A stretch of DNA of 64,000 nt. Source: Basidiobolus meristosporus CBS 931.73 (taxonomy: Eukaryota; Fungi; Basidiobolomycota). Made by a program: the position numbers and the translations under genes. The notes under the pieces were generated by a model. That model searched no databases, had not been told where the DNA came from, and saw only the letters and a list, made by a program, of their open reading frames with translations. The stretch spans positions 1-64,000 of the forward strand of contig MCFE01000056.1 in NCBI GenBank assembly GCA_002104905.1, written 5' to 3'. Positions 1 to 64,000 of the stretch are shown here, one piece after another. How positions within the stretch are numbered: the stretch's first letter is position 1; each line of letters begins with the position of its first letter.

Positions 1-1064
1 TCTTCAGTTTGACTGGGTTCAGTAGTTTCAGTTGACTCGCTTGTGGAGGACGGCTGAGGCTCAGTGCTGGTAGGTGTGATTTCAGTAGTGGGCTTTGGCA
101 AGTCACTGCATGCACCAACTTTGGACCAGACATCCTGCTGATTTTTTCCAGGAATATCGTTCAGTGTCCACCATTTGGCTTTCCACAAAAATTCGTCGTA
201 GGTCACTTGCTGGCTTCCAACATATGCAATTCCAGAATTCCATTGAGGGATATCAGCGCAAATGCCAACACCGGATGTTGGATTTGGTGCGGGGCTTACG
301 GTGGTTGTCGCATCGCAAGACCCTACTTCGACCCAAACTTGCTCTGGATTGTTTCCTGGCTCATTGTTGAGAGTCCACCATTTGGCTTTCCATAGGGAAC
401 CGTTATATATTACTTGCTGACTTCCGGTATATGCAACTCCAGAATTCCATTGAGGAATATCTGTACAAATACCAGTATCTGGTGTTGGCTCTGGATTCGA
501 GCTCGTAGTTGGGTTTGGTGTGGTGCTTGTAGCTGTATCTGGTTCTGGTTCTGGTGTGGTGCTTGTAGCCGTATCCGGTTCTGGCGTGGTGCTAGTAGTT
601 GGAATCGGCGTTGGGCTTGCTGTTGTTGTAGGCATCCCGTCACAAGGCCCCAAATCGACCCAAACTTGCTCTGGGTTGTTTCCCGGCTCATTGTTGAGCG
701 TCCACCACTTAGCTTTCCACAGATTTCCATTGTATGTTACTTGATTACTTCCAACGTAGGCAACTCCTGGGTTCCACGAATTTACCCCGGAGCAAACACC
801 ACTTCCGACATCCGCAGTAGGCTTCGGTGCTCCATCACATGCACCCAATTCAGCCCATACATCTTCCTGATTATTGCCGGGTTCATTGTTAAGAGTCCAC
901 CACTTGGCTTTCCATAGCTTTCCGTTGTATGTTACTTCGTTGCTACCGGTATATACATCCCCTGAATTCCATTGAGGTACTCCGGCACAGATATCGTTGG
1001 CCTGCCCATACGAGGCCAAGATCACCAGTGAAATGGCGGAGAGGGCTAACTTGGCTGAAGGCAT
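1..1064 (-). CDS. Secreted protein with four tandem CBM5/12 (ChtBD3) chitin-binding modules and S/T/P linkers; 3' part runs off the window (possible chitinase or LPMO)
   Basis: Manual translation from ATG at 1064 (MPSAKLALSAISLVILASYGQA, signal-like) stays open to base 1. It contains four copies of C..(V/I)..WNSG..Y.GS..V.Y...LWKAKWWTLN..PG.N...VW...G.C. Absent from the ORF track because no stop lies in the window. Confidence 0.9.
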   Translation of the reverse strand, partial: MPSAKLALSAISLVILASYGQANDICAGVPQWNSGDVYTGSNEVTYNGKLWKAKWWTLNNEPGNNQEDVWAELGACDGAPKPTADVGSGVCSGVNSWNPGVAYVGSNQVTYNGNLWKAKWWTLNNEPGNNPEQVWVDLGPCDGMPTTTASPTPIPTTSTTPEPDTATSTTPEPEPDTATSTTPNPTTSSNPEPTPDTGICTDIPQWNSGVAYTGSQQVIYNGSLWKAKWWTLNNEPGNNPEQVWVEVGSCDATTTVSPAPNPTSGVGICADIPQWNSGIAYVGSQQVTYDEFLWKAKWWTLNDIPGKNQQDVWSKVGACSDLPKPTTEITPTSTEPQPSSTSESTETTEPSQTE

Positions 1065-3162
1065 TTTCCGTTGGCTGGCGACAAAGATGCAAGCTATTGT
1101 TGAATCCACACCAAAAGTTTTTGTCGAGATCTTCATCCAGAGCCGGACTTTTATACCTTGCCATCTCGCAGATATCAAAATTGTTACTATTTCGGTAGTC
1201 CACTCCCTATTCAAACAATCGAGATTGAGTGGCCCATACCTACCGAATTCAGAATATAGTACTTCAATTTCACCGTATTTAATAATTCAAAAAATTTAGC
1301 CTTATTAGTCTATGGCTTACACTTGGGGCGGGGGCTCCTTGTCCAGCCGCTTCAGCAATCTAGGTTGAGGCTCGCTTTCACTCTTACATACAAGTCTGCC
1401 GGGGCCATGGTTTCGGTAGATATTTGAGCTAAATACAGCAACACAGATCAAGTCGCTAAATATAAGCCTGTTGAGGTTAATACTACTGGTCTACTACGTT
1501 GTCGGCTCTTCGGTGTATCACTCCGACTGCTGCTCCATCGTGGAAAAAGGGAATGGACAACCTCTACTTCCATATCAGAAAAAGCAGGGTAGATTTATCC
1601 ACAACTCCCAGAATAGAGAGTGGACCAATCAGCAAAGATATGTTGAACCGGTTTTCCTATTTGATCGTTAGATTCCGATCAATATCACGATACATGATAA
1701 CGTGTTGAGGCAGAAGCCCATTTAAGTACCTGATAGCTTGCAGTATCATTGTTTATTGTTCACATCTCCAATCTTGCTATTTAAGTGTGGCTTGAGATAC
1801 TTGCCGGAACCAATGGGAATGTTAGTGTGAATGGAATTTCCGGGCGTTTCTAGTCTATTCAGCCTGCTACTTTGACGAAGCCCTTTCATAATAATATGCG
1901 AGCATTACATACTTAATGATATAGGAACTTTAACCGAATCATCACAACTAATAAAATCGGATGATATAAAGGTCTCTCAGTTTTGCATTCAAAGTAGGTA
2001 CGTACCAGTGATATGAATAGCTTAACCGAATATAACCATGATTCATCGTCGTTCTACATAGAAGGAGCAGGCTGCAGTAGCTCAAAGGAGTTACGAAAGC
2101 AACATTTACGTACTAAATTAGCAGTCAAACTTTGACTCGAAATTAATTATTCCTATATCAACAGTTGGCATACCATTTGCAATATAACTTTTATTAGACC
2201 CTTGAATACTTATTAAACCTGTGTTGGACACTTGATTGTTTATTGAACCAGCATCTGACAACATCTATGCAGTGACTCACAAATTTGTTTTCTCAACCTT
2301 CAACTACATCTGATTAATGCTTAATACCCCCTTATTACAGAATGCATTGGTCAACGAGGCTTAAACCCATGTCTACACACGGCCAATGAAAAATATTCAT
2401 AACCAAGGCCCGAATGTTCGGAATCTGGGGCTCCGATCACCTGATTGTACAATAACGGTTATGGCTGAGATTGACAATACAGGTTTTTACCAAGTGGGAA
2501 GCCCGGATGCAGATTTTCACAGAGTGAATCTTCTCCGGCATCTATGATACATTTGCATCGCCACGCCTATTAGAACTCACACCGTTGGTAATCCTCTCAA
2601 AGAAGAGCATGGCTAATGAGATAAACTAGATATTTGACAATCATTTGATGATACCTGACCAATAATTGTAGGAAGCTTCAATTACTCTTATGATTGGAGG
2701 CCATTGAAGTCACGCCCATACTATTACAGAATCTTCTTTGGTCATTGACATGTATCTTGGTTGACGGCTTACCTTGTGCCAAGCCCTGAGGTCACAACTG
2801 AGCAGTGAATATCCACAACGAAGCGTGTCACCAGAGTAAGGATTGGTTTTGTGATAATATATTCTCACCGCTGTGATAGTGACTTTGAGTTCCAATCAAA
2901 ACGACCCCATAGTAGAGCACTAACAATACTCAAACAGGAACTGGGATCAAAATAAACAATGCATGAAAATCAAACAGTCTTACAACGTGGCCCGCGGATG
3001 GTACAGAATGCTGATCTGGTCAATGTGATTAAATAGATAGTCACGGGTTCCTAAAACGGCTATGCTTGTAGGTAATTCAGAGTGTGCAGTGTCATGCATG
3101 CTGATGTCATTTACGATGATCCGTTATAAAGTGACAGCGACACCGCGAGAGTTCACGATTAA

Positions 3163-3996
3163 ATGGAGTATCAACGCTTAACACGGTATGAAAGGTTCTT
3201 GGGTAGACCACGGCATCCAACGGTCAAACCCTTTCACCAAGCATGGAGAATAGCATTAGCCGAATTCGCTGCCACGTTGCTTTTTGTGTTTCTAGTATCC
3301 GCCTCTGTGAGCTCCCCTTCCGTTGCATACCCAAATAGCGATTTTGCATCCCAACAATTAATAACAGCTATGATTCAGGGCTTTGGTATCGCTGCCGCCA
3401 TTTATTTTGTGGCGAGCATATCCGGTGGACAACTAAATCCAGCCGTAACCCTATCCCTTTGGCTATTGGGACGCTTGGGATTTGTGCAATTCCTCTTGAA
3501 TGTCATCGCGCAGATGCTGGGAGCAATCTGCGGTGCCAGTTTGTATCTGGCTTGTGTTGGCCATGGACTGGCAGGCACCCTCGGGGCGACCATGCTTTCA
3601 CCCCAAATGTCCGTTGGTGGGGGATTTTTACTGGAATTCCTCATGACCTTTTTTCTCATCCTTGTCGTTCTTGGTACGGTGGTTGACGGTGACGACACCT
3701 CCTCACAGCTTGCACCACTTCCAATTGGGTTCATTGTTCTCGCCTGTGTAATGCTTGCCAAGCCGTATACTGGCGGTTCTTTGAATCCAGCTCGCTCATT
3801 TGGACCGGCTGTGGCCGCCTCTGGGATTACCCATGATGTGTGGACTCACCATTGGATATACTGGGTAGCTCCTCTCCTGGGAAGTGCCATAGCAACATTC
3901 TTGTACAGAGTTCTTTTCTTGTCTGACCCGGGAAAACGAAGCTTCTCCAATTCCTCCGACACCAATCTCAATCAAGTGACAACAATAGATGTGTAA
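3163..3996 (+). CDS. Aquaporin (MIP family)
   Basis: Two NPA boxes (GQLNPAVT, GSLNPARSFGPAV), six hydrophobic segments, HWIYWVAPLLG motif; single exon. Confidence 0.95.
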   Translation: MEYQRLTRYERFLGRPRHPTVKPFHQAWRIALAEFAATLLFVFLVSASVSSPSVAYPNSDFASQQLITAMIQGFGIAAAIYFVASISGGQLNPAVTLSLWLLGRLGFVQFLLNVIAQMLGAICGASLYLACVGHGLAGTLGATMLSPQMSVGGGFLLEFLMTFFLILVVLGTVVDGDDTSSQLAPLPIGFIVLACVMLAKPYTGGSLNPARSFGPAVAASGITHDVWTHHWIYWVAPLLGSAIATFLYRVLFLSDPGKRSFSNSSDTNLNQVTTIDV

Positions 3997-4761
3997 ATAA
4001 ATGACCAACAGAGCTGAGGAATTTTTCTGCCCATTTACTACCTGAGCGAAGCTGTAGCATCAGGACTATCCACGTGTACCAAGTCTAACTGAGCTCAAAT
4101 CCCCCCCCCAACAAAATGAAGTGAACGTTACAGATTGTTGGAGGAGTATGTATTGCTGCAACAAAAAGGAGTAATAAACTGTTTCAAGGAATGATGGAGT
4201 TCATGGCTTGCTTGAAAATAAGCAGTTTTCCTGCTGGATTTTGACACGCTGCTGCAGATGGTTTTATGTCATACCATTGCCTGGTGTCGGTCAACTGCTT
4301 CAGTCATTTCAAAATATAGAATCATGTGAATTTTCCTTTCAAACAGAAGTGAAGATCTTGTCAAATGATTTCAGTTTATCCGATGTTGTTTATTTCTTAT
4401 CAGCATTCACCCAGTGCGTATTTGAAATCCAATTCATCAAGCATCTCTGATCCACTCTGATAAGCGATATTTCTGCACCCAATAACCTTAAATATTATGA
4501 CGTGTTGATTGGTTCTGGAATAGATGACTCGTCGAATATAGAAAAGTTGTCAAAATGTTATCATCAATGATTTTCCCTGGTGATCAATTGGCTCATAGCG
4601 TTGAGGACGAATGCTATTTATATCGCGAATTCTTTGTCACCCAAAATAACCACATATCCTGACACCTCAGTGTATTTTTGTTCATGTATTCATCGTTTAT
4701 TGAAGTGATTGAACAGTAAGGTTTTAATGGCGATTCTTTTCTAGCCATGTGCTGGGTAGAT

Positions 4762-5082
4762 TTAGGCACCATGACATTGTAGAGAAGCATTGTTGTTCTT
4801 CAACCAGGCAGGGAGGTTAACGAATTTGCCAGTATATTCCACGGCCCAGGCTCTACCTTTGCAATCGGAGAGCTCGAATATGTGGCAGCCGGCACGGTTG
4901 TTCACCCTGACGCTGGCCATGTTGTTCTTAATATCTGGTTGGAAATTACAACAGTTCTCAACGCTGCAATTTCTCTCGGAGCAGTTTACACCGTTAGAGT
5001 TGATACAGGCAGTAATAGCACCACCTTGGACCAGCGGGGTGGCAAGAAGCAGGGCAGACAAAGCAGCGATGAAGGAGCGCAT
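4762..5082 (-). CDS. Small secreted Cys-rich protein, beta/gamma-crystallin-like, 106 aa
   Basis: ATG at 5082 gives a signal peptide (MRSFIAALSALLLATPLVQG). The mature part has NNMASVRV..GCHIF...DCKG...L...NNNASLQC, resembling the crystallin Greek-key pattern. Confidence 0.7.
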   Translation of the reverse strand: MRSFIAALSALLLATPLVQGGAITACINSNGVNCSERNCSVENCCNFQPDIKNNMASVRVNNRAGCHIFELSDCKGRAWAVEYTGKFVNLPAWLKNNNASLQCHGA

Positions 5083-6509
5083 AATGGTTAAAATGAAACG
5101 GATACCCGGTGGGGATTCGGAAAACTTCATATATATGTCTATGCTGTTGGGGAATCGGTTCAGTATCCTAAGGTCGTTGATATCCGCAATATACTTGTGC
5201 AACTTTGGTGCCAATGTTTGTGTAAATAAGTGTAGAAGATTATTTTGCCCCAAATAATGGATTTGGTGATGATCGTCTCATATTGCCCTAATGTACGACG
5301 AGTGTTAATATCCGGTGTCTGTGTAAGCGAAGTTCGTACAGTTCCCAGCTTAGATTTGACCCTCATCGCTCTTTATTCAACATGTCACCTAAAATATGCA
5401 AATTGACTCGGCTTATTGAAACCGATATAGCGGGTTCATAGATGAGATGACTGCAAAAGCCATAACACAACATGGATTGATATTCTCACCACAACCCCAG
5501 TAGCGAAACCATGAGTTGTCAAAATCCAACATCTCAATAATTTCTAGTTTCATTTACACGTGCCATATTATACATTGAGCAGAATGTACACCTGGAGTAA
5601 ACAGTAGTGTGGAGGGATGCAAAACGTACATACGTATACATGAACACAATCAACAGTCAGTATATTTTGAAAGAGTCTATTTGCGGTATAGGATATGGTG
5701 ATAGTGCGGATTACTAAGTGGGCGAGTATCAATATAGGTCACTTCTTTTCGCAATGTAATGTTGTATAAACATGGCCCACCTTGGCAAGGCCCTGCACAG
5801 TGCGATGTTATCCACCAGTCGTCACTCACGTTGCTGCGATACGCCTTGCGAACCGGATTTTACCTGATCGCAGAATCAGCATGCGAGTTAGCGAGGTGTG
5901 TTACTTGAAGCCAGGTTCCAACCCTAGGGTAGAGGTATGGTATTGTGGTGATCAACCTAAACATTAACATTCTGGCGGACACCACCAATGATCACTCTAG
6001 GACTCCGCTGCTAGGTGCGTGTGGTTGCTTGTGGCAAATCCACTTTGGCCCTCAATTAATCGGATCTCAAAACCTAGCCCATATTTCATGAATATTTTTT
6101 CCGAGCCCCTTCTTAATTGAACGATATTCTCATGGTGGCTTTTGTAGGTATATAGGTTAATGAGAATGTCCGCATCTTTCGTGCACCCTCTATACCCATA
6201 ATCATATCTTATCATGGCGGACTATTCAACATATGTTTAAGAGTGAGGGACCTCATTAAGTAATAATGAGATTCCGGGCGAGATTTTCAACCAGGCAAAA
6301 CAACGTTCTGCAGACACCAGGTGCACAGGATGTTGGCAAAGCTGGAGAACCACTGAATGTTCCTTTGTTACCCCAGAAGGTTCGGTTAAGCGCTTGAAAT
6401 TATCATTACCGGATTTCTGTTTGGTATGATGGGAAAACTTCCCCTCCCCCAACTGGACCACATAATCTCCCTAAATTGGAAAAAAAATCACGCAATCAAG
6501 AGAACGTTG

Positions 6510-6582
6510 CGACCCAGGTGGGGGTCGAACCCACGACTTTCTCCTCCGGAGGGAGACACTCTTTCCACTGAGCTACAGGGCC
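6510..6582 (-). tRNA. tRNA-Arg(CCG), copy 1
   Basis: Cloverleaf; anticodon arm TCTCC-CT CCG GA-GGAGA, T-loop TTCGACC, 73 nt, downstream T-run on the minus strand. Confidence 0.93.
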
Positions 6583-6730
6583 TTTTCTTACAAACGATTA
6601 TCCGCGAGTCTTCTAGTAATATTCATTGTGCAAACAACGGAATCCTTTGGCGTTACGCACTTGAATGGACAATTAATTTTGCTTTCAAACGTAAATGACT
6701 GTTGTTTTTCGAGAAAGGAAGAGCAAAAAT

Positions 6731-6812
6731 TGATGAGAGTGGGGTTCGAACCCACGCCTCCGGAGAGACTGCGACCTGAACGCAGCGCCTTAGACCACTC
6801 GGCCATCTCACC
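6731..6812 (-). tRNA. tRNA-Leu(CAG), copy 1
   Basis: GGTGAGATGGCCGAGTGGTCTAAGGC..., anticodon arm CTGCG-TT CAG GT-CGCAG, long variable arm, 82 nt. Confidence 0.95.
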
Positions 6813-6847
6813 AATTATTAGTGATTATAGAGTAAAGAGTCACTCGA

Positions 6848-7151
6848 TGTTAAGTGACATCAACGCATACAAAGACGACTTAGTAGCCAGGGAAAAGCAA
6901 ATCAAAGACAAATCACCAGACTCACAATAAGGTATAAATACCAAACAAGCAACTAAATAAAAAGGGAGTTTTTTGGTTATAGGCAGAAGAGCGTAGTAGG
7001 AACGAATATTAGCTTGAATATATTTCTACAAAGTCACCACCCTAACCTTTTAAAGAGATATTCTTACACTACCCCGTCGAATCTACAAGATAACATACAC
7101 GTTATCCCTTTTCGTACTCTCTAAAGGACATTACTCTTTAAGTACGTAACA
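6848..7151 (+). repeat. LTR-like direct repeat A (TGTT...AACA)
   Basis: 304 bp with inverted TGTT/AACA termini and internal TATAAATA; clearly related to the copy at 7181-7469. Confidence 0.7.
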
Positions 7152-7180
7152 TTATTCTTTCAGAGTAAGGAGTCACTCGA

Positions 7181-7469
7181 TGTTAAGTGACATCAACGCA
7201 TACAAAGACGACTTAGTAGCCGGGGAAAAGTAAAACAAGACAGATCATCAGACTCACAATAAGGTATAAATACCAATCAAATAAAGGATAAGTTTGGTTA
7301 GAAGTAGGAAGAGCGGTAGAAACGAGTATTATTTTGAATATATTTCTACAAGTCACCATCCTAACCTTTTAAGAGATATTCTTACACTACCCTGTCGAAT
7401 CTACGAGATAACATACACGTTATCTAATTCCGTACTCTTTAAAGGACATTACTCTTTATGTACGTAACA
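7181..7469 (+). repeat. LTR-like direct repeat B (TGTT...AACA), upstream of gag relic
   Basis: Diverged tandem copy of 6848-7151 with the same termini. Confidence 0.7.
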
Positions 7470-7808
7470 TTATATTGTTCAAAGATAAACACGGATCAAA
7501 GCTAAGAAGCGAAAAATGCACGGATCACATGAAGGATAATCTGAGACAACACCATATGAGCATCTAGATAAGGGTCCAGTACCACACAAATTTAGCACTA
7601 CCACGACTCGAGAAGAATAACAAAGTCGCACTGCTTTAGGATAAAATAATATGACTATCAAACATGTCAAAAGCATAAATGAACAAGTAACTTGCAATAA
7701 ACACGCCCCTTGTGGATATTTGACGGACCAGAATACAACATTGGTAGAGGACCTCAAGAACCAAGAAGAAAAAAACAACTTGCAACACTCAAGAAAGAAA
7801 GAATCTAA

Positions 7809-8237
7809 ATGGAGGCACTCCAGCAACAAGTTGCAGAACTCTCCTTATTGGTAGCCCAACTGCGTTATAATAGAACGGTTGAGTGCAAAGCAAAAATACG
7901 AAAACCAAGCGAATACACAGGAAAACGGGATGCCGAGATGGTTGAATCTTGGTTATTCGCAATGCATCGGTATCTAGTACTTAACCAAGTACTAGAAACA
8001 GACATGCATGTTTATGCTGCCACCTTTCTAACAGACGACGCACTGATATGGTATCGAGCCTATCAGCAGGGAGTGGATGAGGGAACAGCTATGCAATTTG
8101 TCAATTTTGACCAATTTGCAATTGCAGTAAGAGATGCATTTAAACCTCATAACTCAGCTAAACGAGCCCGGGATAAACTTGCATCCTTACGGCAAACGGG
8201 ATCAGCCGAAAAATTCACTAAGAAATTCTTACGCTGA
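7809..8237 (+). pseudogene. Ty3/gypsy gag (retrotransposon capsid domain) relic
   Basis: KPSEYTG...SWL...A.IWY...F..F...V.DAF...DKLASLRQTGSAEKF.KKF matches the Retrotrans_gag pattern; ends in a stop with no recognisable pol. Confidence 0.75.
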
Positions 8238-9320
8238 CAATTACTCAGCCTACACACTCATTAACTACAAGACAAATTTCGTACGGTAACAGAGCCTTGA
8301 ACATAACGTCAAATCCATTCTCCAAATAACACTTTACCAGTCTTGGACCGAGAACGCATTTATTAATGGGCAGTAAACGTAACATTTCGGTAGCAGTGAA
8401 CTTACAAATCCGTGACACAGGCCCAGACCTAAACCACGAACCCCAACATGACCCGCTTAAAGTCTGGATCCATCGAAGATATGAAAAACTATATTGACCA
8501 ACTGGGGAACCAACTTTCTACAACACCAACAAACCATTCTCAACACGCGGCCTTTAATCAAAACGTACACTAAACCTCATTTACCAGCCTCATCCTTGAC
8601 CACTAGCAAGTGAGACTATGAATGTCCCCAACACCCCTACTACCACATTTTAAATACTCACAGTAAACCGTATGGATCTTAATTCCATAACCTCCCACAT
8701 GCAGCACTTTATATCAAAGGAAGAATATTCACGGAGAGGACTTTGTTTCTATTGATATAAATGAATTTGGATACCTAGCTACTAATTGCCTCACAGGAGG
8801 TGCGAAATCATCAAGCAGGTATCCAGTCCAAATGGTAGAACAAAAAGTGCATACATTAATGACCAGTGTCTCAAAATCCTAGCATATAACAACTTTTGTT
8901 TGGCCTACATTGCTAACGACCCAAAATTGCATTCCATGCCTTTCCTATGGCAGGTGTATTATCTTGTTTATATTGCTGAGGAACTAACGTTTCGTCGTGA
9001 TATATATATATATTCCACACTAGAACGATTTCACTACGCTTTGGTCATTTAATTTATGTACTGATGTAAGATTATATAAGTGAAATTCAGCAACGGCAAT
9101 ATAGAGCAACTAACCTACCTAATGATTCAAAATCATTTCACGCACCCGATGTTGCATTGATAGTGTATCGAAATTCTCTCCGGTGAGCACTCCTGAGAAA
9201 CTGGGTGGGGATGCTTGTGGTAGGCATTATCGATTTTTGACTCTTCCGGAATAAGCCTCTGGAAATTATCTAGTTATACAACATCAATTCTCTAAAAATC
9301 AATGGCACAAAAGAATGCTA

Positions 9321-9393
9321 CGACCCAGGTGGGGGTCGAACCCACGACTTTCTCCTCCGGAGGGAGACACTCTTTCCACTGAGCTACAGGGCC
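9321..9393 (-). tRNA. tRNA-Arg(CCG), copy 2
   Basis: Same sequence as copy 1. Confidence 0.93.
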
Positions 9394-9405
9394 ATTCCTT
9401 GGTAA

Positions 9406-9715
9406 TGTTATGATTTAAATCCTAACTAGTCACTACCGATCACTTGAACACTACTGATCGAACACCTGGAATTCCACACAGACGATCAATCGCACTCAGT
9501 GATACACACGTTATTTAATACATCTTGAACCCTCCTTTTGGAAGCTTGCCCTACGTTATCGGAAGCTCTCCCTCCGAGGCTATCTCTATATAAACTCCTT
9601 TGAACACTATCAATAAAGCATCAACCTTTTACCGGTTCATCAACTATTCAGATAACCTCTCTGATTCGTATTGGACATCCTCCGGTCCTCCTCCGCTTGC
9701 CCTCGATTCATAACA
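9406..9715. mobile_element. Solo LTR with 4-bp target-site duplication
   Basis: Perfect TGTTATGA...TCATAACA termini flanked by GTAA at 9402-9405 and 9716-9719; begins 12 bp upstream of the tRNA-Arg 5' end. Confidence 0.85.
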
Positions 9716-9911
9716 GTAACGAGAACTCGTCAGTCTTCTTGTAATATTCATTGTGTTAACAATTAAATATTCAAGCTATTACGCTTTCGAATTGCCAAAT
9801 GATTGTGGTCAACAATAAAAGAGTCAAAAGGCAATAAAAATCTAACCCACGAGTCGCTTGAATCACGACTAGCTAAAATGTCGGTTATCTTTTAATAAAG
9901 AAAAAGCATAG

Positions 9912-9993
9912 TGATGAGAGTGGGGTTCGAACCCACGCCTCCGGAGAGACTGCGACCTGAACGCAGCGCCTTGGACCACTCGGCCATCTCACC
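9912..9993 (-). tRNA. tRNA-Leu(CAG), copy 2
   Basis: Same as copy 1 except one D-loop change (GGTCCAAGG vs GGTCTAAGG). Confidence 0.95.
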
Positions 9994-11235
9994 GTGCTGA
10001 TTTTTTTGCAGGGTAAAGTATACGTATAGAATAAGTGGTAGGTACTCCGTAGAGGACAATTATCTGTACTGATACAAGACCAATTATGCGAACTGCACCC
10101 AAATAGAGTTACTCTGACAAAAACCCTATCTATCACTAATTCATCACTAAAATCTAATTTAGCATACAGTATATAAAGCACACCATGAATAACTATTGCA
10201 GGCAGACTCGTACACGAATAAAGTATCTTCTCCCTTGCATCCTGGATCAACTCTTACTCTCACTGGAATCCCAAGAGATTTATTGTTTAGCCGGGATTTC
10301 CCTCTACGAGCGTAACATTTTGTTATATAGTTAAATACGATCTAACATAAAAGAAGGAAAGGCTGACCAAAATCCTACATAGGAAAGTATAATTAGCCCA
10401 CACAACATACCGTGGTCATATAAATACCTATCTCTATTTCCACGAGTCGGCAGTTGGTTTGGATATAGATCCTGAGCTAGAAGGAAGAATATCATTCCAG
10501 CACTGACGGACTTGACTGTTTCCTCTATCCATTATATTCTAAATAAATACCCGTCTTCTTATTAAAGGCCCCTTCCCCCTAGGCGAACATACCACTACCA
10601 TACATCTTTATTCTTTACTACGTGGCCTCTAACCCCGTAGCAGTTTATAGAGTTTATATCTCCTATCAATACAGATAGGGAGACATATTGACGTACCCAC
10701 ATGAATTTTTAAAAGGACTGCCTTTGATATATCAGTCTCGTACGGTTTATATCTCCTCGCTGTACCTTGTTCTGGGTACACTATTTCTTCATTCCATGTG
10801 ACCTTGCCATTAGTTAGAAACTCGATTCAAAAAGCCAAACTCTTGTGTTGTATCAAATATTGTTGCATACCACTGTTGTGGTACCACGGCCTCTCGGCCC
10901 TCCATCATCCTGCTGATACTTGTCACTTCTTACCGCAATATTTTTGAGTGCTCGAAACTACGAGAGGTGCACTTGAATTACTATCTCTGCCATTTCAGAA
11001 ACCCAGGTATTTTGTATCTATCTAGTGTGCAGTACTGGTGAATCAGTAACCCCAGTGTTTATCTAGCGCTGGCTTCACGTATTTAATGGTGTTGACTAAT
11101 GACCGGATTGCAAGCTAATGTTGCTGATTAATTTCTGCGCACATACGTTCATTCGGCAGATTCACACACGTTGATGAAATATTCCAGATGAAATTAATTA
11201 TTGAATTTTAGTTGATTGAAAATGGGGATAATATC

Positions 11236-11462
11236 AAGCTGTCAGAATGTGCAAACCGTCCTCGCCAGGCTGTTGGAATAATCAACCGGCAAGTTCATCA
11301 ACTGAGTAGGTCCTATGGCCCCGAAGGTCCGATCGGTCACTACTCACACTTCCCTTTACGGACAGCGCACTACATCTCATCTACCAGCTTGGTATTAGTG
11401 TCTTTGTTGGGAAACAAAGACTGGGAATGTACTATATACATAATCCTGTAAAGTACAGTCGT
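11236..11462 (-). ncRNA. U3 snoRNA, copy a (ends approximate)
   Basis: 5' ACGACUGUACUUUACAGGAUUAUGUAUAUAG resembles U3 boxes A'/A. It also has box C' GAUGA, box B GUGUGAG, box C UUGAUGA, box D CUGA and a closing stem AAGCUG/CAGCUU. About 227 nt, no intron, TATAAATA ~27-34 nt upstream. Confidence 0.85.
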
Positions 11463-11637
11463 GAAGAACAATCGATACACTTGCTCCCTATTTATACTTT
11501 TCTCTCTATAAGAAAATTTCTGGCAGATGGGGGAAAAATCAAATATTCGACTGCAAATATTTCGTATCCCACACTAATTCGATCCTGACACATAACAAAA
11601 TGACTCCCAATTTCAAACTGAAATACCAATATAATAA

Positions 11638-14150
11638 CAAGTAGAGATTAGCCCAATCGGACCAAATGGTCCGATTGTATTTAAATTATTTTGACCTCAT
11701 AGCAAGGATATATGAAGTCTAAATGAAGTTTATGAAATCTCTCTGGTGTGCACTTTGTGCTGGTATTTTGATTTTTTCAAAATGGTTGCAAATACTTTGT
11801 CTTATATTGCCTTTACTGAAGCAACTTTTGGCAAATTTTAATCGGACCAAATGGTCTAACACTTCATTGATGAATAATGGGTATGGCTTTAAGCAATTAT
11901 ATTTCAAACATTTAATAGCCAATCCTACTAACTGCGAAGAATTATTGAGCATTATTTGTTTTTTCATATACCACCTTCAAGTGCCTGGTATAGCAGTCTT
12001 TACACATTGGGTGGCCAGGGTTGCAACTGCATGAAAACTCAACCTTAGTGCCTGTAACATGAGCGGCAGTACAAGTTTTGCAAGCTAATCTACGGCGCTT
12101 TGAGCCATAACCTTTACTCATCGACAGGTAAGTGTGATTTTCATCACTTCTGAGTTGCCTCTGACTACCCAAGGGCCCCTTGATGTCTGAACCGGCCAAA
12201 TTCTTACAATATTGCAAGAAATTGTATGCTAAAATATCCTTGAAAGAGAAATGAGATACGCCACGCTTTTGGTAAGAAAATGTACGATAAGAGCTATAGG
12301 CATTGGCTTCGCAGATACCCAGGATGAAGCCGTAGAAACGCATCTCCCATCTTTCTGTAGATATAACATCATGATAAGATGTCAAATTATCTCGAAGGTT
12401 ATTGGCAGCATCAACCGAACCTACAAATATAGTAAATGGAGCACATGTTGTTTCTTCAAGACAGGATTCTACTTACTTTTATGGGTCTCATATTCTTCAA
12501 CCACTTCCGGTCGCTGAATGGTTATCACCTCACCATTGTCCCCTACAAAAGTTCTCCGTCCAGTAAGCCTTGTTGTGCTGCAAGAAGAAATAAATGCTTT
12601 GATCTTGTAATCACGGTAGGCGCAGACAAAGATTCTCCCGCTCCTTGTTGTCTTGTTCATAGTAAAGTGAGCACCATACAAGTTGCCAACACTGGCAACA
12701 ATATCGGTGGTGGGCATACCACATGGCCAGTAGCAGCGCTTAGTCACTTGCATAATGGAATACAGACCAAGTTCAGCCAGCATCATTGTCATATTTGGGG
12801 ATCCGAGCCAAGAGTCAGCAATAACGGTACGGCCAGTACCAAACCAAGGCTTGACTAATCGCTTGACAGTGGAAGTCAACTTGGACATACCAGGATCATT
12901 GTCATATTCCTTCTGTAACCAATCACTCACTGTATCTATTCTCAGGATACAAGCAGTGTGATGGTCTGCTAAAGTCTTGAACTCCTGTCCGATGGGATGC
13001 GGCTTCCTTGGAACTTTCTTAACATTGGGCAAACCAGCTCCTAACCATTGATTCATTGATTCGTCAATGACTAAATACTTGCAGGGCTCTAAACAAGTTT
13101 TCATGTGTTCATTAAAGGCGTCAATAGTTGATCTAATTTGATAAAGAGCATCGATTTCTTGATGTTCTCGGGAAGGGATTTCAAGAACGTGCATTTTCAG
13201 AATCTCTTTAAATCTTCTATACGACATATATTCCGTAAAGTCAATGTTCATTAAGAAATGAGAAGAGCCTTGCTTCCAGTAAGCTTTTTTGTCGGAATGA
13301 TTGATAACTGTCATTACAGTTATTAATGCAATCCACATCATGTACTCGGCAAATGTAACGTCAGTCCAGGGGCCAATGCTAGTTGCATAAGCATTAATCC
13401 TCCGAACGATAGTGCGAAAGTGATCTAAAGGAAGGAAGAACAAGAAATAATCCAGTGGTGAGGCATTTCTAGCATTTTTCATATTTAACCGAGCTTTCAA
13501 GGAGGTAAAACCATCAGCTGGCCCACTTGTACGGGAATCAATATATACTTCCCCAGTTATCCAGGTGTCTGCTGCAGTAAGGTCAATTTCATCTTCCTCC
13601 TGCTCCTCATCTTGGATTGCATCCTCCAATAGGTCTTCAGTAACAATACTCTCGGTAGTATTAGCAGTTGCAGGTTCAATGTTTCCCAAGGTATCATTAC
13701 TGTTAGTCTTGATATGCTTTAAACAGTTTTGTGAAAGAGTCAATGTAATCCCCGGTACCAGATCCAAAATGACATCATATTTCACATTGCCGTTGACTGT
13801 TGAGCGTGCAGTGGTAACTCCCTTGAAGCTCAAACCAGGTGTATTCCAGTCAAAACGCAGAGATAAAAGTCGTTTGACTTCCTTATGTTTGATAAATCGC
13901 TTGGATACTGATACACGCACATTAACATCAAGATGTTTACTGGCAGGAGGCATGGTTTAAGTCTTAAGAAAAGATAAAACGAATATGACGAATTATCAAA
14001 ACAACTCCAAAAAATAAATATTCAGATTCTTGTTTATCAGAATATGATATGAAATAAACAAAGTAAGACACCCATCCAGAAAAAACAATTGTATTAAATT
14101 AGACCATTTGGTCCAAATTGGACCAAATGGTCCGGCCGAATCTCTACTTG
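11638..14150 (-). mobile_element. piggyBac-like DNA transposon, apparently complete
   Basis: 12-bp perfect TIR CAAGTAGAGATT/AATCTCTACTTG, ATAA on both flanks (11634-11637, 14151-14154), subterminal GGACCAAATGGTCC-type motifs at 11659, 11844, 14101 and 14120, transposase inside. Confidence 0.8.
11942..13953 (-). CDS. piggyBac-type (DDE_Tnp_1_7/PGBD-like) transposase, 2 exons, ~651 aa
   Basis: Motifs LVIDESM, KPHPIG, VIADSW and a C-terminal Cys-rich domain. Removing a GTAAGT...TTGTAG intron (12421-12476) joins the two ORFs in frame and restores HKSSVDAANNLR (third Asp). Confidence 0.88.
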
Positions 14151-14493
14151 ATAATGATATATTTGTGCGAATAGAGGTTAGTTTAATTAGAACTATATCA
14201 CATACCTTCACATTTCGAGTGGAAAGTGATGTGGATTTGAAAGTATACACTGCCTCAATGTGCTGGCTGATCGATCTATAACGAGAGGCTATCCATTATT
14301 ATTTTCTCAGACACCGCCAGCCTACTCGGCCATTTCAGAACCCTCTTTTGCTAATAATGAGGGATGGAGCACCATCAAAATTGCAGGCCACCTCTTTGTT
14401 CCTGGTATTAACTACTTGGTAGTATATCAAAGGAACTCATTACCGTGAAAATTCCAAATTAGGGCTAGTATGTGTGTAGGCAAAAAAGAACAA

Positions 14494-14566
14494 CGACCCA
14501 GGTGGGGGTCGAACCCACGACTTTCTCCTCCGGAGGGAGACACTCTTTCCACTGAGCTACAGGGCC
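14494..14566 (-). tRNA. tRNA-Arg(CCG), copy 3
   Basis: Same sequence as copies 1 and 2. Confidence 0.93.
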
Positions 14567-15263
14567 ACTCATTGGTTTTGGAGTAAGAAACAAACTAAGC
14601 TCAAATGACGGCATAAACAAAATTTTAGTTTTAGGAAGTTTACGAGTATATAATAACTACAATATCTTGAGAGATACTCTTATACTACTATTTCGAATCT
14701 ACACAATTTTCCTTAAGTTATTAATCAGGGGACTAGCATTTCAATTTCCTAGTAGTTTTTACTGCGCAAAGAGCCAGATAGGAATACCATCATGTTAAGA
14801 CATGCCCGAAAATAAGGCAAACTTCAGATCGCTGGAGCAGAACGAATGTATAATATCAGTAGAAGCGCTTTATTTCATGTAATCACAAATGATTTATTTC
14901 TGGTTTAAAGAAACGTATCATTGAACTTTTGACTTTATGTGCGTAAGCGATGCTTTATTTCCATGTTAAAAAACGTCCCTTGCTCCTATATCACATAAAA
15001 TTATAGTGACACATATTTAGTAAAATATGTAGGGCGTGAGACGGGTAGTTACCAACCAAAAACACAATACTTGCATTAGTCACTTGGGCCAAAAATCGAT
15101 ATCGCTTTCAATTTAAGGGACCAGCTCAAAATATTGGCTGCCTAACCCATTCACTGAATACTTTTTAGACTCCGGTGGAACTAGTGTAAAATAGAGTATG
15201 AATCGCTTAATTCATGGCTAGTTTAAAATATCTGACATTTCTCAAGAAAGATAAAGCAAAAAG

Positions 15264-15345
15264 TGATGAGAGTGGGGTTCGAACCCACGCCTCCGGAGAG
15301 ACTGCGACCTGAACGCAGCGCCTTAGACCACTCGGCCATCTCACC
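15264..15345 (-). tRNA. tRNA-Leu(CAG), copy 3
   Basis: Same sequence as copy 1. Confidence 0.95.
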
Positions 15346-15681
15346 CATTGATATTAGAGCTAATCAAATTTCTGTGACGAATATTTATAATTTTATCTCA
15401 ACAATTTTGCAAAGTATTTGTGCTCTGCTTCTATTCAACGTGCAATAATGGTGAATCCTTGGGCCCATACTACTACTGGTAAAAACGAAGCAACATTAAC
15501 CCTGTATAAGTTCAGCATAAGCTTATATTTACATTTATCGTGCTGATTATTGGCCCCGTTATCCATTATGCGCACGTATAGGTGAGCATTCATGGTAGCT
15601 AATGTATAGGTATTCCAATTGAACATTTAGCCAAAATTCTTGCAATTTGATTTGTTTGTTGAATAATAGGTGGGTAATATC

Positions 15682-15908
15682 AAGCTGTCAGAATGTGCAA
15701 ACCGTCCTCGCCAGGCTGTTGGAATAATCAACCGGCAAGTTCATCAACTGAGTAGGTCCTATGGCCCCGAAGGTCCGATCGGTCACTACTCACACTTCCC
15801 TTTACGGACAGCGCACTACATCTCATCTACCAGCTTGGTATTAGTGTCTTTGTTGGGAAACAAAGACTGGGAATGTACTATATACATAATCCTGTAAAGT
15901 ACAGTCGT
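15682..15908 (-). ncRNA. U3 snoRNA, copy b (ends approximate)
   Basis: Reads identical to copy a by eye; TATA at 15935-15942. Confidence 0.85.
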
Positions 15909-16228
15909 GAAGAACAATCGATACACTTGCTCCGTATTTATACTTTTTTTCCAAATATTTTTGCAAGGTCGTTTAGTGAAAAAAAAAAGGATCGATAGAA
16001 AACATTTTTCATCCCACACATTGTTCTATGAAATGGTAGATTTGAACGAGTTCCACTGCATATTTACGGTCACAGATTCAAGCATGGTTAGGAAATCAAT
16101 GAAAAAGTAAGGTGTTTATTTCAAAACGAGTATCTATTATTACTACAAACAAATACATATAAGTGAAGTAGATTATTCAGTGAATCAAGAAATGGTCAGT
16201 ATATGTCTAATATTTGCGACGGTGGTCT

Positions 16229-17124
16229 TTAAAATTCCTTGAACTCTCCGTTGGTCCATGCACACTTCAATTGAACTTGGAATTCGGCCATTTGGATGTA
16301 GAACAATTTCAAGAGCTGTGCTTGATGTGGGGTCAAAGTATCGCCAACCTTGCAGATGGTGTAATCGACAGGGAGTGTGACGATTCCATTTTTCAAAATG
16401 GTTGGCATACCGAGGCCACGAAGTTGAGGCTCCATGTTATGGGGGAATGGATCGGCACCTCGCTTAACTGGTCCACCTGGAATGACCACCTCGTCAGTAG
16501 CAACATAGCCGGAGCGTGGGTAATCTTGCTGCTTATACTCTTGGAAGAACCTAAGCACATGGTTAGAAATCTGGATTCTTGCATATCGCCGGGTAAATTG
16601 GTTCTTACTTTTCAACTTCTTCGACAGATTTGTTGGTGAACAAGAGACCAACGTCTCCGATCAAAGCGTCGGCGATATGGTGGATGTTCTCCTTGTATTC
16701 CTCTTCTTCAGTGTTACCCAAAGCCTTGGCCATAACCTTATTTTTGCCAAAGAAGAATCTACTGGTCTTCCATTCGTTACGAATATCCTTCAGGTAATAG
16801 TTTCTCATGTTCTCCACTGAGAAAACGAAGATATTGTTGTACTCATCCGCGCAAGAACGAATCTGTTGATTGGAGAAGAGACAAAGAACCATCAGTATCT
16901 GTGTCTCGGATATTGTCCAGCTTGTGCAGCTATCGACTCTACACATATTGAAAGCTCAGAGGGTCCAATTACCTGCTCAAAGAGGGCCTCTTTTTCAGCA
17001 CGACCTTTACTTTCGGTCTTGGTCAAGGATACTAAGCAAAAGTAAAGGTTTAGTTTTCTTGGGGCGAATAGTAGCAAGTACGAATCGAGGCTTTACCAAT
17101 CTTCTGTCTCTTTGATTTAGGCAT
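16229..17124 (-). CDS. MRT4: Ribosome biogenesis / mRNA turnover protein Mrt4 (P0-like), 4 exons
   Basis: MPKSKRQKIVSLTKT..., FFFGKNKVMAKALG, GDVGLLFTN, LGMPTILKNG.V.L, LLKLFYIQMAEF; GT-AG introns at 17032-17096, 16863-16972 and 16551-16608. Confidence 0.93.
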
Positions 17125-17392
17125 GTTAGTTACAAAGGCAGTAGGGAAGGGCCAGTAACAATGGAGTCGAATGTGGATGTATATCTAGTGTCCGAATTTT
17201 TTTTCTGGAAAAAAAATGAATGTCAGTTAACTAGTTGTTACATTAGCCACAATTTGAAGCATCATTATTTTGGCTAGGTCCTCGATTAGAATAATCAGAG
17301 TTTGAGTACTCATTCGTTGATTGTGTCAGTATCCTGAGCACTTGTGTTTCCAGTGTTAGTTTCAAGGATTATCAGAACATAGACGTTACGTT

Positions 17393-18478
17393 ATGAGTCC
17401 CAAGATATCGGAAATAAGTGGTTAGTTCTAATACACTGCGTCATATCAACAATTATTGCCAGAATTCAAATTATTGTTAGAATAGATTCAGAGGAAGAAG
17501 AGTTCTACGAGTCGTTGGAATATGCAGATGAGCCCAATACAGTGCTAAAAGAGACTCAATTGAAGGAGGTCTCTTCAGAGGACCCCACTGTTGTAGCTGA
17601 GAATTCTACACATGCGATTCCAAAGACAGTGGCCAGCGTCGAAGCTTCTGAGATAAATATAATACCGCCGACGCCGCTCACAGAGGAGGAAATCGAAGTA
17701 ATTCCGGTATACAGGAAATACCTTTTCAACAGCTTTTGTCTGACTACTGCTATAGGAACGTGTTCAAGAAGTAGAGAGCTACAAGGCAGTTGGAAACCAG
17801 CTTTTTGGGAGCGGCGAATATGAGAGTGCAGTTGAAAAATACAATCAGGCACTTGAAATATGCCCAAAAGAAAAGCCCTCACTCTTGGCGCTACTTCACG
17901 GAAACATCGCTGCTTGCTATATCAAATTGGTACAGTGTGCTATTGGCCTCTGAGCTTCGTAAGCCAGCTCTCTAAATAGATATTCAGGAACGTTTGGAGG
18001 ACGCAGTTAGCGCGTGTGATAGTGCACTGGCGCTCGAACCAACCTATGTCAAAGCACTAGTACGAAGAGCCCAAGCAAATGAAAAAATCGGCAAATATTT
18101 AGCTTTGAGCTCAGCCCTAGAAGGTGAAGTCATAGTTCGAATATCCTCATTGTGGCCAATATCTAGGATATCTAACGCAATGGGTAGATTACAAGAAGTT
18201 GCTTGACATAGCACCCAACTATCGTCGCGAATGTGAACGTGCACTTGTGCGCCTACCACCACGGATAGAAGAGCAGCAAGAGATCGAAAAAGCCGAAATG
18301 CTCGGTAAGCATGGTTTAGTTCATACTATGACTTGAACACGAACTAACACGACGGACTACAGAAAAAGTCAAGGACCTTGGAAATCGGTTTCTGGGCATG
18401 TTTGGCCTTTCAACCGACAACTTTCAAATGCAGAAAGATCCATCCACTGGAAACTACTCTATGCAATTCAAGCGTTAG
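17393..18478 (+). CDS. TPR protein, TTC1-like, multi-exon (internal boundaries not all resolved)
   Basis: Acidic N-terminus; TPRs ([50 protein letters not shown]); C-terminal [34 protein letters not shown] typical of TTC1. Confidence 0.85.
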
Positions 18479-18612
18479 ACACTTCCAGTCAAGTAATCGC
18501 ATGTAATTGCTCAATTGCCACTAATGCGGGCTAGATTTTAAACGAATAAAAATTGTCTAGTCACATTAATTTCAGTTGGGTGAAATTTCTGCTTGTTGGA
18601 ACACAAGTCAGT

Positions 18613-21600
18613 ATGATAGCCACGTTTCGGGCTCCTTGTATCAGGTCCACAGCTGGTCTCTCGCAAAGAGTGCTTTTACGCCCAGTTCGAAATTATGCCC
18701 AAGTAAGCAAGCCTAAAAGACCCTTGAATGGGAAGTATCAACCCGTAAGTACGTTATACCTTGAATGGAGGACCGGAAGCTTCTTTTAACTCCTCCCAAA
18801 TCAGGCCGAAGTAGAAAAAGGCTGGTATGAATGGTGGGAAAAGCAAGGTTGGTTTGAATCCCTCTGCACCGATGGAGTTCGATTTATTTAGGCGTTTTCT
18901 TTGAAGGGTACTTTTCCCCCACGCACCGGCACTCTCGAGCTGGTGAGCAGAAAATCACCACCGTTTTGACACCTCCTCCGAACGTAACTGGAAATTTGCA
19001 CATCGGACATGCGTTAACCTTCAGTGTGCAGGTATATCCCGACCTTTCTGAGTAGGTCGACGCCTTACTCATCGAGATATATGTAGGACTCACTCGTCCG
19101 GTGGCGTCGTATGTGTGGCGAGGCAGTATCCTGGATCCCTGGGACAGATCACGCCGGGATAGGAACCCAGTCGGTGGTAGAAAAGCAATTGATGAAGCAG
19201 CACAAAGTACAAACGATTTCAACCACTAATGGATACTTGCGGTTATTAAAGCTACCCATGTTTGTCTATCCTAGCTCACTAGACACGATTTGGGCCGAGA
19301 CAAGTTTATTTCGGAGGTGTGGAAGTGGAAGGAGCTTCATGGGAATAAGATCATTGAGCAAATGAGGAAGATGGGCTCGAGTTTGGATTGGAAAAACGAA
19401 TTCTTCACCATGGACGCGCCTCGTACCGAAGCAGTAACCAACGCCTTTATACAGTTCTTCAAAGATGGGCTGCTATATCGCGACACAAGGATAGTGAATT
19501 GGTGTTGTCATTTAGAAACTGCTATTTCTGATATCGAGGTAAGAGCTATGCAGCTCTCGTTCGTGATGCCAAATGCTGATACATCGTGGGTAGGTCGACT
19601 ATGAGACAGTGCAAGGGCAAACTTTCCTTACATTGCCCGGAAGAGAGGACAAGTACGTCGCCTTATAGATGAGTATATGGATAGAGCCTAACAGCATGTT
19701 ACATAGAGTGGAAGTAGGTGTACTGCATAAACTTGCCTACAAAGTAGTCGATCCTGTTGGTGATATTGAAGAGTTGGTGGTAGCCACAACTCGTATCGAG
19801 ACGATTTTGGGGGATTGCGCCCTTGCTATCCATCCAGAAGACCCTCGATATAAGGTATGTAGGTGCTAACATCCCAGGAAAGTGGGAAAAATCTAAATCC
19901 TATACCACAATTAGACATTGCACGGCAAATTTGTGTTGCATCCGGTTCTCAATCAGAAGATTCCTATCATTTGTGACCCTGAGCTCGTTGACCCGGATTT
20001 TGGGACAGGTGTAGTTAAGGTAGAAGAGTAAATTGACTCGTTGCCTTTTTCTCAAGGCTCATTCACTCCCCCCCAGGTAACTCCCGGACACGATCCTAAC
20101 GATTATGCCTGTGGTCGCAGACACAACCTTCCGCTTACCAGCATCATGGATAAAACCGGAACATTCAACGAACTGTGTGGAGTCCGGAAGTATCAGGTAT
20201 TTTAAAATATCGGCGGTCTTCTCGAGTACAAGCATTCACGAGCCCACTTTCACCAGAACAAGGATAGATACATTGTTCGAAACGAGATAGTGGAGGACTT
20301 AATCAGCTCAGGCGCGTATCGTGGAAAGGATGTCAATCACGAGATGAGGATTTCGCGATGCTCTCGCTCGGGAGACATAATCGAGCCCATGGTTCAGCCG
20401 CAGTGGTATGTTTGTTGAAGCAATCGGGTGTGGATATGCGATAGAAAGATTTGGTCGAGTAACGTATTTAAATAAGGTTCTTAAATTGCCAAGAGATGGC
20501 CAAGACTGCAATCAAGAATATGGATAACGGCTCCATGAATATCACTCCCGGTCATCATAAGCCTGATTGGTATCGCTGGCTGGGTAAGGCAGTGGTCGAG
20601 AGCTTCACTTCTGGGATTTTCAACTCATCAGGGTTTAGAGAATATTCAGGACTGGTGTGTGTCGCGGCAACTTTGGTGGGGCCACCGGATACCTGCATAC
20701 AGACTCATCTTCAATGACCCAGAGATTCGCAAGGTTATTCAAGGCTCCGCCTCATCGAACGAACTCTGGTTTGTTGCTGAATCAAAAGAAAAAGCCATTG
20801 AACAAGTGTCAGATTTCCTGAACCAGCACAAGATCTCGAACCAAACCGATTATTCGCTTGAACAAGTGAGTTCATGCAGTCCAAACGTTCATGATCAGAC
20901 AGACATTAATTACACTTGAGTTTAGGACGACGATGTGTTGGACACTTGGTTTTCATCCGCATTGCTTCCCCTTTCGGCACTCGGTTGGGATGGAAAGTCC
21001 AAATCTTTGGTAGAGTTATTCAAGATAGCGGTTGTTATCGAGTGGATATTCAAATAGTATTTTGCGAGTAGGAAAATTATCCCACCGCGTTTATTGAAAC
21101 AGGATTCGATATTCTCTTCTTTTGGGTGGCTCGTATGGCTATGTTATCGACCTACTTCTCGGGCTCTCCTCCTTTCAAGGACATTTATTTGCACGCTATG
21201 GTACCGTTGACTGTGATGCATCGATTCCAGCATTTATTTACTGGTGAATATTAGATACGCGATTCGCAGGGAAGAAAAATGTCCAAGTCGTTAGGGAATG
21301 TAATTGACCCTCTGCACGTTATCAATGGGATATCCTTAAATGAGCTAAGACAAGCACTACACAGCGGGAATCTTGCATCCGAAGAGATAAAGAGGTAATT
21401 TAGATGTTGTGTTGGTGTAATCTCATTCCTGACCTATTAATGAAATCCAGGAGTGAGTCGGTGATGGAGAAAGAGTTTCCGGACGGGATTCCAGCTTGTG
21501 GGACTGATGCGTTGAGGTTTTCACTTGTCTCTTACACACAACAGGTTTGGCCAACCCATAATACCATATCAGACTGCCTGCTCACCATTTCTTCCAGACG

Positions 21601-22843
21601 AGACAGATAAATATGGACATATCCAATGTTACATCCGCCCTTCATTTTGGAAACAAGCTTTGGAATTTATGCAGATTCTCGTTTGGCCGATTTGACACCT
21701 TACGCGAATATGTGCCGCCAATCTCGGACTCGTTGGCGGTCCCTTCGATTACCAAGCTTGAGGAGCAACCGTTGGTGAACAAGTATATCCTTTCTAGGCT
21801 AGCCGACACCGTTCGAAAAACCCATTCGGCCATGTCCGAATACCAGTTGCACCAAGCGACCGATTCGATCCGCAGATTCGTAGTCAACGATTTATGCGAT
21901 GTGTACCTAGAATTTAGTAAACCGACGTTGTACGGTAAATCCACTATCGAGGTACACTGCTGTCCGGTGCTATTGGCTGTCCTTCCTTTTGCTAACCCCG
22001 AATCTAGGAGCAACGCTCTGCGACCTTAATCCTGACCACGTGCCTGGACACATCATTACGGTTACTTCATCCATTCATGCCATTTGTAACAGAGGAGCTG
22101 TGGCAAAATCTGATAGCACACACCAATCCTGAGTCCTCGACCCAGCCCGAATCATTAATGGTTACTGAATTCCCCGCACCAGAGAAGTTCGGGGCATTCT
22201 ATGATGAGCAAGTAGAGTCCGAAATGCAGGTAAAGCAGCCCCTCTTAAACACAGCTAGGTGATTTCCCAGCTAACCCGAATGTGTCGGTGCAGATCATAT
22301 TGTCGTTGATCCATGCGTCGCGCTCGTTAAGGCAGACCCAACATGTTTCCATCTCCCAGGAATTACCCTTCTCCGTCTGGACCGACCAGCCCGATTTGCT
22401 AGGCCCACTTCGGAGATATTCCTCGGAGCTCCAGAATTTCGTCAAAGCGACCTCTCTGGAGATCGTTCATGGCCAAGAGGCCGAGATACCTAGCGATGTG
22501 GCCGTCTCCACGATCTCGCCCAACCTGAAGGTGTTCGTGCCTGTGAGCGCATTGAAATCCGTGGGAAGTAACTCGAAGGTCCAAGGGGAGATCGATCGAA
22601 TCAAACGGAAAATGGCCAAGATCACCAAGGAGATCGAGGACCTAGAGGATAAGATCAACAAGCCTGAATACGAGGTCAGAGTACCAGAACGTGTCAAACT
22701 CAGCAACAGGTAAGTGGCACACTGTCTGATTATTACCAGCATGCCCGAGCTGAAACATCTTTCTCTCACCCAGCAAACGACTAGCCATGTTCAAAGAGCA
22801 GCTGACCAGTTTCCAAACGAACCTGGGACTATTAGAGAAGTAG
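18613..22843 (+). CDS. Valyl-tRNA synthetase, mitochondrial-type, many introns
   Basis: [69 protein letters not shown] and a C-terminal coiled coil; basic presequence-like N-terminus; stop TAG at 22841-22843 after the last intron. Confidence 0.93.
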
Positions 22844-23041
22844 ACGGACTGAGTGGTCTCCAAGTGGTAGATGTTGCTCCATTCATTTCATACCAAGTTG
22901 GTATTGCATTCAGGTCGAAAATCAAGCCATGAATAATATTCAATCCTCCACAATCACGTTTAGCAATCACGTTTATTTCTACCTCAATTCTATTTCCAAA
23001 ATCATTGGTTGTTCATGAGTTCAGGGTTGTGTAGCGGTGGC

Positions 23042-26000
23042 TTAAGCCCAGTCACAGATGATGGAGCCCTCGAAACTCTTGCATACAGTGCCAACTGCAC
23101 AGGTGTTTCTAAGTAGCTCGCCGTTCGCACAAACCGTGAAGAGTCTGGATTTACCAGAGTCAACACATTCGTAGGTGCCATTGATGCAGCTGGCTTCAGT
23201 GGGCTTGGGGGAGTGAGAGTGGGGAGTTACCGTCACTGTGGTAGTAATGGTGATAGTGTTGGGATTAGGGATGCAGGAGGGTGGTGCGATGGAGGTGGTA
23301 GGATGAGAGGTGGCGCTACCAGACTTGGATTCGTCAGTAGTGTGGGCAGTGATATGAGAATCCTTGTGAGCTTCAGTGGTTGCAGAGGCCTTGTGGGTTT
23401 CTTTGGGTACAGTTGCTTCGGAAGTCTCAGTGACCTTGTGAGACTCGGATGATTTGGTACCCGTTTGAACCACGGTAGACTTGGGGGACTCGTGAGTCTC
23501 AGAAGCCTTAGGAACGCTGATAGTCTCATGTTCCTCGTGAGATTTGACAGTCTCGGTAGTCTCAGTTGGCCTATGGGTCTCATGACTCTCGGTGGTTTCC
23601 ATCGATCTGTGGGCAACGGTGGTCTCAGTGGATTTGTTGGATTCCGAGACTGCCTTGGCCTTGCTGGAAACAGAAGTCTCAAAGGATCTGTGAGAGTCGG
23701 GAGTCTCGGTTGACTTATGGGCGGTGTGGTGTTCAGTATCCTTGTGAGACTCGGCAGTCTCAGTTGGCTTGTGAATGTTACCAGTCTCAACGGTCTTGGA
23801 GGTTTGGTGGGATTCAGAAGTCACGGTAGGTTGGTGAGATTCCACAGTGTCCATTGGTCTATGGGTGTTGCTGGTCTCTGAGGTCATGTGGGATTGGGTA
23901 GTCTCAGTGGCCTTGTGCGATGAAGTGATCGCATTTGACTTGTGACCGCTGCTGATCTCAGAGGCTTTGTGAGCCTCGGATGTAGGGACTGATCTGCGGG
24001 ACTCCAAAGTATCAGTTGATTTATGGGCATCACTAGTCTCCGAGGTCATATGAGACTCAGTGGCCTTGTGAGATCCAGAAACCACTGTTGGCTTATGAGA
24101 TTCTACGTTTGCGGTGGATTTGTGTGCTTTCGTAGAGTCGGTTGACTGGTGAACAGTCTTGGGCTCAGTATCCTTGTGAGATTCGGTTGCCTCTGTTGGT
24201 TTGACATGGCTGCTGCTCTCCAGGCTCTTGGAGGATTCAGCAGTCATGTTGGGCTTGTGAGACTCTGGTGCAACAGTTTGTTGATGGGGCTTGATGGTCT
24301 CAGTTGGCTCGAGAGTGTCGCTGGCCTTGACGGTGGTGGCCTTGGGAGATTCGGTGGAATGGTGCTTTCCTGTGGTCTGAGCAGTATGTTGTGATTCAGT
24401 TGCTTTAGTGGAGCCATGGGGTTTCGTAGTCACCACGGAGCTGGAGGAAGCGGAGCTATCAGTAGCTTTGCGAGACTCGGTTGCCTTGGATTTACCAGTA
24501 GAGCTATGAGAGCTAGATGTTCCGGAAACCAAGTGGGATTCGGTTGGTTTTGGTGTCTCATGGGGTGTGGTGTCACTGGGAGTGTTGTGAGCAGTAGAAC
24601 GTTCATCTGATTTGGAATGCTCATCTGAGGCTGATTGACTGGGAGTAGACTTGGATTCAATGATCTCAGACGTGCTAGCCGTAGACTTCAAAGCCTCACT
24701 AGAGCTATGCGAAATGGGTGTTTCAATAGCCTTGTGGGACTCGGTTGATTTGAGGGTCTTGTGGGATGCGGAGTTGTGAGTGGTGCTATGAACACTCGAA
24801 AGTTCACTTGACTCGGAATGCACACTTGGAATATTGGATTTGGGGGTCTCGCTTCCGGAATGAGATTCAGTATGTTGATGAGTGTAGGACGTGGCGCTCC
24901 CATTGCTCGATGGGGTTGCCTGGCTCGAGTTAACCTTACTGGACATGGAAGTCTCAAGGTGCTTATGACTGTCTGAATGAGATTCAGTGTGATGCTGACT
25001 CGCCGACTCGATGCTCTTGGCAGATGAGTGAAGTGCGTAACTTGAAGTAGCCTTGCTGGACACAGAGGTCTCGACATGCTTCTGGCTCTTTGATTCACTG
25101 CTCTTAATCGGTGTAGAGCTTTCATGACCAGTCTTCGACTCGGACTTTGCTGTCGCAATTGTGCTAGACTCGGATTTCGAAGTGTCACTAGAACTATGCG
25201 ACACGGTTGACACGGCTGACACGGTAGCCTTATGGGTCTCTGTTGCCTTTGTGCTCTCATTGGTTGTGGAGTCGTGAGTGGGGCTGTGTGTAGTCAAGCT
25301 ACTAGTAGCGTGGCTTGAGGATGGCTTGCTGGATTTCTCGATGGTACTATGTGACACGGATGTGATGGTTGCCTTGTGAGACTCAGTAGATTTGGTTGTC
25401 TCGTGGGATGCGGAGCTGTTCGCGACGCTGCGAGCACTCGAATGATCAGTTGATTCTGAATGAGCACTTGATGCAGTGGACTTGGGTGCTTCAGTACTAG
25501 AATGGCTTTCTGTTGGCTTGACTACCTTCTTGTGCTCGTTGTACCACTTACAGATCTCGGCTTGCTGTCCTTCTGCCTCCATCATGGCAAAGAATCCACA
25601 GTCGTTGCTTACAATACACTCCAAGTTGTCTTTGAGGAACTGACCATGGCCAGGATTGCTATCATCACAGAGACATGAGAACGAGTCAACAAAGTTGGGG
25701 CTGTGAATGTCCTGAGTGTACTTGGACCAGCACTTCTTGCCCGCCTTGAGCGAGCAGTCAGTAATGCACTTATTGGGAGGTGGGAAGGGGAAGTAGTTGG
25801 ATGGTCTGGGAATCCAGGTAGGCTGAGCATCAGTGGTTGTTGGGGCTTCTGAAGTCTCGGAGCTCACTGAGGAGTCACGCGCTGCAGAGGTGGTTGTGGT
25901 GCTGTGAGATACGGCGGCCTTGCTCTCTGAGTGAGACTCGGTGTGATGCTGACTCGCCGACTCGGTGCTCTTGGCAGATGAATGAGGTGCGTAACTTGAA

Positions 26001-27550
26001 GTAGCCTTGCTGGACACGGAGGTCTCAACATGCTTCTGGCTCTTCGATTCACTGCTCTTAATCGGTGTAGAGCTTTCATGACCAGTCTTCGACTCGGACT
26101 TTGCAGTCGCAACTGTGCTAGACTCGGATTTCGAAGTCTCACTAGAACTATGCGACACGGTTGGCACGGTTGACACGGTAGCCTTATGGGTCTCTGTTGC
26201 CTTTGTGTTCTCATTGGTTGTGGAGGAGTGAGTGGGGCTGTGAGTAGTCAAGCTACTAGTAGCGTGGCTTGCGGATGGCTTGCTGGATTCAGAAGTCTCA
26301 ACATGCTTCTGGCTCTCTGAATCACCACTCTTAACTGGTGCGGAGATTACTTGGCTAGACGCAGACTTGGACTTGAGGGTTTCAGTGGTGCTTGGTTCGG
26401 ACTTCGATTTCTCGGTGGTAGTATGTGACACGGATGCGTTGGTGGCCTTGTGAGACTCAGTGGATTTGGTTGTCTCGTGAGACGCGGAGCTGTTCGCGAC
26501 ACTGCGAGCACTCGAATGATCAGTTGATTCTGAATGAGCACTTGATGCAGTGGACTTGTGTGCTTCAGTACTAGAATGGCTTTCTGTTGGCTTGACTACC
26601 TTCTTGTGCTCGTTGTACCACTTGCAGATCTCGGCTTGCTGTCCTTCTGCCTCCATCATGGCAAAGAACCCACAGTCGTTGCTTACAATACACTCCAAAT
26701 TGTCTTTGAGGAACTGACCATGGCCAGGATTGCTATCATCACAGAGACATGAGAACGAGTCAACAAAGTTGGGGCTGTGGATGTCCTGAGTGTACTTGGA
26801 CCAGCACTTCTTGCCCGCCTTGAGCGAGCAGTCAGTAATGCACTTATTGGGAGGTGGGAAGGGGAAGTAGTTGGATGGTCTGGGAATCCAGGTAGGCTGA
26901 GCATCAGTGGTTGTTGGGGCCTCTGAAGTCTCATTGCCCCCCGAGGAGTGATGGGATGTCGGAGTGGTAGCACTTCTGTGGGGATCAGAGGTCTCACCCA
27001 CTGAGCGAGATTCCGAGTGATGAGGACTCTTTGGCTGGGAACTCTCAATGGATGAGAGGGTTGCATGACTGGAGGTAACATTGCTCGGCTCGGAGGCCAC
27101 TGAACTACTGTGTGTCGATGAATCGATCGATTTGGTACTAGCTGTAGGTTGAGAGATTCGACTTGTAGTGCTTCGTACAGACTTAATAGTTGAGGACAAC
27201 GTATGTGGTTTTACCGTGGGCCTGTGCTCTTGGTACCAATCACATACAGTGCTGTTATTGCTTTGGTAGTCGGACCAATCAATCCAATGCCAAAAGCAAT
27301 TGTTGGAATAACAGTTTGACACTTCATTGGTGTACTCGGTAGTTTTGTAGCTACTGCCGCATTGGCAGGACAAGGATTCGATAAAGTGCGGATTGCTTGG
27401 ATCAAGCGTGTAATCAGGCAGACACTTCTGACCGGCTTGCATAAAACACTGTTCAAGACAACTACCGAAGTTCATGTTGGGAGGGTTGGCGGATGCTGAA
27501 ACGACAGCAGCCATTGTAAGGCCAGTGACGGCCTTGGTAGTAATATGCAT
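23042..27550 (-). CDS. Array gene 1 (1502 aa): signal + three 8-Cys CFEM-like domains + S/T/H stalk + C-terminal CBM19-like module
   Basis: Single ORF; one N-terminal Cys domain, two internal repeat domains 1074 bp apart; ends CINGTYEC...FTVCANG...C..GTVCK....IICDWA. Confidence 0.88.
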   Translation of the reverse strand: MHITTKAVTGLTMAAVVSASANPPNMNFGSCLEQCFMQAGQKCLPDYTLDPSNPHFIESLSCQCGSSYKTTEYTNEVSNCYSNNCFWHWIDWSDYQSNNSTVCDWYQEHRPTVKPHTLSSTIKSVRSTTSRISQPTASTKSIDSSTHSSSVASEPSNVTSSHATLSSIESSQPKSPHHSESRSVGETSDPHRSATTPTSHHSSGGNETSEAPTTTDAQPTWIPRPSNYFPFPPPNKCITDCSLKAGKKCWSKYTQDIHSPNFVDSFSCLCDDSNPGHGQFLKDNLECIVSNDCGFFAMMEAEGQQAEICKWYNEHKKVVKPTESHSSTEAHKSTASSAHSESTDHSSARSVANSSASHETTKSTESHKATNASVSHTTTEKSKSEPSTTETLKSKSASSQVISAPVKSGDSESQKHVETSESSKPSASHATSSLTTHSPTHSSTTNENTKATETHKATVSTVPTVSHSSSETSKSESSTVATAKSESKTGHESSTPIKSSESKSQKHVETSVSSKATSSYAPHSSAKSTESASQHHTESHSESKAAVSHSTTTTSAARDSSVSSETSEAPTTTDAQPTWIPRPSNYFPFPPPNKCITDCSLKAGKKCWSKYTQDIHSPNFVDSFSCLCDDSNPGHGQFLKDNLECIVSNDCGFFAMMEAEGQQAEICKWYNEHKKVVKPTESHSSTEAPKSTASSAHSESTDHSSARSVANSSASHETTKSTESHKATITSVSHSTIEKSSKPSSSHATSSLTTHSPTHDSTTNESTKATETHKATVSAVSTVSHSSSDTSKSESSTIATAKSESKTGHESSTPIKSSESKSQKHVETSVSSKATSSYALHSSAKSIESASQHHTESHSDSHKHLETSMSSKVNSSQATPSSNGSATSYTHQHTESHSGSETPKSNIPSVHSESSELSSVHSTTHNSASHKTLKSTESHKAIETPISHSSSEALKSTASTSEIIESKSTPSQSASDEHSKSDERSTAHNTPSDTTPHETPKPTESHLVSGTSSSHSSTGKSKATESRKATDSSASSSSVVTTKPHGSTKATESQHTAQTTGKHHSTESPKATTVKASDTLEPTETIKPHQQTVAPESHKPNMTAESSKSLESSSHVKPTEATESHKDTEPKTVHQSTDSTKAHKSTANVESHKPTVVSGSHKATESHMTSETSDAHKSTDTLESRRSVPTSEAHKASEISSGHKSNAITSSHKATETTQSHMTSETSNTHRPMDTVESHQPTVTSESHQTSKTVETGNIHKPTETAESHKDTEHHTAHKSTETPDSHRSFETSVSSKAKAVSESNKSTETTVAHRSMETTESHETHRPTETTETVKSHEEHETISVPKASETHESPKSTVVQTGTKSSESHKVTETSEATVPKETHKASATTEAHKDSHITAHTTDESKSGSATSHPTTSIAPPSCIPNPNTITITTTVTVTPHSHSPKPTEASCINGTYECVDSGKSRLFTVCANGELLRNTCAVGTVCKSFEGSIICDWA

Positions 27551-28424
27551 TTTGCGGGTTACTCTCCGGGCCTTCGCAAACTCACAACTGGCAAGTGATA
27601 TTTGATATTTATATGATTTTGCTTTTCAATACAATTACCATAAAAATAGCTTGGCACTCTCATCATTCATAATCTCCCATCATTGTTTTGTTTACAACCG
27701 CTGCTCTCCTACCTGACTTCGATATCCTTTTATTGAAAACCTCACACATTGTGGCATTGTGTGATTGACCATATAGGAAATTCTAACATATCAAGTGCTT
27801 ATCAATTACCATTTGGGTAAAATACCAGTGCTCTAGATATCACCAAATGTTTTCCATTGAGCTATAATGAAGATTTTATCATGGTTTTTGCCACACTTGA
27901 TGATTAGGTAAGCCAGTAAAATGGGATTGTGTACTATACACAGTTATTGGAGTGCTCTAAACGTTGGTTAGTGTTGATCAGTGCGTAAACTACTTATTTA
28001 CACAAGCTGGAACTCTTCAAAATGATGTTGACGGCAGTCAATTTCGCTGTTATCCGAATTCATTGCACTCCTTGGGGCTTCAACGATTGCTACTTTATCA
28101 TTTTCCTTCCTCTACTACAAACTACTCGTCCGCAGCTAATTTTCAGCCAAAAATTATTTCCTAACAGGATATTGAGCTTATAAATCGGACAGCTGTATAG
28201 TCTAGCATTGAATGCGCATATAGCAGCATAAACACCATTACGAATGTGAAATACATTGTGACTTTCTTATATAGTATAGGTCTATTGACAGTAGTCTCAG
28301 ATATCTCGGCGAAGATGATCTCAGTAGCCTGGTTATTGGAGCTTGGTCTTTCGTATTCAGGCCTGTAAGATTATATCAGTGTAGAGCTGTGAAATATAAA
28401 ATCAAATAAGCAAGCATAGTGTAT

Positions 28425-28495
28425 AACGACTAGCTGTGTTCAAAGCACAGCTGGCAAGTTTCCAAACGAAACCTGGGACTGTTAAAAAAGCAGTT
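28425..28495 (+). pseudogene. Decayed copy of the ValRS last exon
   Basis: aacgactagctgtgttcaaagcacagctggcaagtttccaaacgaaacctgggactg matches 22776-22843; similarity continues through the intergenic DNA up to the gene 2 stop. Confidence 0.7.
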
Positions 28496-28682
28496 GGCTC
28501 GAGTGATCTCCGCATGGTAAATGTTGTTCCATTCATTTTAACTTCGTACTAAGTTAGTATTGTATATTCACTGGAAATCAAACCATATAATATCAATTAC
28601 TCTGCAATCCCGTTTATTTCTATAACAATTCTATTTCCAAGAACATGGATTGTTCGTGAATTCGGGGTTGTATAGCAGTGGC

Positions 28683-31600
28683 TTAAGCCCAGTCGCAAAT
28701 GATGGAGCCTTGGAAGTTCATGCATACAGTACCAGCTGCGCAGGTATTTCTAATTTGCTTACCGTTCGCACAAACTGTGAAGACTGGGGAATATCCAGAA
28801 TCAACACATTCGTATGTGCCATTGATGCAACTGGCTTCAGTGGGCTTGGGGGATTGAGAATGGGAGGCGAGTGTCTCCACTGGAGTTACCGTCACTGTAG
28901 TGGTGATGGTGACAGTGTTGGGATTAGGGATGCAGGAGGGTGGTGCGATGGAGGTGGTAGGATGAGAGGTGGCGCTACCAGACTTGGATTCGTCAGTAGT
29001 GTGGGCAGTGATATGAGAATCCTTGTGAGCTTCAGTGGTTGCAGAGGCCTTGTGGGTTTCTTTGGGTACAGTTGCTTCGGAAGTCTCAGTGACCTTGTGA
29101 GACTCGGATGATTTGGTACCCGTTTGAACCACGGTAGACTTGGGGGACTCGTGAGTCTCAGTAGCCTTAGGAACGCTGATAGTCTCATGTTCCTCGTGAG
29201 ATTTGACAGTCTCGGTAGTCTCAGTTGGCCTATGGGTCTCATGACTCTCGGTGGTTTCCATCGATCTGTGGGCAACGGCGGTCTCAGTGGATTTGTTGGA
29301 TTCCGAGACTGCCTTGGCCTTGCTGGAAACAGAAGTCTCAAAGGATCTGTGAGAGTCGGGAGTCTCGGTTGACTTGTGGGCGGTGTGGTGTTCAGTATCC
29401 TTGTGAGACTCGGCAGTCTCAGTTGGCTTGTGAATGTTACCAGTCTCAACAGTCTTGGAGGTTTGGTGGGATTCAGAAGTCACGGTAGGTTGGTGAGTTT
29501 CCACAGTGTCCACTGGTCTATGGGTGTTGCTGGTCTCTGAGGTCATGTGGGATTGGGTAGTCTCAGTGGCCTTGTGCGATGAAGTGATCGCATTTGACTT
29601 GTGAGCGCTGCTGATCTCAGAGGCTTTGTGAGCCTCGGATGTAGGGACTGATCTGCGGGACTCCAAAGTATCAGTTGATTTATGGGCATCACTAGTCTCC
29701 GAGGTCATATGAGACTCAGTGGCCTTGTGAGATCCAGAAACCACTGTTGGCTTATGAGATTCTACGTTTGCGGTGGATTTGTGTGCTTTCGTAGAGTCGG
29801 TTGACTGGTGAACAGTCTTGGGCTCAGTATCCTTGTGAGACTCGGTTGCCTCTGTTGGTTTGACATGGCTGCTGCTCTCCAGGCTCTTGGAGGATTTAGC
29901 AGTCATGTTGGGCTTGTGAGACTCTGGTGCAACAGTTTGTTGATGGGACTTGATGGTCTCAGTTGGCTCGAGAGTGTCGCTGGCCTTGACGGTGGTGGCC
30001 TTGGGAGATTCGGTGGAATGGTGCTTTCCTGTGGTCTGAGCAGTATGTTGTGATTCAGTTGCTTTAGTGGAGCCATGGGGTTTCGTAGTCACCACGGAGC
30101 TGGAGGAGGCGGAGCTATCAGTAGGTTTATGGGCCTCAGTTGATTCTGATTTAATAGATGTTCGGGAAACCAAATGGGTTTCGGTTGATTTGGCTGTCTC
30201 ATGGGATGTGGAGACATGTGCGATGCTGTGAACAGTCGAGTGTTCAGCTGACTTGGAATGCTCGCCTGAGATGGATTGACTAGCAGTAGACTTAGATTCA
30301 ATGGTCTCAGTTGTGCTAACCGCAGGCCTCAAAGCCTCACTAGAGCTATGTGAAATGGGTGTTTCAATAGCCTTGTGGGACTCGGTTGATTTGAGAGACT
30401 CATGAGATGCGGAGTGTGTGGTGGCACTATGAATAGATGAACGTCCAGTGGGCACTGAATGCACATTTGGAACACTGGACTTGCGGTTCTCGTTTTCGGA
30501 ATGAGATTCAGTATGTTGCTGAGTATTAAACTTGGTGCTCTCGTTGCTTGATGTGGTTGCCTGACTCGAGATAACCTTACTGGTCATGGAGGTCACAACA
30601 TGCTTATGACTCTTTGATGCACTACTCTTCATGGTTCTGATGGTGGTTTGACTAGCAACAGACCTGGACTCTGTGGCCTTATGGGACTCGGTTACTTTGG
30701 TTGTCTCATGAGATGCAGAGTCGTGAGTGATATTGCCAACAGTCGAATGTTCAGTCGACTTTGGATGCACGCTTGAGGCACTAGACTTGGGATTTTCAGT
30801 ACTAGAATGGCTTTCGGTTGGCTTGACTACCTTCTTGTGCTCGTTGTACCACTTACAGATCTCGGCTTCCTGTCCTTCTGCCTCCATCATGGCAAAGAAT
30901 CCACAGTCGTTGCTAATAATACACTCCAAATTGTCTTTGAGGAACTGGTCATGGCCAGGATTGCTATCATCACAGAGACATGAGAACGAGTCAACAAAGT
31001 TGGGGCTGTGGATGTCCTGAGTGTACTTGGACCAGCACTTCTTGCCCGCCTTGAGTGAGCAGTCAGTAATGCACTTGTTGGGAGATGGGAAGGGGAAGTA
31101 GTTGGATGGTCTGGGAATCCAGGTAGGCTGAGCATCAGTGGTTGTTGGGGCTTCTGAAGTCTCAGAGCTCATTGAGGAGTCACGCGCTGCAGAGGTGGTT
31201 GTGGTGCTGTGAGATACGGCGGCCTTGCTCTCTGAGTGAGATTCGGTGTGATGCTGACTCGCCGACTCGGTGCTCTTGGCAGATGAATGAGGTGCGTAAC
31301 TTGAAGTAGCCTTGCTGGACACGGAGGTCTCAACATGTTTCTGGCTCTTCGATTCACTGCTCTTAATCGGTGTAGAGCTTTCATGACCAGTCTTCGACTC
31401 GGACTTTGCAGTCGCAACTGTGCTAGACTCGGATTTCGAAGTCTCACTAGAACTATGCGACACGGTTGGCACGGTTGACACGGTAGCCTTATGGGTCTCT
31501 GTTGCCTTTGTGTTCTCCTTGGTTGTGGAGTGGTGAGTGGAGCTGTGAGTAGTCAAGCTACTAGTAGCGTGGCTTGCGGATGGCTTGCTGGATTCAGAAG

Positions 31601-34600
31601 TCTCAACATGCTTCTGGCTCTCTGAATCACCACTCTTAACTGGTGTGGAGGTTACTTGGCTAGAGGCAGACTTGGACTTGAGGGTTTCAGTGGTGCTTGG
31701 TTCGGACTTCGATTTCTCGATGGTACTATGTGACACGGATGTGATGGTTGCCTTGTGAGACTCAGTGGATTTGGTTGTCTCGTGGGATACGGAGCTGTTC
31801 GCGACACTGCGAGCACTCGAATGATCAGTTGATTCTGAATGAGCACTTGATGCACTAGATTTGCGTGCTTCAGTACTAGAATGGCTTTCGGTTGGCTTGA
31901 CTACCTTCTTGTGCTCGTTGTACCACTTACAGATCTCGGCTTCCTGTCCTTCTGCCTCCATCATGGCAAAGAATCCACAGTCGTTGCTTACAATACACTC
32001 CAAATTGTCTTTGAGGAACTGGCCATGGCCAGGATTGCTATCATCACAGAGACATGAGAACGAGTCAACAAAGTTGGGGCTGTGAATGTCCTGAGTGTAC
32101 TTGGACCAGCACTTCTTGCCCGCCTTGAGCGAGCAGTCAGTAATGCACTTGTTGGGAGATGGGAAGGGGAAGTAGTTGGATGGTCTGGGAATCCAGGTAG
32201 GCTGAGCATCAGTGGTTGTTGGGGCTTCTGAAGTCTCGGAGCTCACTGAGGAGCCATGCGCTACAGAGGTGGTTGTGGTGCTGTGAGATACGGCGGCCTT
32301 GCTCTCTGAGTGAGATTCGGTGTGATGCTGACTCGCCGACTCGGTGCTCTTGGCAGATGAATGAGGTGCGTAACTTGAAGTAGCCTTGCTGGACACGGAA
32401 GTCTCAACATGTTTCTGGCTCTTTGATTCACTGCTCTTAATCGGTGTAGAGCTTTCATGACCAGTCTTCGACTCGGACTTTGCAGTCGCAACTGTGCTAG
32501 ACTCGGATTTCGAAGTCTCACTAGAACTACGAGACACGGTTGACACGGCTGACACGGCTGACACGGTAGCCTTATGGGTCTCTGTTGCCTTTGTGTTCTC
32601 CTTGGTTGTGGAGTGGTGAGTGGAGCTGTGAGTAGTCAAGCTACTAGTAGCGTGGCTTGCGGATGGCTTGCTGGATTCAGAAGACTCAACATGCTTCTGG
32701 CTCTCTGAATCACCACTCTTAACTGGTGCGGAGGTTACTTGGCTAGACGCAGACTTGGACTTGAGGGTCTCAGTGGTGCTTGGTTCGGACTTCGATTTCT
32801 CGATGGTACCATGTGACACGGATGTGTTGGTGGCCTTGTGAGACTCAGTGGATTTGGTTGTCTCGTGGGATACGGAGCTGTTCGCGACGCTGCGAGCACT
32901 CGAATGATCAGTTGATTCTGAATGAGCACTTGATGCAGTGGACTTGTGTGCTTCAGTACTAGAATGGCTTTCGGTTGGCTTGACTACCTTCTTGTGCTCG
33001 TTGTACCACTTACAGATCTCGGCTTCCTGTCCTTCTGCCTCCATCATGGCAAAGAATCCACAGTCGTTGCTTACAATACACTCCAAATTGTCTTTGAGGA
33101 ACTGACCATGGCCAGGATTGCTATCATCACAGAGACATGAGAACGAGTCAACAAAGTTGGGGCTGTGGATGTCCTGAGTGTACTTGGACCAGCACTTCTT
33201 GCCCGCCTTGAGTGAGCAGTCAGTAATGCACTTGTTGGGAGATGGGAAGGGGAAGTAGTTGGATGGTCTGGGAATCCAGGTAGGCTGAGCATCAGTGGTT
33301 GTTGGGGCTTCTGAAGTCTCGGAGCTCACTGAGGAGCCATGCGTTGCAGAGGTGGTTGTGGTGCTGTGAGATACGGCGGCCTTGCTCTCTGAGCGAGATT
33401 CGGTGTGATGCTGACTCGCCGACTCAGTGCTCTCGGTAGATGAATGAGGTGTATAACTTGAAGTAGCCTTGCTGGACACGGAGGTCTCAACATGCTTCTG
33501 GCTCTTCGATTCACTGCTCTTAATCGGTGTAGAGCTTTCATGACCAGTCTTCGACTCGGACTTTGCAGTCGCAACTGTGCTAGACTCGGATTTGGAAGTC
33601 TTACTAGAGCTATGCGACACGGTTGACACGGTAGCCTTATGGGTCTCTGTTGCCTTTGTGTTCTCATTGGTTGTGGAGTGGTGAGTGGAGCTGTGAGTAG
33701 TCAAGCTACTAGTAGCGTGGCTTGCGGATGGCTTGCTGGATTCAGAAGTCTCAACATGCTTCTGGCTCTCTGAATCACCACTCTTAACTGGTGCGGAGGT
33801 TACTTGGCTAGACGCAGACTTGGACTTGAGGGTCTCAGTGGTGCTTGGTTCGGACTTCGATTTCTCGATGGTACTATGTGACACAGATGTGTTGGTAGCC
33901 TTGTGAGACTCAGTGGATTTGGTTGTCTCGTGGGATGCGGAGCTGTTCGCGACGCTGCGGGCACTCGAATGATCAGTTGATTCTGAATGAGCACTTGATG
34001 CAGTGGACTTGTGTGCTTCAGTACTAGAATGGCTTTCGGTTGGCTTGACTACCTTCTTGTGCTCGTTGTACCACTTACAGATCTCGGCTTCCTGTCCTTC
34101 TGCCTCCATCATGGCAAAGAACCCACAGTCGTTGCTTACAATACACTCCAAATTGTCTTTGAGGAACTGACCATGGCCAGGATTGCTATCATCACAGAGA
34201 CATGAGAACGAGTCAACAAAGTTGGGGCTGTGGATGTCCTGAGTGTACTTGGACCAGCACTTCTTGCCCGCCTTGAGCGAGCAGTCAGTAATGCACTTGT
34301 TGGGAGATGGGAAGGGGAAGTAGTTGGATGGTCTGGGAATCCAGGTAGGCTGAGCATCAGTGGTTGTTGGGGCTTCTGAAGTCTCGGAGCTCACTGAGGA
34401 GCCATGCGCTGCAGAGGTGGTTGTGGTGCTGTGAGATACGGCGGCCTTGCTCTCTGAGTGAGATTCGGTGTGATGCTGACTCGCCGACTCGGTGCTCTTG
34501 GCAGATGAATGAGGTGCGTAACTTGAAGTAGCCTTGCTGGACACGGAGGTCTCAACATGCTTCTGGCTCTTTGATTCACTGCTCTTAATCGGTGTAGAGC

Positions 34601-36404
34601 TTTCATGACCAGTCTTCGACTCGGACTTTGCAGTCGCAATTGTGCCAGACTCGGATTTCGAAGTCTCACTAGAACTATGAGACACGGTTGGCACGGTTGA
34701 CACGGTAGCCTTATGGGTCTCTGTTGCCTTTGTGCTCGCATTGGTTGTGGAGTCGTGAGTGGGGCTGTGAGTAGTCAAGCTACTAGTAGCGTGGCTTGCG
34801 GATGGCTTGCTGGATTCAGAAGACTCAACATGCTTCTGGCTCTCTGAATCACCACTCTTAACTGGTGTGGAGGTTACTTGGCTAGAGGCAGACTTGGACT
34901 TGAGGGTTTCAGTGGTGCTTGGTTCGGACTTCGATTTCTCGGTGGTGCTATGTGACACGGATGTGATGGTTGCCTTGTGAGACTCAGTGGATTTGGTTGT
35001 CTCGTGGGATACGGAGCTGTTCGCGACGCTGCGGGCACTCGAATGATCAGTTGATTCTGAATGAGCACTTGATGCAGTGGACTTGTGTGCTTCAGTACTA
35101 GAATGGCTTTCTGTTGGCTTGACTACCTTCTTGTGCTCGTTGTACCACTTACAGATCTCGGCTTGCTGTCCTTCTGCCTTCATCATGGCAAAGAATCCAC
35201 AGTCGTTGCTAATAATACACTCCAAGTTGTCTTTGAGGAACTGGCCATGGCCAGGATTGCTATCATCACAGAGACATGAGAACGAGTCAACAAAGTTGGG
35301 GCTGTGGATGTCCTGAGTGTACTTCGACCAGCACTTCTTGCCCGCCTTGAGCGAGCAGTCAGTTATGCACTTGTTGGGAGATGGGAAGGGGAAGTAGTTG
35401 GATGGTCTGGGAATCCAGGTAGGCTGAGCATCAGTGGTTGTTGGGGCTTCTGAAGTCTGGGAGCTCACTGAGGAGCCATGCGCTGCAGAGGTGGTTGTGG
35501 TGCTGTGAGATACGGGGGCCTTGCTCTCTGAGCGAGATTCGGTGTGATGCTCACTCGCCGACTCGATGCTCTTGGTAGATGAATGAGGTGCGTAACTCAT
35601 GGTGACCTTGCTGGACACGGAACTCTCAACATGCTTCTGGCTCTTTGAGTCGCTGCTCTTAATAGGCTTAGAAGACATTTGGCTACCCATAGACTTGGGT
35701 TTTAAAGTCTTACTAGAGCTATCTGATATAGTAATGTGGTGAGTTTGTGTTGATTTGGTTGTCTCGTTAGCTGTGGAGTCATGTGCATCACTGTGTTTAG
35801 TTGGGTTTTCAGTTGCAGGAATCGAAGTAGTCGTACTGATAGATTCGGCTTTTGAAGCTTCTATAGAACTTTGTGCTCTTTGTGATGAAGTACCATCTTC
35901 GGACTTCACACTTTTAACCGTACTAGTAGAGTCGATTGATGGCTCGGAGGCTGCTGAACTACTATGTATCGATGAATCGATCGATTTGGTACTAGCTGTA
36001 GGCTGAGAGATCCGACTTGTAGTGCTTCGTACAGACTTAATAGTTGAGGACAACGTATGTGGTTTTACCGTGGGCTTGTGCTCTTGGTACCAATCACATA
36101 CAGTGCTGTTATTGCTTTGGTAGTCAGACCAATCAATCCAATGCCAATAGCAATTGTTGGAATAACAGTTTGACACTTCATTGGTGTACTCGGTAGTTTT
36201 GTAGCTACTGCCGCATTGGCAGGACAAGGATTCGATAAAGTGCGGATTGCTTGGATCAAGCGTGTAATCAGGCAGACACTTCTGACCGGCTTGCATAAAA
36301 CACTGTTCAAGACAACTGCCGAAGTTCATGTTGGGAGGGTTGGCGGATGCTGAAACGACAGCAGCCATTGTAAGGCCAGTGACGGCCTTGGTAGTAATAT
36401 GCAT
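28683..36404 (-). CDS. Array gene 2 (~2573 aa from ATG 36404): signal + six 8-Cys CFEM-like domains + stalk + CBM19-like module
   Basis: Starts MHITTKA like gene 1; five internal TWIPRPSNYFPF-Cys-domain units; ends IICDWA. Confidence 0.88.
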   Translation of the reverse strand: MHITTKAVTGLTMAAVVSASANPPNMNFGSCLEQCFMQAGQKCLPDYTLDPSNPHFIESLSCQCGSSYKTTEYTNEVSNCYSNNCYWHWIDWSDYQSNNSTVCDWYQEHKPTVKPHTLSSTIKSVRSTTSRISQPTASTKSIDSSIHSSSAASEPSIDSTSTVKSVKSEDGTSSQRAQSSIEASKAESISTTTSIPATENPTKHSDAHDSTANETTKSTQTHHITISDSSSKTLKPKSMGSQMSSKPIKSSDSKSQKHVESSVSSKVTMSYAPHSSTKSIESASEHHTESRSESKAPVSHSTTTTSAAHGSSVSSQTSEAPTTTDAQPTWIPRPSNYFPFPSPNKCITDCSLKAGKKCWSKYTQDIHSPNFVDSFSCLCDDSNPGHGQFLKDNLECIISNDCGFFAMMKAEGQQAEICKWYNEHKKVVKPTESHSSTEAHKSTASSAHSESTDHSSARSVANSSVSHETTKSTESHKATITSVSHSTTEKSKSEPSTTETLKSKSASSQVTSTPVKSGDSESQKHVESSESSKPSASHATSSLTTHSPTHDSTTNASTKATETHKATVSTVPTVSHSSSETSKSESGTIATAKSESKTGHESSTPIKSSESKSQKHVETSVSSKATSSYAPHSSAKSTESASQHHTESHSESKAAVSHSTTTTSAAHGSSVSSETSEAPTTTDAQPTWIPRPSNYFPFPSPNKCITDCSLKAGKKCWSKYTQDIHSPNFVDSFSCLCDDSNPGHGQFLKDNLECIVSNDCGFFAMMEAEGQEAEICKWYNEHKKVVKPTESHSSTEAHKSTASSAHSESTDHSSARSVANSSASHETTKSTESHKATNTSVSHSTIEKSKSEPSTTETLKSKSASSQVTSAPVKSGDSESQKHVETSESSKPSASHATSSLTTHSSTHHSTTNENTKATETHKATVSTVSHSSSKTSKSESSTVATAKSESKTGHESSTPIKSSESKSQKHVETSVSSKATSSYTPHSSTESTESASQHHTESRSESKAAVSHSTTTTSATHGSSVSSETSEAPTTTDAQPTWIPRPSNYFPFPSPNKCITDCSLKAGKKCWSKYTQDIHSPNFVDSFSCLCDDSNPGHGQFLKDNLECIVSNDCGFFAMMEAEGQEAEICKWYNEHKKVVKPTESHSSTEAHKSTASSAHSESTDHSSARSVANSSVSHETTKSTESHKATNTSVSHGTIEKSKSEPSTTETLKSKSASSQVTSAPVKSGDSESQKHVESSESSKPSASHATSSLTTHSSTHHSTTKENTKATETHKATVSAVSAVSTVSRSSSETSKSESSTVATAKSESKTGHESSTPIKSSESKSQKHVETSVSSKATSSYAPHSSAKSTESASQHHTESHSESKAAVSHSTTTTSVAHGSSVSSETSEAPTTTDAQPTWIPRPSNYFPFPSPNKCITDCSLKAGKKCWSKYTQDIHSPNFVDSFSCLCDDSNPGHGQFLKDNLECIVSNDCGFFAMMEAEGQEAEICKWYNEHKKVVKPTESHSSTEARKSSASSAHSESTDHSSARSVANSSVSHETTKSTESHKATITSVSHSTIEKSKSEPSTTETLKSKSASSQVTSTPVKSGDSESQKHVETSESSKPSASHATSSLTTHSSTHHSTTKENTKATETHKATVSTVPTVSHSSSETSKSESSTVATAKSESKTGHESSTPIKSSESKSQKHVETSVSSKATSSYAPHSSAKSTESASQHHTESHSESKAAVSHSTTTTSAARDSSMSSETSEAPTTTDAQPTWIPRPSNYFPFPSPNKCITDCSLKAGKKCWSKYTQDIHSPNFVDSFSCLCDDSNPGHDQFLKDNLECIISNDCGFFAMMEAEGQEAEICKWYNEHKKVVKPTESHSSTENPKSSASSVHPKSTEHSTVGNITHDSASHETTKVTESHKATESRSVASQTTIRTMKSSASKSHKHVVTSMTSKVISSQATTSSNESTKFNTQQHTESHSENENRKSSVPNVHSVPTGRSSIHSATTHSASHESLKSTESHKAIETPISHSSSEALRPAVSTTETIESKSTASQSISGEHSKSAEHSTVHSIAHVSTSHETAKSTETHLVSRTSIKSESTEAHKPTDSSASSSSVVTTKPHGSTKATESQHTAQTTGKHHSTESPKATTVKASDTLEPTETIKSHQQTVAPESHKPNMTAKSSKSLESSSHVKPTEATESHKDTEPKTVHQSTDSTKAHKSTANVESHKPTVVSGSHKATESHMTSETSDAHKSTDTLESRRSVPTSEAHKASEISSAHKSNAITSSHKATETTQSHMTSETSNTHRPVDTVETHQPTVTSESHQTSKTVETGNIHKPTETAESHKDTEHHTAHKSTETPDSHRSFETSVSSKAKAVSESNKSTETAVAHRSMETTESHETHRPTETTETVKSHEEHETISVPKATETHESPKSTVVQTGTKSSESHKVTETSEATVPKETHKASATTEAHKDSHITAHTTDESKSGSATSHPTTSIAPPSCIPNPNTVTITTTVTVTPVETLASHSQSPKPTEASCINGTYECVDSGYSPVFTVCANGKQIRNTCAAGTVCMNFQGSIICDWA
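30730..35640 (-). repeat. Intragenic tandem array of ~1.07 kb units (five Cys-domain copies); ends approximate
   Basis: Marker gggaatccaggtagg at 31113, 32187, 33270, 34335 and 35409 (spacings 1074, 1083, 1065, 1074). Confidence 0.9.
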
Positions 36405-38379
36405 TTTGCGGGTTACTCTTTGGGCCTTCGCTAACTTACAAGTAGTTAGCAATGTGGTATTTATATGATTTGGCTTTTAAATTCAAACGTTGCATAAATA
36501 TCTTGGCATTTTCGTCGTATGCGATCTGGAACCAACGTTATGTTGACAGTATTTCAAATGTTGATAATATTTGCTCTGTTCCCTGACCTCGAAGTCACTC
36601 CCAGACTGCACCTTACCTGTACTAGATTCTATTGAAATCAACACACATGGATGTCCCAAATCGATTAACCCATTAGGGAAATCTCAGCATAATTGTGATG
36701 AATGAGGAATTAGACAAAGTCAGTTAAAACTGCTCGTTTGCTCGTAATAACCATGGATTGTTCTTTAAATTTCTTGTAGGTGTTTGTGAATTGTATATAA
36801 TCTACTAGTACAACAGGATGGCATTTACTCTTACTATTCAAGTCACAACAAAATGATACGACATCACGATTTATGTCGGCTTGCCTAGTCTAACAAAGAG
36901 AAGATAGGCTGGTGTAGAACAGATGGCCCAGATTTCGGTATCCAACCATGGAATGGCTCTGTGTTACACCCAGAACGCCTACTTGGGACTGATTTTTTTT
37001 CCAAGGATCGGATGACGAATATATCAATCACATTGCAAATTCCCATGGGATCAGATGGAAGGTATCATATTATAGGAATGCTGAATAGTAACGAAGTGAA
37101 TGGCGTGATATTACAAAGTAACCGAAATGTCAATAATTCCGTTTATGCGAGGTAACTGATCAGCAGTCAAAAAGACAATATCACAAAGTCACAGGCCGAA
37201 TCTACTCTAACGGCTACCAAGTTAGCGGTACTTGGTGATGCAGAGCAATGATATTTATATAAGTGCATCATCCTTCCCCAGCAACTTTATTAAGGCGATC
37301 CGTTTGTTTACATCAGCCCACTTTGCTTCAAATAGTGCAAATGCTTATTCTTTGAACATTTACGTTTGTTGCACCAAGTTTTCGCAAGTACACTTTCGGA
37401 AGGATCATATGGACAATCCGAGTTTCTGGAGTAACTCTGATTATTTCAAGTATGATGTTTAAATTTCATCAGTTTGCTGGTTGTTTATTTCTCTTATCTC
37501 TAGAAGTTTCTTTGGTACAACCACCAATACCCCTTTATCGCTATCCTACCTACACCCAGTCCTAGACTTCCCTTATATTCGGCTATCACCAATATGTACT
37601 CAATATGGTTGTCGAAGTCAGGAACAGATGTTCACCAGGCCACTCATTACCAATGATGGAACGAAACGTGCTCATGAGCTAACTGTCTAGAGTTTAAGAG
37701 CCAGTGAACAGCGTTGAGATACCCAAGTTTAGCATACACCGATGTACATCAGATTAGCATACATAGATGTACCATCATTTATTACAAATTGTATGGGCTC
37801 CGTATTGTAATTAGTCATACAGCTTGCTACTTTGTACTGGGTGCTTTGTCATATACCAGATAAACCAAAGTCGTAACATTTTCCCTATTAGGCATTGAGG
37901 TCTACCTGTATTCTGCATGCAAAATGCCCGATTTTGTTTGTTTTGATTTAGACACCGATCCGAGCTAATTCTATTGGTGGTGTCGATCGATCTGATGGAT
38001 CGGGATGACTTAGCCGAGATCATGCACCTAACTATTTCAGGAAGCTACAGGAGTGAGGCACTACAGAATTTGGAATGTTCATCCTATGACAATGGTGCTT
38101 CTAATTTTATCCTCCGAATGGTCCTTCTAGGCCGCCGCCTATTCATAGCAACTCGTCCTCTAAGCATAAATTCAATAAGAGCACTTCGCCTCATACGGAG
38201 TGTGCATAATTTACACTTGATTGTCAACCGAGGTTAAATATGACGTATAAGCTGATGGGAATTTAGGATGGAATCCATGCTTTTGGATTTTATTTCAAAA
38301 AGATGACCAATATTCTATGAGTGCTAGCTCAAAAAATCAATTATTTTACAAGAAAGGCAAAGACGTTATTCCAGATCGC

Positions 38380-39903
38380 TTAAGCCCAGTCACAGATGAT
38401 GGAGCCTTGGAAGGGCTTGCACACGGTACCTGGGGCACAGGCTTGGGTGAAAACTCTACCGTTGGCGCAGACAGTGAATTTGTCGGATTTACCACCGTCA
38501 ACGCACTTGTAGGTGCCGTTAACACAGGAGCCTTCAGTTGGCTTGGGGTGGGATCCAGCAGCAACGGTGACGGTCTTGGTCTTGGTCACAGTGACTGGAA
38601 CACATGGCTTAGTGGGCTTGGGAGTCTCAACAGGCTTGTGGGTCTCAGTAACTTTGTGAGTCTCGGTAGTTTTGTGGGTTTCAACAGGCTTGTGAGTCTC
38701 GGTAGTCTTGTGAGTCTCAGTGTCCTTGTGGGTTTCGGTGGTCTTGTGAGTCTCAGTGTCCTTGTGGGTTTCGGTGGTCTTGTGAGTCTCAGTGTCCTTG
38801 TGGGTTTCGGTGGTCTTGTGAGCCTCGGTATCCTTGTGGGTTTCGGTGGTCTTGTGAGCCTCAGTATCCTTGTGGGTTTCGGTGGCCTTGTGAGTCTCGG
38901 AAGCCTTGTCAGTGGCGGTGGTCTTGACAGTTTCAGTAGCCTTGGTAGTAGATTCAGACTTGACGCTTTCGGTGGATTTATGGCTCTCGGTCTTCTCGGT
39001 AGAGGTGGTCTCCTTGGACTCGGTGGTCTTATGAGATTCAGTAGTCTTGGGGGTCTCAGTAGATTTATGAGATTCAGTGGACTTGTGAGTCTCGGTGGAC
39101 TTCTCAGTCTCAGTGGACTTGTGGGTCTCGGTGGACTTCTCGGTCTCAGTAGATTTGGGAGACTCGGTAGACTTCTCAGTCTCAGTGGACTTGTGGGTCT
39201 CGGTGGACTTCTCGGTCTCGGTAGACTTGTGAGACTCGGTGGACTTCTCGGTCTCGGTAGACTTGTGAGACTCGGTGGACTTCTCGGTCTCGGTAGACTT
39301 GTGAGACTCGGTGGACTTCTCGGTCTCGGTAGACTTGTGGGTCTCAGTGGACTTCTCGGTCTCAGTAGACTTGGGAGACTCGGTGGACTTCTCAGTCTCA
39401 GTGGACTTGTGGGTCTCGGTGGTCTCGGTGGACTTCTCAGTCTCGGTAGACTTGTGGGTCTCAGTGGACTTCTCGGTCTCGGTAGACTTGTGGGTCTCAG
39501 TAGACTTCTCGGTCTCAGTAGGCTTATGGGTCTCGGTAGACTTCTCGGTCTCAGTGGACTGGTGGGTCTCGGTAACACTAGGTTGGGGTACCCAGGAGCT
39601 ATAGACACTGCAGGTCATAGGAGCGAGTGCCTTGTAAGAAGCAACAGCGTTAGCATTACACTTAGAGTCAATGAAGCATTGGTCTCTGTCGTTAATGAAA
39701 GTCTTCTGGGCTGGATTGCTGTCATCGCAAAGGCAGCCTAGAGATTCATTATAGTTGGCACTGTTTTGATCCATAGTGTATTTAGGAGTGCACTTGAGGC
39801 CAGCCTTCTCTACACACTTGTTGATACAGATATCAGGGTTTTCCCAAGCAGTGGCAACAGTTGCGGCAGCAAGGCCGGCAAGAACTTTGAGAGAGAAATG
39901 CAT
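38380..39903 (-). CDS. Array gene 3 (507 aa): signal + 8-Cys domain + TETEKS/TETHKS hexamer stalk + CBM19-like module
   Basis: Single ORF with the same terminal modules; 18-bp repeat stalk. Confidence 0.9.
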   Translation of the reverse strand: MHFSLKVLAGLAAATVATAWENPDICINKCVEKAGLKCTPKYTMDQNSANYNESLGCLCDDSNPAQKTFINDRDQCFIDSKCNANAVASYKALAPMTCSVYSSWVPQPSVTETHQSTETEKSTETHKPTETEKSTETHKSTETEKSTETHKSTETEKSTETTETHKSTETEKSTESPKSTETEKSTETHKSTETEKSTESHKSTETEKSTESHKSTETEKSTESHKSTETEKSTETHKSTETEKSTESPKSTETEKSTETHKSTETEKSTETHKSTESHKSTETPKTTESHKTTESKETTSTEKTESHKSTESVKSESTTKATETVKTTATDKASETHKATETHKDTEAHKTTETHKDTEAHKTTETHKDTETHKTTETHKDTETHKTTETHKDTETHKTTETHKPVETHKTTETHKVTETHKPVETPKPTKPCVPVTVTKTKTVTVAAGSHPKPTEGSCVNGTYKCVDGGKSDKFTVCANGRVFTQACAPGTVCKPFQGSIICDWA

Positions 39904-41459
39904 GATTGCAGCGTCGGTTAATGCCCTACAATAGGATCCAAGGCAGTGCTTATATAGCTGTAGGCTCCTCTATATTCTGGGACTTATTTAGGAAACCCGT
40001 TCACTCGCCGTTGGTGGAAAACATCTCATAACAAACGGAGGGAAGAAGTCCAAATAGACTCTCTCAACTAAAAGATTGAAATTCAATCGATTAAATTAAT
40101 CGGTATACTAATGGAATAATACTAGTCCGTGGTTTCTAACTTTTACATGCCGTTAAGCATTCGACTGCCTTGCGCCACTTCCGCACAAGAAAGGAATTTG
40201 TTGGATCACCTTAGGATCCCCATACTTGGATGATAGAGTTTCGAATTTAATTATTTGGATATCCAATGAGCTTCCCTGAATCAGTGCCGTTTGGCAAGTT
40301 GGTAGAAGATTGAACCCTGGTTTAAGATAAGGAGGAGAATTGCTGTTGTCTCTGGTTGGCTTTTGGTTGCTCAGTTCTTGGGTTTGCTTGCTTTTTTTAG
40401 GTTCGGGACTGGCTTGATATATTATTCATAATGTAATCGGATAACACAAAAGTGGTGAAAGTTTCGATTTCTATCAAAAATACATGGGCCTCTAAGCCAT
40501 TTGATCAATATCGTTCTATTCTCATTGTTGCTACCGTAGTGGAATGCAAGAATGCCATGCCTCCCGACTATCAGGCAATGTTTAGTACTTTTTTTGACAG
40601 CGTAATGACTCAGCACACATTTTTATCGAAGCAAATATAATTTGCTGTCAGTTTAAACCTGAAGTTAGATATGATCGCTATGGTGATTTGATAACACATG
40701 AGTTACAGCGATATAATGCTAAAATCGTACCTTTTTGTACATAATTTGAAACTATAAATAACTGTTGACCTTACACAGGAGATGTATTCAAGTATATCAC
40801 AATTTGAGTCATCTTTAGTAGATGGCAGTTTTACTCCGATATCCAATATGGTGCTTAATATACACATTTCAAGAGCAGGCTAATCGGTCCTGCGCTGTGT
40901 ATTTACGTCTGAGTGTTAAGAAGGCATTATGCTTCGTATAGTTAGAATTGGAAATAAGCTCTTATTTTTGAAATCATTTTTGAAGCAACTAAAATGCGAA
41001 ATTCATAACATTTAAAATACCCACTAGACAATATCCCTAATATATGGGCGATTAGAAGGTCAATTGCAACAACCTCCATCAGTGATCCAAGTGCTCAAAA
41101 TCATACACATTCATTGTGATTTGCAGTGTTTGGATGAACGTGTAACACCTTGCTGGTACCGTATTTGTGGTAAACCTTGTACTTAAGCCTAACTACTTAT
41201 TTTGAATTGCTCACTTAGGTCATACTATATAAAGCCAACATTTTGTGATCAAATTATATGACAATTTGACTACAATTACTAAATATTGTAACTCTGGTGG
41301 TTACACCTAGATATTCACTGGTTTTACTTGCTTGGCTTATAGCCTACAAATATTGAAGTATTTCACTCATATTCCTTGTTGAGATTTACTGATTATACTT
41401 TGCCAAAATATCATATACCATGGACACATAATCTCAAGGTTGTCCAAAGTGCTCAACTT

Positions 41460-41804
41460 TGTTAGAGTTTGGGGATACTGGAAGTGATTGGGAGAACAAG
41501 TAGATTACATGGATTTCACTTAATGATTTATTAAGTGTAAAAGGGGTATTTTTACTTTCATATAGTCTTGGCAATACAAACATGTCAAATATGTTTAGAA
41601 AGATCCTAAGAGTATTTGTGCAAAGTTTTGAGCAGTTTGAACAACTGTGAGAACTCTCATGTTCTGAGTACCTGATGTTTTGGTAAAAAGATTTCAGGTA
41701 AATCCCTTCAAGGAAATTGGTCAGTAATTTATAAGATTTGTAGGTAATGTTCCAAGTGACTAAGTCAGGTGGATATTCAGGTGGAATTGCAGACTTCTAT
41801 AACA
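41460..41804 (-). repeat. Degenerate LTR of the local copia family (start approximate)
   Basis: Decayed match to 43725-44074. Confidence 0.65.
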
Positions 41805-42081
41805 CCAAAGGCTTTGCACACATGTTTTTTAGATTTTCCTGAGCATATTTTATGTGTTTCCCTTGCCAAGACTTTGTAAAAGTACAAATGTCACTTTGTA
41901 ACAGTTAACCACCAGGCAAAATCCTCATTATCCATTTGCACTCCTGATTACATCCAATACCTCCAAGCTCTTACTGTGGATTATGAGTCTCAAGATGTCA
42001 CTCTCTGGAATTTATACTACTGCTGCCACTTGAGATTTCTGTTTTAGGAGTCTTGGGGATATTAGAAGTGATTGGGAAAAT

Positions 42082-42432
42082 TGTTGTAAGAGTCTTGGAG
42101 ATACTGGAAGTGATCTGGGAGGACAAGTAGATTATGTGGTTTTCACTTAATGATATATTGAATGTAAAAGTAGTATTTATGCTTTTACATGGTCTTGGCA
42201 TTACAAACATGTAGAATAGGTTAAGGAAGGTCCCAAAAACCTGTGTGCAAAGTTTGGGGCTGTTTGGACAACTTTGAGAATTTTTCTTGTTCTGGGTACC
42301 TAATATTATGGTGAGAATATTCTAAGTAAATCCCAACAAAGAATTTGGTCAGTATTCCCTAAGATTTGAAGGTGGTGATCTAAGTGACTAAGTCAGGTGA
42401 ATATTCAGGTGGACTTACAAATTTTGACAACA
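42082..42432 (-). repeat. Copia-family 3' LTR of an older truncated copy
   Basis: TGTTGTAAG...GACAACA, with a decayed PPT (ctcacactcag) adjacent. Confidence 0.85.
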
Positions 42433-43724
42433 CTCACACTCAGGTCAGAATTAGGACCAGTCAGTGTAAACATTTAGCTAAGATATTCAAACTTGTCTCT
42501 AGCTAATGGTTTGGTAAATATGTCTGCAATCATTTCATCTGAAGGACAGTAAACTAAGCTAACTAAGTTATTCTCTGAAGCTTCACATATGAAATGATGT
42601 CTAATATCTGTGTTCTTAGCTCTAACATGAAAAGTTGGATTTCTACTTAACAGTATACATCCTTGATTATCTTGAAATAAAGTAATGGTGTTTTTTGACA
42701 TAGGCCTAAATCCATAAAAGGCGTTCTTAACCACACTGCTTCTTTTGTAGCTTCACAGGCTGCCATATACTCTGCCTCTTTGGTGGAAAGTGCTATGGTT
42801 GGTTGCTTTCTTGAATTCCATGAAATTACTCCTTGACAGTATTGATAGGTTTATCCTGTTGTGGATCTTCTGACTTCTAAATTTTGTCCCCAATCAGAAT
42901 CAGAGTATCCCACAAGATTCTGTTCTGAATCCTTATAAGTGTATCTTGAGCAGACATCAGCAGTTCCTTTTAGATATCTAAAAATCTGCTAAACTGCTGC
43001 AATATGATCAGATCCATAGTTCTGATTATGCTGGTTGACACCTCCAACTGAATATGAGTTATCTGGACATGTTCCAAGCATGCATACATCAGACTGCTGA
43101 CTATAGATTGATAAGGAAAGTTAGGGCTTTTAGATGGCACTAAGGTCTCTTAATTTGGTTGAGTTTTGACCAAGTTAAGGCTTGTCTCCATTGGGGTAGC
43201 TGCCAGTTTACAGTCTTCCATTTGGTACTTCTTTAGTATATCTTGAATATACTTGGATTGGCTTAGGGTGATAGTCTAGGTACTTCTGTCTATGGCAAAC
43301 ATTATCCCTAAGTAGTAACTGAGTTCTCCTAGATTGGACATCTTGAACTCTTTAGATAGGCTGGATTTAGTCTGTTCCAATGTTGCTAGGTAATTGGTGG
43401 CTACAATAAGATTATCCACATATAGAGCCAATAGAACTGGATTTGCCCTATCTGACTCATAGTATATACTATAGTCAGCATTACTCCTCTTGAAACTCAA
43501 AGATTCCAAATAATAATCCATCTTACAATTCCAGGCTCTGGGTGATTGTTTGAGTCCTTAAAGGGATTTTTTAAGCTTGCAGACCAAATGGGGGTTATCT
43601 TGGTCAACAAACCCATCTTGCTGGTCAATATACACATCCTTGTTAGGATATCCATTCCAAAATGCAGCTTTTACATCCATTTGATGTATAAAGAACTTAT
43701 ATTTTGCTGCAGTAGCCAACATTA
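42433..43724 (-). pseudogene. Degenerate copia RT/RNase H fragment
   Basis: Colinear with ~44075-45370 but with frameshifts, stops and loss of CpG. Confidence 0.9.
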
Positions 43725-46700
43725 TGTTGTAAGAGTCTTGGAGATATTGGAAGTGATTTGGAGAACAAGTAGATTATGTGGTTTTCACTTAATGATTTAT
43801 TGAATGTAAAAGTAGTATTTATACTTTTACATGGTCTTGGCATTACAAACACGTAGAATAGGTTAAGGAAGGTCCCAAGAACATGTGTGCAAGGTTTGGG
43901 GCTGTTTGGACAACTTTGAGAATTTTCATGTTCTGGGTACCTGGTATTTTGGTGAAAATATTCTAAGTAAATCCCGACAAGGAATTTGGTCAGTATTCTC
44001 TAGGATTTGAAGGTGATGATCTAAGTGACTAAGTTAGGTGAATATTTAGGTGGAAAATACGAATTTTTACAACACTCCCACTCAGCTAAATGTTCATACT
44101 GACTAGTCCTAATTTTGACCTAAGATATTCAAACTTGTCTCTAGCTAATGGTTTGGTAAATATGTCTGCAATCATTTCATCTGTAGGACAGTAAACTAAG
44201 CTAACTAAGTTATTCTCTATAGCTTCACGTATGAAATGATGTCTAATATCTATGTGCTTGGTTCTAGCATGAAAAGTTGGATTTCTACCTAATTGTATAC
44301 ATCCTTGATTATCTTGAAATAAAGTAATAGGCGTTTTTTGACATAGGCCTAAATCTGTAAAGAGCTTTCTTAACCACATTGCTTCTTTTGTAGCTTCACA
44401 GGCTGCCATATACTCTGCCTCTGTAGTAGAAAGTGCTACGGTTGGTTACTTTCTTGAATTCCATGAAATGGCTCCTTTACAGTAAAGAAAGGTGTATCCT
44501 GTGGTGGATCTTCTGTCTTCTAAATTTCGTCCCCAATCAGCATCAGAGTATCCCACAAGATCCTGTTCTGAATCCTTATAAGTGTATCTTAAGCAGATAT
44601 CAGCAGTTCCTTTTAGGTATCTAAAAATCCGCTTAACTGCTGCAATATGATCAGATCCATAATTCTGATTATGTTGGCTGACAACTCCCACTGAATATGA
44701 GATATCTGGACGTGTTCCAAGCATGATATACATCAGACTGCCGACCATAGATTGATAAGGAAAGTCAGGGCTTTCAGATGGCACCAAGCTCTCTTGATTT
44801 GGTTGAGTTTTGACCAAGTTAAGGTTTGTCTCCATTGGGGTAGCTGCCGGTTTACAGTCTTCCATTTGGTACTTCTTTAGTATATCTTGAATATACTTGG
44901 ATTGGCTTAGGGTAATAGTCTGGGTACTTCTGTCTATGGAGAACTTAATCCCTAAGTAGTAACTAAGTTCTCCTAGATTGGACATCTTGAACTCCTTAGA
45001 TAGGCTGGATTTAGTCTCTTCCAATGTTTCTAGGTTATTGGCGGCTATAATAAGATCATCCACATATAGAGCTAATAGAACTGGATTTGCTCTATCTGGC
45101 TTATAGTATATACTATAGTCAGCATTACTCCTTTTGAAACTCAAAGATTCCAAATAAGAATCTATCTTGCAATTCCAGGCTCTCGGTGATTGTTTGAGAC
45201 CATATAGTGACTTTTTAAGCTTGCAGACCAAATGGGGGTTATCTTGGTCAACAAACCCATCAGGCTGGTCCATATACACGTCCTCATCAAGTTCTCCATT
45301 CAAAAATGCAGTTTTTACATCCATTTGATGAATAAAAAACTTATATTTGGCTGCAATAGCCAATATTAATCTGATGGAATTAAACTTGGCTACCGGTGCA
45401 AAGGTCTCAGTATAGTCAAGTCCTTTTGTTTGAGAGTATCCTTTGGCTACAAGTCTTGCTTTGTATCTTTCAATTGTACCATCAGCCTTGTATTTTGTCT
45501 TGAAGACCCATCTGCATCCAATTGATTTTCGGTTGATTGGTAATTTGACTAAGTCCCAAGTTTGATTTTCCATCAGTGCCTGATATTCCTCAGTCATTGC
45601 AGATCTCCAAAACTTTGTCTGAGGGCTATTTAGGGCCTCTTTTACAGTCTGGGGTTCATCAATATGGACTGAATAGGCATAGGCTAAGTTTGTACCCTCA
45701 TTGATATAGTAATTTGGGCTATTTCTTGTCCGATTGGATCTCCGGGCATTTGATACTGGAATGATCACTTCTGGGATATTCCTGGGCACTGATTCTGGCT
45801 GAACCACGGTTGCAGAGTCCTCTGGAGTGAAAAAATTTTCATTGTTTTGCTCTGATTCAATCCTGACAATTGGTGGACTTGAGATTAAATTTTCGTCATC
45901 ATCTGATGTCATTTTTTGTGAAAATTTTGAATTTTCATCAAACAACACATCCCTGGACTTGATAAGCTTCTTTGCTTTGGTATTGTAGAGTCTGTATGCC
46001 TTACTCTCATTGCAGTAGCCCAAAAATATGCATTTTACACTTTTTGGCTCAAATTTTGACTGATTTCCGGCCAGTTTTTTGGCATATGCTGTGCACCCAA
46101 ATATTCTTAGATGTTCTGCACTTGGTCTGTATCCATACCATGCTTCAAATGGAGTAGAATCACGAAGTATTCTGTTATAACTCCTATTTTTAAGGTATAC
46201 AGCAGTGGCAACTGATTCCGCCCAAAAATCATAGGATAATTTTTGATCATGGATCATAGATCTTGCCATATCAATTATTGATCTGTTAGCTCGTTCTGCT
46301 ACTCCATTTTGCTGTGGGGAGTATGGTACAGTAGTCTCTTGCTTTATCCCATGAATTTTGCAGAAGTGGATGAAGAGTTTTGAGGTATATTCTCCACCAT
46401 TGTCAGAGCGTATTTTCTTGATTTTTTCACCAGTTTCTCTCTCCACCATGGCTTTAAACTCCCTGAGCTTAGACAGAGCTTCTTCCTTTCTCTCCATGAA
46501 GTAGACCCATGTGTATCTTGTATAATCATCAATAAAAGTGATTAAATACTTCATCCCGCCTAAGGATAAATTTTGCATAGGTCCACACAGATCTGAGTGA
46601 ATTAGATCTAATTTTTTCTTAGTTTTGATTAACCCAGAGCTCTTGAACGGTTGTCTGGCTTGTTTCCCATATATGCAGGCTTCACAGTGCTCCAAATTAG

Positions 46701-48385
46701 CTGGGGGATCAGTCTTTACTCTGGAAATTAGCTGATCTTTGATCATTTTGCGCAAATAATCAAAATTGATGTGTCCAAATCTCCTGTGCCAAAGCATTGG
46801 TGTTTCTTCATTTAAGTTACTTATATTGGCTTCCGGATATGATGGAATATAAGTCAACTTGTATAGGTTCTGATCTCTGATGCCCAAAGCAATATGAGCA
46901 CCATTTTGATCAGTGATCCTGCATCCAGAATTGTCAAAACTGAAACTGAGTCCTTCTGCTGTGGCCTTGCTTACAGAGAGTAGGTTCTTAGCTATTTCTG
47001 GTACATAGAGTACTTCTTTAAAGGTCAGTGTATGGCTTCCTTCACTGCTTCTAAGGTTTACTTGGATAGTTCCTTCTCCCACTGCATCAAGTGTTCTATC
47101 GTCACCCATGAAAACCTTCTTAATTGGAATTTCTTGATATTGGGTAAAAAGTTCTTTTTGGTGTGTAAAGTGTTGAGAAGCTCCAGAGTCAATATACCAC
47201 GTCTGAGAATCCTTGTTAGTGGTCATATTTAGTGCAGATATGAATAGTCTATCTTCAGTTGTTGCAGCATTTCCATATTCAGGCTTCTTTTGCTGATAAT
47301 CTCTCTTTTTGAAACACCGGTCTGATGTGTGTCCTTTCCTTTTGCAGTAGTTGCAAAATAGGTTGCTGTTGCCTTTGTAGGGTCTTGGGTACCTCCTTTG
47401 TTGGCTATCATTGCTTATTAAAGCATTTTCTTCTTCCTTCTTATTGGCGCTTGATTTTCTTAATTCTTCATCCAGGAGCCTTCCATATACGTAATTTAAG
47501 GTCAAATCTTCAGTTCTGGACTCTAGGGCTGATACAAGGCCCTGAAACTTGTCTGTCAGGCTATTCAGGATGGTAACTATCACATCCTCATCAGTAGTTG
47601 GTACGCCCACAGATTCCATCTCATCTACCAGCAGGGTAATTCTGTTAATTAGATTTTTCATTTCTTCTCCTGGCAGCATCTTTGTAGTAAAGAATTTTCT
47701 TCTCAGATACATTTTCTTGGCAGCTGAACATGACTGGTAGGTGTCTTCTAATGCCTTCCAGGCATTCTTTGCCGTTTTTGCTCTTGAGCATTGAATTAGC
47801 AATTTGTCCTTGACATTAAGGCAAATGCAGTTAAAGGCACTTTGTTCTTTCTTCTGGTACTTTAAGGCTTCCTCTCCCACGTTTTTAGGAGGGCATTCTT
47901 CTCCCATGACAATATCCCAAAGGCCTCTTTCTTGCAGCAGCATCTTCATCTTCACCTTCCACACTTAGTAGTTAGATCCATCCAACTTTTCAGCAGAGGG
48001 AAAAATTCCAGTAATAGCAGTAGTAGACATTGCAGAGAGTGACAGCTTGGTGCTCATAACCTGTTGTAAGAGTCTTGGAGATATTGGAAGTGATTTGGAG
48101 AACAAGTAGATTATGTGGTTTTCACTTAATGATTTATTGAATGTAAAAGTAGTATTTATAGTTTTACATGGTCTTGGCATTACAAACACGTAGAATAGGT
48201 TAAGGAAGGTCCCAAGAACATGTGTGCAAGGTTTGGGGCTGTTTGGACAACTTTGAGAATTTTCATGTTCTGGGTACCTGGTATTTTGGTGAAAATATTC
48301 TAAGTAAATCCCGACAAGGAATTTGGTCAGTATTCTCTAGGATTTGAAGGTGATGATCTAAGTGACTAAGTTAGGTGAATATTTA
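43725..48385 (-). mobile_element. Near-full-length Ty1/copia LTR retrotransposon
   Basis: 3' LTR 43725-44074 (TGTTGTAA...TTACAACA) and 5' LTR 48062-~48385 (near-identical, distal end damaged). PBS GGTTATGAGC follows the 5' LTR; PPT GAGTGGGAG precedes the 3' LTR. Confidence 0.93.
44086..48057 (-). pseudogene. Copia gag-pol (gag, Zn knuckle, protease, integrase, RT, RNase H) with two in-frame TAA stops
   Basis: CNYCKRKGHTSDRC, WYIDSGASQH, LWHRRFGH, IRSDNGGEY, ARLVAKGYSQ, LYVDDLI, GYSDADWG, KHIDIRHHFIRE. One frame of 1324 codons, interrupted only by TAA at 47965-47967 and 44446-44448. Confidence 0.92.
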
Positions 48386-50036
48386 CAGCCGTAGCAACTA
48401 ATGCTGCCCAAAAATCATAAGATAATTTTTGATCATGGATCATAGATCTTGCCATATCAATTATTGATCTGTTTGCATGTTCTGCCTCTCCATCTTGCTG
48501 TGGGGAGTATGGTGCAGTAGTCTCTTGCTTTATCCCAAGAATTTTGCAAAAGTGGATGAAGAGTTTTGAGGTATATTCTATTGTAAAAGTTTGTAATTCC
48601 ATTTAAATACTCACCTAACTTGGTCACTTAGATTATTATCCTTGAATCCTAGAGGATACTGACCAAATTTCTTGTCAGGATTTACTTAGAATATTTTCAC
48701 CCAAATACCAGGTACCTGGAACATGAAAATTCTCAAAGTTGTTCAAACAGCCCCAAACTTTGCACATATGTTCTTGGGACCTTCCTTAACCTATTTGCGT
48801 GTTTGTAATGCCAAGACTATGTATAAGTATAAATACTACTTTTATATTAAATAAATCATTTAGTGAAACCCACATAATCTACTTGTCCTCCCAATCACTT
48901 CCTATGTCTCCAAGACTCTAACAACATATTCTCCACCACTGTCAGAGCGCATTCTCTTGATTTTTTCACCAGTTTCTCTCTCTACCATGGCTTTGAACTC
49001 CCTGAACTTAGGCAGAGCTTCTTCCTTTCTCTCCATGAAGTAAACCCACATGTATCTTGTACAATCATCAATAAAAGTGATTAAATACTTCATCCCGCCT
49101 AAGGATAAATTTTGATAAATTTTGCATAGGTCCACACATATCAGAGTGGATTAGATCTAATTTTTTCTTAGTTTTGATTAACCCTGAGCTCTTGAACAGC
49201 TGTCTGGCTTGTTGCCCATATATGCAGGCTTCACAATGCTCCAAATTAGCTGGGGGATCAGTCTTTACTCTGGAAATTAGCTGATCTTTGATCATTTTGC
49301 ACAAATAATCAAAATTGATGTGTCCAAATCTCCTGTGCCAAAGCATTGGTGTTTCTTCATTTAAGTTACTTATATTAGATTCCAGATATGATGGAATATA
49401 AGTCAGCTTGTATAGATTCTGATCTCTGATACCCAAAGCAATATGGGCATTATTTTCATCAGTGATCCTGCATCCAGAATTCTCAAAACTGAAACTTAGT
49501 CCTTTGGCTGTGGCCTTGCTTACAGATAGTAGGTTCTTGGCTATTTCTGGTACATAGAGTACTTCTTTGAAGGTGAGTGTGTGGCTTCTGTCACTGCTTC
49601 TGAGGTTTACTTGGATAGTTCCTTTTCCAACAGCATCAAGTGTTCTATCATCACCCATGAAAACCTTTGTAATTGGAATTTCTTGATATTAGATAAAAAG
49701 TTCTTTTAGGTGTGTGAAGTGTTGAGATGCTCCAGAGTCAACATACCATGTCTGAGAATCCTTGTTTGTGGTCATATTCAGTGCAGATATGTATAGTCTA
49801 TCTTCAGTTGTTGCAGTGTTTCCACATTCAGTCTTTTTCTGCTGATTATCTCTCTTCTTGAAGCACCAATCTGATGTTTGTCCTTTCCTTTTGCAGCAGT
49901 GGCAAAACAGGTTGCTGTTGCCCTTAAAGGGTCTTGGGTACCTCTTTTGTTGGTTATCATTGCTTATTAAAGCATTTTCTTCTTGCTTTTTATTGGCGCC
50001 TGATTTTCTTAATTCTTCATCCAGGAGCCTTCCATA
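48386..50036 (-). pseudogene. Copia integrase/protease/gag fragments
   Basis: Colinear with parts of 46200-47490, with frameshifts; interrupted by an inverted solo LTR. Confidence 0.85.
48579..48926 (+). mobile_element. Inverted solo LTR of the same copia family with 5-bp TSD
   Basis: Reverse-orientation LTR flanked by TATTC (48574-48578 and 48927-48931), splitting the integrase sequence gaggtatattc|tccacca. Confidence 0.88.
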
Positions 50037-50382
50037 TGTTGTAAAAGTCCTGGAGATATTGGAAGTGATTTGGAAGGACAAGTAGATTATGTGGTTCTCA
50101 CTTAATGATTTATTGAATGTAAAAGTAGTATTTATACTTTTACATAGTCTTGGCATTTCTAACACAAAGAATAGGTTAAGAAAGGTCCCAAAACATGTGT
50201 GCAAAGTTTGGGGCTGTTTGGACAACTTTGAGAATTTTTCTTGTTCTGGGTACCTGGTATTTTGGTGATAATATTCCAAGTCCCAACAAGGAATTTGGTC
50301 AGTATTTGCCAGGATTTGAAGGTAATGATCTAAGTGACTAAATTAGGTGAATATTTAGGTGGAATTGTGAATTTTTACAGCA
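50037..50382 (-). repeat. Copia-family LTR, followed by an inverted partial LTR (~50385-50507) and further fragments to ~50760
   Basis: TGTTGTAAAAGTCC...TTACAGCA; matches 43725-44074. Confidence 0.8.
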
Positions 50383-51820
50383 TTTGTTGTGCCAAGACCA
50401 TGCAAAAGTATAAATAATACTTTGACACTAAATAAATCATTAAGTGAATACCACATAATCTACTTGTCCTCCCAATCACTTCCTATGTCTCCAAGACTCT
50501 TACAACAAAAACCACATAATCTCCCTGCTGACCTAATCTCTTCTGATTTGCACAAAACTTTTGCAATGCCCAGAGCTTGAGAACTTTCAGACTGGTCTAA
50601 AAGCTTCTAAGCTTTGCACACATGCTCTTATGACCTGATATTTTGATAATATATTCCAAGTCCCAACAAAGAATTTAGACACAATATTACAAGATTCATA
50701 TGCTATGATCCAAGTTTAGCAAGTTAATGTAGTGTTTAGGTGCAATTACAAATATATAACAAAATACAGGTGCAAAGCTTGGTGGTTGTAAAGACATTGC
50801 AGATTCAGGGCTTTGAGAGCCACCGGATTGGTTGACCGGATACAACTTTCAGGCTAACTTCTAACAAGTCTCTGCTTACGCATGAATATTAGTAATTGTT
50901 AGTAGCTATTTCTGGACAAGAGTACAGCCAATACGCAATGTAACCAAGCACGGTATTGAAATTGCGGAGCAAATGTACGTATTGGTGATTGTTAGGACCA
51001 TTTTCCCGCCACATTCTTATGCAGAGGGTCGATGAGCACAGGTGTATTTCGGCTGACGATAAGCCACGATGTCTCACAGAACCTTTTAAAGGTTGAAAGG
51101 TTAATGACTAACATTAAACGGTAAAGAAAACTCTATTCAACACTGGCTATAGGCCAAGGTGTAGCTCACTTCAAATGGGGATAGTTATTGTTGGCTCCAG
51201 AAATGGCCATTTCCGGTCTAGAGTTCAACATCCCGTGGAGATAAAGTACGAGAAGATTGGAAATAGAGTGGAAATGAACGAAGGTATTTTAGTACCACCA
51301 TAACCTCAATGCCCATTATAGACCAAAAACCCTCAAATCAGGACCAAGTCGAACTAACAAAAGCATATTCAGCCATTTTCTTACTGCAAAGAAGATTGGG
51401 ACATGGACCAAAATAGTCGCCATGGCAATCAACCCGCAATCGAAACACCTCCATCCGATTTCACAGACCCAAATCGGAACACACGAAGGAAACAATGTGT
51501 TGCAATTTTCGATTAAAATAGACAGTCGGATACCCAAAATACCAAATCGGAACCTAGTTCCAGATATGCCTAATTGATCAGCAGGACAAATCTGGCCAGA
51601 TAAGGGCCAGAAATTTCCCATCTTCCCGGATGATGTTTTTCGAATTCCAAACAAAACCCAACGTAAACACTAGTCCGTAACTGGAACGAGGAGAACGTTC
51701 GATGTAGTACCATGTAATCTTATTATTTATTCATTACCGATAATTTAATATTCACTCTATGTCGAAGGGTGGGATGGTACCATATCCCCCTACGAACAGT
51801 CAAATGCCTAGAAAGATAGC

Positions 51821-53008
51821 TTAGGCCCAGTCACAGATGATGGAACCTTCGAAGGTCTTGCAAACAGTGCCAGGGGCGCAGACTTGCTCAATGGCCTTAC
51901 CGTTAGCGCAAACAGTGAACTTGGCGGATTTACCAGATTCAACGCATTGGTAGGTACCATTGGAGCAAGAGGCTTCAGTGGGCTTGGCAGAGTGGCCAAC
52001 AGTTACGGTCTTGGTGACAGTGAGGGTAACTGGTGCGCAAGTTTCAGCAGGCTTGTGAGCCTCAGTAGTCTTGTGGGCTTCAGTAGTGTGGTGGGTCTCG
52101 GTAGGCTTGTGAGTCTCGGTGGTCTTCTCGGTCTCGGTAGACTTGTGAGTCTCGGTGGACTTCTCGGTCTCGGTAGACTTGTGAGTCTCGGTGGACTTCT
52201 CGGTCTCAGTGGACTTGTGGGTCTCGGTGGACTTCTCGGTCTCAGTGGACTTGTGGGTCTCGGTGGACTTCTCGGTCTCAGTGGACTTGGGAGTCTCGGT
52301 GGACTTCTCGGTCTCAGTAGACTTGTGGGTCTCGGTGGACTTCTCGGTCTCAGTAGACTTGTGGGTCTCGGTGGACTTCTCAGTCTCAGTAGACTTGTGG
52401 GTCTCGGTGGACTTCTCGGTCTCAGTAGACTTGTGGGTCTCGGTGGACTTCTCGGTCTCAGTAGACTTGTGGGTCTCGGTAGACTTCTCGGTCTCAGTAG
52501 ACTTGGGAGTCTCGGTGGACTTCTCGGTCTCAGTAGACTTGTGGGTCTCGGTGGACTTCTCGGTCTCAGTAGACTTGTGGGTCTCGGTGGACTTCTCGGT
52601 CTCAGTAGACTTGTGGGTCTCGGTGGACTTCTCGGTCTCGGTGGACTTGTGGGTCTCGGTGGACTTCTCGGTCTCAGTGGGTTTGACGCTGTTTTCTTTA
52701 TACCAGGCGCAAATCTGACCTTGCAAAGTCATCAACTCGGTGACATGTGACAATGTGTAGGGACAGTTCATTGCGCACAAAGCAGTGTTATCGGTGAATT
52801 TGCTTTTCAAGGGACTTTCACAGATTAGTTCGATGGATTTCATAAAGTTAGGACTGCTTGGATCCTGGGTGTAATCCGGCATCAGTTTCTTGCCAGCGTT
52901 CAAGGCGCAGTCAGTAATACATTGAGTAGGGTATTTGAATGGGAAGTCGACAGCAGAGACAACAACTGAGGCGGCAAGAACCGCAAGGGTCTTAGAGGCA
53001 AAATGCAT
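51821..53008 (-). CDS. Array gene 4 (395 aa): signal + 6-Cys domain + ~32 TETxKS hexamers + CBM19-like module
   Basis: Single ORF ending IICDWA. Confidence 0.9.
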   Translation of the reverse strand: MHFASKTLAVLAASVVVSAVDFPFKYPTQCITDCALNAGKKLMPDYTQDPSSPNFMKSIELICESPLKSKFTDNTALCAMNCPYTLSHVTELMTLQGQICAWYKENSVKPTETEKSTETHKSTETEKSTETHKSTETEKSTETHKSTETEKSTETHKSTETEKSTETPKSTETEKSTETHKSTETEKSTETHKSTETEKSTETHKSTETEKSTETHKSTETEKSTETHKSTETEKSTETPKSTETEKSTETHKSTETEKSTETHKSTETEKSTETHKSTETEKSTETHKSTETEKTTETHKPTETHHTTEAHKTTEAHKPAETCAPVTLTVTKTVTVGHSAKPTEASCSNGTYQCVESGKSAKFTVCANGKAIEQVCAPGTVCKTFEGSIICDWA

Positions 53009-55073
53009 GATGACACTATAAGTTATGACTTATAACTTTACTACTGAGCTGAACAAGCTGGGTATTTATAAGATTACTCTACCCATGCTATTCATAGCCT
53101 ACTATAGACCAGACTCGCAGTATCTCTGAGGCAATTCTGGAATTTTCATGAGATAAACATATCGAGAGTAAAAGAGAACTAATGTCATTAGCTTCACTCT
53201 GCTATATTTGGAGGATTTATTTTTGGCAGAGTGCTGACAAAAAAGAACTCCCTAAACGGATTGGTCAACGGGGTTATTGTAATCCGAGTTGTATTGTGAA
53301 AAATCGCATGAATCAAAAGTCTAAATCTAGAATTATATTGAATATAGTCGAGACTTACTGGCACATACTGGTAATCGCGGACTTATCATGCTACAAATCT
53401 TCCCACTCCAGCGTGGCTGAGAGGGTGGTGACTAGATTGGCGTGATGGAATCCGAATGTATACTGTTGTCCTAATTATAGATACATGAACAAAGAAACAA
53501 ACGCGACCTTACGATTAGAAACTACAAGAACCAAGTGACCATTTCGAATCGTTGATTTTATATCCAAGCTAACCTGTTCCTCAGGCTTAATCCTATGGAA
53601 CATACGATGCCTTTGGCTAAAGATAGATTGAGGGAATGTCTAAATCTGTTGATGCCGAAACCGACAGTAGAATCGCCCATTCTACGGTGCTACGCGTTAT
53701 TGTTCTCAAACACTACCTCAGGTGGCTTTGAATTCCTCCAAGGGAAATAATGTCAAAGCCAATAGCGATAATCCGTGCGAATTACGAGCACTACATGATT
53801 GCAAAACTATACTGGAAAGGCATATTTTAGGAATAGCATCTGACCAACTGAAAAAACTTGGTTTTAGGCTTATTTCCACATAGCTCATGTGTTGGGCATT
53901 CTTGGTATAGATACCAAACTAAAACTCGAGAATGTTTTGCCAGTAAATACTTTTCTTAAGCTTGATTATATGCCGGAAACGCTAACCATGTTGGAATCAT
54001 GTCTGTGAAGGAGCAACTGTGCATAGAATGCGCCAGCTATTGGTAAACAGGTAGCTACGAGTGATTGATATTAACCTGAGCGTTTAGAAGGACTATTCAA
54101 GCATCATTCTGGTCCAAGAGATCATGATTAGGTGCTCTTTTCAGAAGCACAATCGAAGATCTCATCAACGATAGGCTTGATCGAGATGATGAACCACAAA
54201 TAGCTAAATTAACATATTGGCATATTCCATGACTCGGGTATCTGGTCTTGGCATTATGAAACAAACAAATAACCAAAACAACCTTGGATTCTCGGACTTG
54301 GCATTGATTTCTGTGTTCTCCGATCATGGATCACATTTCCATGATCTGATATAGTTATATTGAGGTTGGAAATATGATTTCGGCATGACAAATTGAAACA
54401 CTAATAATTAGTTTTCGAGGGGTTTTTGGATTCCACTTTGGCAAGAGCTAGCTCAAGATGGTATTCTGCAACCATGTGGTCCAGGTTAGGAGGTTGCATT
54501 GTCGATCTATTTGATAACATTGGTAGTGAATTCGCATTGTTAGGCGCAGTTAGTGCAGGAAGTTTCAGTGATTTATGATGAATCAGCTCGAATACCACCA
54601 TAGAATTGGGGACTCTTCGAAAGGCCTCGGGTCGTGTCTTTGCCAATTTCATCTATTTAAGCATCTAGGTAGCTCACAGTGCAGCCTACACTACACTCTA
54701 ATCCTACACTTGTCTACCAAGAAAGCTATGCAAGGAAATCGGTTGATTGAGTAATGTGCTTACTGTGCTCCATTTAATCTGGTCTAGGGTCTGAAGATGG
54801 TATCAATCGAAGTGGAGGTAAAACGGTGGGCTAAGGGGGTCGGCGGTTGTATTACAGAGTGCATATTCAAATATAGTCTCTATAAGGAAGATTCAATTAA
54901 ATACAAGCGTTACTATTATATGACATGGCCCAAACAAAACCATCAGTCTGTGCGGTATTACCAAAAATCTCATATATCAAACAGAATTGAGAGAATCTTT
55001 ACTCGATTTATTTCATGGGCTATTAGGAACTCTACGCGCCCACTACAGATCGGTCACTTGTCATCTATGGTCG

Positions 55074-55679
55074 TTAAGCCCAGTCGCATATGATGGAATT
55101 TCTAACCGTCTTGCAGACAGTGCCAGCTGAACAGGCTTGGGTCACGAGTTTGCCATTGTTACAGATAGTGAATTGACCAGATTTTCCTGAATCGACGCAT
55201 TGGTAAGCACCATTAATACAAGAAGCTTTAGCTGGTTTAGAAGTTTGCGTTTTGGTCACAGGAATGGCTACACTCGTTTTAGTTACAGTTGGAGTTTGGA
55301 CGGGAGTAAACATGGTGGTGAAGGCACTGTTCATTGCGTTTTGGGGCTCATCAAGATTCTCAAGCGTATTGAAAAGGTTACAAAAGGTTTCAGTCAATAC
55401 CGGTAACTCAGGCATGGTAGTATTACACCTCTCAGCCAGACAATACTTGCCTTGTTTTAGATAAACGTTTACTAGAGGAGAATCTTCGACACAAAGTAAT
55501 TCGAGTGATTCCTGGACGGAAGAATTTGATTGAACCTGCTCATATTGGTACCAGATTCTTAGACCGGCTTCCATCACACAATTCAAAACACAGTCGAGCC
55601 GTTGTTGGGTTTGAGGCTCGGAGGCAGAGACTAGGACAGAAGTGAAGAGTCCAGCAAGAATTGTGGTGGAGAAACGCAT
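55074..55679 (-). CDS. Array gene 5 (201 aa): signal + 6-Cys domain + short linker + CBM19-like module
   Basis: Single ORF ending IICDWA; paralogue of gene 6. Confidence 0.88.
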   Translation of the reverse strand: MRFSTTILAGLFTSVLVSASEPQTQQRLDCVLNCVMEAGLRIWYQYEQVQSNSSVQESLELLCVEDSPLVNVYLKQGKYCLAERCNTTMPELPVLTETFCNLFNTLENLDEPQNAMNSAFTTMFTPVQTPTVTKTSVAIPVTKTQTSKPAKASCINGAYQCVDSGKSGQFTICNNGKLVTQACSAGTVCKTVRNSIICDWA

Positions 55680-55934
55680 GACTATATTGCCTAAACAGAT
55701 TGCATCTTAGAGTGAACCAGGTACAGTATTTATGCAGTCCTTGTTCCACGATAAAGTATCATTAAAGGAAATATTAAATGGTAAATATGATTAGGCTGAG
55801 CTATCTCTACCTAACGGTTGAATGATGACCAGAGAAATTATACGCTATATTATCTTGTTGATTTCCACAAGGCCATTGTATACAAGATCTTGAGTGTTGT
55901 ATTGATAGCCATTCCAGATATATGCGACCTTAGA

Positions 55935-56080
55935 TGGGTCAATTCTCTACAGTAAGGGAAGATTGGTGGACACAAGCCCAATTAGTAAACAAAAACTGGC
56001 GGCTCCCAGTAAAAGCGTAAAGTATGAATTGACATCTTTATAATCCTAACTGCTGACTCTGAGGTATCTGGTGCTAGATT
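55935..56080 (-). pseudogene. Decayed copy of MED11 exon 1/intron 1/exon 2 start (ends approximate)
   Basis: caattctctacagtaagggaag...agtaaac and ctgctgactctgaggtatctggtgctagat match 58570-58720. Confidence 0.6.
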
Positions 56081-57261
56081 TCGGTTTGTTTCAAATACGG
56101 TTGTTCAAATATCCATGTTAACCTAGTCCTCAAGCTCCATTTGGCGACATACGATATCCTTGGTTGAAATTATATTTGGTGGGAGTTTGTAGATTTATAT
56201 ACTCTAAAGTTGATGCCAAGGTTTAGAAAAGTCTTTAGTAGAAATAGTCGTCCTACAGTACTCTATGCAATTGCTCTCGAATAAAACCTCGGGTTTTACT
56301 GAAGGATAATGACAGAACTATCATTGATAACTCTTGCGAATTACGAATACAGAGTGCCGTATTGCTTGATAAAATATTTGGGTGATCGTAATTCCTTCAG
56401 ACATAACATTTTATTTTCGTACCCTCTGGCCTCTAAACCTCAGCGTCAAGCTTTTGAAAAGATACACCATTGTTGATATAGATGTTAAACCAAATCCGTG
56501 AATATCATGTTAGTTTATACTTTCCTTGAGCTTGAATACATAGCAGAAAGTACAAAGGTATAAAAACCAATAGATGGGCGAGATAGTAAACCATATATAG
56601 ACCAGTCCACATTCTGTCATATTCCGTGACTCGGGTGTCTTGTCATAGCATTTCGAACCAAAGGAATAGTCGGAGTGATTTCTCCGAATAGCATAATCAT
56701 TCGTGATCTGGGGTGGAAATATGGATTTGGCATGGCAAATTGAAACATTCACGATGTTCGAGGGGTTTTTGAATTCCACCTCGGCAAGTGCCAGCTCAAG
56801 ATGGTATCCGGCTAACATGTGGCTATCAGGTGCCCCAAAACGTGCCTGATCATTGACATGCGACGAGTGAGGAGGCTGGATGGTCGATGTGATGATTGAC
56901 ACCGGCAGTGAATTCCGCAGATCAACCAGGGTCCACACATTATGTGTTGTAGTGAATTAAGATGGCACAGCAGCCACGGGCTTCAATTCAAATCCTCTCT
57001 GATTGTACCTTTATCAATCTCGCTTTCCATTTTGGTGGTTTGAGGCATAACTGGCACCTCGATCCATCTACTTATACTTCAACCAATCTACCCCATGAAC
57101 CGATTGCCAGGAAGCGTAACCAGCAACACATAGTATTTCAAAGGAGTATCAAAAAGAGAAGACAAAACTGAGGGAAAGAGAGTTAGTACTAGTTTATTTT
57201 CAAATCATTTAGAAATTCTATGTGTTCTCAGACACCCGTTGTACTTGGGCATCTATAGTAG

Positions 57262-57867
57262 TTAAGCCCAGTCACAGAGGATGGAATCCTTAACAGTCTT
57301 GCAGACAGTACCAGGTGCACAGGCTTCGGTTACGAGTTTGCCATTATTACAAACAGTGAATTCGACAGATTTTCCGGAGTCGACGCATTGGTAGGTGCCG
57401 TCGACACAAGAGGCTTGGGTAGGTTTAGGAGCTTGCGTTTCGGCAACAGGAATGACTGTACTCGCCACAGTTACAATAGGGGTTTGGACGGGAGTAAACA
57501 TGGTGGTGAAGGCACTGTTCATTGCATTTTGGGGCTCCTCAACATTCATGAGCTCGCTGAACAAGCCACAGACGGCTTCAGGTATGGCAGGCAACTCAGC
57601 CAAGGTAATATTGCAATTTCTAGCCAAACACACTGTGCTTTGTTTTACGAAAGTGGTTGATAGTGGAGAGTCTGGTGCACAAAACATTTCAATAGATTCT
57701 AGGATGGAAGGATTGGCTTGACCTTGATCATACTGGAACCAGGTCCTTAAACCAGCCTCCATCGCACAACCAGCTAAGCATTCGAATCGTTGTTCGATTT
57801 GATATTCGGAGGCGGAGGCTAGGACGGTGGTAAAGAGTCCAGCAAGTACTGTGGTAGAAAAGCGCAT
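57262..57867 (-). CDS. Array gene 6 (201 aa): signal + 6-Cys domain + short linker + CBM19-like module
   Basis: Single ORF ending ILCDWA; shares the EPQNAMNSAFTTMFTPVQTP linker with gene 5. Confidence 0.88.
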   Translation of the reverse strand: MRFSTTVLAGLFTTVLASASEYQIEQRFECLAGCAMEAGLRTWFQYDQGQANPSILESIEMFCAPDSPLSTTFVKQSTVCLARNCNITLAELPAIPEAVCGLFSELMNVEEPQNAMNSAFTTMFTPVQTPIVTVASTVIPVAETQAPKPTQASCVDGTYQCVDSGKSVEFTVCNNGKLVTEACAPGTVCKTVKDSILCDWA

Positions 57868-58145
57868 GATTGTATTGAATAAATTGACCGTATGCTCGAG
57901 GTTTGGTATTTATGCTCATCATGCAGCATGATTACGCATCATTATAGGATATTCAAAATGGCGGATAAGATTAGGCCGAGCTATCTCTTCTAAATGGCTC
58001 AACATTGATCAGAATTCCTACATATGCCTTATCACCCTATCGATCATGCTAACGATTGTTACTTCCCTTCAAATTAAGCGACATAAGATAGGGTCGATTT
58101 ATATGAGGATGTCATGACTATGGTACATTAGGGACTATTGGAAAT

Positions 58146-58745
58146 TTAGTGCGATGGACGATCGGTATCAACAACATTCACGTCCAACTCCTGCAACAAA
58201 GTTTGCATTTCTTTGCGGAGCACGGTGACTACTTGGGCCCACGAGCTAAACTCCTTCTCCTCCCCATATACTGAGCGTCGGTAAGGGAGGTTGGTGGTGG
58301 CGATTCCCGAGCTGGCCAGGTAATGGAACTGTCGACGAAGGCCAGCTTGAATATCCTTGAAAGATGGCCATAGATAAGGTGGATAAGGTGTCAGTACGTG
58401 GAGTTGGAACGCGACCTGACGAGAAAATAGAGATTCACTAACGTTCAGTAACTCCATGTATTGCGCCACGTAATGTTCGAAGGTTTGCCGCTTGTCTCCG
58501 AACTCCGAGCCCAGATCACTGTCGTCTGAAAGAATGGCTACGGTACGTCCAGCGGTTTCTAACAATCGGACAATTCTCTACAGTGAGGGAAGTTTGGAAC
58601 GCACAAGCTCGATCAGTAAACGAATGTCGGTGGTCCCTCATAAAGTTTAAAGTACCGTTTCTATGACATGAAGATCAGCGATCCTGACTGCTGATTCTGA
58701 TGTGTCTGGTGCTAGATCTTGATTGTTAATATTTTGGGCTTCCAT
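58146..58745 (-). CDS. MED11: Mediator subunit 11, 3 exons, 144 aa
   Basis: Splicing introns 58578-58655 and 58356-58442 gives RIADLHVIETRIVRLLETAG...F...Y.ELLNDIQAGLRRQFHYL...PYRRSVYGEEKE, the Med11 helical pattern. Confidence 0.78.
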
Positions 58746-58918
58746 TGTGTATCGAAGGTGGTCTATGGGATGGTCCGAAGTCCAAGAATACGGGGGGGGG
58801 GAAGTGAGTTAACGAAATGATTAAAATTAAAGCTTGATCAGGTGCAGATTGACTAGGAAATTCATTGATTTGTTGGGCAAAAAGTCTTTTATTCTACACA
58901 CAATCTTGGTGGTACTTC

Positions 58919-59323
58919 ATGGAGCTCTTGGGCGGTTTGTCGGGAGAGAAGGGAGTGGGGGTGGATATTCAGCTACTGTCCGAACTGAATATCGAGAACG
59001 AGACCTTTTTGGAGCGGAACTTCACTCCCGCAGAATTGAACGAAGCTCAAGGTTCGCTCACGAAATTATGCGAAAAGTGGTGTGCCAAAGAGGCCACTAT
59101 TAAGGCAGTTTCCAGCTTCTCCTTAGACACCGAGCCAGTTTGGGATCAAGGAGTAGGTGCTCCTCTCATTGGGATCGAGGTCCTTGCTGATGAAAGCGGG
59201 GTTTTGCAAGTGGACTTTTACGGGGATGCCAAAGAGGCCGTGAATAAAGCCGGAGTAAGCCAGGTTTCGGTATCAGTGCAAAGCAATAATGAATACTCCA
59301 TGGCAATAGCTACGGCTCAGTAG
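58919..59323 (+). CDS. Free-standing AcpS-like 4'-phosphopantetheinyl transferase resembling the fungal FAS C-terminal PPT domain, 134 aa
   Basis: GVGVDIQ...ETFLERNFT..E...WCAKEA.IKA...GAPL..IEV.....G...V..YGDAKEA...AGV..V.VSV. Sits head-to-head with MED11 (173 bp gap), so no FAS body is attached. Confidence 0.8.
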   Translation: MELLGGLSGEKGVGVDIQLLSELNIENETFLERNFTPAELNEAQGSLTKLCEKWCAKEATIKAVSSFSLDTEPVWDQGVGAPLIGIEVLADESGVLQVDFYGDAKEAVNKAGVSQVSVSVQSNNEYSMAIATAQ

Positions 59324-59400
59324 AAGTTTATTATAATAAAATGGATTTACAAGACAATGAAAAAGTATATGAATCACAATATACAAGCGTTTGGAAGAGC

Positions 59401-59941
59401 TCAATGTCTGGAGACCTTCACGGCAATGGGGACTAAACAGATCCGGTTAATCACATGTATACGCAGACAAACCACGAGTTGACTTACCAACAATCACAAT
59501 CAATATCGCCAAGAATATCACGAACATGATCACTCGCATCTTCAAACTCTTCAACCACATTTGCTTGCGAACCTGATTGGCTCTTCGGTGGAATCGTCTC
59601 GATCCTGACTCCAGCTCATCTAACATCAACATGATCTTAGTAAGGGTTGACTAGAGGCTTAGCATTGTGCCATTGTTTACCTGCTCTGTAGTTTAGATGC
59701 TCCAGTTTCTCGCCACGGTCCATAACATTGCTGACGTTTTCTTGCATGATATTCACTACCTCGTCCACCTGTTGATGAACCATGGCAGCGTGATCATTTG
59801 AAGACCCTTTGTTGAGGGGAACTGCTTCGTAAGTCCTGGGCGACTGTAAGCAAATATGACAATGGCAATAACAATAGAGAAGTAGCTTACATTGTGTGCA
59901 AGGGTGGTACAGATTTGCTGGCACCAAAGTTCTTTGGGCAT
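59401..59941 (-). CDS. Synaptobrevin/VAMP R-SNARE (Snc1/2-like), 4 exons; first exon uncertain
   Basis: QVDEVVNIMQENVSNVMDRGEKLEHL..RADELESGSRRF.R.A..VRKQMW.K..KM plus a C-terminal TM helix; introns 59844-59890, 59620-59680 and 59433-59487. Confidence 0.88.
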
Positions 59942-60118
59942 CTTTATATTAGTTGAAAACTGGATAAATCTTTAATCCATTTGTAGGTTTACAACACGAC
60001 TCAATCAAAACGATCAACAATGACGCAATGAAATGAAACAGATTATATATTGTGTTCAGGATGATGAATGGTTTGATGAATAATGAACTTCTATAATATA
60101 CAGCGACGGGATGAGCGA

Positions 60119-63100
60119 TTACTGATAGTCGGAAATAGGCGGGCACGAGCAGACTAGGTTACGGTCACCATATGCATCATCGATTCTCGAGACGCTAGGC
60201 CAGAACTTCCGTTCTCTCAACCAGCCCTTGGGATAGGCAGCTTGCTCGCGAGAGTACGGTTGCTTCCACTCATCAGCCATTAGGCGATCAAGTGTGTGGG
60301 GTGAATTCTTTAGAATGTTCTGCTGCTTGGGTTGTTTGCCCTCTTCAATTTCTCGGATTTCCTCCCGGATGGATATCATGGCATCGCAGAAGCGATCGAG
60401 CTCTGCCTTGGATTCGGACTCGGTGGGTTCGATCATAAGTGTGTTGGCAACAGGCCAGGACATTGTCGGTGAATGGAAGCCGTAATCCTGGAGACGTTTG
60501 GCCACATCGATCGCCTCAACTCCTGCGGTGGTGCCGAAGGGACGGATGTCGAGGATAAACTCGTGAGCACACATGCCATTTTCGTTGGTGTAGAGAACCT
60601 TGTAGTGATCCTGGAGACGACTTCTCATGTAGTTGGCATTGAGGATGGCTTGTTGCGTGGCCTCAGTAATTCCCTTTCCACCCATCATCTTGATGTAGGC
60701 CCAAGAAATCGGGAGGATACTGGCTGAGCCAAAAGGTGCGGCCGAAATTGGGCCAATGGCCTTTTCCCCGCCAGTCTTGACCAAGGGATGGCCAGGAAGG
60801 AAGGGAGCCAGGTGTGCCTTGACACCAATGGGGCCCATACCTGGTCCACCTCCTCCATGTGGGATACAGAAGGTCTTGTGCAAGTTCAAATGGCACACAT
60901 CCGCTCCGATCTCCCCTGGGGAGCAAAGTCCGATCTGAGCATTCATGTTCGCTCCATCCATGTACACTTGGCCACCGTTGTTGTGAATGATGTCACAGAG
61001 ATCCTTGATGCCGTCTTCGAATACACCAAAGGTGGAGGGGTAAGTAACCATCACAGCCGAGAGTTGATCCTTGTGCTTCTCAGCCTTCGCCTTCAGATCG
61101 TCGAGATCCAAGTTTCCGTTAGGCTTGCAGTTGACAATCACGACCTTCATACCAGCCATGGCAGCTGAGGCTGGGTTGGTACCGTGTGCCGAGATGGGAA
61201 TCAGACATACGTTACGCTGGCCCTCGCCACGCGACTCGTGGAAGGCCTTGATGGTACGTAGACCAGCATACTCACCCTGAGCACCACTATTGGGTTGAAG
61301 GGAAACCTCGTCAAATCCAGTGACCACGGCCAAATCTTGGGCCAGCTCGTCGAGCATGATTTTGTAACCTTCAACTTGGTCAGCAGGAGCAAAAGGATGG
61401 ATATTCCCGAATTCGGGCCAAGTGACTGGAACCATCTCAGTGGTCGCATTCAACTTCATGGTGCACGATCCGAGTGGAATCATGGAGTGGGTGAGGGAGA
61501 GATCCTTCGACTGCAGGTGGTGGATGTACCGGAGCATCTCAGTTTCCGAGTGATAGCTATGGAAGACCTGGTGTTCTAGGTACTTCGAGGTACGAGCCAA
61601 GTTGCTTGGGAAGCTTTGTGCTGGCTTGCTCTCGCTCACTCCGAGTTCAGATGCGAGAACAGAGACATCTGGAGCTGACCCATCCTTGCTGAAAACCTTC
61701 AGAAGGTCTTCCAGATCCTTACGAGTAACGGTCTCATCCAGAGTGATACCAACGGTAGATTCATCGATGTGACGGAGGTTGATTCCGTTGTCCGCTGCCT
61801 TCTTGATCACAGACTCAGAGCCACCGGTGACATTGATAGTGAGAGTATCGAAGAAGGTGTCGTTCTGGATGGTATGGCCAGCCTTGCGGATACCTTCAGA
61901 GAGGATGGTGGTGAGGTTGTGAATTCTCTGGGCGATCTGCTTGATCCCTTCTGGACCATGGTATACAGCATACATAGCTGCCATGTTAGCCAACAGCGCC
62001 TGAGCTGTACAGATGTTTGAGGTGGCCTTCTCGCGACGAATATGTTGCTCACGTGTTTGAAGAGCTAGTCGAAGCGCCTTCTTACCGGCAGCATCCTTCG
62101 AGACGCCCACGATACGGCCTGGCATTCTTCTGGCGTTATCTTTGGTGCAGGCAAAGAAAGCGGCATGGGGCCCACCATAGCCGAGTGGAACCCCGAAACG
62201 CTGACTGTTACCGAGAACAATATCTGCTCCGAATTCACCAGGTGGCTTGAGCATGGTCAAGGCGAGTAGGTCGGTAGCACAGACCACTTGGCCACCCAAT
62301 TGGTGAATCCTATCGGTGAATCCTTGGTAATCAATAACGATACCGTCGTTGGCAGGATACTGAATCAGCACACCGGAGAGATCCTTCTGAGCCCCTTCGA
62401 AGTCGTAGGTCTTGTAGTTACCAACGACAACGTTGATTCCAAATCCTTCGGCGCGAGTTTTCAACACCTCGATGGTCTGTGGATGACAGTTCTCGTCTAC
62501 GAAGAAGGTCTTCTTTTTGTTTCGGCTAGCGGTGTAGCACATGACCATGGCTTCGCCGGCAGCAGTGCCTTCATCGAGCAAAGAGGCATTAGCGATCTCC
62601 ATGCCAGTCAAGTCAGCGACCATGGTTTGATAATTGAGAAGGGATTCCAGTCGACCCTGGGAAATCTCGGCTTGATACGGGGTGTACTGAGTATACCACG
62701 CGGGGTTTTCCATCACGTTTCTAAGGATAACGTTAGGAACCACAGTGTCAGTGTATCCCATACCGATGTATGAGCGATAGACCTTATTCTTGGAAGCAAT
62801 ATCCTTCAAGCGCTTGAGAAGCTCTCTTTCCGGGTACCCGTTATCCAAAGCGAGCGCCTTGGCGGCACGGATAGAGGAAGGAACAGTCTTTGCAATAAGG
62901 TCATCCACTGATTTGACACCAATGGTCTTCAACATGGAGTCCACGGCCTTCTCACCCGACCCATTGTGGCGGCGAGGGAAAGAGTCCAAAGGAGCAAACA
63001 CATCCTTGGCGGGTGGTTTGGCGGTGTGTAAAAATCGGGTGGCAAAACGAGGGGCAACGGAGGGCTTCGGAAGTGCTCTAACGACCAAGGGAGTTGCAAA

Positions 63101-63166
63101 GGACTTCAAAGTGACGGTGGTCCTGGACGTCAGCAAGCGAGCGGCTACACGGACGCTACAAGCCAT
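60119..63166 (-). CDS. GCV2: Glycine dehydrogenase (decarboxylating), glycine cleavage P protein, mitochondrial
   Basis: 1015-aa ORF with presequence; [56 protein letters not shown]-Lys motif [18 protein letters not shown]. Confidence 0.97.
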
Positions 63167-64000
63167 TTTCCTAAAATCAGGGTGATTGGATTAATCCTGG
63201 ACCGAAGATAAGTGATAATCAGTAGATTACTTACGAGATAAAAGGTTGCTACGGGCTTGGGGGCTCCTCCCCCTTAGACGCACACAATAAATACAATCTT
63301 AATTCCACTGAGTAAAAGTACCAAGAATTTTTATTTATCTTTTGTTATTAAATCTCGACTTTACATCTTTTTGAGTCACACCTGTAACATCAATCAACCG
63401 AATGCATTCAGGCATCATCATTGGTTGTGAGTGTTAAGCCAGCCAGTAATAGTTAATACTCCCATATCTGGACCAGTGTCAGGATTATCTTCGTGTCATC
63501 TCGTAGAAGTAATCTCTCTTACTATAAGGAACTCCGAGAGACAGCCACAATCGTCAGTTTATACATGGAGTTTTGTCGAGCACCACCGGAATTCTGAAAG
63601 TTGCCGATTTGGTGTAACTTTCCCACCTTCTGTCAAACCAATTCTTCGTTTTTCAGCAGATTCCTTATTGCTTGTAAGAGTGGATTTAGCAAGTCCTGTT
63701 TCACCACTTAAACGGGAAGTTAAACTTATCTGCATAGACTGTGCATAGCCAATCTCCATCGAAATGTAAACAAATTTTGAAGTCAACACAGATGCTGTTT
63801 ATTGGATGTGGATGTTTTTGGGTAAAAATCAGGTAGTGCTCAATGTTGATACGGGTGTAGTTCTTCAACGCGCAGCCACAACATTGTAGTATACTTTCGC
63901 GTTCTACTAGTCAACATTCGTATCTCCCAATCCACACAAGATCTTCTTCCCTCACGGCCTATAGATGGGGAAACTAATACGTTTGGAGTTGGAGAACTTT

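What the first reader, a model, noticed from the sequence alone, without database searches (positions are those of the whole stretch)
23042..57867. Six-gene array of secreted 'Cys-domain / His-rich stalk / chitin-anchor' proteins with length graded from 201 to ~2573 aa
Seen: six same-strand, intronless paralogues share a signal peptide, a C-x3-C..AG...Y..(D)...S..(C)xC..C..C..C domain and a near-invariant C-terminus ending (I/L)CDWA. They differ in stalk length (201, 201, 395, 507, 1502, ~2573 aa) and in Cys-domain number (1,1,1,1,3,6). Known: the C-terminus resembles the fungal CBM19 chitin-binding module, and CFEM hemophores (Rbt5/Pga7/Csa2) relay heme across the Candida wall. Inference: this may be a wall-tethered system presenting ligand-binding domains at different heights above the chitin layer, for heme/metal capture or as variable adhesins. 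It would use a chitin anchor instead of GPI; no hydrophobic GPI tail is present. I recognise no named family with this architecture.
Basis: partly seen in the sequence, partly recalled or inferred. Interest (0 to 1): 0.85.

Follow-up and report, generated by a model that had tools for sequence, protein, structure and literature searches.

The report
Chitin-tethered CFEM-like wall protein array
A Basidiobolus fungus carries six neighbouring genes for exported proteins, each with a cysteine-rich CFEM-like head (one to six copies), a sugar-carrying stalk of very variable length and a chitin-binding tail where relatives have a lipid (GPI) anchor signal; the design is real and uncharacterised, but its job is untested.

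Summary
There are six intact, intronless, minus-strand ORFs of 201, 201, 395, 507, 2573 and 1502 aa. They carry 1, 1, 1, 1, 6 and 3 Cys-rich heads, and every one ends in (I/L)CDWA.

- **Organism:** Basidiobolus, syntenic with B. meristosporus CBS 931.73.
- **Tail:** a CBM19 module. Pfam scores it above the cut-off in the two short genes; the other four are clear homologues.
- **Head:** a confidently predicted small helical domain (pLDDT 91) with no clear solved counterpart.
- **Head family:** about 76 representative proteins, the 20 looked up being from Basidiobolus, Mortierellomycotina and Mucorales or unnamed metagenome sequences. About half end in a GPI-like hydrophobic tail. Only Basidiobolus members end in CBM19.
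- **Link to CFEM:** probable but not proven. The window's heads score below Pfam's cut-off. One B. ranarum relative passes it, UniProt names two relatives CFEM, and Csa2 ranks 9-10 of 48,161 chains at a weak Z of 3.5.
- **Stalks:** mainly Ser/Thr-rich. His is 8-10% in four genes and absent in two.
- **Function:** heme or metal capture and a height-graded function remain untested.

The scan already reported a like six-gene array on another piece of this genome (s1-194652). I call it a new variant of known kinds, of moderate interest.

The parts
57262..57867 (-). Gene g201a: signal peptide, one 6-Cys head, short Pro/Thr/Ala linker, CBM19 tail (201 aa)
   Evidence: (CBM_19 25.6 bits, cut-off 20.1)
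55074..55679 (-). Gene g201b: same build as g201a (201 aa, 64% identical to it)
   Evidence: (CBM_19 22.2 bits)
51821..53008 (-). Gene g395: one 6-Cys head, stalk of KSTETE/KSTETH repeats, CBM19 tail (395 aa)
38380..39903 (-). Gene g507: one 8-Cys head, longer stalk of the same repeat type, CBM19 tail (507 aa)
28683..36404 (-). Gene g2573: six 8-Cys heads (one N-terminal type plus five near-identical copies in units of about 358 aa), a 672-aa terminal stalk, CBM19 tail (2573 aa from the ATG at 36404)
23042..27550 (-). Gene g1502: three 8-Cys heads, a 784-aa terminal stalk, CBM19 tail; tandem duplicate of g2573 (91-97% nt identity)
57532..57807 (-). Head of g201a (6 Cys; the family Asp is replaced by Gly)
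55344..55619 (-). Head of g201b (6 Cys; the family Asp is replaced by Val)
52673..52948 (-). Head of g395 (6 Cys, Asp kept)
39583..39843 (-). Head of g507 (8 Cys)
36057..36335 (-). Head 1 of g2573 (N-terminal type, 8 Cys; Pfam CFEM 13.3 bits, E 0.087)
30816..35396 (-). Span holding heads 2-6 of g2573 (35112-35396, 34038-34322, 32973-33257, 31890-32174, 30816-31100), each within a unit of about 1074 nt
   Evidence: modelled
27203..27481 (-). Head 1 of g1502 (N-terminal type; Pfam CFEM 11.9 bits, E 0.24)
25511..26869 (-). Span holding heads 2-3 of g1502 (26585-26869 and 25511-25795)
57265..57438 (-). CBM19 module of g201a (6 Cys)
55077..55250 (-). CBM19 module of g201b
51824..51994 (-). CBM19-type module of g395 (Pfam 14.9 bits, below the cut-off; homologous to the short genes' modules)
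38383..38553 (-). CBM19-type module of g507 (Pfam 18.3 bits, just below the cut-off)
28686..28859 (-). CBM19-type module of g2573 (Pfam 11.9 bits when scanned alone)
23045..23218 (-). CBM19-type module of g1502
52094..52678 (-). 36-nt tandem array (16.2 copies, 96% matches) encoding the g395 stalk
38611..39574 (-). 18/36/108-nt tandem arrays encoding the g507 stalk

Best explanation
The array is a lineage-specific, tandemly expanded subfamily of secreted, mucin-like glycoproteins of Basidiobolus.

**Build of each protein.** It enters the secretory pathway through an N-terminal signal peptide. It then carries three parts:
1. one to six small, disulfide-stabilised helical heads of a zygomycete-wide family that is probably a remote branch of the CFEM superfamily;
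2. a Ser/Thr/Glu/Lys/His repeat stalk that is probably O-glycosylated and extended;
3. a C-terminal CBM19 chitin-binding module.

**Proposed mechanism.** Most relatives of the head have a GPI-anchor signal at the C-terminal position. I infer that the CBM19 module took over the tethering role. It would hold the C-terminus non-covalently on chitin, either in the fungus's own wall or in chitin it meets. The stalk would then project the heads outward.

**Origin of the length differences.** They arise from unequal recombination in the 36-nt and roughly 1074-nt repeats.

**Shown:** the architecture, the homologies, the anchor swap across relatives and the repeat-driven length change.

**Inferred:** secretion, glycosylation, chitin tethering and the outward orientation. 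What the heads bind is unknown.
For: **Genes and parts**
- ORFs and domain counts.
- CBM_19 scores above Pfam's cut-off in two genes. All six tails align with 23 invariant columns, including six Cys.

**The head**
- AlphaFold2 model with pLDDT 88.8 and 91.3, four to five helices.
- A profile of the head finds 76 representatives among 1.84 billion proteins.
- The named ones come from Basidiobolus, Linnemannia, Mortierella, Actinomortierella, Lobosporangium, Lunasporangiospora, Zychaea, Sporodiniella and Backusella.

**Anchor swap**
- 38 of 80 family proteins end in a GPI-like hydrophobic tail. Seven end in CBM19, all from Basidiobolus.
- P0020 of B. meristosporus has the same head clade and the same stalk type but a GPI-like tail.
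- In B. ranarum, a CBM19-ended and a GPI-like-ended paralogue lie side by side.

**CFEM link**
- P0009:149-245 scores 23.0 bits against a cut-off of 22.
- UniRef gives CFEM names to P0008, the apparent orthologue of the giant genes, and to P0018.
- Csa2 (4y7s_A) ranks 9 and 10 of 48,161 chains, with 67-72 residues aligned.

**Repeat dynamics**
- 36-nt units at 96% identity.
- g1502 and g2573 are tandem duplicates.
- The syntenic CBS 931.73 contig has 519 aa in place of 507, five heads in place of six, and 1440 aa in place of 1502.
Against: **Tail**
- There is no experimental evidence for expression, secretion, glycosylation or chitin binding.
- Four of the six tails fall below Pfam's CBM_19 cut-off when scanned on their own.

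**Head**
- The window's own heads fail Pfam's CFEM cut-off, at best 13.3 bits.
- A family profile finds no PDB sequence at E up to 10.
- Foldseek finds nothing.
- The Csa2 match, at Z 3.5-3.6, is tied with unrelated helical proteins.
- Most family members have four or six Cys, not eight.

**Repeats**
- Length differences between assemblies could be partly assembly error in repeats. The public contig has a frame break in the larger gene.
Confidence: 0.6

Rival explanations
1. The heads are hemophore-like CFEM domains, or metal binders helped by the His in the stalks. They are held at graded heights above the chitin layer and pass heme or metal inward, as Csa2, Rbt5 and Pga7 do in Candida.
For: - CFEM-like features are present.
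- A near-invariant Asp (86 of 93 heads) is kept in 11 of the 13 window heads. In Candida CFEM hemophores a conserved Asp is the axial iron ligand (review PMC13586796).
- Stalk His is 8-10% with a regular T-E-T-H-K period.
- The heads would sit at very different distances from the tail, 49 to 2420 residues.
Against: - It is not established that the family Asp is equivalent to Csa2 Asp80.
- The two 201-aa genes lack both the Asp and any His.
- Most CFEM proteins of other fungi are not heme binders (my reading of the reviews; itself covers only the Candida heme binders).
- No iron- or heme-related gene lies in the window.
- A paralogue (P0003) has a stalk with no His.
- The length gradation has a simple neutral origin in repeat slippage.
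Confidence: 0.15
2. The proteins are released. They act on chitin outside the fungus's own wall, or as a coat over it. They could be a peritrophin- or mucin-like layer, an adhesive for spores on arthropod cuticle or gut contents, or a shield of wall chitin against host chitinases. The heads would serve as spacers or as binding surfaces for a partner.
For: - The build of a mucin stalk plus a small six-Cys chitin-binding module matches insect peritrophins. Pfam also gives weak CBM_14 hits to the tails.
- Earlier notes of this scan, unchecked here, report many other secreted CBM19-bearing proteins in this genome. That suggests a general chitin-directed secretome.
- From general knowledge, Basidiobolus lives in amphibian and reptile guts and passes through insects.
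Against: - Relatives with the same head are GPI-signal proteins, that is, tethered to the producer's own surface. That points to a cell-surface role for the head.
- Nothing in the sequence tells own-wall chitin from foreign chitin.
Confidence: 0.2
3. The head is not a CFEM relative. It is an independent zygomycete-specific helical Cys domain whose eight-Cys form in Basidiobolus mimics the CFEM spacing by convergence.
For: - Only 12 of 93 heads have eight Cys. The core is C1, C2, C6 and C7, with C3/C4 and C5/C8 present or absent as pairs.
- The three identified heads with CFEM hits at E <= 1 (a fourth hit was not identified) are all eight-Cys heads, so Cys spacing may drive the score.
- No PDB sequence hit.
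- The best structural Z of any chain is 4.6.
- PSI-BLAST surveys found no CFEM in zygomycetes (PMC4530338).
Against: - One relative passes Pfam's curated CFEM cut-off over profile positions 9-66 of 66.
- UniProt's automatic rule calls two relatives CFEM.
- Csa2 is in the top 10 of 48,161 chains in both models and covers nearly the whole head.
- The whole-protein design of relatives (signal peptide, head, Ser/Thr spacer, GPI signal) is the typical CFEM wall-protein design.
Confidence: 0.3

Closest known systems
Candida albicans CFEM wall and secreted proteins (Rbt5, Pga7, Csa2; Pfam PF05730)
   Same: - Fungal, secreted, with a small helical head stabilised by up to eight Cys in collinear order.
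- A conserved Asp.
- A Ser/Thr-rich spacer.
- Relatives of the head carry GPI-like signals.
- Multi-head and tandem-gene expansion also occurs in CFEM families.
   Different: - The window's heads fail Pfam's CFEM cut-off.
- The loop between Cys3 and Cys4 is much longer.
- Three heads have six Cys.
- The tether is a CBM19 module, not GPI.
- Heme binding is untested.
- The host is a zygomycete-grade fungus, where CFEM was reported absent (PMC4530338).
CBM19 modules of fungal chitinases (for example the C-terminal chitin-binding domain of S. cerevisiae Cts1; Pfam PF03427)
   Same: A C-terminal six-Cys module of about 55-60 residues follows a Ser/Thr-rich linker. Pfam scores it above the cut-off in two of the genes.
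   Different: There is no catalytic GH18 domain. The module is joined to CFEM-like heads and to very long stalks.
Insect peritrophins and intestinal mucins (CBM14 plus mucin domains)
   Same: Secreted proteins that combine small six-Cys chitin-binding modules with heavily O-glycosylated Ser/Thr stalks. The tails give weak CBM_14 hits.
   Different: They come from a different kingdom and a different CBM family. Here there is a single terminal module instead of several, and there are added helical heads.
Repeat-stalk fungal adhesins (Als of Candida, Flo of Saccharomyces)
   Same: A ligand-binding head sits on a Ser/Thr repeat stalk whose copy number changes quickly by recombination. The genes lie in tandem or in gene families.
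   Different: Those proteins are GPI-linked to glucan and have heads of unrelated folds.

Membership tests
CBM19 (Pfam PF03427) | Score at or above Pfam's gathering cut-off (20.1 bits) | tested here: met
   g201a scores 25.6 bits and g201b 22.2 bits. g507 (18.3), g395 (14.9) and g2573 (11.9) fall below it, and g1502 gives no hit. All six tails nevertheless align with 23 invariant columns, so the four are members by homology to the two.
CBM19 (Pfam PF03427) | Six conserved cysteines in a module of about 60 residues | tested here: met
   Six invariant Cys are present in all six tails and in four Basidiobolus relatives.
CBM19 (Pfam PF03427) | Binds chitin | not testable with these tools
   Needs a pull-down with recombinant modules.
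CFEM (Pfam PF05730) | Score at or above Pfam's gathering cut-off (22 bits) | tested here: not met
   The window's heads score at best 13.3 bits (E 0.087) and 11.9 bits, and the repeated head gives no hit. A B. ranarum relative, 56% identical to the repeated head, scores 23.0 bits. I therefore file the head as CFEM-like, not as a Pfam CFEM member.
CFEM (Pfam PF05730) | Eight cysteines in conserved order and spacing | tested here: inconclusive
   Ten of 13 window heads have eight Cys with spacing C-x3-C-x7-C-x18/19-C-x-C-x15/16-C-x4/5-C-x15/16-C; three have six. The order is collinear with the published CFEM pattern as I recall it, but the middle loop is longer. In the wider family only 12 of 93 heads have eight Cys.
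CFEM (Pfam PF05730) | Helical-basket fold as in Csa2 (PDB 4Y7S) | tested here: inconclusive
   The model has pLDDT 91. Csa2 ranks 9 and 10 of 48,161 chains, with Z 3.6 and 3.5, 67-72 residues aligned and rmsd 3.7-4.2 A. Foldseek finds nothing, and the top Z of any chain is 4.6.
CFEM (Pfam PF05730) | Conserved Asp that ligates heme iron in the hemophore members | tested here: inconclusive
   An Asp is present in 86 of 93 heads and in 11 of 13 window heads. Whether it corresponds to Csa2 Asp80 was not established.
GPI-anchored fungal wall proteins | C-terminal hydrophobic tail preceded by small residues | tested here: not met
   All six window proteins end in polar ...CDWA; hydropathy of the last 18 residues, measured on the family's CBM19-ended members, is 0.1-0.6. 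By contrast, 38 of 80 family proteins have such a tail.
Mucin-like (Pro/Thr/Ser) stalk proteins | Long low-complexity region with a high Ser+Thr share, built from tandem repeats | tested here: met
   S+T is 38-46% of the stalks of the four longer genes. They are built from 36-nt and roughly 1074-nt tandem units. Glycosylation itself cannot be tested here.

The most novel reading that the evidence does not exclude
The array is a chitin-tethered counterpart of the Candida CFEM relay. Heads held at set heights (about 50 to 2400 residues above a CBM19 foot) would capture heme or a metal and hand it inward, and the regularly spaced His/Glu of the stalks would act as a metal-binding rail. This would be an ancient, pre-Dikarya form of CFEM-based nutrient capture that uses chitin binding instead of GPI.
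Probability: 0.12. Interest if true: 0.85.

Novelty: new variant of a known kind. Interest (0 to 1): 0.55.

Why it matters
**Origin of CFEM.** If the head is a true CFEM relative, CFEM-type domains predate the Dikarya. That contradicts the published dating of their origin (PMC4530338). It also gives a six- or four-Cys 'minimal' form for studying how the fold evolved.

**Tethering.** The swap of a GPI signal for a chitin-binding module within one protein family is a natural experiment in how fungi tether surface proteins. Basidiobolus seems to use CBM19 very widely.

**Annotation.** The two giant genes are present only as partial models in the public B. meristosporus annotation, so this part of the surface proteome of an occasional human pathogen is effectively unannotated.

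None of this is functionally tested.

Tried and rejected
- **Sequence link to solved structures.** I searched PDB sequences with an 8-sequence profile, a 93-sequence profile and the single CFEM-hitting relative. None gave a CFEM hit.
- **Foldseek.** A search against PDB gave nothing below E 3.
- **Profile-profile comparison with CFEM.** This could not be run. No tool gave me bona fide CFEM sequences, and I did not type any from memory.
- **Word-indexed searches.** A search with the 93-head alignment at E <= 10 returned only three family members. A search with the tail region of g507 returned nothing. Both are limits of the index, not evidence of absence.
- **Pfam 'Plasmodium_HRP' and 'Baculo_8kDa' hits.** I rejected them as low-complexity or sub-threshold noise.
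- **Anchor-type tree.** A tree of the 93 heads was too short (96 columns) to resolve the order of anchor changes. It shows only that CBM19-ended proteins fall in two Basidiobolus groups.
- **Genomic context.** I looked for iron- or heme-related neighbours and found none. The window holds an aquaporin, transposon ORFs and glycine dehydrogenase.
Full report
**1. The observation**

The six ORFs exist as described (translations). All are on the minus strand:

| Gene | Coordinates | Length (aa) | Heads |
|---|---|---|---|
| g201a | 57262-57867 | 201 | 1 |
| g201b | 55074-55679 | 201 | 1 |
| g395 | 51821-53008 | 395 | 1 |
| g507 | 38380-39903 | 507 | 1 |
| g2573 | 28683-36404 | 2573 | 6 |
| g1502 | 23042-27550 | 1502 | 3 |

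- Each runs without interruption from a Met followed by a hydrophobic signal-peptide-like stretch to a stop after (I/L)CDWA.
- A pattern scan gives 1, 1, 1, 1, 6 and 3 heads. A six-frame HMM scan of the whole 64-kb window agrees, finds six C-terminal modules and finds nothing else of the kind.
- None of the six has a hydrophobic C-terminal tail (all end in polar ...CDWA; hydropathy measured on CBM19-ended relatives).
- One correction concerns the stalk. It is mainly Ser/Thr-rich (38-46% S+T) with Glu and Lys. His is 8-10% in the stalks of the four longer genes and zero in the two short ones.

**2. Organism and locus**

- The closest proteins are from Basidiobolus ranarum and B. meristosporus.
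- Contig MCFE01000542.1 of B. meristosporus CBS 931.73 is syntenic. It is 99.7% identical in the flank and 92-97% identical inside the array.
- In that assembly the g507 counterpart is 519 aa. The larger giant gene has five heads and is split by a frame break. The smaller giant gene is 1440 aa with three heads.
- The public annotation has only partial models of 188 and 204 aa for the giant genes.
- g1502 and g2573 are tandem duplicates of gene-sized extent, 91-97% identical in nucleotides. They differ in the number of units of about 1074 nt.
- The g395 stalk is a 36-nt array of 16 copies at 96% identity.
- Stalk length and head number are thus set by recent repeat recombination. Some of the difference between assemblies may be assembly error.
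- A Ty1/copia element and older fragments of it lie between g507 and g395.

**3. The tail**

- Pfam CBM_19 (PF03427) scores 25.6 and 22.2 bits in the two short genes, against a cut-off of 20.1. It scores 18.3 and 14.9 bits in g507 and g395, 11.9 bits for the isolated g2573 tail, and gives no hit for g1502.
- All six tails and four Basidiobolus relatives share 23 invariant columns, including six Cys, so they form one module family.
- Weak CBM_14 hits accompany the CBM_19 hits.
- UniRef already calls one B. meristosporus paralogue 'Carbohydrate-binding module family 19 protein'.
- Chitin binding itself is inferred from family membership.

**4. The head**

- No Pfam family covers it at the curated threshold.
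- AlphaFold2 predicts a compact domain of four to five helices with high confidence: pLDDT 88.8 from 8 sequences and 91.3 from 93.
- A profile search of 1.84 billion representatives finds 76 proteins, 37 of them below 1e-10.
- Those looked up come from Basidiobolus, Mortierellomycotina (Linnemannia, Mortierella, Actinomortierella, Lobosporangium, Lunasporangiospora) and Mucorales (Zychaea, Sporodiniella, Backusella), or are unnamed metagenome sequences. All the named ones are hypothetical proteins.
- Typical members are proteins of 110-250 aa built as signal peptide, one head, a short Ser/Thr spacer and a hydrophobic C-terminal tail preceded by small residues. That is a GPI-signal-like end. 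38 of 80 proteins have it, and most of the rest are truncated models.
- Seven proteins end in CBM19, and all are from Basidiobolus.
- P0020 of B. meristosporus falls in the same head group as the window's genes and has the same S-E-T/H-K type of stalk, but it ends in a GPI-like tail.
- In B. ranarum a CBM19-ended and a GPI-like-ended paralogue are adjacent on one contig.
- This comparative evidence supports the view that CBM19 replaced the GPI signal as the C-terminal tether.

**5. Is the head a CFEM domain?**

*For*
- Ten of 13 window heads have eight Cys in an order collinear with the CFEM pattern.
- P0009:149-245 of B. ranarum, 56% identical to the repeated window head, scores 23.0 bits against CFEM (cut-off 22) over profile positions 9-66 of 66.
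- UniRef names P0008, the apparent B. ranarum orthologue of the giant genes, and P0018 'Extracellular membrane protein CFEM domain-containing protein'.
- In an all-against-representatives structural search, the only CFEM structure (Csa2, 4y7s_A) ranks 9 and 10 of 48,161. It has 67-72 aligned residues spanning nearly the whole head.
- The whole-protein design of relatives is the classic CFEM wall-protein design.

*Against*
- The window's heads score only 11.9-13.3 bits.
- Z 3.5-3.6 is tied with unrelated helical proteins, and no chain exceeds Z 4.6.
- Foldseek and the PDB sequence searches are blank.
- Across the family the Cys count is four (33 heads), six (45) or eight (12). C3/C4 and C5/C8 are present or absent as pairs, and CFEM hits come only from the eight-Cys heads.

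*Verdict*
- I rate remote homology at about 65-70%. I file the head as CFEM-like, not as a Pfam CFEM member.
- If the homology is real, it conflicts with the report that CFEM is absent from zygomycetes and arose in the ancestor of the Dikarya (PMC4530338).

**6. How it most likely works**

- *Shown:* the architecture, the homologies, the anchor swap among relatives and the repeat-driven length change.
- *Inferred:*
  - The proteins are secreted and O-glycosylated.
  - The CBM19 foot holds them on chitin.
  - The stalk projects the heads.
- At the roughly 0.25 nm per residue often assumed for extended mucin-like chains, the heads would sit between about 12 nm (short genes) and several hundred nm (first head of g2573) from the foot. 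This is only an order-of-magnitude illustration.
- The heads' ligand is unknown. The near-invariant Asp (86 of 93 heads) is kept in 11 of 13 window heads and lost in both short genes.
- In Candida CFEM hemophores a conserved Asp ligates heme iron (PMC13586796), but positional equivalence was not shown here.
- No neighbouring gene points to iron or heme.

**7. Rivals**

- A released coat, adhesin or chitin shield acting on foreign or own chitin, like insect peritrophins: about 0.2.
- On the identity of the head alone, convergence instead of CFEM homology: about 0.3.

**8. Novelty**

- Each part belongs to, or resembles, a known family, and automatic names exist for relatives.
- I found no characterised family or paper on a CFEM-like head with a CBM19 tail. 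Searches for Basidiobolus with CFEM or CBM19, and for CFEM with a chitin-binding domain, gave nothing relevant.
- The scan already reported a like six-gene array on another piece of this same genome with the same reading (s1-194652). It also holds several notes of other CBM19-bearing secreted proteins in this genome. I treat these as leads; the tests above were done independently on this window.
- Verdict: a real, well-defined, uncharacterised new variant of known kinds, of moderate interest.

Noticed in passing
window 43725-48385: A Ty1/copia LTR retrotransposon with a 1172-aa gag-pol ORF (44446-47964). The 300-nt stretches at the start of its two LTRs are 100% identical, so the insertion looks recent. 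It is nested among older fragments of the same family (41456-43400 and 48384-50507, including ORFs 49068-49658 and 49689-50279). The same element, 98.8% identical, is present in the CBS 931.73 contig.
   Followed up: partly
window 12469-13953 (-): A 494-aa ORF with a piggyBac-type DDE_Tnp_1_7 transposase domain (E 3.5e-41).
   Followed up: no
L001:5739-12406 and L001:13523-17845 (B. meristosporus CBS 931.73, MCFE01000542.1): The public assembly holds the two giant genes, but its annotation has only partial models of 188 and 204 aa. The larger gene is split by a frame break near L001:9917 and has five heads, against six in the window.
   Followed up: partly
L002:3245-8586 (B. ranarum JASJQH010000717.1): A tandem array of head-family genes that, unlike the window's genes, contain introns (the head matches start at profile position 18). 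A two-head CBM19-ended gene lies next to a two-head gene with a GPI-like tail, then a one-head gene. A likely decayed copy lies at 7148-7328.
   Followed up: partly
alignment A4 (93 heads): Cysteines come and go in pairs across the family: C3 with C4, and C5 with C8. C1, C2, C6 and C7 are nearly always present. This implies the disulfide pairing. Mortierellomycotina heads are mostly of the four-Cys form.
   Followed up: partly
window 60119-63166 (-) and 3163-3996 (+): Ordinary flanking genes, both apparently intronless: glycine cleavage P-protein (1015 aa) and an aquaporin (MIP, 277 aa).
   Followed up: no
P0056 cluster (metagenome and Logan assemblies): One 143-aa head-family protein with a hydrophobic tail stands for 64 sequences, one of which was seen on over 100 contigs of public assemblies. 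It comes from an unnamed organism, so the family is also common in environmental data.
   Followed up: no

Follow-up and report, generated by a model that had tools for sequence, protein, structure and literature searches.

The question raised by this locus is whether a cysteine-rich domain, repeated through a tandem array of fungal genes, is kin to the CFEM domain, and what such a domain might do on the cell wall. The window analysed here is a stretch of 64,000 nucleotides (contig MCFE01000056.1, positions 1 to 64,000). An initial annotation, made from the letters alone, had suggested a host possibly outside Dikarya; this was right, the host being Basidiobolus (B. meristosporus CBS 931.73), phylum Basidiobolomycota. 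Translation of the window gave six intronless complete ORFs in tandem on the minus strand (genes A–F), which encode 13 copies of a 73-amino acid Cys domain, here called the head:

23042–27550, minus strand: gene A, 1502 aa, a recent duplicate of gene B; N-terminal head 27242–27460, internal heads 26624–26842 and 25550–25768
28683–36404, minus strand: gene B, 2573 aa; signal peptide, N-terminal 8-Cys head (36096–36314), stalk and CBM19-like tail
35151–35369, 34077–34295, 33012–33230, 31929–32147 and 30855–31073, minus strand: the five internal 8-Cys heads of gene B
35151–35369, minus strand: the first of these internal heads, with all of C1 to C8; its loop motif reads YTQD-IHSPNF
38380–39903, minus strand: gene C, 507 aa; 8-Cys head 39610–39828 (YTMD), TETHKSTETEKS stalk and CBM19-like tail
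44449–47964, minus strand: Copia-type retrotransposon ORF, outside the family, interrupting the array between genes C and D
51821–53008, minus strand: gene D, 395 aa; 6-Cys head 52709–52921 with YTQDPSSPNF kept, stalk and tail
55074–55679, minus strand: gene E, 201 aa; 6-Cys head 55380–55592, short stalk and tail
57262–57867, minus strand: gene F, 201 aa; 6-Cys head 57568–57780, short stalk and tail
28695–28829 (B), 23054–23188 (A) and 38392–38526 (C), minus strand: CBM19-like six-Cys tails
51833–51967 (D), 55086–55220 (E) and 57274–57408 (F), minus strand: CBM19-like six-Cys tails

All six translated sequences have N-terminal hydrophobic signal sequences and Ser/Thr-rich stalks, which would place the proteins in a secreted or wall-protein context, as in CFEM. 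In the stalk of gene B, Ser and Thr make up 38% of residues and His 8%; the heads of this gene lie ~285 residues apart on the His-rich stalk. In A and B the internal domains, seven altogether, lie within a 1074-nt unit, repeated five times in gene B, of 96–97% nucleotide identity. Being near-identical repeats, they count as one data point, and the window therefore holds six independent domain types; homology among these six is far beyond chance, the profile E-values of relatives running from 1e-30 to 1e-75.

The spacing claimed for the internal repeats in the initial annotation (C-x3-C-x7-C-x18-C-x-C-x16-C-x5-C-x15-C, with an Asp between C3 and C4) is exact in 35151–35369, the domain inside the interval pointed out there (35130–35400), where YTQD stands between C3 and C4. 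The claimed counts were likewise found: 8 Cys per domain in the first three genes (A, B and C) and 6 in the last three (D, E and F), which lack exactly C3 and C4 (C3 is replaced by L, I and T, and C4 by L, L and M, in D, E and F respectively). The loop Asp is present in the heads of A–D and, as had been stated for the last two genes, is lost in E (V) and F (G). The description of the C3/C4 loss as one 'in three paralogues' needs qualification: all three do lack the two residues, but they group together as one clade with an SH-aLRT of 88, perhaps with one loss behind it. Three independent losses were rejected, since the tree puts all three genes in a single clade; one loss event could lie behind the D–F state, or even behind that of the whole family.

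A profile search yielded 75 relatives (cluster representatives at E ≤ 1e-3). All 30 that carry an organism label are from Basidiobolus, Mucorales or Mortierellomycotina (zygomycetes), and no labelled dikaryan CFEM appeared among the matches of this search. Word-based homologue searches found nothing with the gene C head as query, and Basidiobolus proteins only with gene E and with P0003. Over the head, gene F shares 78% identity with P0002 of B. ranarum; like E and F themselves, the B. ranarum counterpart of F lacks the Asp together with most of the loop motif. Some relatives have GPI-like C-termini; in those from Mucorales and Mortierellomycotina, the GPI-type signal occupies the position that the tail has in the window's proteins.

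The 91 complete domains comprise 12 with 8 Cys (all from Basidiobolus), 48 without C3 and C4, and 31 without C3, C4, C5 and C8, so that 6 Cys is the majority state in the wider family and 8 Cys a minority one. C3 and C4 are both present or both absent in 91 of 91, as are C5 and C8, with no half-pair at all. The Asp persists in 84/91, among them every one of the 31 4-Cys forms, where two staples are gone, and an aromatic [Y/F]-P-[F/Y] is conserved upstream of C1. The C3–C4 bond predicted in the initial annotation thus gains from this complete co-absence, but a single event for each pair may account for it; the AU test did not reject a tree in which C3/C4 changed just once across the whole family. 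The pairing that we infer (C1–C7, C2–C6, C3–C4, C5–C8) fits the published CFEM scheme, given for MaCFEM85 (PMC9967070). Paired loss of C3 and C4 is already known from dikaryan CFEMs, and so is not new: Marssonina CFEMs show C3 + C4 and C1 + C7 losses, and in MbCFEM4 and MbCFEM11 of Marssonina brunnea it is precisely the third and fourth Cys that are missing, as in genes D–F (PMC9684206). However, unlike the window domains, these two belong to an ascomycete and are CFEMs of the ordinary short-loop kind (PMC9684206), and their C3/C4 loss is therefore independent.

The signs of kinship with CFEM are distant but agree with one another. Against Pfam CFEM (PF05730, gathering cut-off 22 bits), neither the window's repeated domain nor any head of C–F gave a match at E ≤ 10, and the N-terminal head of A and B scored 13.5 bits (E 0.074), below the cut-off. 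Domain 2 of the B. ranarum protein P0008, which is 58% identical to the domain at 35151–35369, reached 22.1 bits over profile positions 9–66 of 66. In a Pfam scan of 67 members, CFEM was the only family matched at E < 1e-2 (4/67, best E 5.9e-5; the next family came at 0.013), and UniRef names P0007, P0017, P0019 and P0083 'CFEM domain-containing'. Searches of PDB chains with single domains and with family profiles A1, A2 and A4 gave chance matches only, never Csa2.

The consensus of Kulkarni 2003, PxC[A/G]x2Cx8-12Cx1-3[x/T]Dx2-5CxCx9-14Cx3-4Cx15-16C, as quoted in PMC13586796, is followed in Cys order and in three spacings (x3, x1 and x15); the other four of the seven lie off it (C2–C3 7, C3–C4 18, C5–C6 16 and C6–C7 5). 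The C3–C4 loop accordingly counts 18 residues, against 4–9 in the consensus, and carries a nearly invariant motif, [Y/W/F]-[T/S]-x-D-P-x-S-P-x-F, whose Asp matches the conserved Asp of the CFEM C3–C4 loop. The plant nsLTP 8-Cys motif and hydrophobins were rejected as candidates: both require a CC pair, absent here, and neither occurs in the fold lists. As to phylogenetic range, reviews confine CFEM to higher fungi, Zhang 2015 found no CFEM in Basidiobolomycota, Mucorales or Mortierellomycotina (PMC4530338), and our literature search found no published report of CFEM in zygomycetes.

The AF2 model of the domain at 35151–35369 (pLDDT 89.8) is all-helical, with an extra short helix in the loop; the model of gene F has a pLDDT of 79. 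Comparison of the predicted fold with CFEM, proposed as a check in the initial annotation, gave a divided answer. On one side, the second neighbour of the AF2 model in the ESM Atlas is a 100% PF05730 cluster (TM 0.63 over 76 residues, rmsd 2.3 Å), after which values drop to 0.46; this is the nearest Pfam-named structural neighbour and the only one in the Atlas above TM 0.5. Csa2 (4Y7S) ranked 6th among 48,161 chains for the same model. On the other side, Foldseek of the model against the PDB found nothing, and the 6-Cys model did not retrieve Csa2 at all. By features, the ESM Atlas gave no usable match for the domain at 35151–35369 and only CAP22 for the N-terminal head of A and B (0.77, under the level that counts). 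The proposal of a CFEM relative with an expanded loop is therefore partly supported, by one relative at the Pfam cut-off, the UniRef names, the Atlas neighbour and the 18-residue loop, but not by the window's repeated domain, which has no Pfam hit. Of the three outcomes that the initial annotation had named as refuting it, none came up: the host is no dikaryan, the pairing deduced agrees with that of CFEM, and the closest structural neighbour with a Pfam name is a CFEM cluster.

Small helical domains stapled by disulfides and bearing C-x3-C and C-x-C could arise repeatedly, and the module might then be a zygomycete-specific one, merely convergent on CFEM. We hold this to be quite improbable, given that CFEM is the sole family in the Pfam scan under 1e-2 and the sole Pfam-named Atlas neighbour beyond TM 0.5, that one member reaches the cut-off across nearly the whole profile, and that Cys order, inferred pairing, the Asp in the C3–C4 loop and a secreted, Ser/Thr-rich, GPI-anchored architecture coincide. 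Rather, the 73-amino acid domain is likely to be a remote, zygomycete-specific CFEM relative, helical and with nested disulfides, which would form the head of six tandemly encoded, chitin-anchored wall proteins.

The anchoring would be through the tail. Against CBM_19 (PF03427, curated cut-off 20.1 bits), the six-Cys C-terminal modules of E (22.2 bits) and F (25.6 bits) pass, whereas those of C (18.3) and D (14.9) fall under the cut-off and A and B have no CBM_19 match in the full-length Pfam scan; Pfam E-values of the matching tails run from 1e-5 to 3e-2. Among genes A–F the tails are 62–81% identical, those of A and B to the other four included, compared with 20–50% for the heads. The tails of all six genes may thus be described as CBM19-like and putatively chitin-binding.

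Tandem duplication would have produced six secreted wall proteins. Each combines a signal peptide and between one and six heads with a probably O-glycosylated stalk, rich in Ser, Thr and His and 46 to about 2050 residues long, and with the CBM19-like tail. The C3–C4 staple would close the 18-residue loop but be dispensable: in D–F and most of the family, hydrophobic residues take the place of both Cys while the rest of the domain is kept. In the opposite direction, a 6-Cys ancestor would have acquired the staple on one occasion, in Basidiobolus, and D–F would never have lost it. This would suit the restriction of 8-Cys domains to this genus; moreover, a tree in which one branch separates all C3/C4-less domains from the rest was not rejected and has the higher likelihood (p-AU 0.82, unrooted). 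We nevertheless think this direction unlikely. C3 and C4 stand at CFEM positions (C3 7 after C2, compared with 8–12; C4 in C-x-C with C5), and if the families are homologous eight Cys is the simpler ancestral state; in addition, the D tail is 73–75% identical to those of A–C, which suggests whole-gene tandem duplication in the array. Binding by the loop was probably lost or changed in E, F and the B. ranarum counterpart of F. Functional divergence of E and F, also put forward in the initial annotation, is plausible because the Asp is kept so widely (84/91) and E and F lie on a long branch.

What the heads hold is a separate matter. Csa2, Rbt5 and Pga7 offer an analogy, on which the heads that have the Asp may carry ferric haem at the cell wall, a tentative reading to which we give somewhat less than an even chance. 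Slightly better placed, though still just short of even, is a CFEM-type domain that is no haem carrier, the Asp and P-x-S-P-x-F being structural and the heads serving wall integrity, adhesion or another ligand. In its favour are the loop, twice as long as in CFEM and with its extra helix, and the many CFEM proteins that act in wall integrity or as effectors (PMC13586796). Speaking for haem are the retention of the Asp even in all 4-Cys forms and the aromatic [Y/F]-P-[F/Y], conserved where Csa2 has its haem-stacking Tyr upstream of C1 (PMC13586796). A more elaborate reading would make gene B a single-chain haem relay, six Asp-bearing heads on a chitin-fixed stalk passing ferric haem inward, with E and F serving another purpose; its chance appears small. 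In Candida, the inward passing of haem is split among Csa2, Rbt5 and Pga7.

If the kinship holds, the presence of a CFEM-type family with a long loop in Basidiobolus, Mucorales and Mortierellomycotina moves the origin of CFEM back, and if the haem relay holds as well, CFEM-type haem capture is older than the split between zygomycetes and Dikarya. This raises the question of whether wall-bound haem carriers exist in Mucorales, some of which cause iron-dependent infections. The natural 8/6/4-Cys series is a ready experiment on which staples the fold requires, and a chitin-binding tail instead of a GPI signal would be an alternative way of attaching such heads to a wall rich in chitin. The interest of all this is lessened by the automatic naming of a few members as CFEM in UniRef and by the published paired C3/C4 loss in dikaryans.

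Compared with CFEM as exemplified by Csa2 (4Y7S; IPR008427), the present family is likewise fungal and extracellular, and its domain directly follows the signal peptide. The 8-Cys heads share the order of the eight Cys, C-x3-C, C-x-C and C7-x15-C8; the inferred pairing would match (C3–C4, C5–C8, and C1/C2 bonded to C6/C7), and both have an Asp inside the C3–C4 loop and a predicted or known all-helical fold, with a Ser/Thr-rich region and then a wall anchor behind it. They differ in the long loop with its own conserved motif and in three other spacings, off by 1–2 residues; the window domains lie below the Pfam CFEM cut-off or are unmatched, and 6 or 4 Cys is the usual number in the family. Rbt5 and Pga7, the GPI-anchored type II CFEM haem carriers of C. 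albicans, have the same layout of head, stalk and wall anchor as the window proteins. However, they end in a GPI signal, as the zygomycete relatives do, whereas all six proteins of the window have a CBM19-like module at that place, and gene B, unlike Rbt5 and Pga7, carries six heads in one chain.

The minus strand of this fungal DNA (G+C content ~36-51%, 2-kb windows) carries six complete intronless ORFs, A-F, spanning 23042 to 57867. These genes and further ORFs noted in the window are listed below.

Gene A, minus strand, 1502 aa
Gene B, minus strand, 2573 aa from the ATG at 36404
Gene C, minus strand, 507 aa
Gene D, minus strand, 395 aa
Gene E, minus strand, 201 aa
Gene F, minus strand, 201 aa
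44449-47964, minus strand, intact copia-type polyprotein ORF (gag, integrase, RVT_2), between C and D
49068-50279, minus strand, second, broken copy of a copia-type element, between C and D
12472-13953, minus strand, piggyBac-like transposase ORF (DDE_Tnp_1_7, E 3.5e-41)
4765-5016, minus strand, small ORF of 84 aa (from MRSF...) with a signal-like N-terminus, several cysteines and no match in Pfam

All six proteins have the same order: a hydrophobic signal-like N-terminus, a 73-aa cysteine domain (the head), a Ser/Thr-rich stalk and a six-Cys module that finishes in ...SIICDWA. The latter matches Pfam CBM_19, with scores that pass the cut-off for E and F and fall short of it for C and D. The stalks of A-D contain 38-47% S+T and 8-9% His; those of E and F have only 46 residues and no His. 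Extra heads in A and B are contained in a 1074-nt repeat unit (96-97% identity). The two genes are recent duplicates of each other: their N-terminal heads are nearly identical (27242-27460 in A, 36096-36314 in B), a C-terminal stalk segment is 98% identical (23223-23522 and 28882-29181, respectively) and the number of extra heads differs (two in A, five in B). Since the public CBS 931.73 protein ORX87938.1 is a mere partial fragment of an A/B-like gene, the copy number of the repeats is provisional. The stalks of C (38611-39574) and D (52094-52678) are 36-nt tandem repeats coding for TETHKSTETEKS, with 16 copies and 96% matches in D. Their His at every sixth residue could bind metal or haem. 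A sub-threshold Pfam match of these stalks to the histidine-rich protein of Plasmodium (37.9 bits, threshold 45.8) is probably a matter of composition only, and the Gly/Leu/Ser-rich plus-strand ORFs facing them (38317-39741, 474 aa; 51884-52750, 288 aa) are most likely by-products of repeat codon periodicity, not genes.

The nearest proteins belong to Basidiobolus ranarum and B. meristosporus CBS 931.73; ORX87938.1, a partial model from the latter, shares 98% identity with the window repeat. In the NCBI taxonomy Basidiobolus is assigned to Basidiobolomycota, a phylum outside Dikarya, as had been suspected of the host. An eight-domain profile searched against 1.84 billion representatives (E<=1e-3) retrieved 75 proteins, and organism labels were assigned to 30 of them. 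Apart from metagenome sequences, the labelled members are all from Basidiobolus, Mucorales (Radiomyces, Apophysomyces, Phascolomyces, Mucor flavus) or Mortierellomycotina (Linnemannia, Mortierella, Actinomortierella, Lunasporangiospora). Chains with 4-6 heads, in 4-Cys or 6-Cys forms, also occur in three Mortierellomycotina proteins (P0006, P0009, P0010) and in P0005 of B. ranarum; such proteins are therefore present in several lineages of the family.

The initial annotation had described a repeated domain with the spacing C-x3-C-x7-C-x18-C-x-C-x16-C-x5-C-x15-C (C1-C8), and the first internal head of gene B (35151-35369, minus strand) matches it exactly. C3 and C4, and no other cysteines, are missing from the heads of D, E and F, and the Asp between these positions is missing from E and F too, both as claimed. 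The seven internal repeats of A/B amount to a single data point. Cysteine states were scored on 91 complete domains aligned to the family profile. The full 8-Cys state was found in 12 domains, every one from Basidiobolus; C3 and C4 are absent from 48 (6-Cys) and C3, C4, C5 and C8 from 31 (4-Cys). Half-pairs (C3 without C4, C5 without C8, or the reverse) occur in none of the 91, and C1, C2, C6 and C7 are invariant. Substitutes are mostly L, F, I or M at C3 and Y, L or F at C4. This co-absence predicts C3-C4 and C5-C8 bonds, with C1 and C2 presumably bonded to C6 and C7; the first is the bond already proposed from the paired loss in the window.

In an unrooted tree built with the four variable Cys columns masked, D, E and F group in a clade with P0002, F's counterpart in B. 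ranarum (SH-aLRT 88), and the 4-Cys domains make up a clade of their own (SH-aLRT 86). A tree in which a single branch separates all 79 C3/C4-less domains from the rest had a higher likelihood and was not rejected (AU test, p 0.82). These results are compatible with one to about four C3/C4 events in the family, gain or loss alike. The absence of C3 and C4 reported for three paralogues is confirmed in D-F, and probably goes back to one event rather than three. The terminal tails of A-F are 62-81% identical, D's being nearest to those of A-C, which favours whole-gene duplication within the array, C3 and C4 then having been lost on the branch to D-F. Alternatively, tails may have been exchanged between genes: P0014, a member of the large 6-Cys clade, carries a window-type tail. 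Duplication within the array is the reading that the tail identities favour.

The loop motif around the Asp, [Y/W/F]-[T/S]-x-D-P-x-S-P-x-F-x-x-S-L, is found family-wide, and the Asp is retained in 84 of 91 domains (12/12 8-Cys, 41/48 6-Cys, 31/31 4-Cys). The Asp-less domains include those of E, F and P0002, which form one clade (support 100) on a long branch (length 2.1) and retain little of the motif. Over the head P0002 and F are 78% identical, as expected of genes that are being kept rather than decaying; a changed function would be the simplest reading, in line with the divergence foreseen for E and F. Ahead of C1, an aromatic [Y/F]-P-[F/Y] is common in the family and recalls Tyr36, the residue of the N-terminal handle that stacks on haem in Csa2, a CFEM protein of Candida albicans; the CFEM consensus also has an Asp between C3 and C4 (PMC13586796). 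By analogy, the Asp-bearing heads may bind haem.

CFEM (PF05730) was the sole Pfam family with weight (4 of 67 scanned members, best E 5.9e-5; next family 0.013). The second domain of P0008 (B. ranarum), 58% identical to the first internal head of gene B, matches positions 9-66 of 66 of the CFEM profile with 22.1 bits (cut-off 22), and 'CFEM domain-containing' is the UniRef automatic name of four members. The window's repeated domain has no Pfam CFEM match; the A/B N-terminal head reaches E 0.074 only. The AF2 model of gene B's first internal head is confident and all-helical (pLDDT 89.8, pTM 0.79). Its closest ESM Atlas cluster is a Mucoromycota family member (TM 0.79) and the second is 100% PF05730 (TM 0.63, 76 residues, rmsd 2.3 A), after which scores fall to 0.46. 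For gene F (pLDDT 79), Csa2 was not among the top 50 structural matches of the model. We consider it quite probable that the family is a remote homologue of CFEM and not a PF05730 member. The initial description, a CFEM relative with an expanded loop, was largely right, but the link is remote.

The feature is real and coherent: a family of CFEM type with a long loop, from fungi other than Dikarya, whose members form a natural series of predicted disulfide losses. At the C-termini of the Mucorales, Mortierellomycotina and several Basidiobolus relatives, a few polar residues precede a hydrophobic segment, a putative signal of the typical GPI kind and the layout of GPI-anchored CFEM proteins, whereas A-F carry a chitin-binding-type module where the GPI signal sits. 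Modelled MaCFEM85 pairs C1-C7, C2-C6, C3-C4 and C5-C8 (PMC9967070), and among Marssonina brunnea CFEMs two lack C3 and C4 and one lacks C1 and C7 (PMC9684206). Paired C3/C4 loss was thus previously on record in Dikarya, and the pairing predicted for this zygomycete family is that of CFEM.
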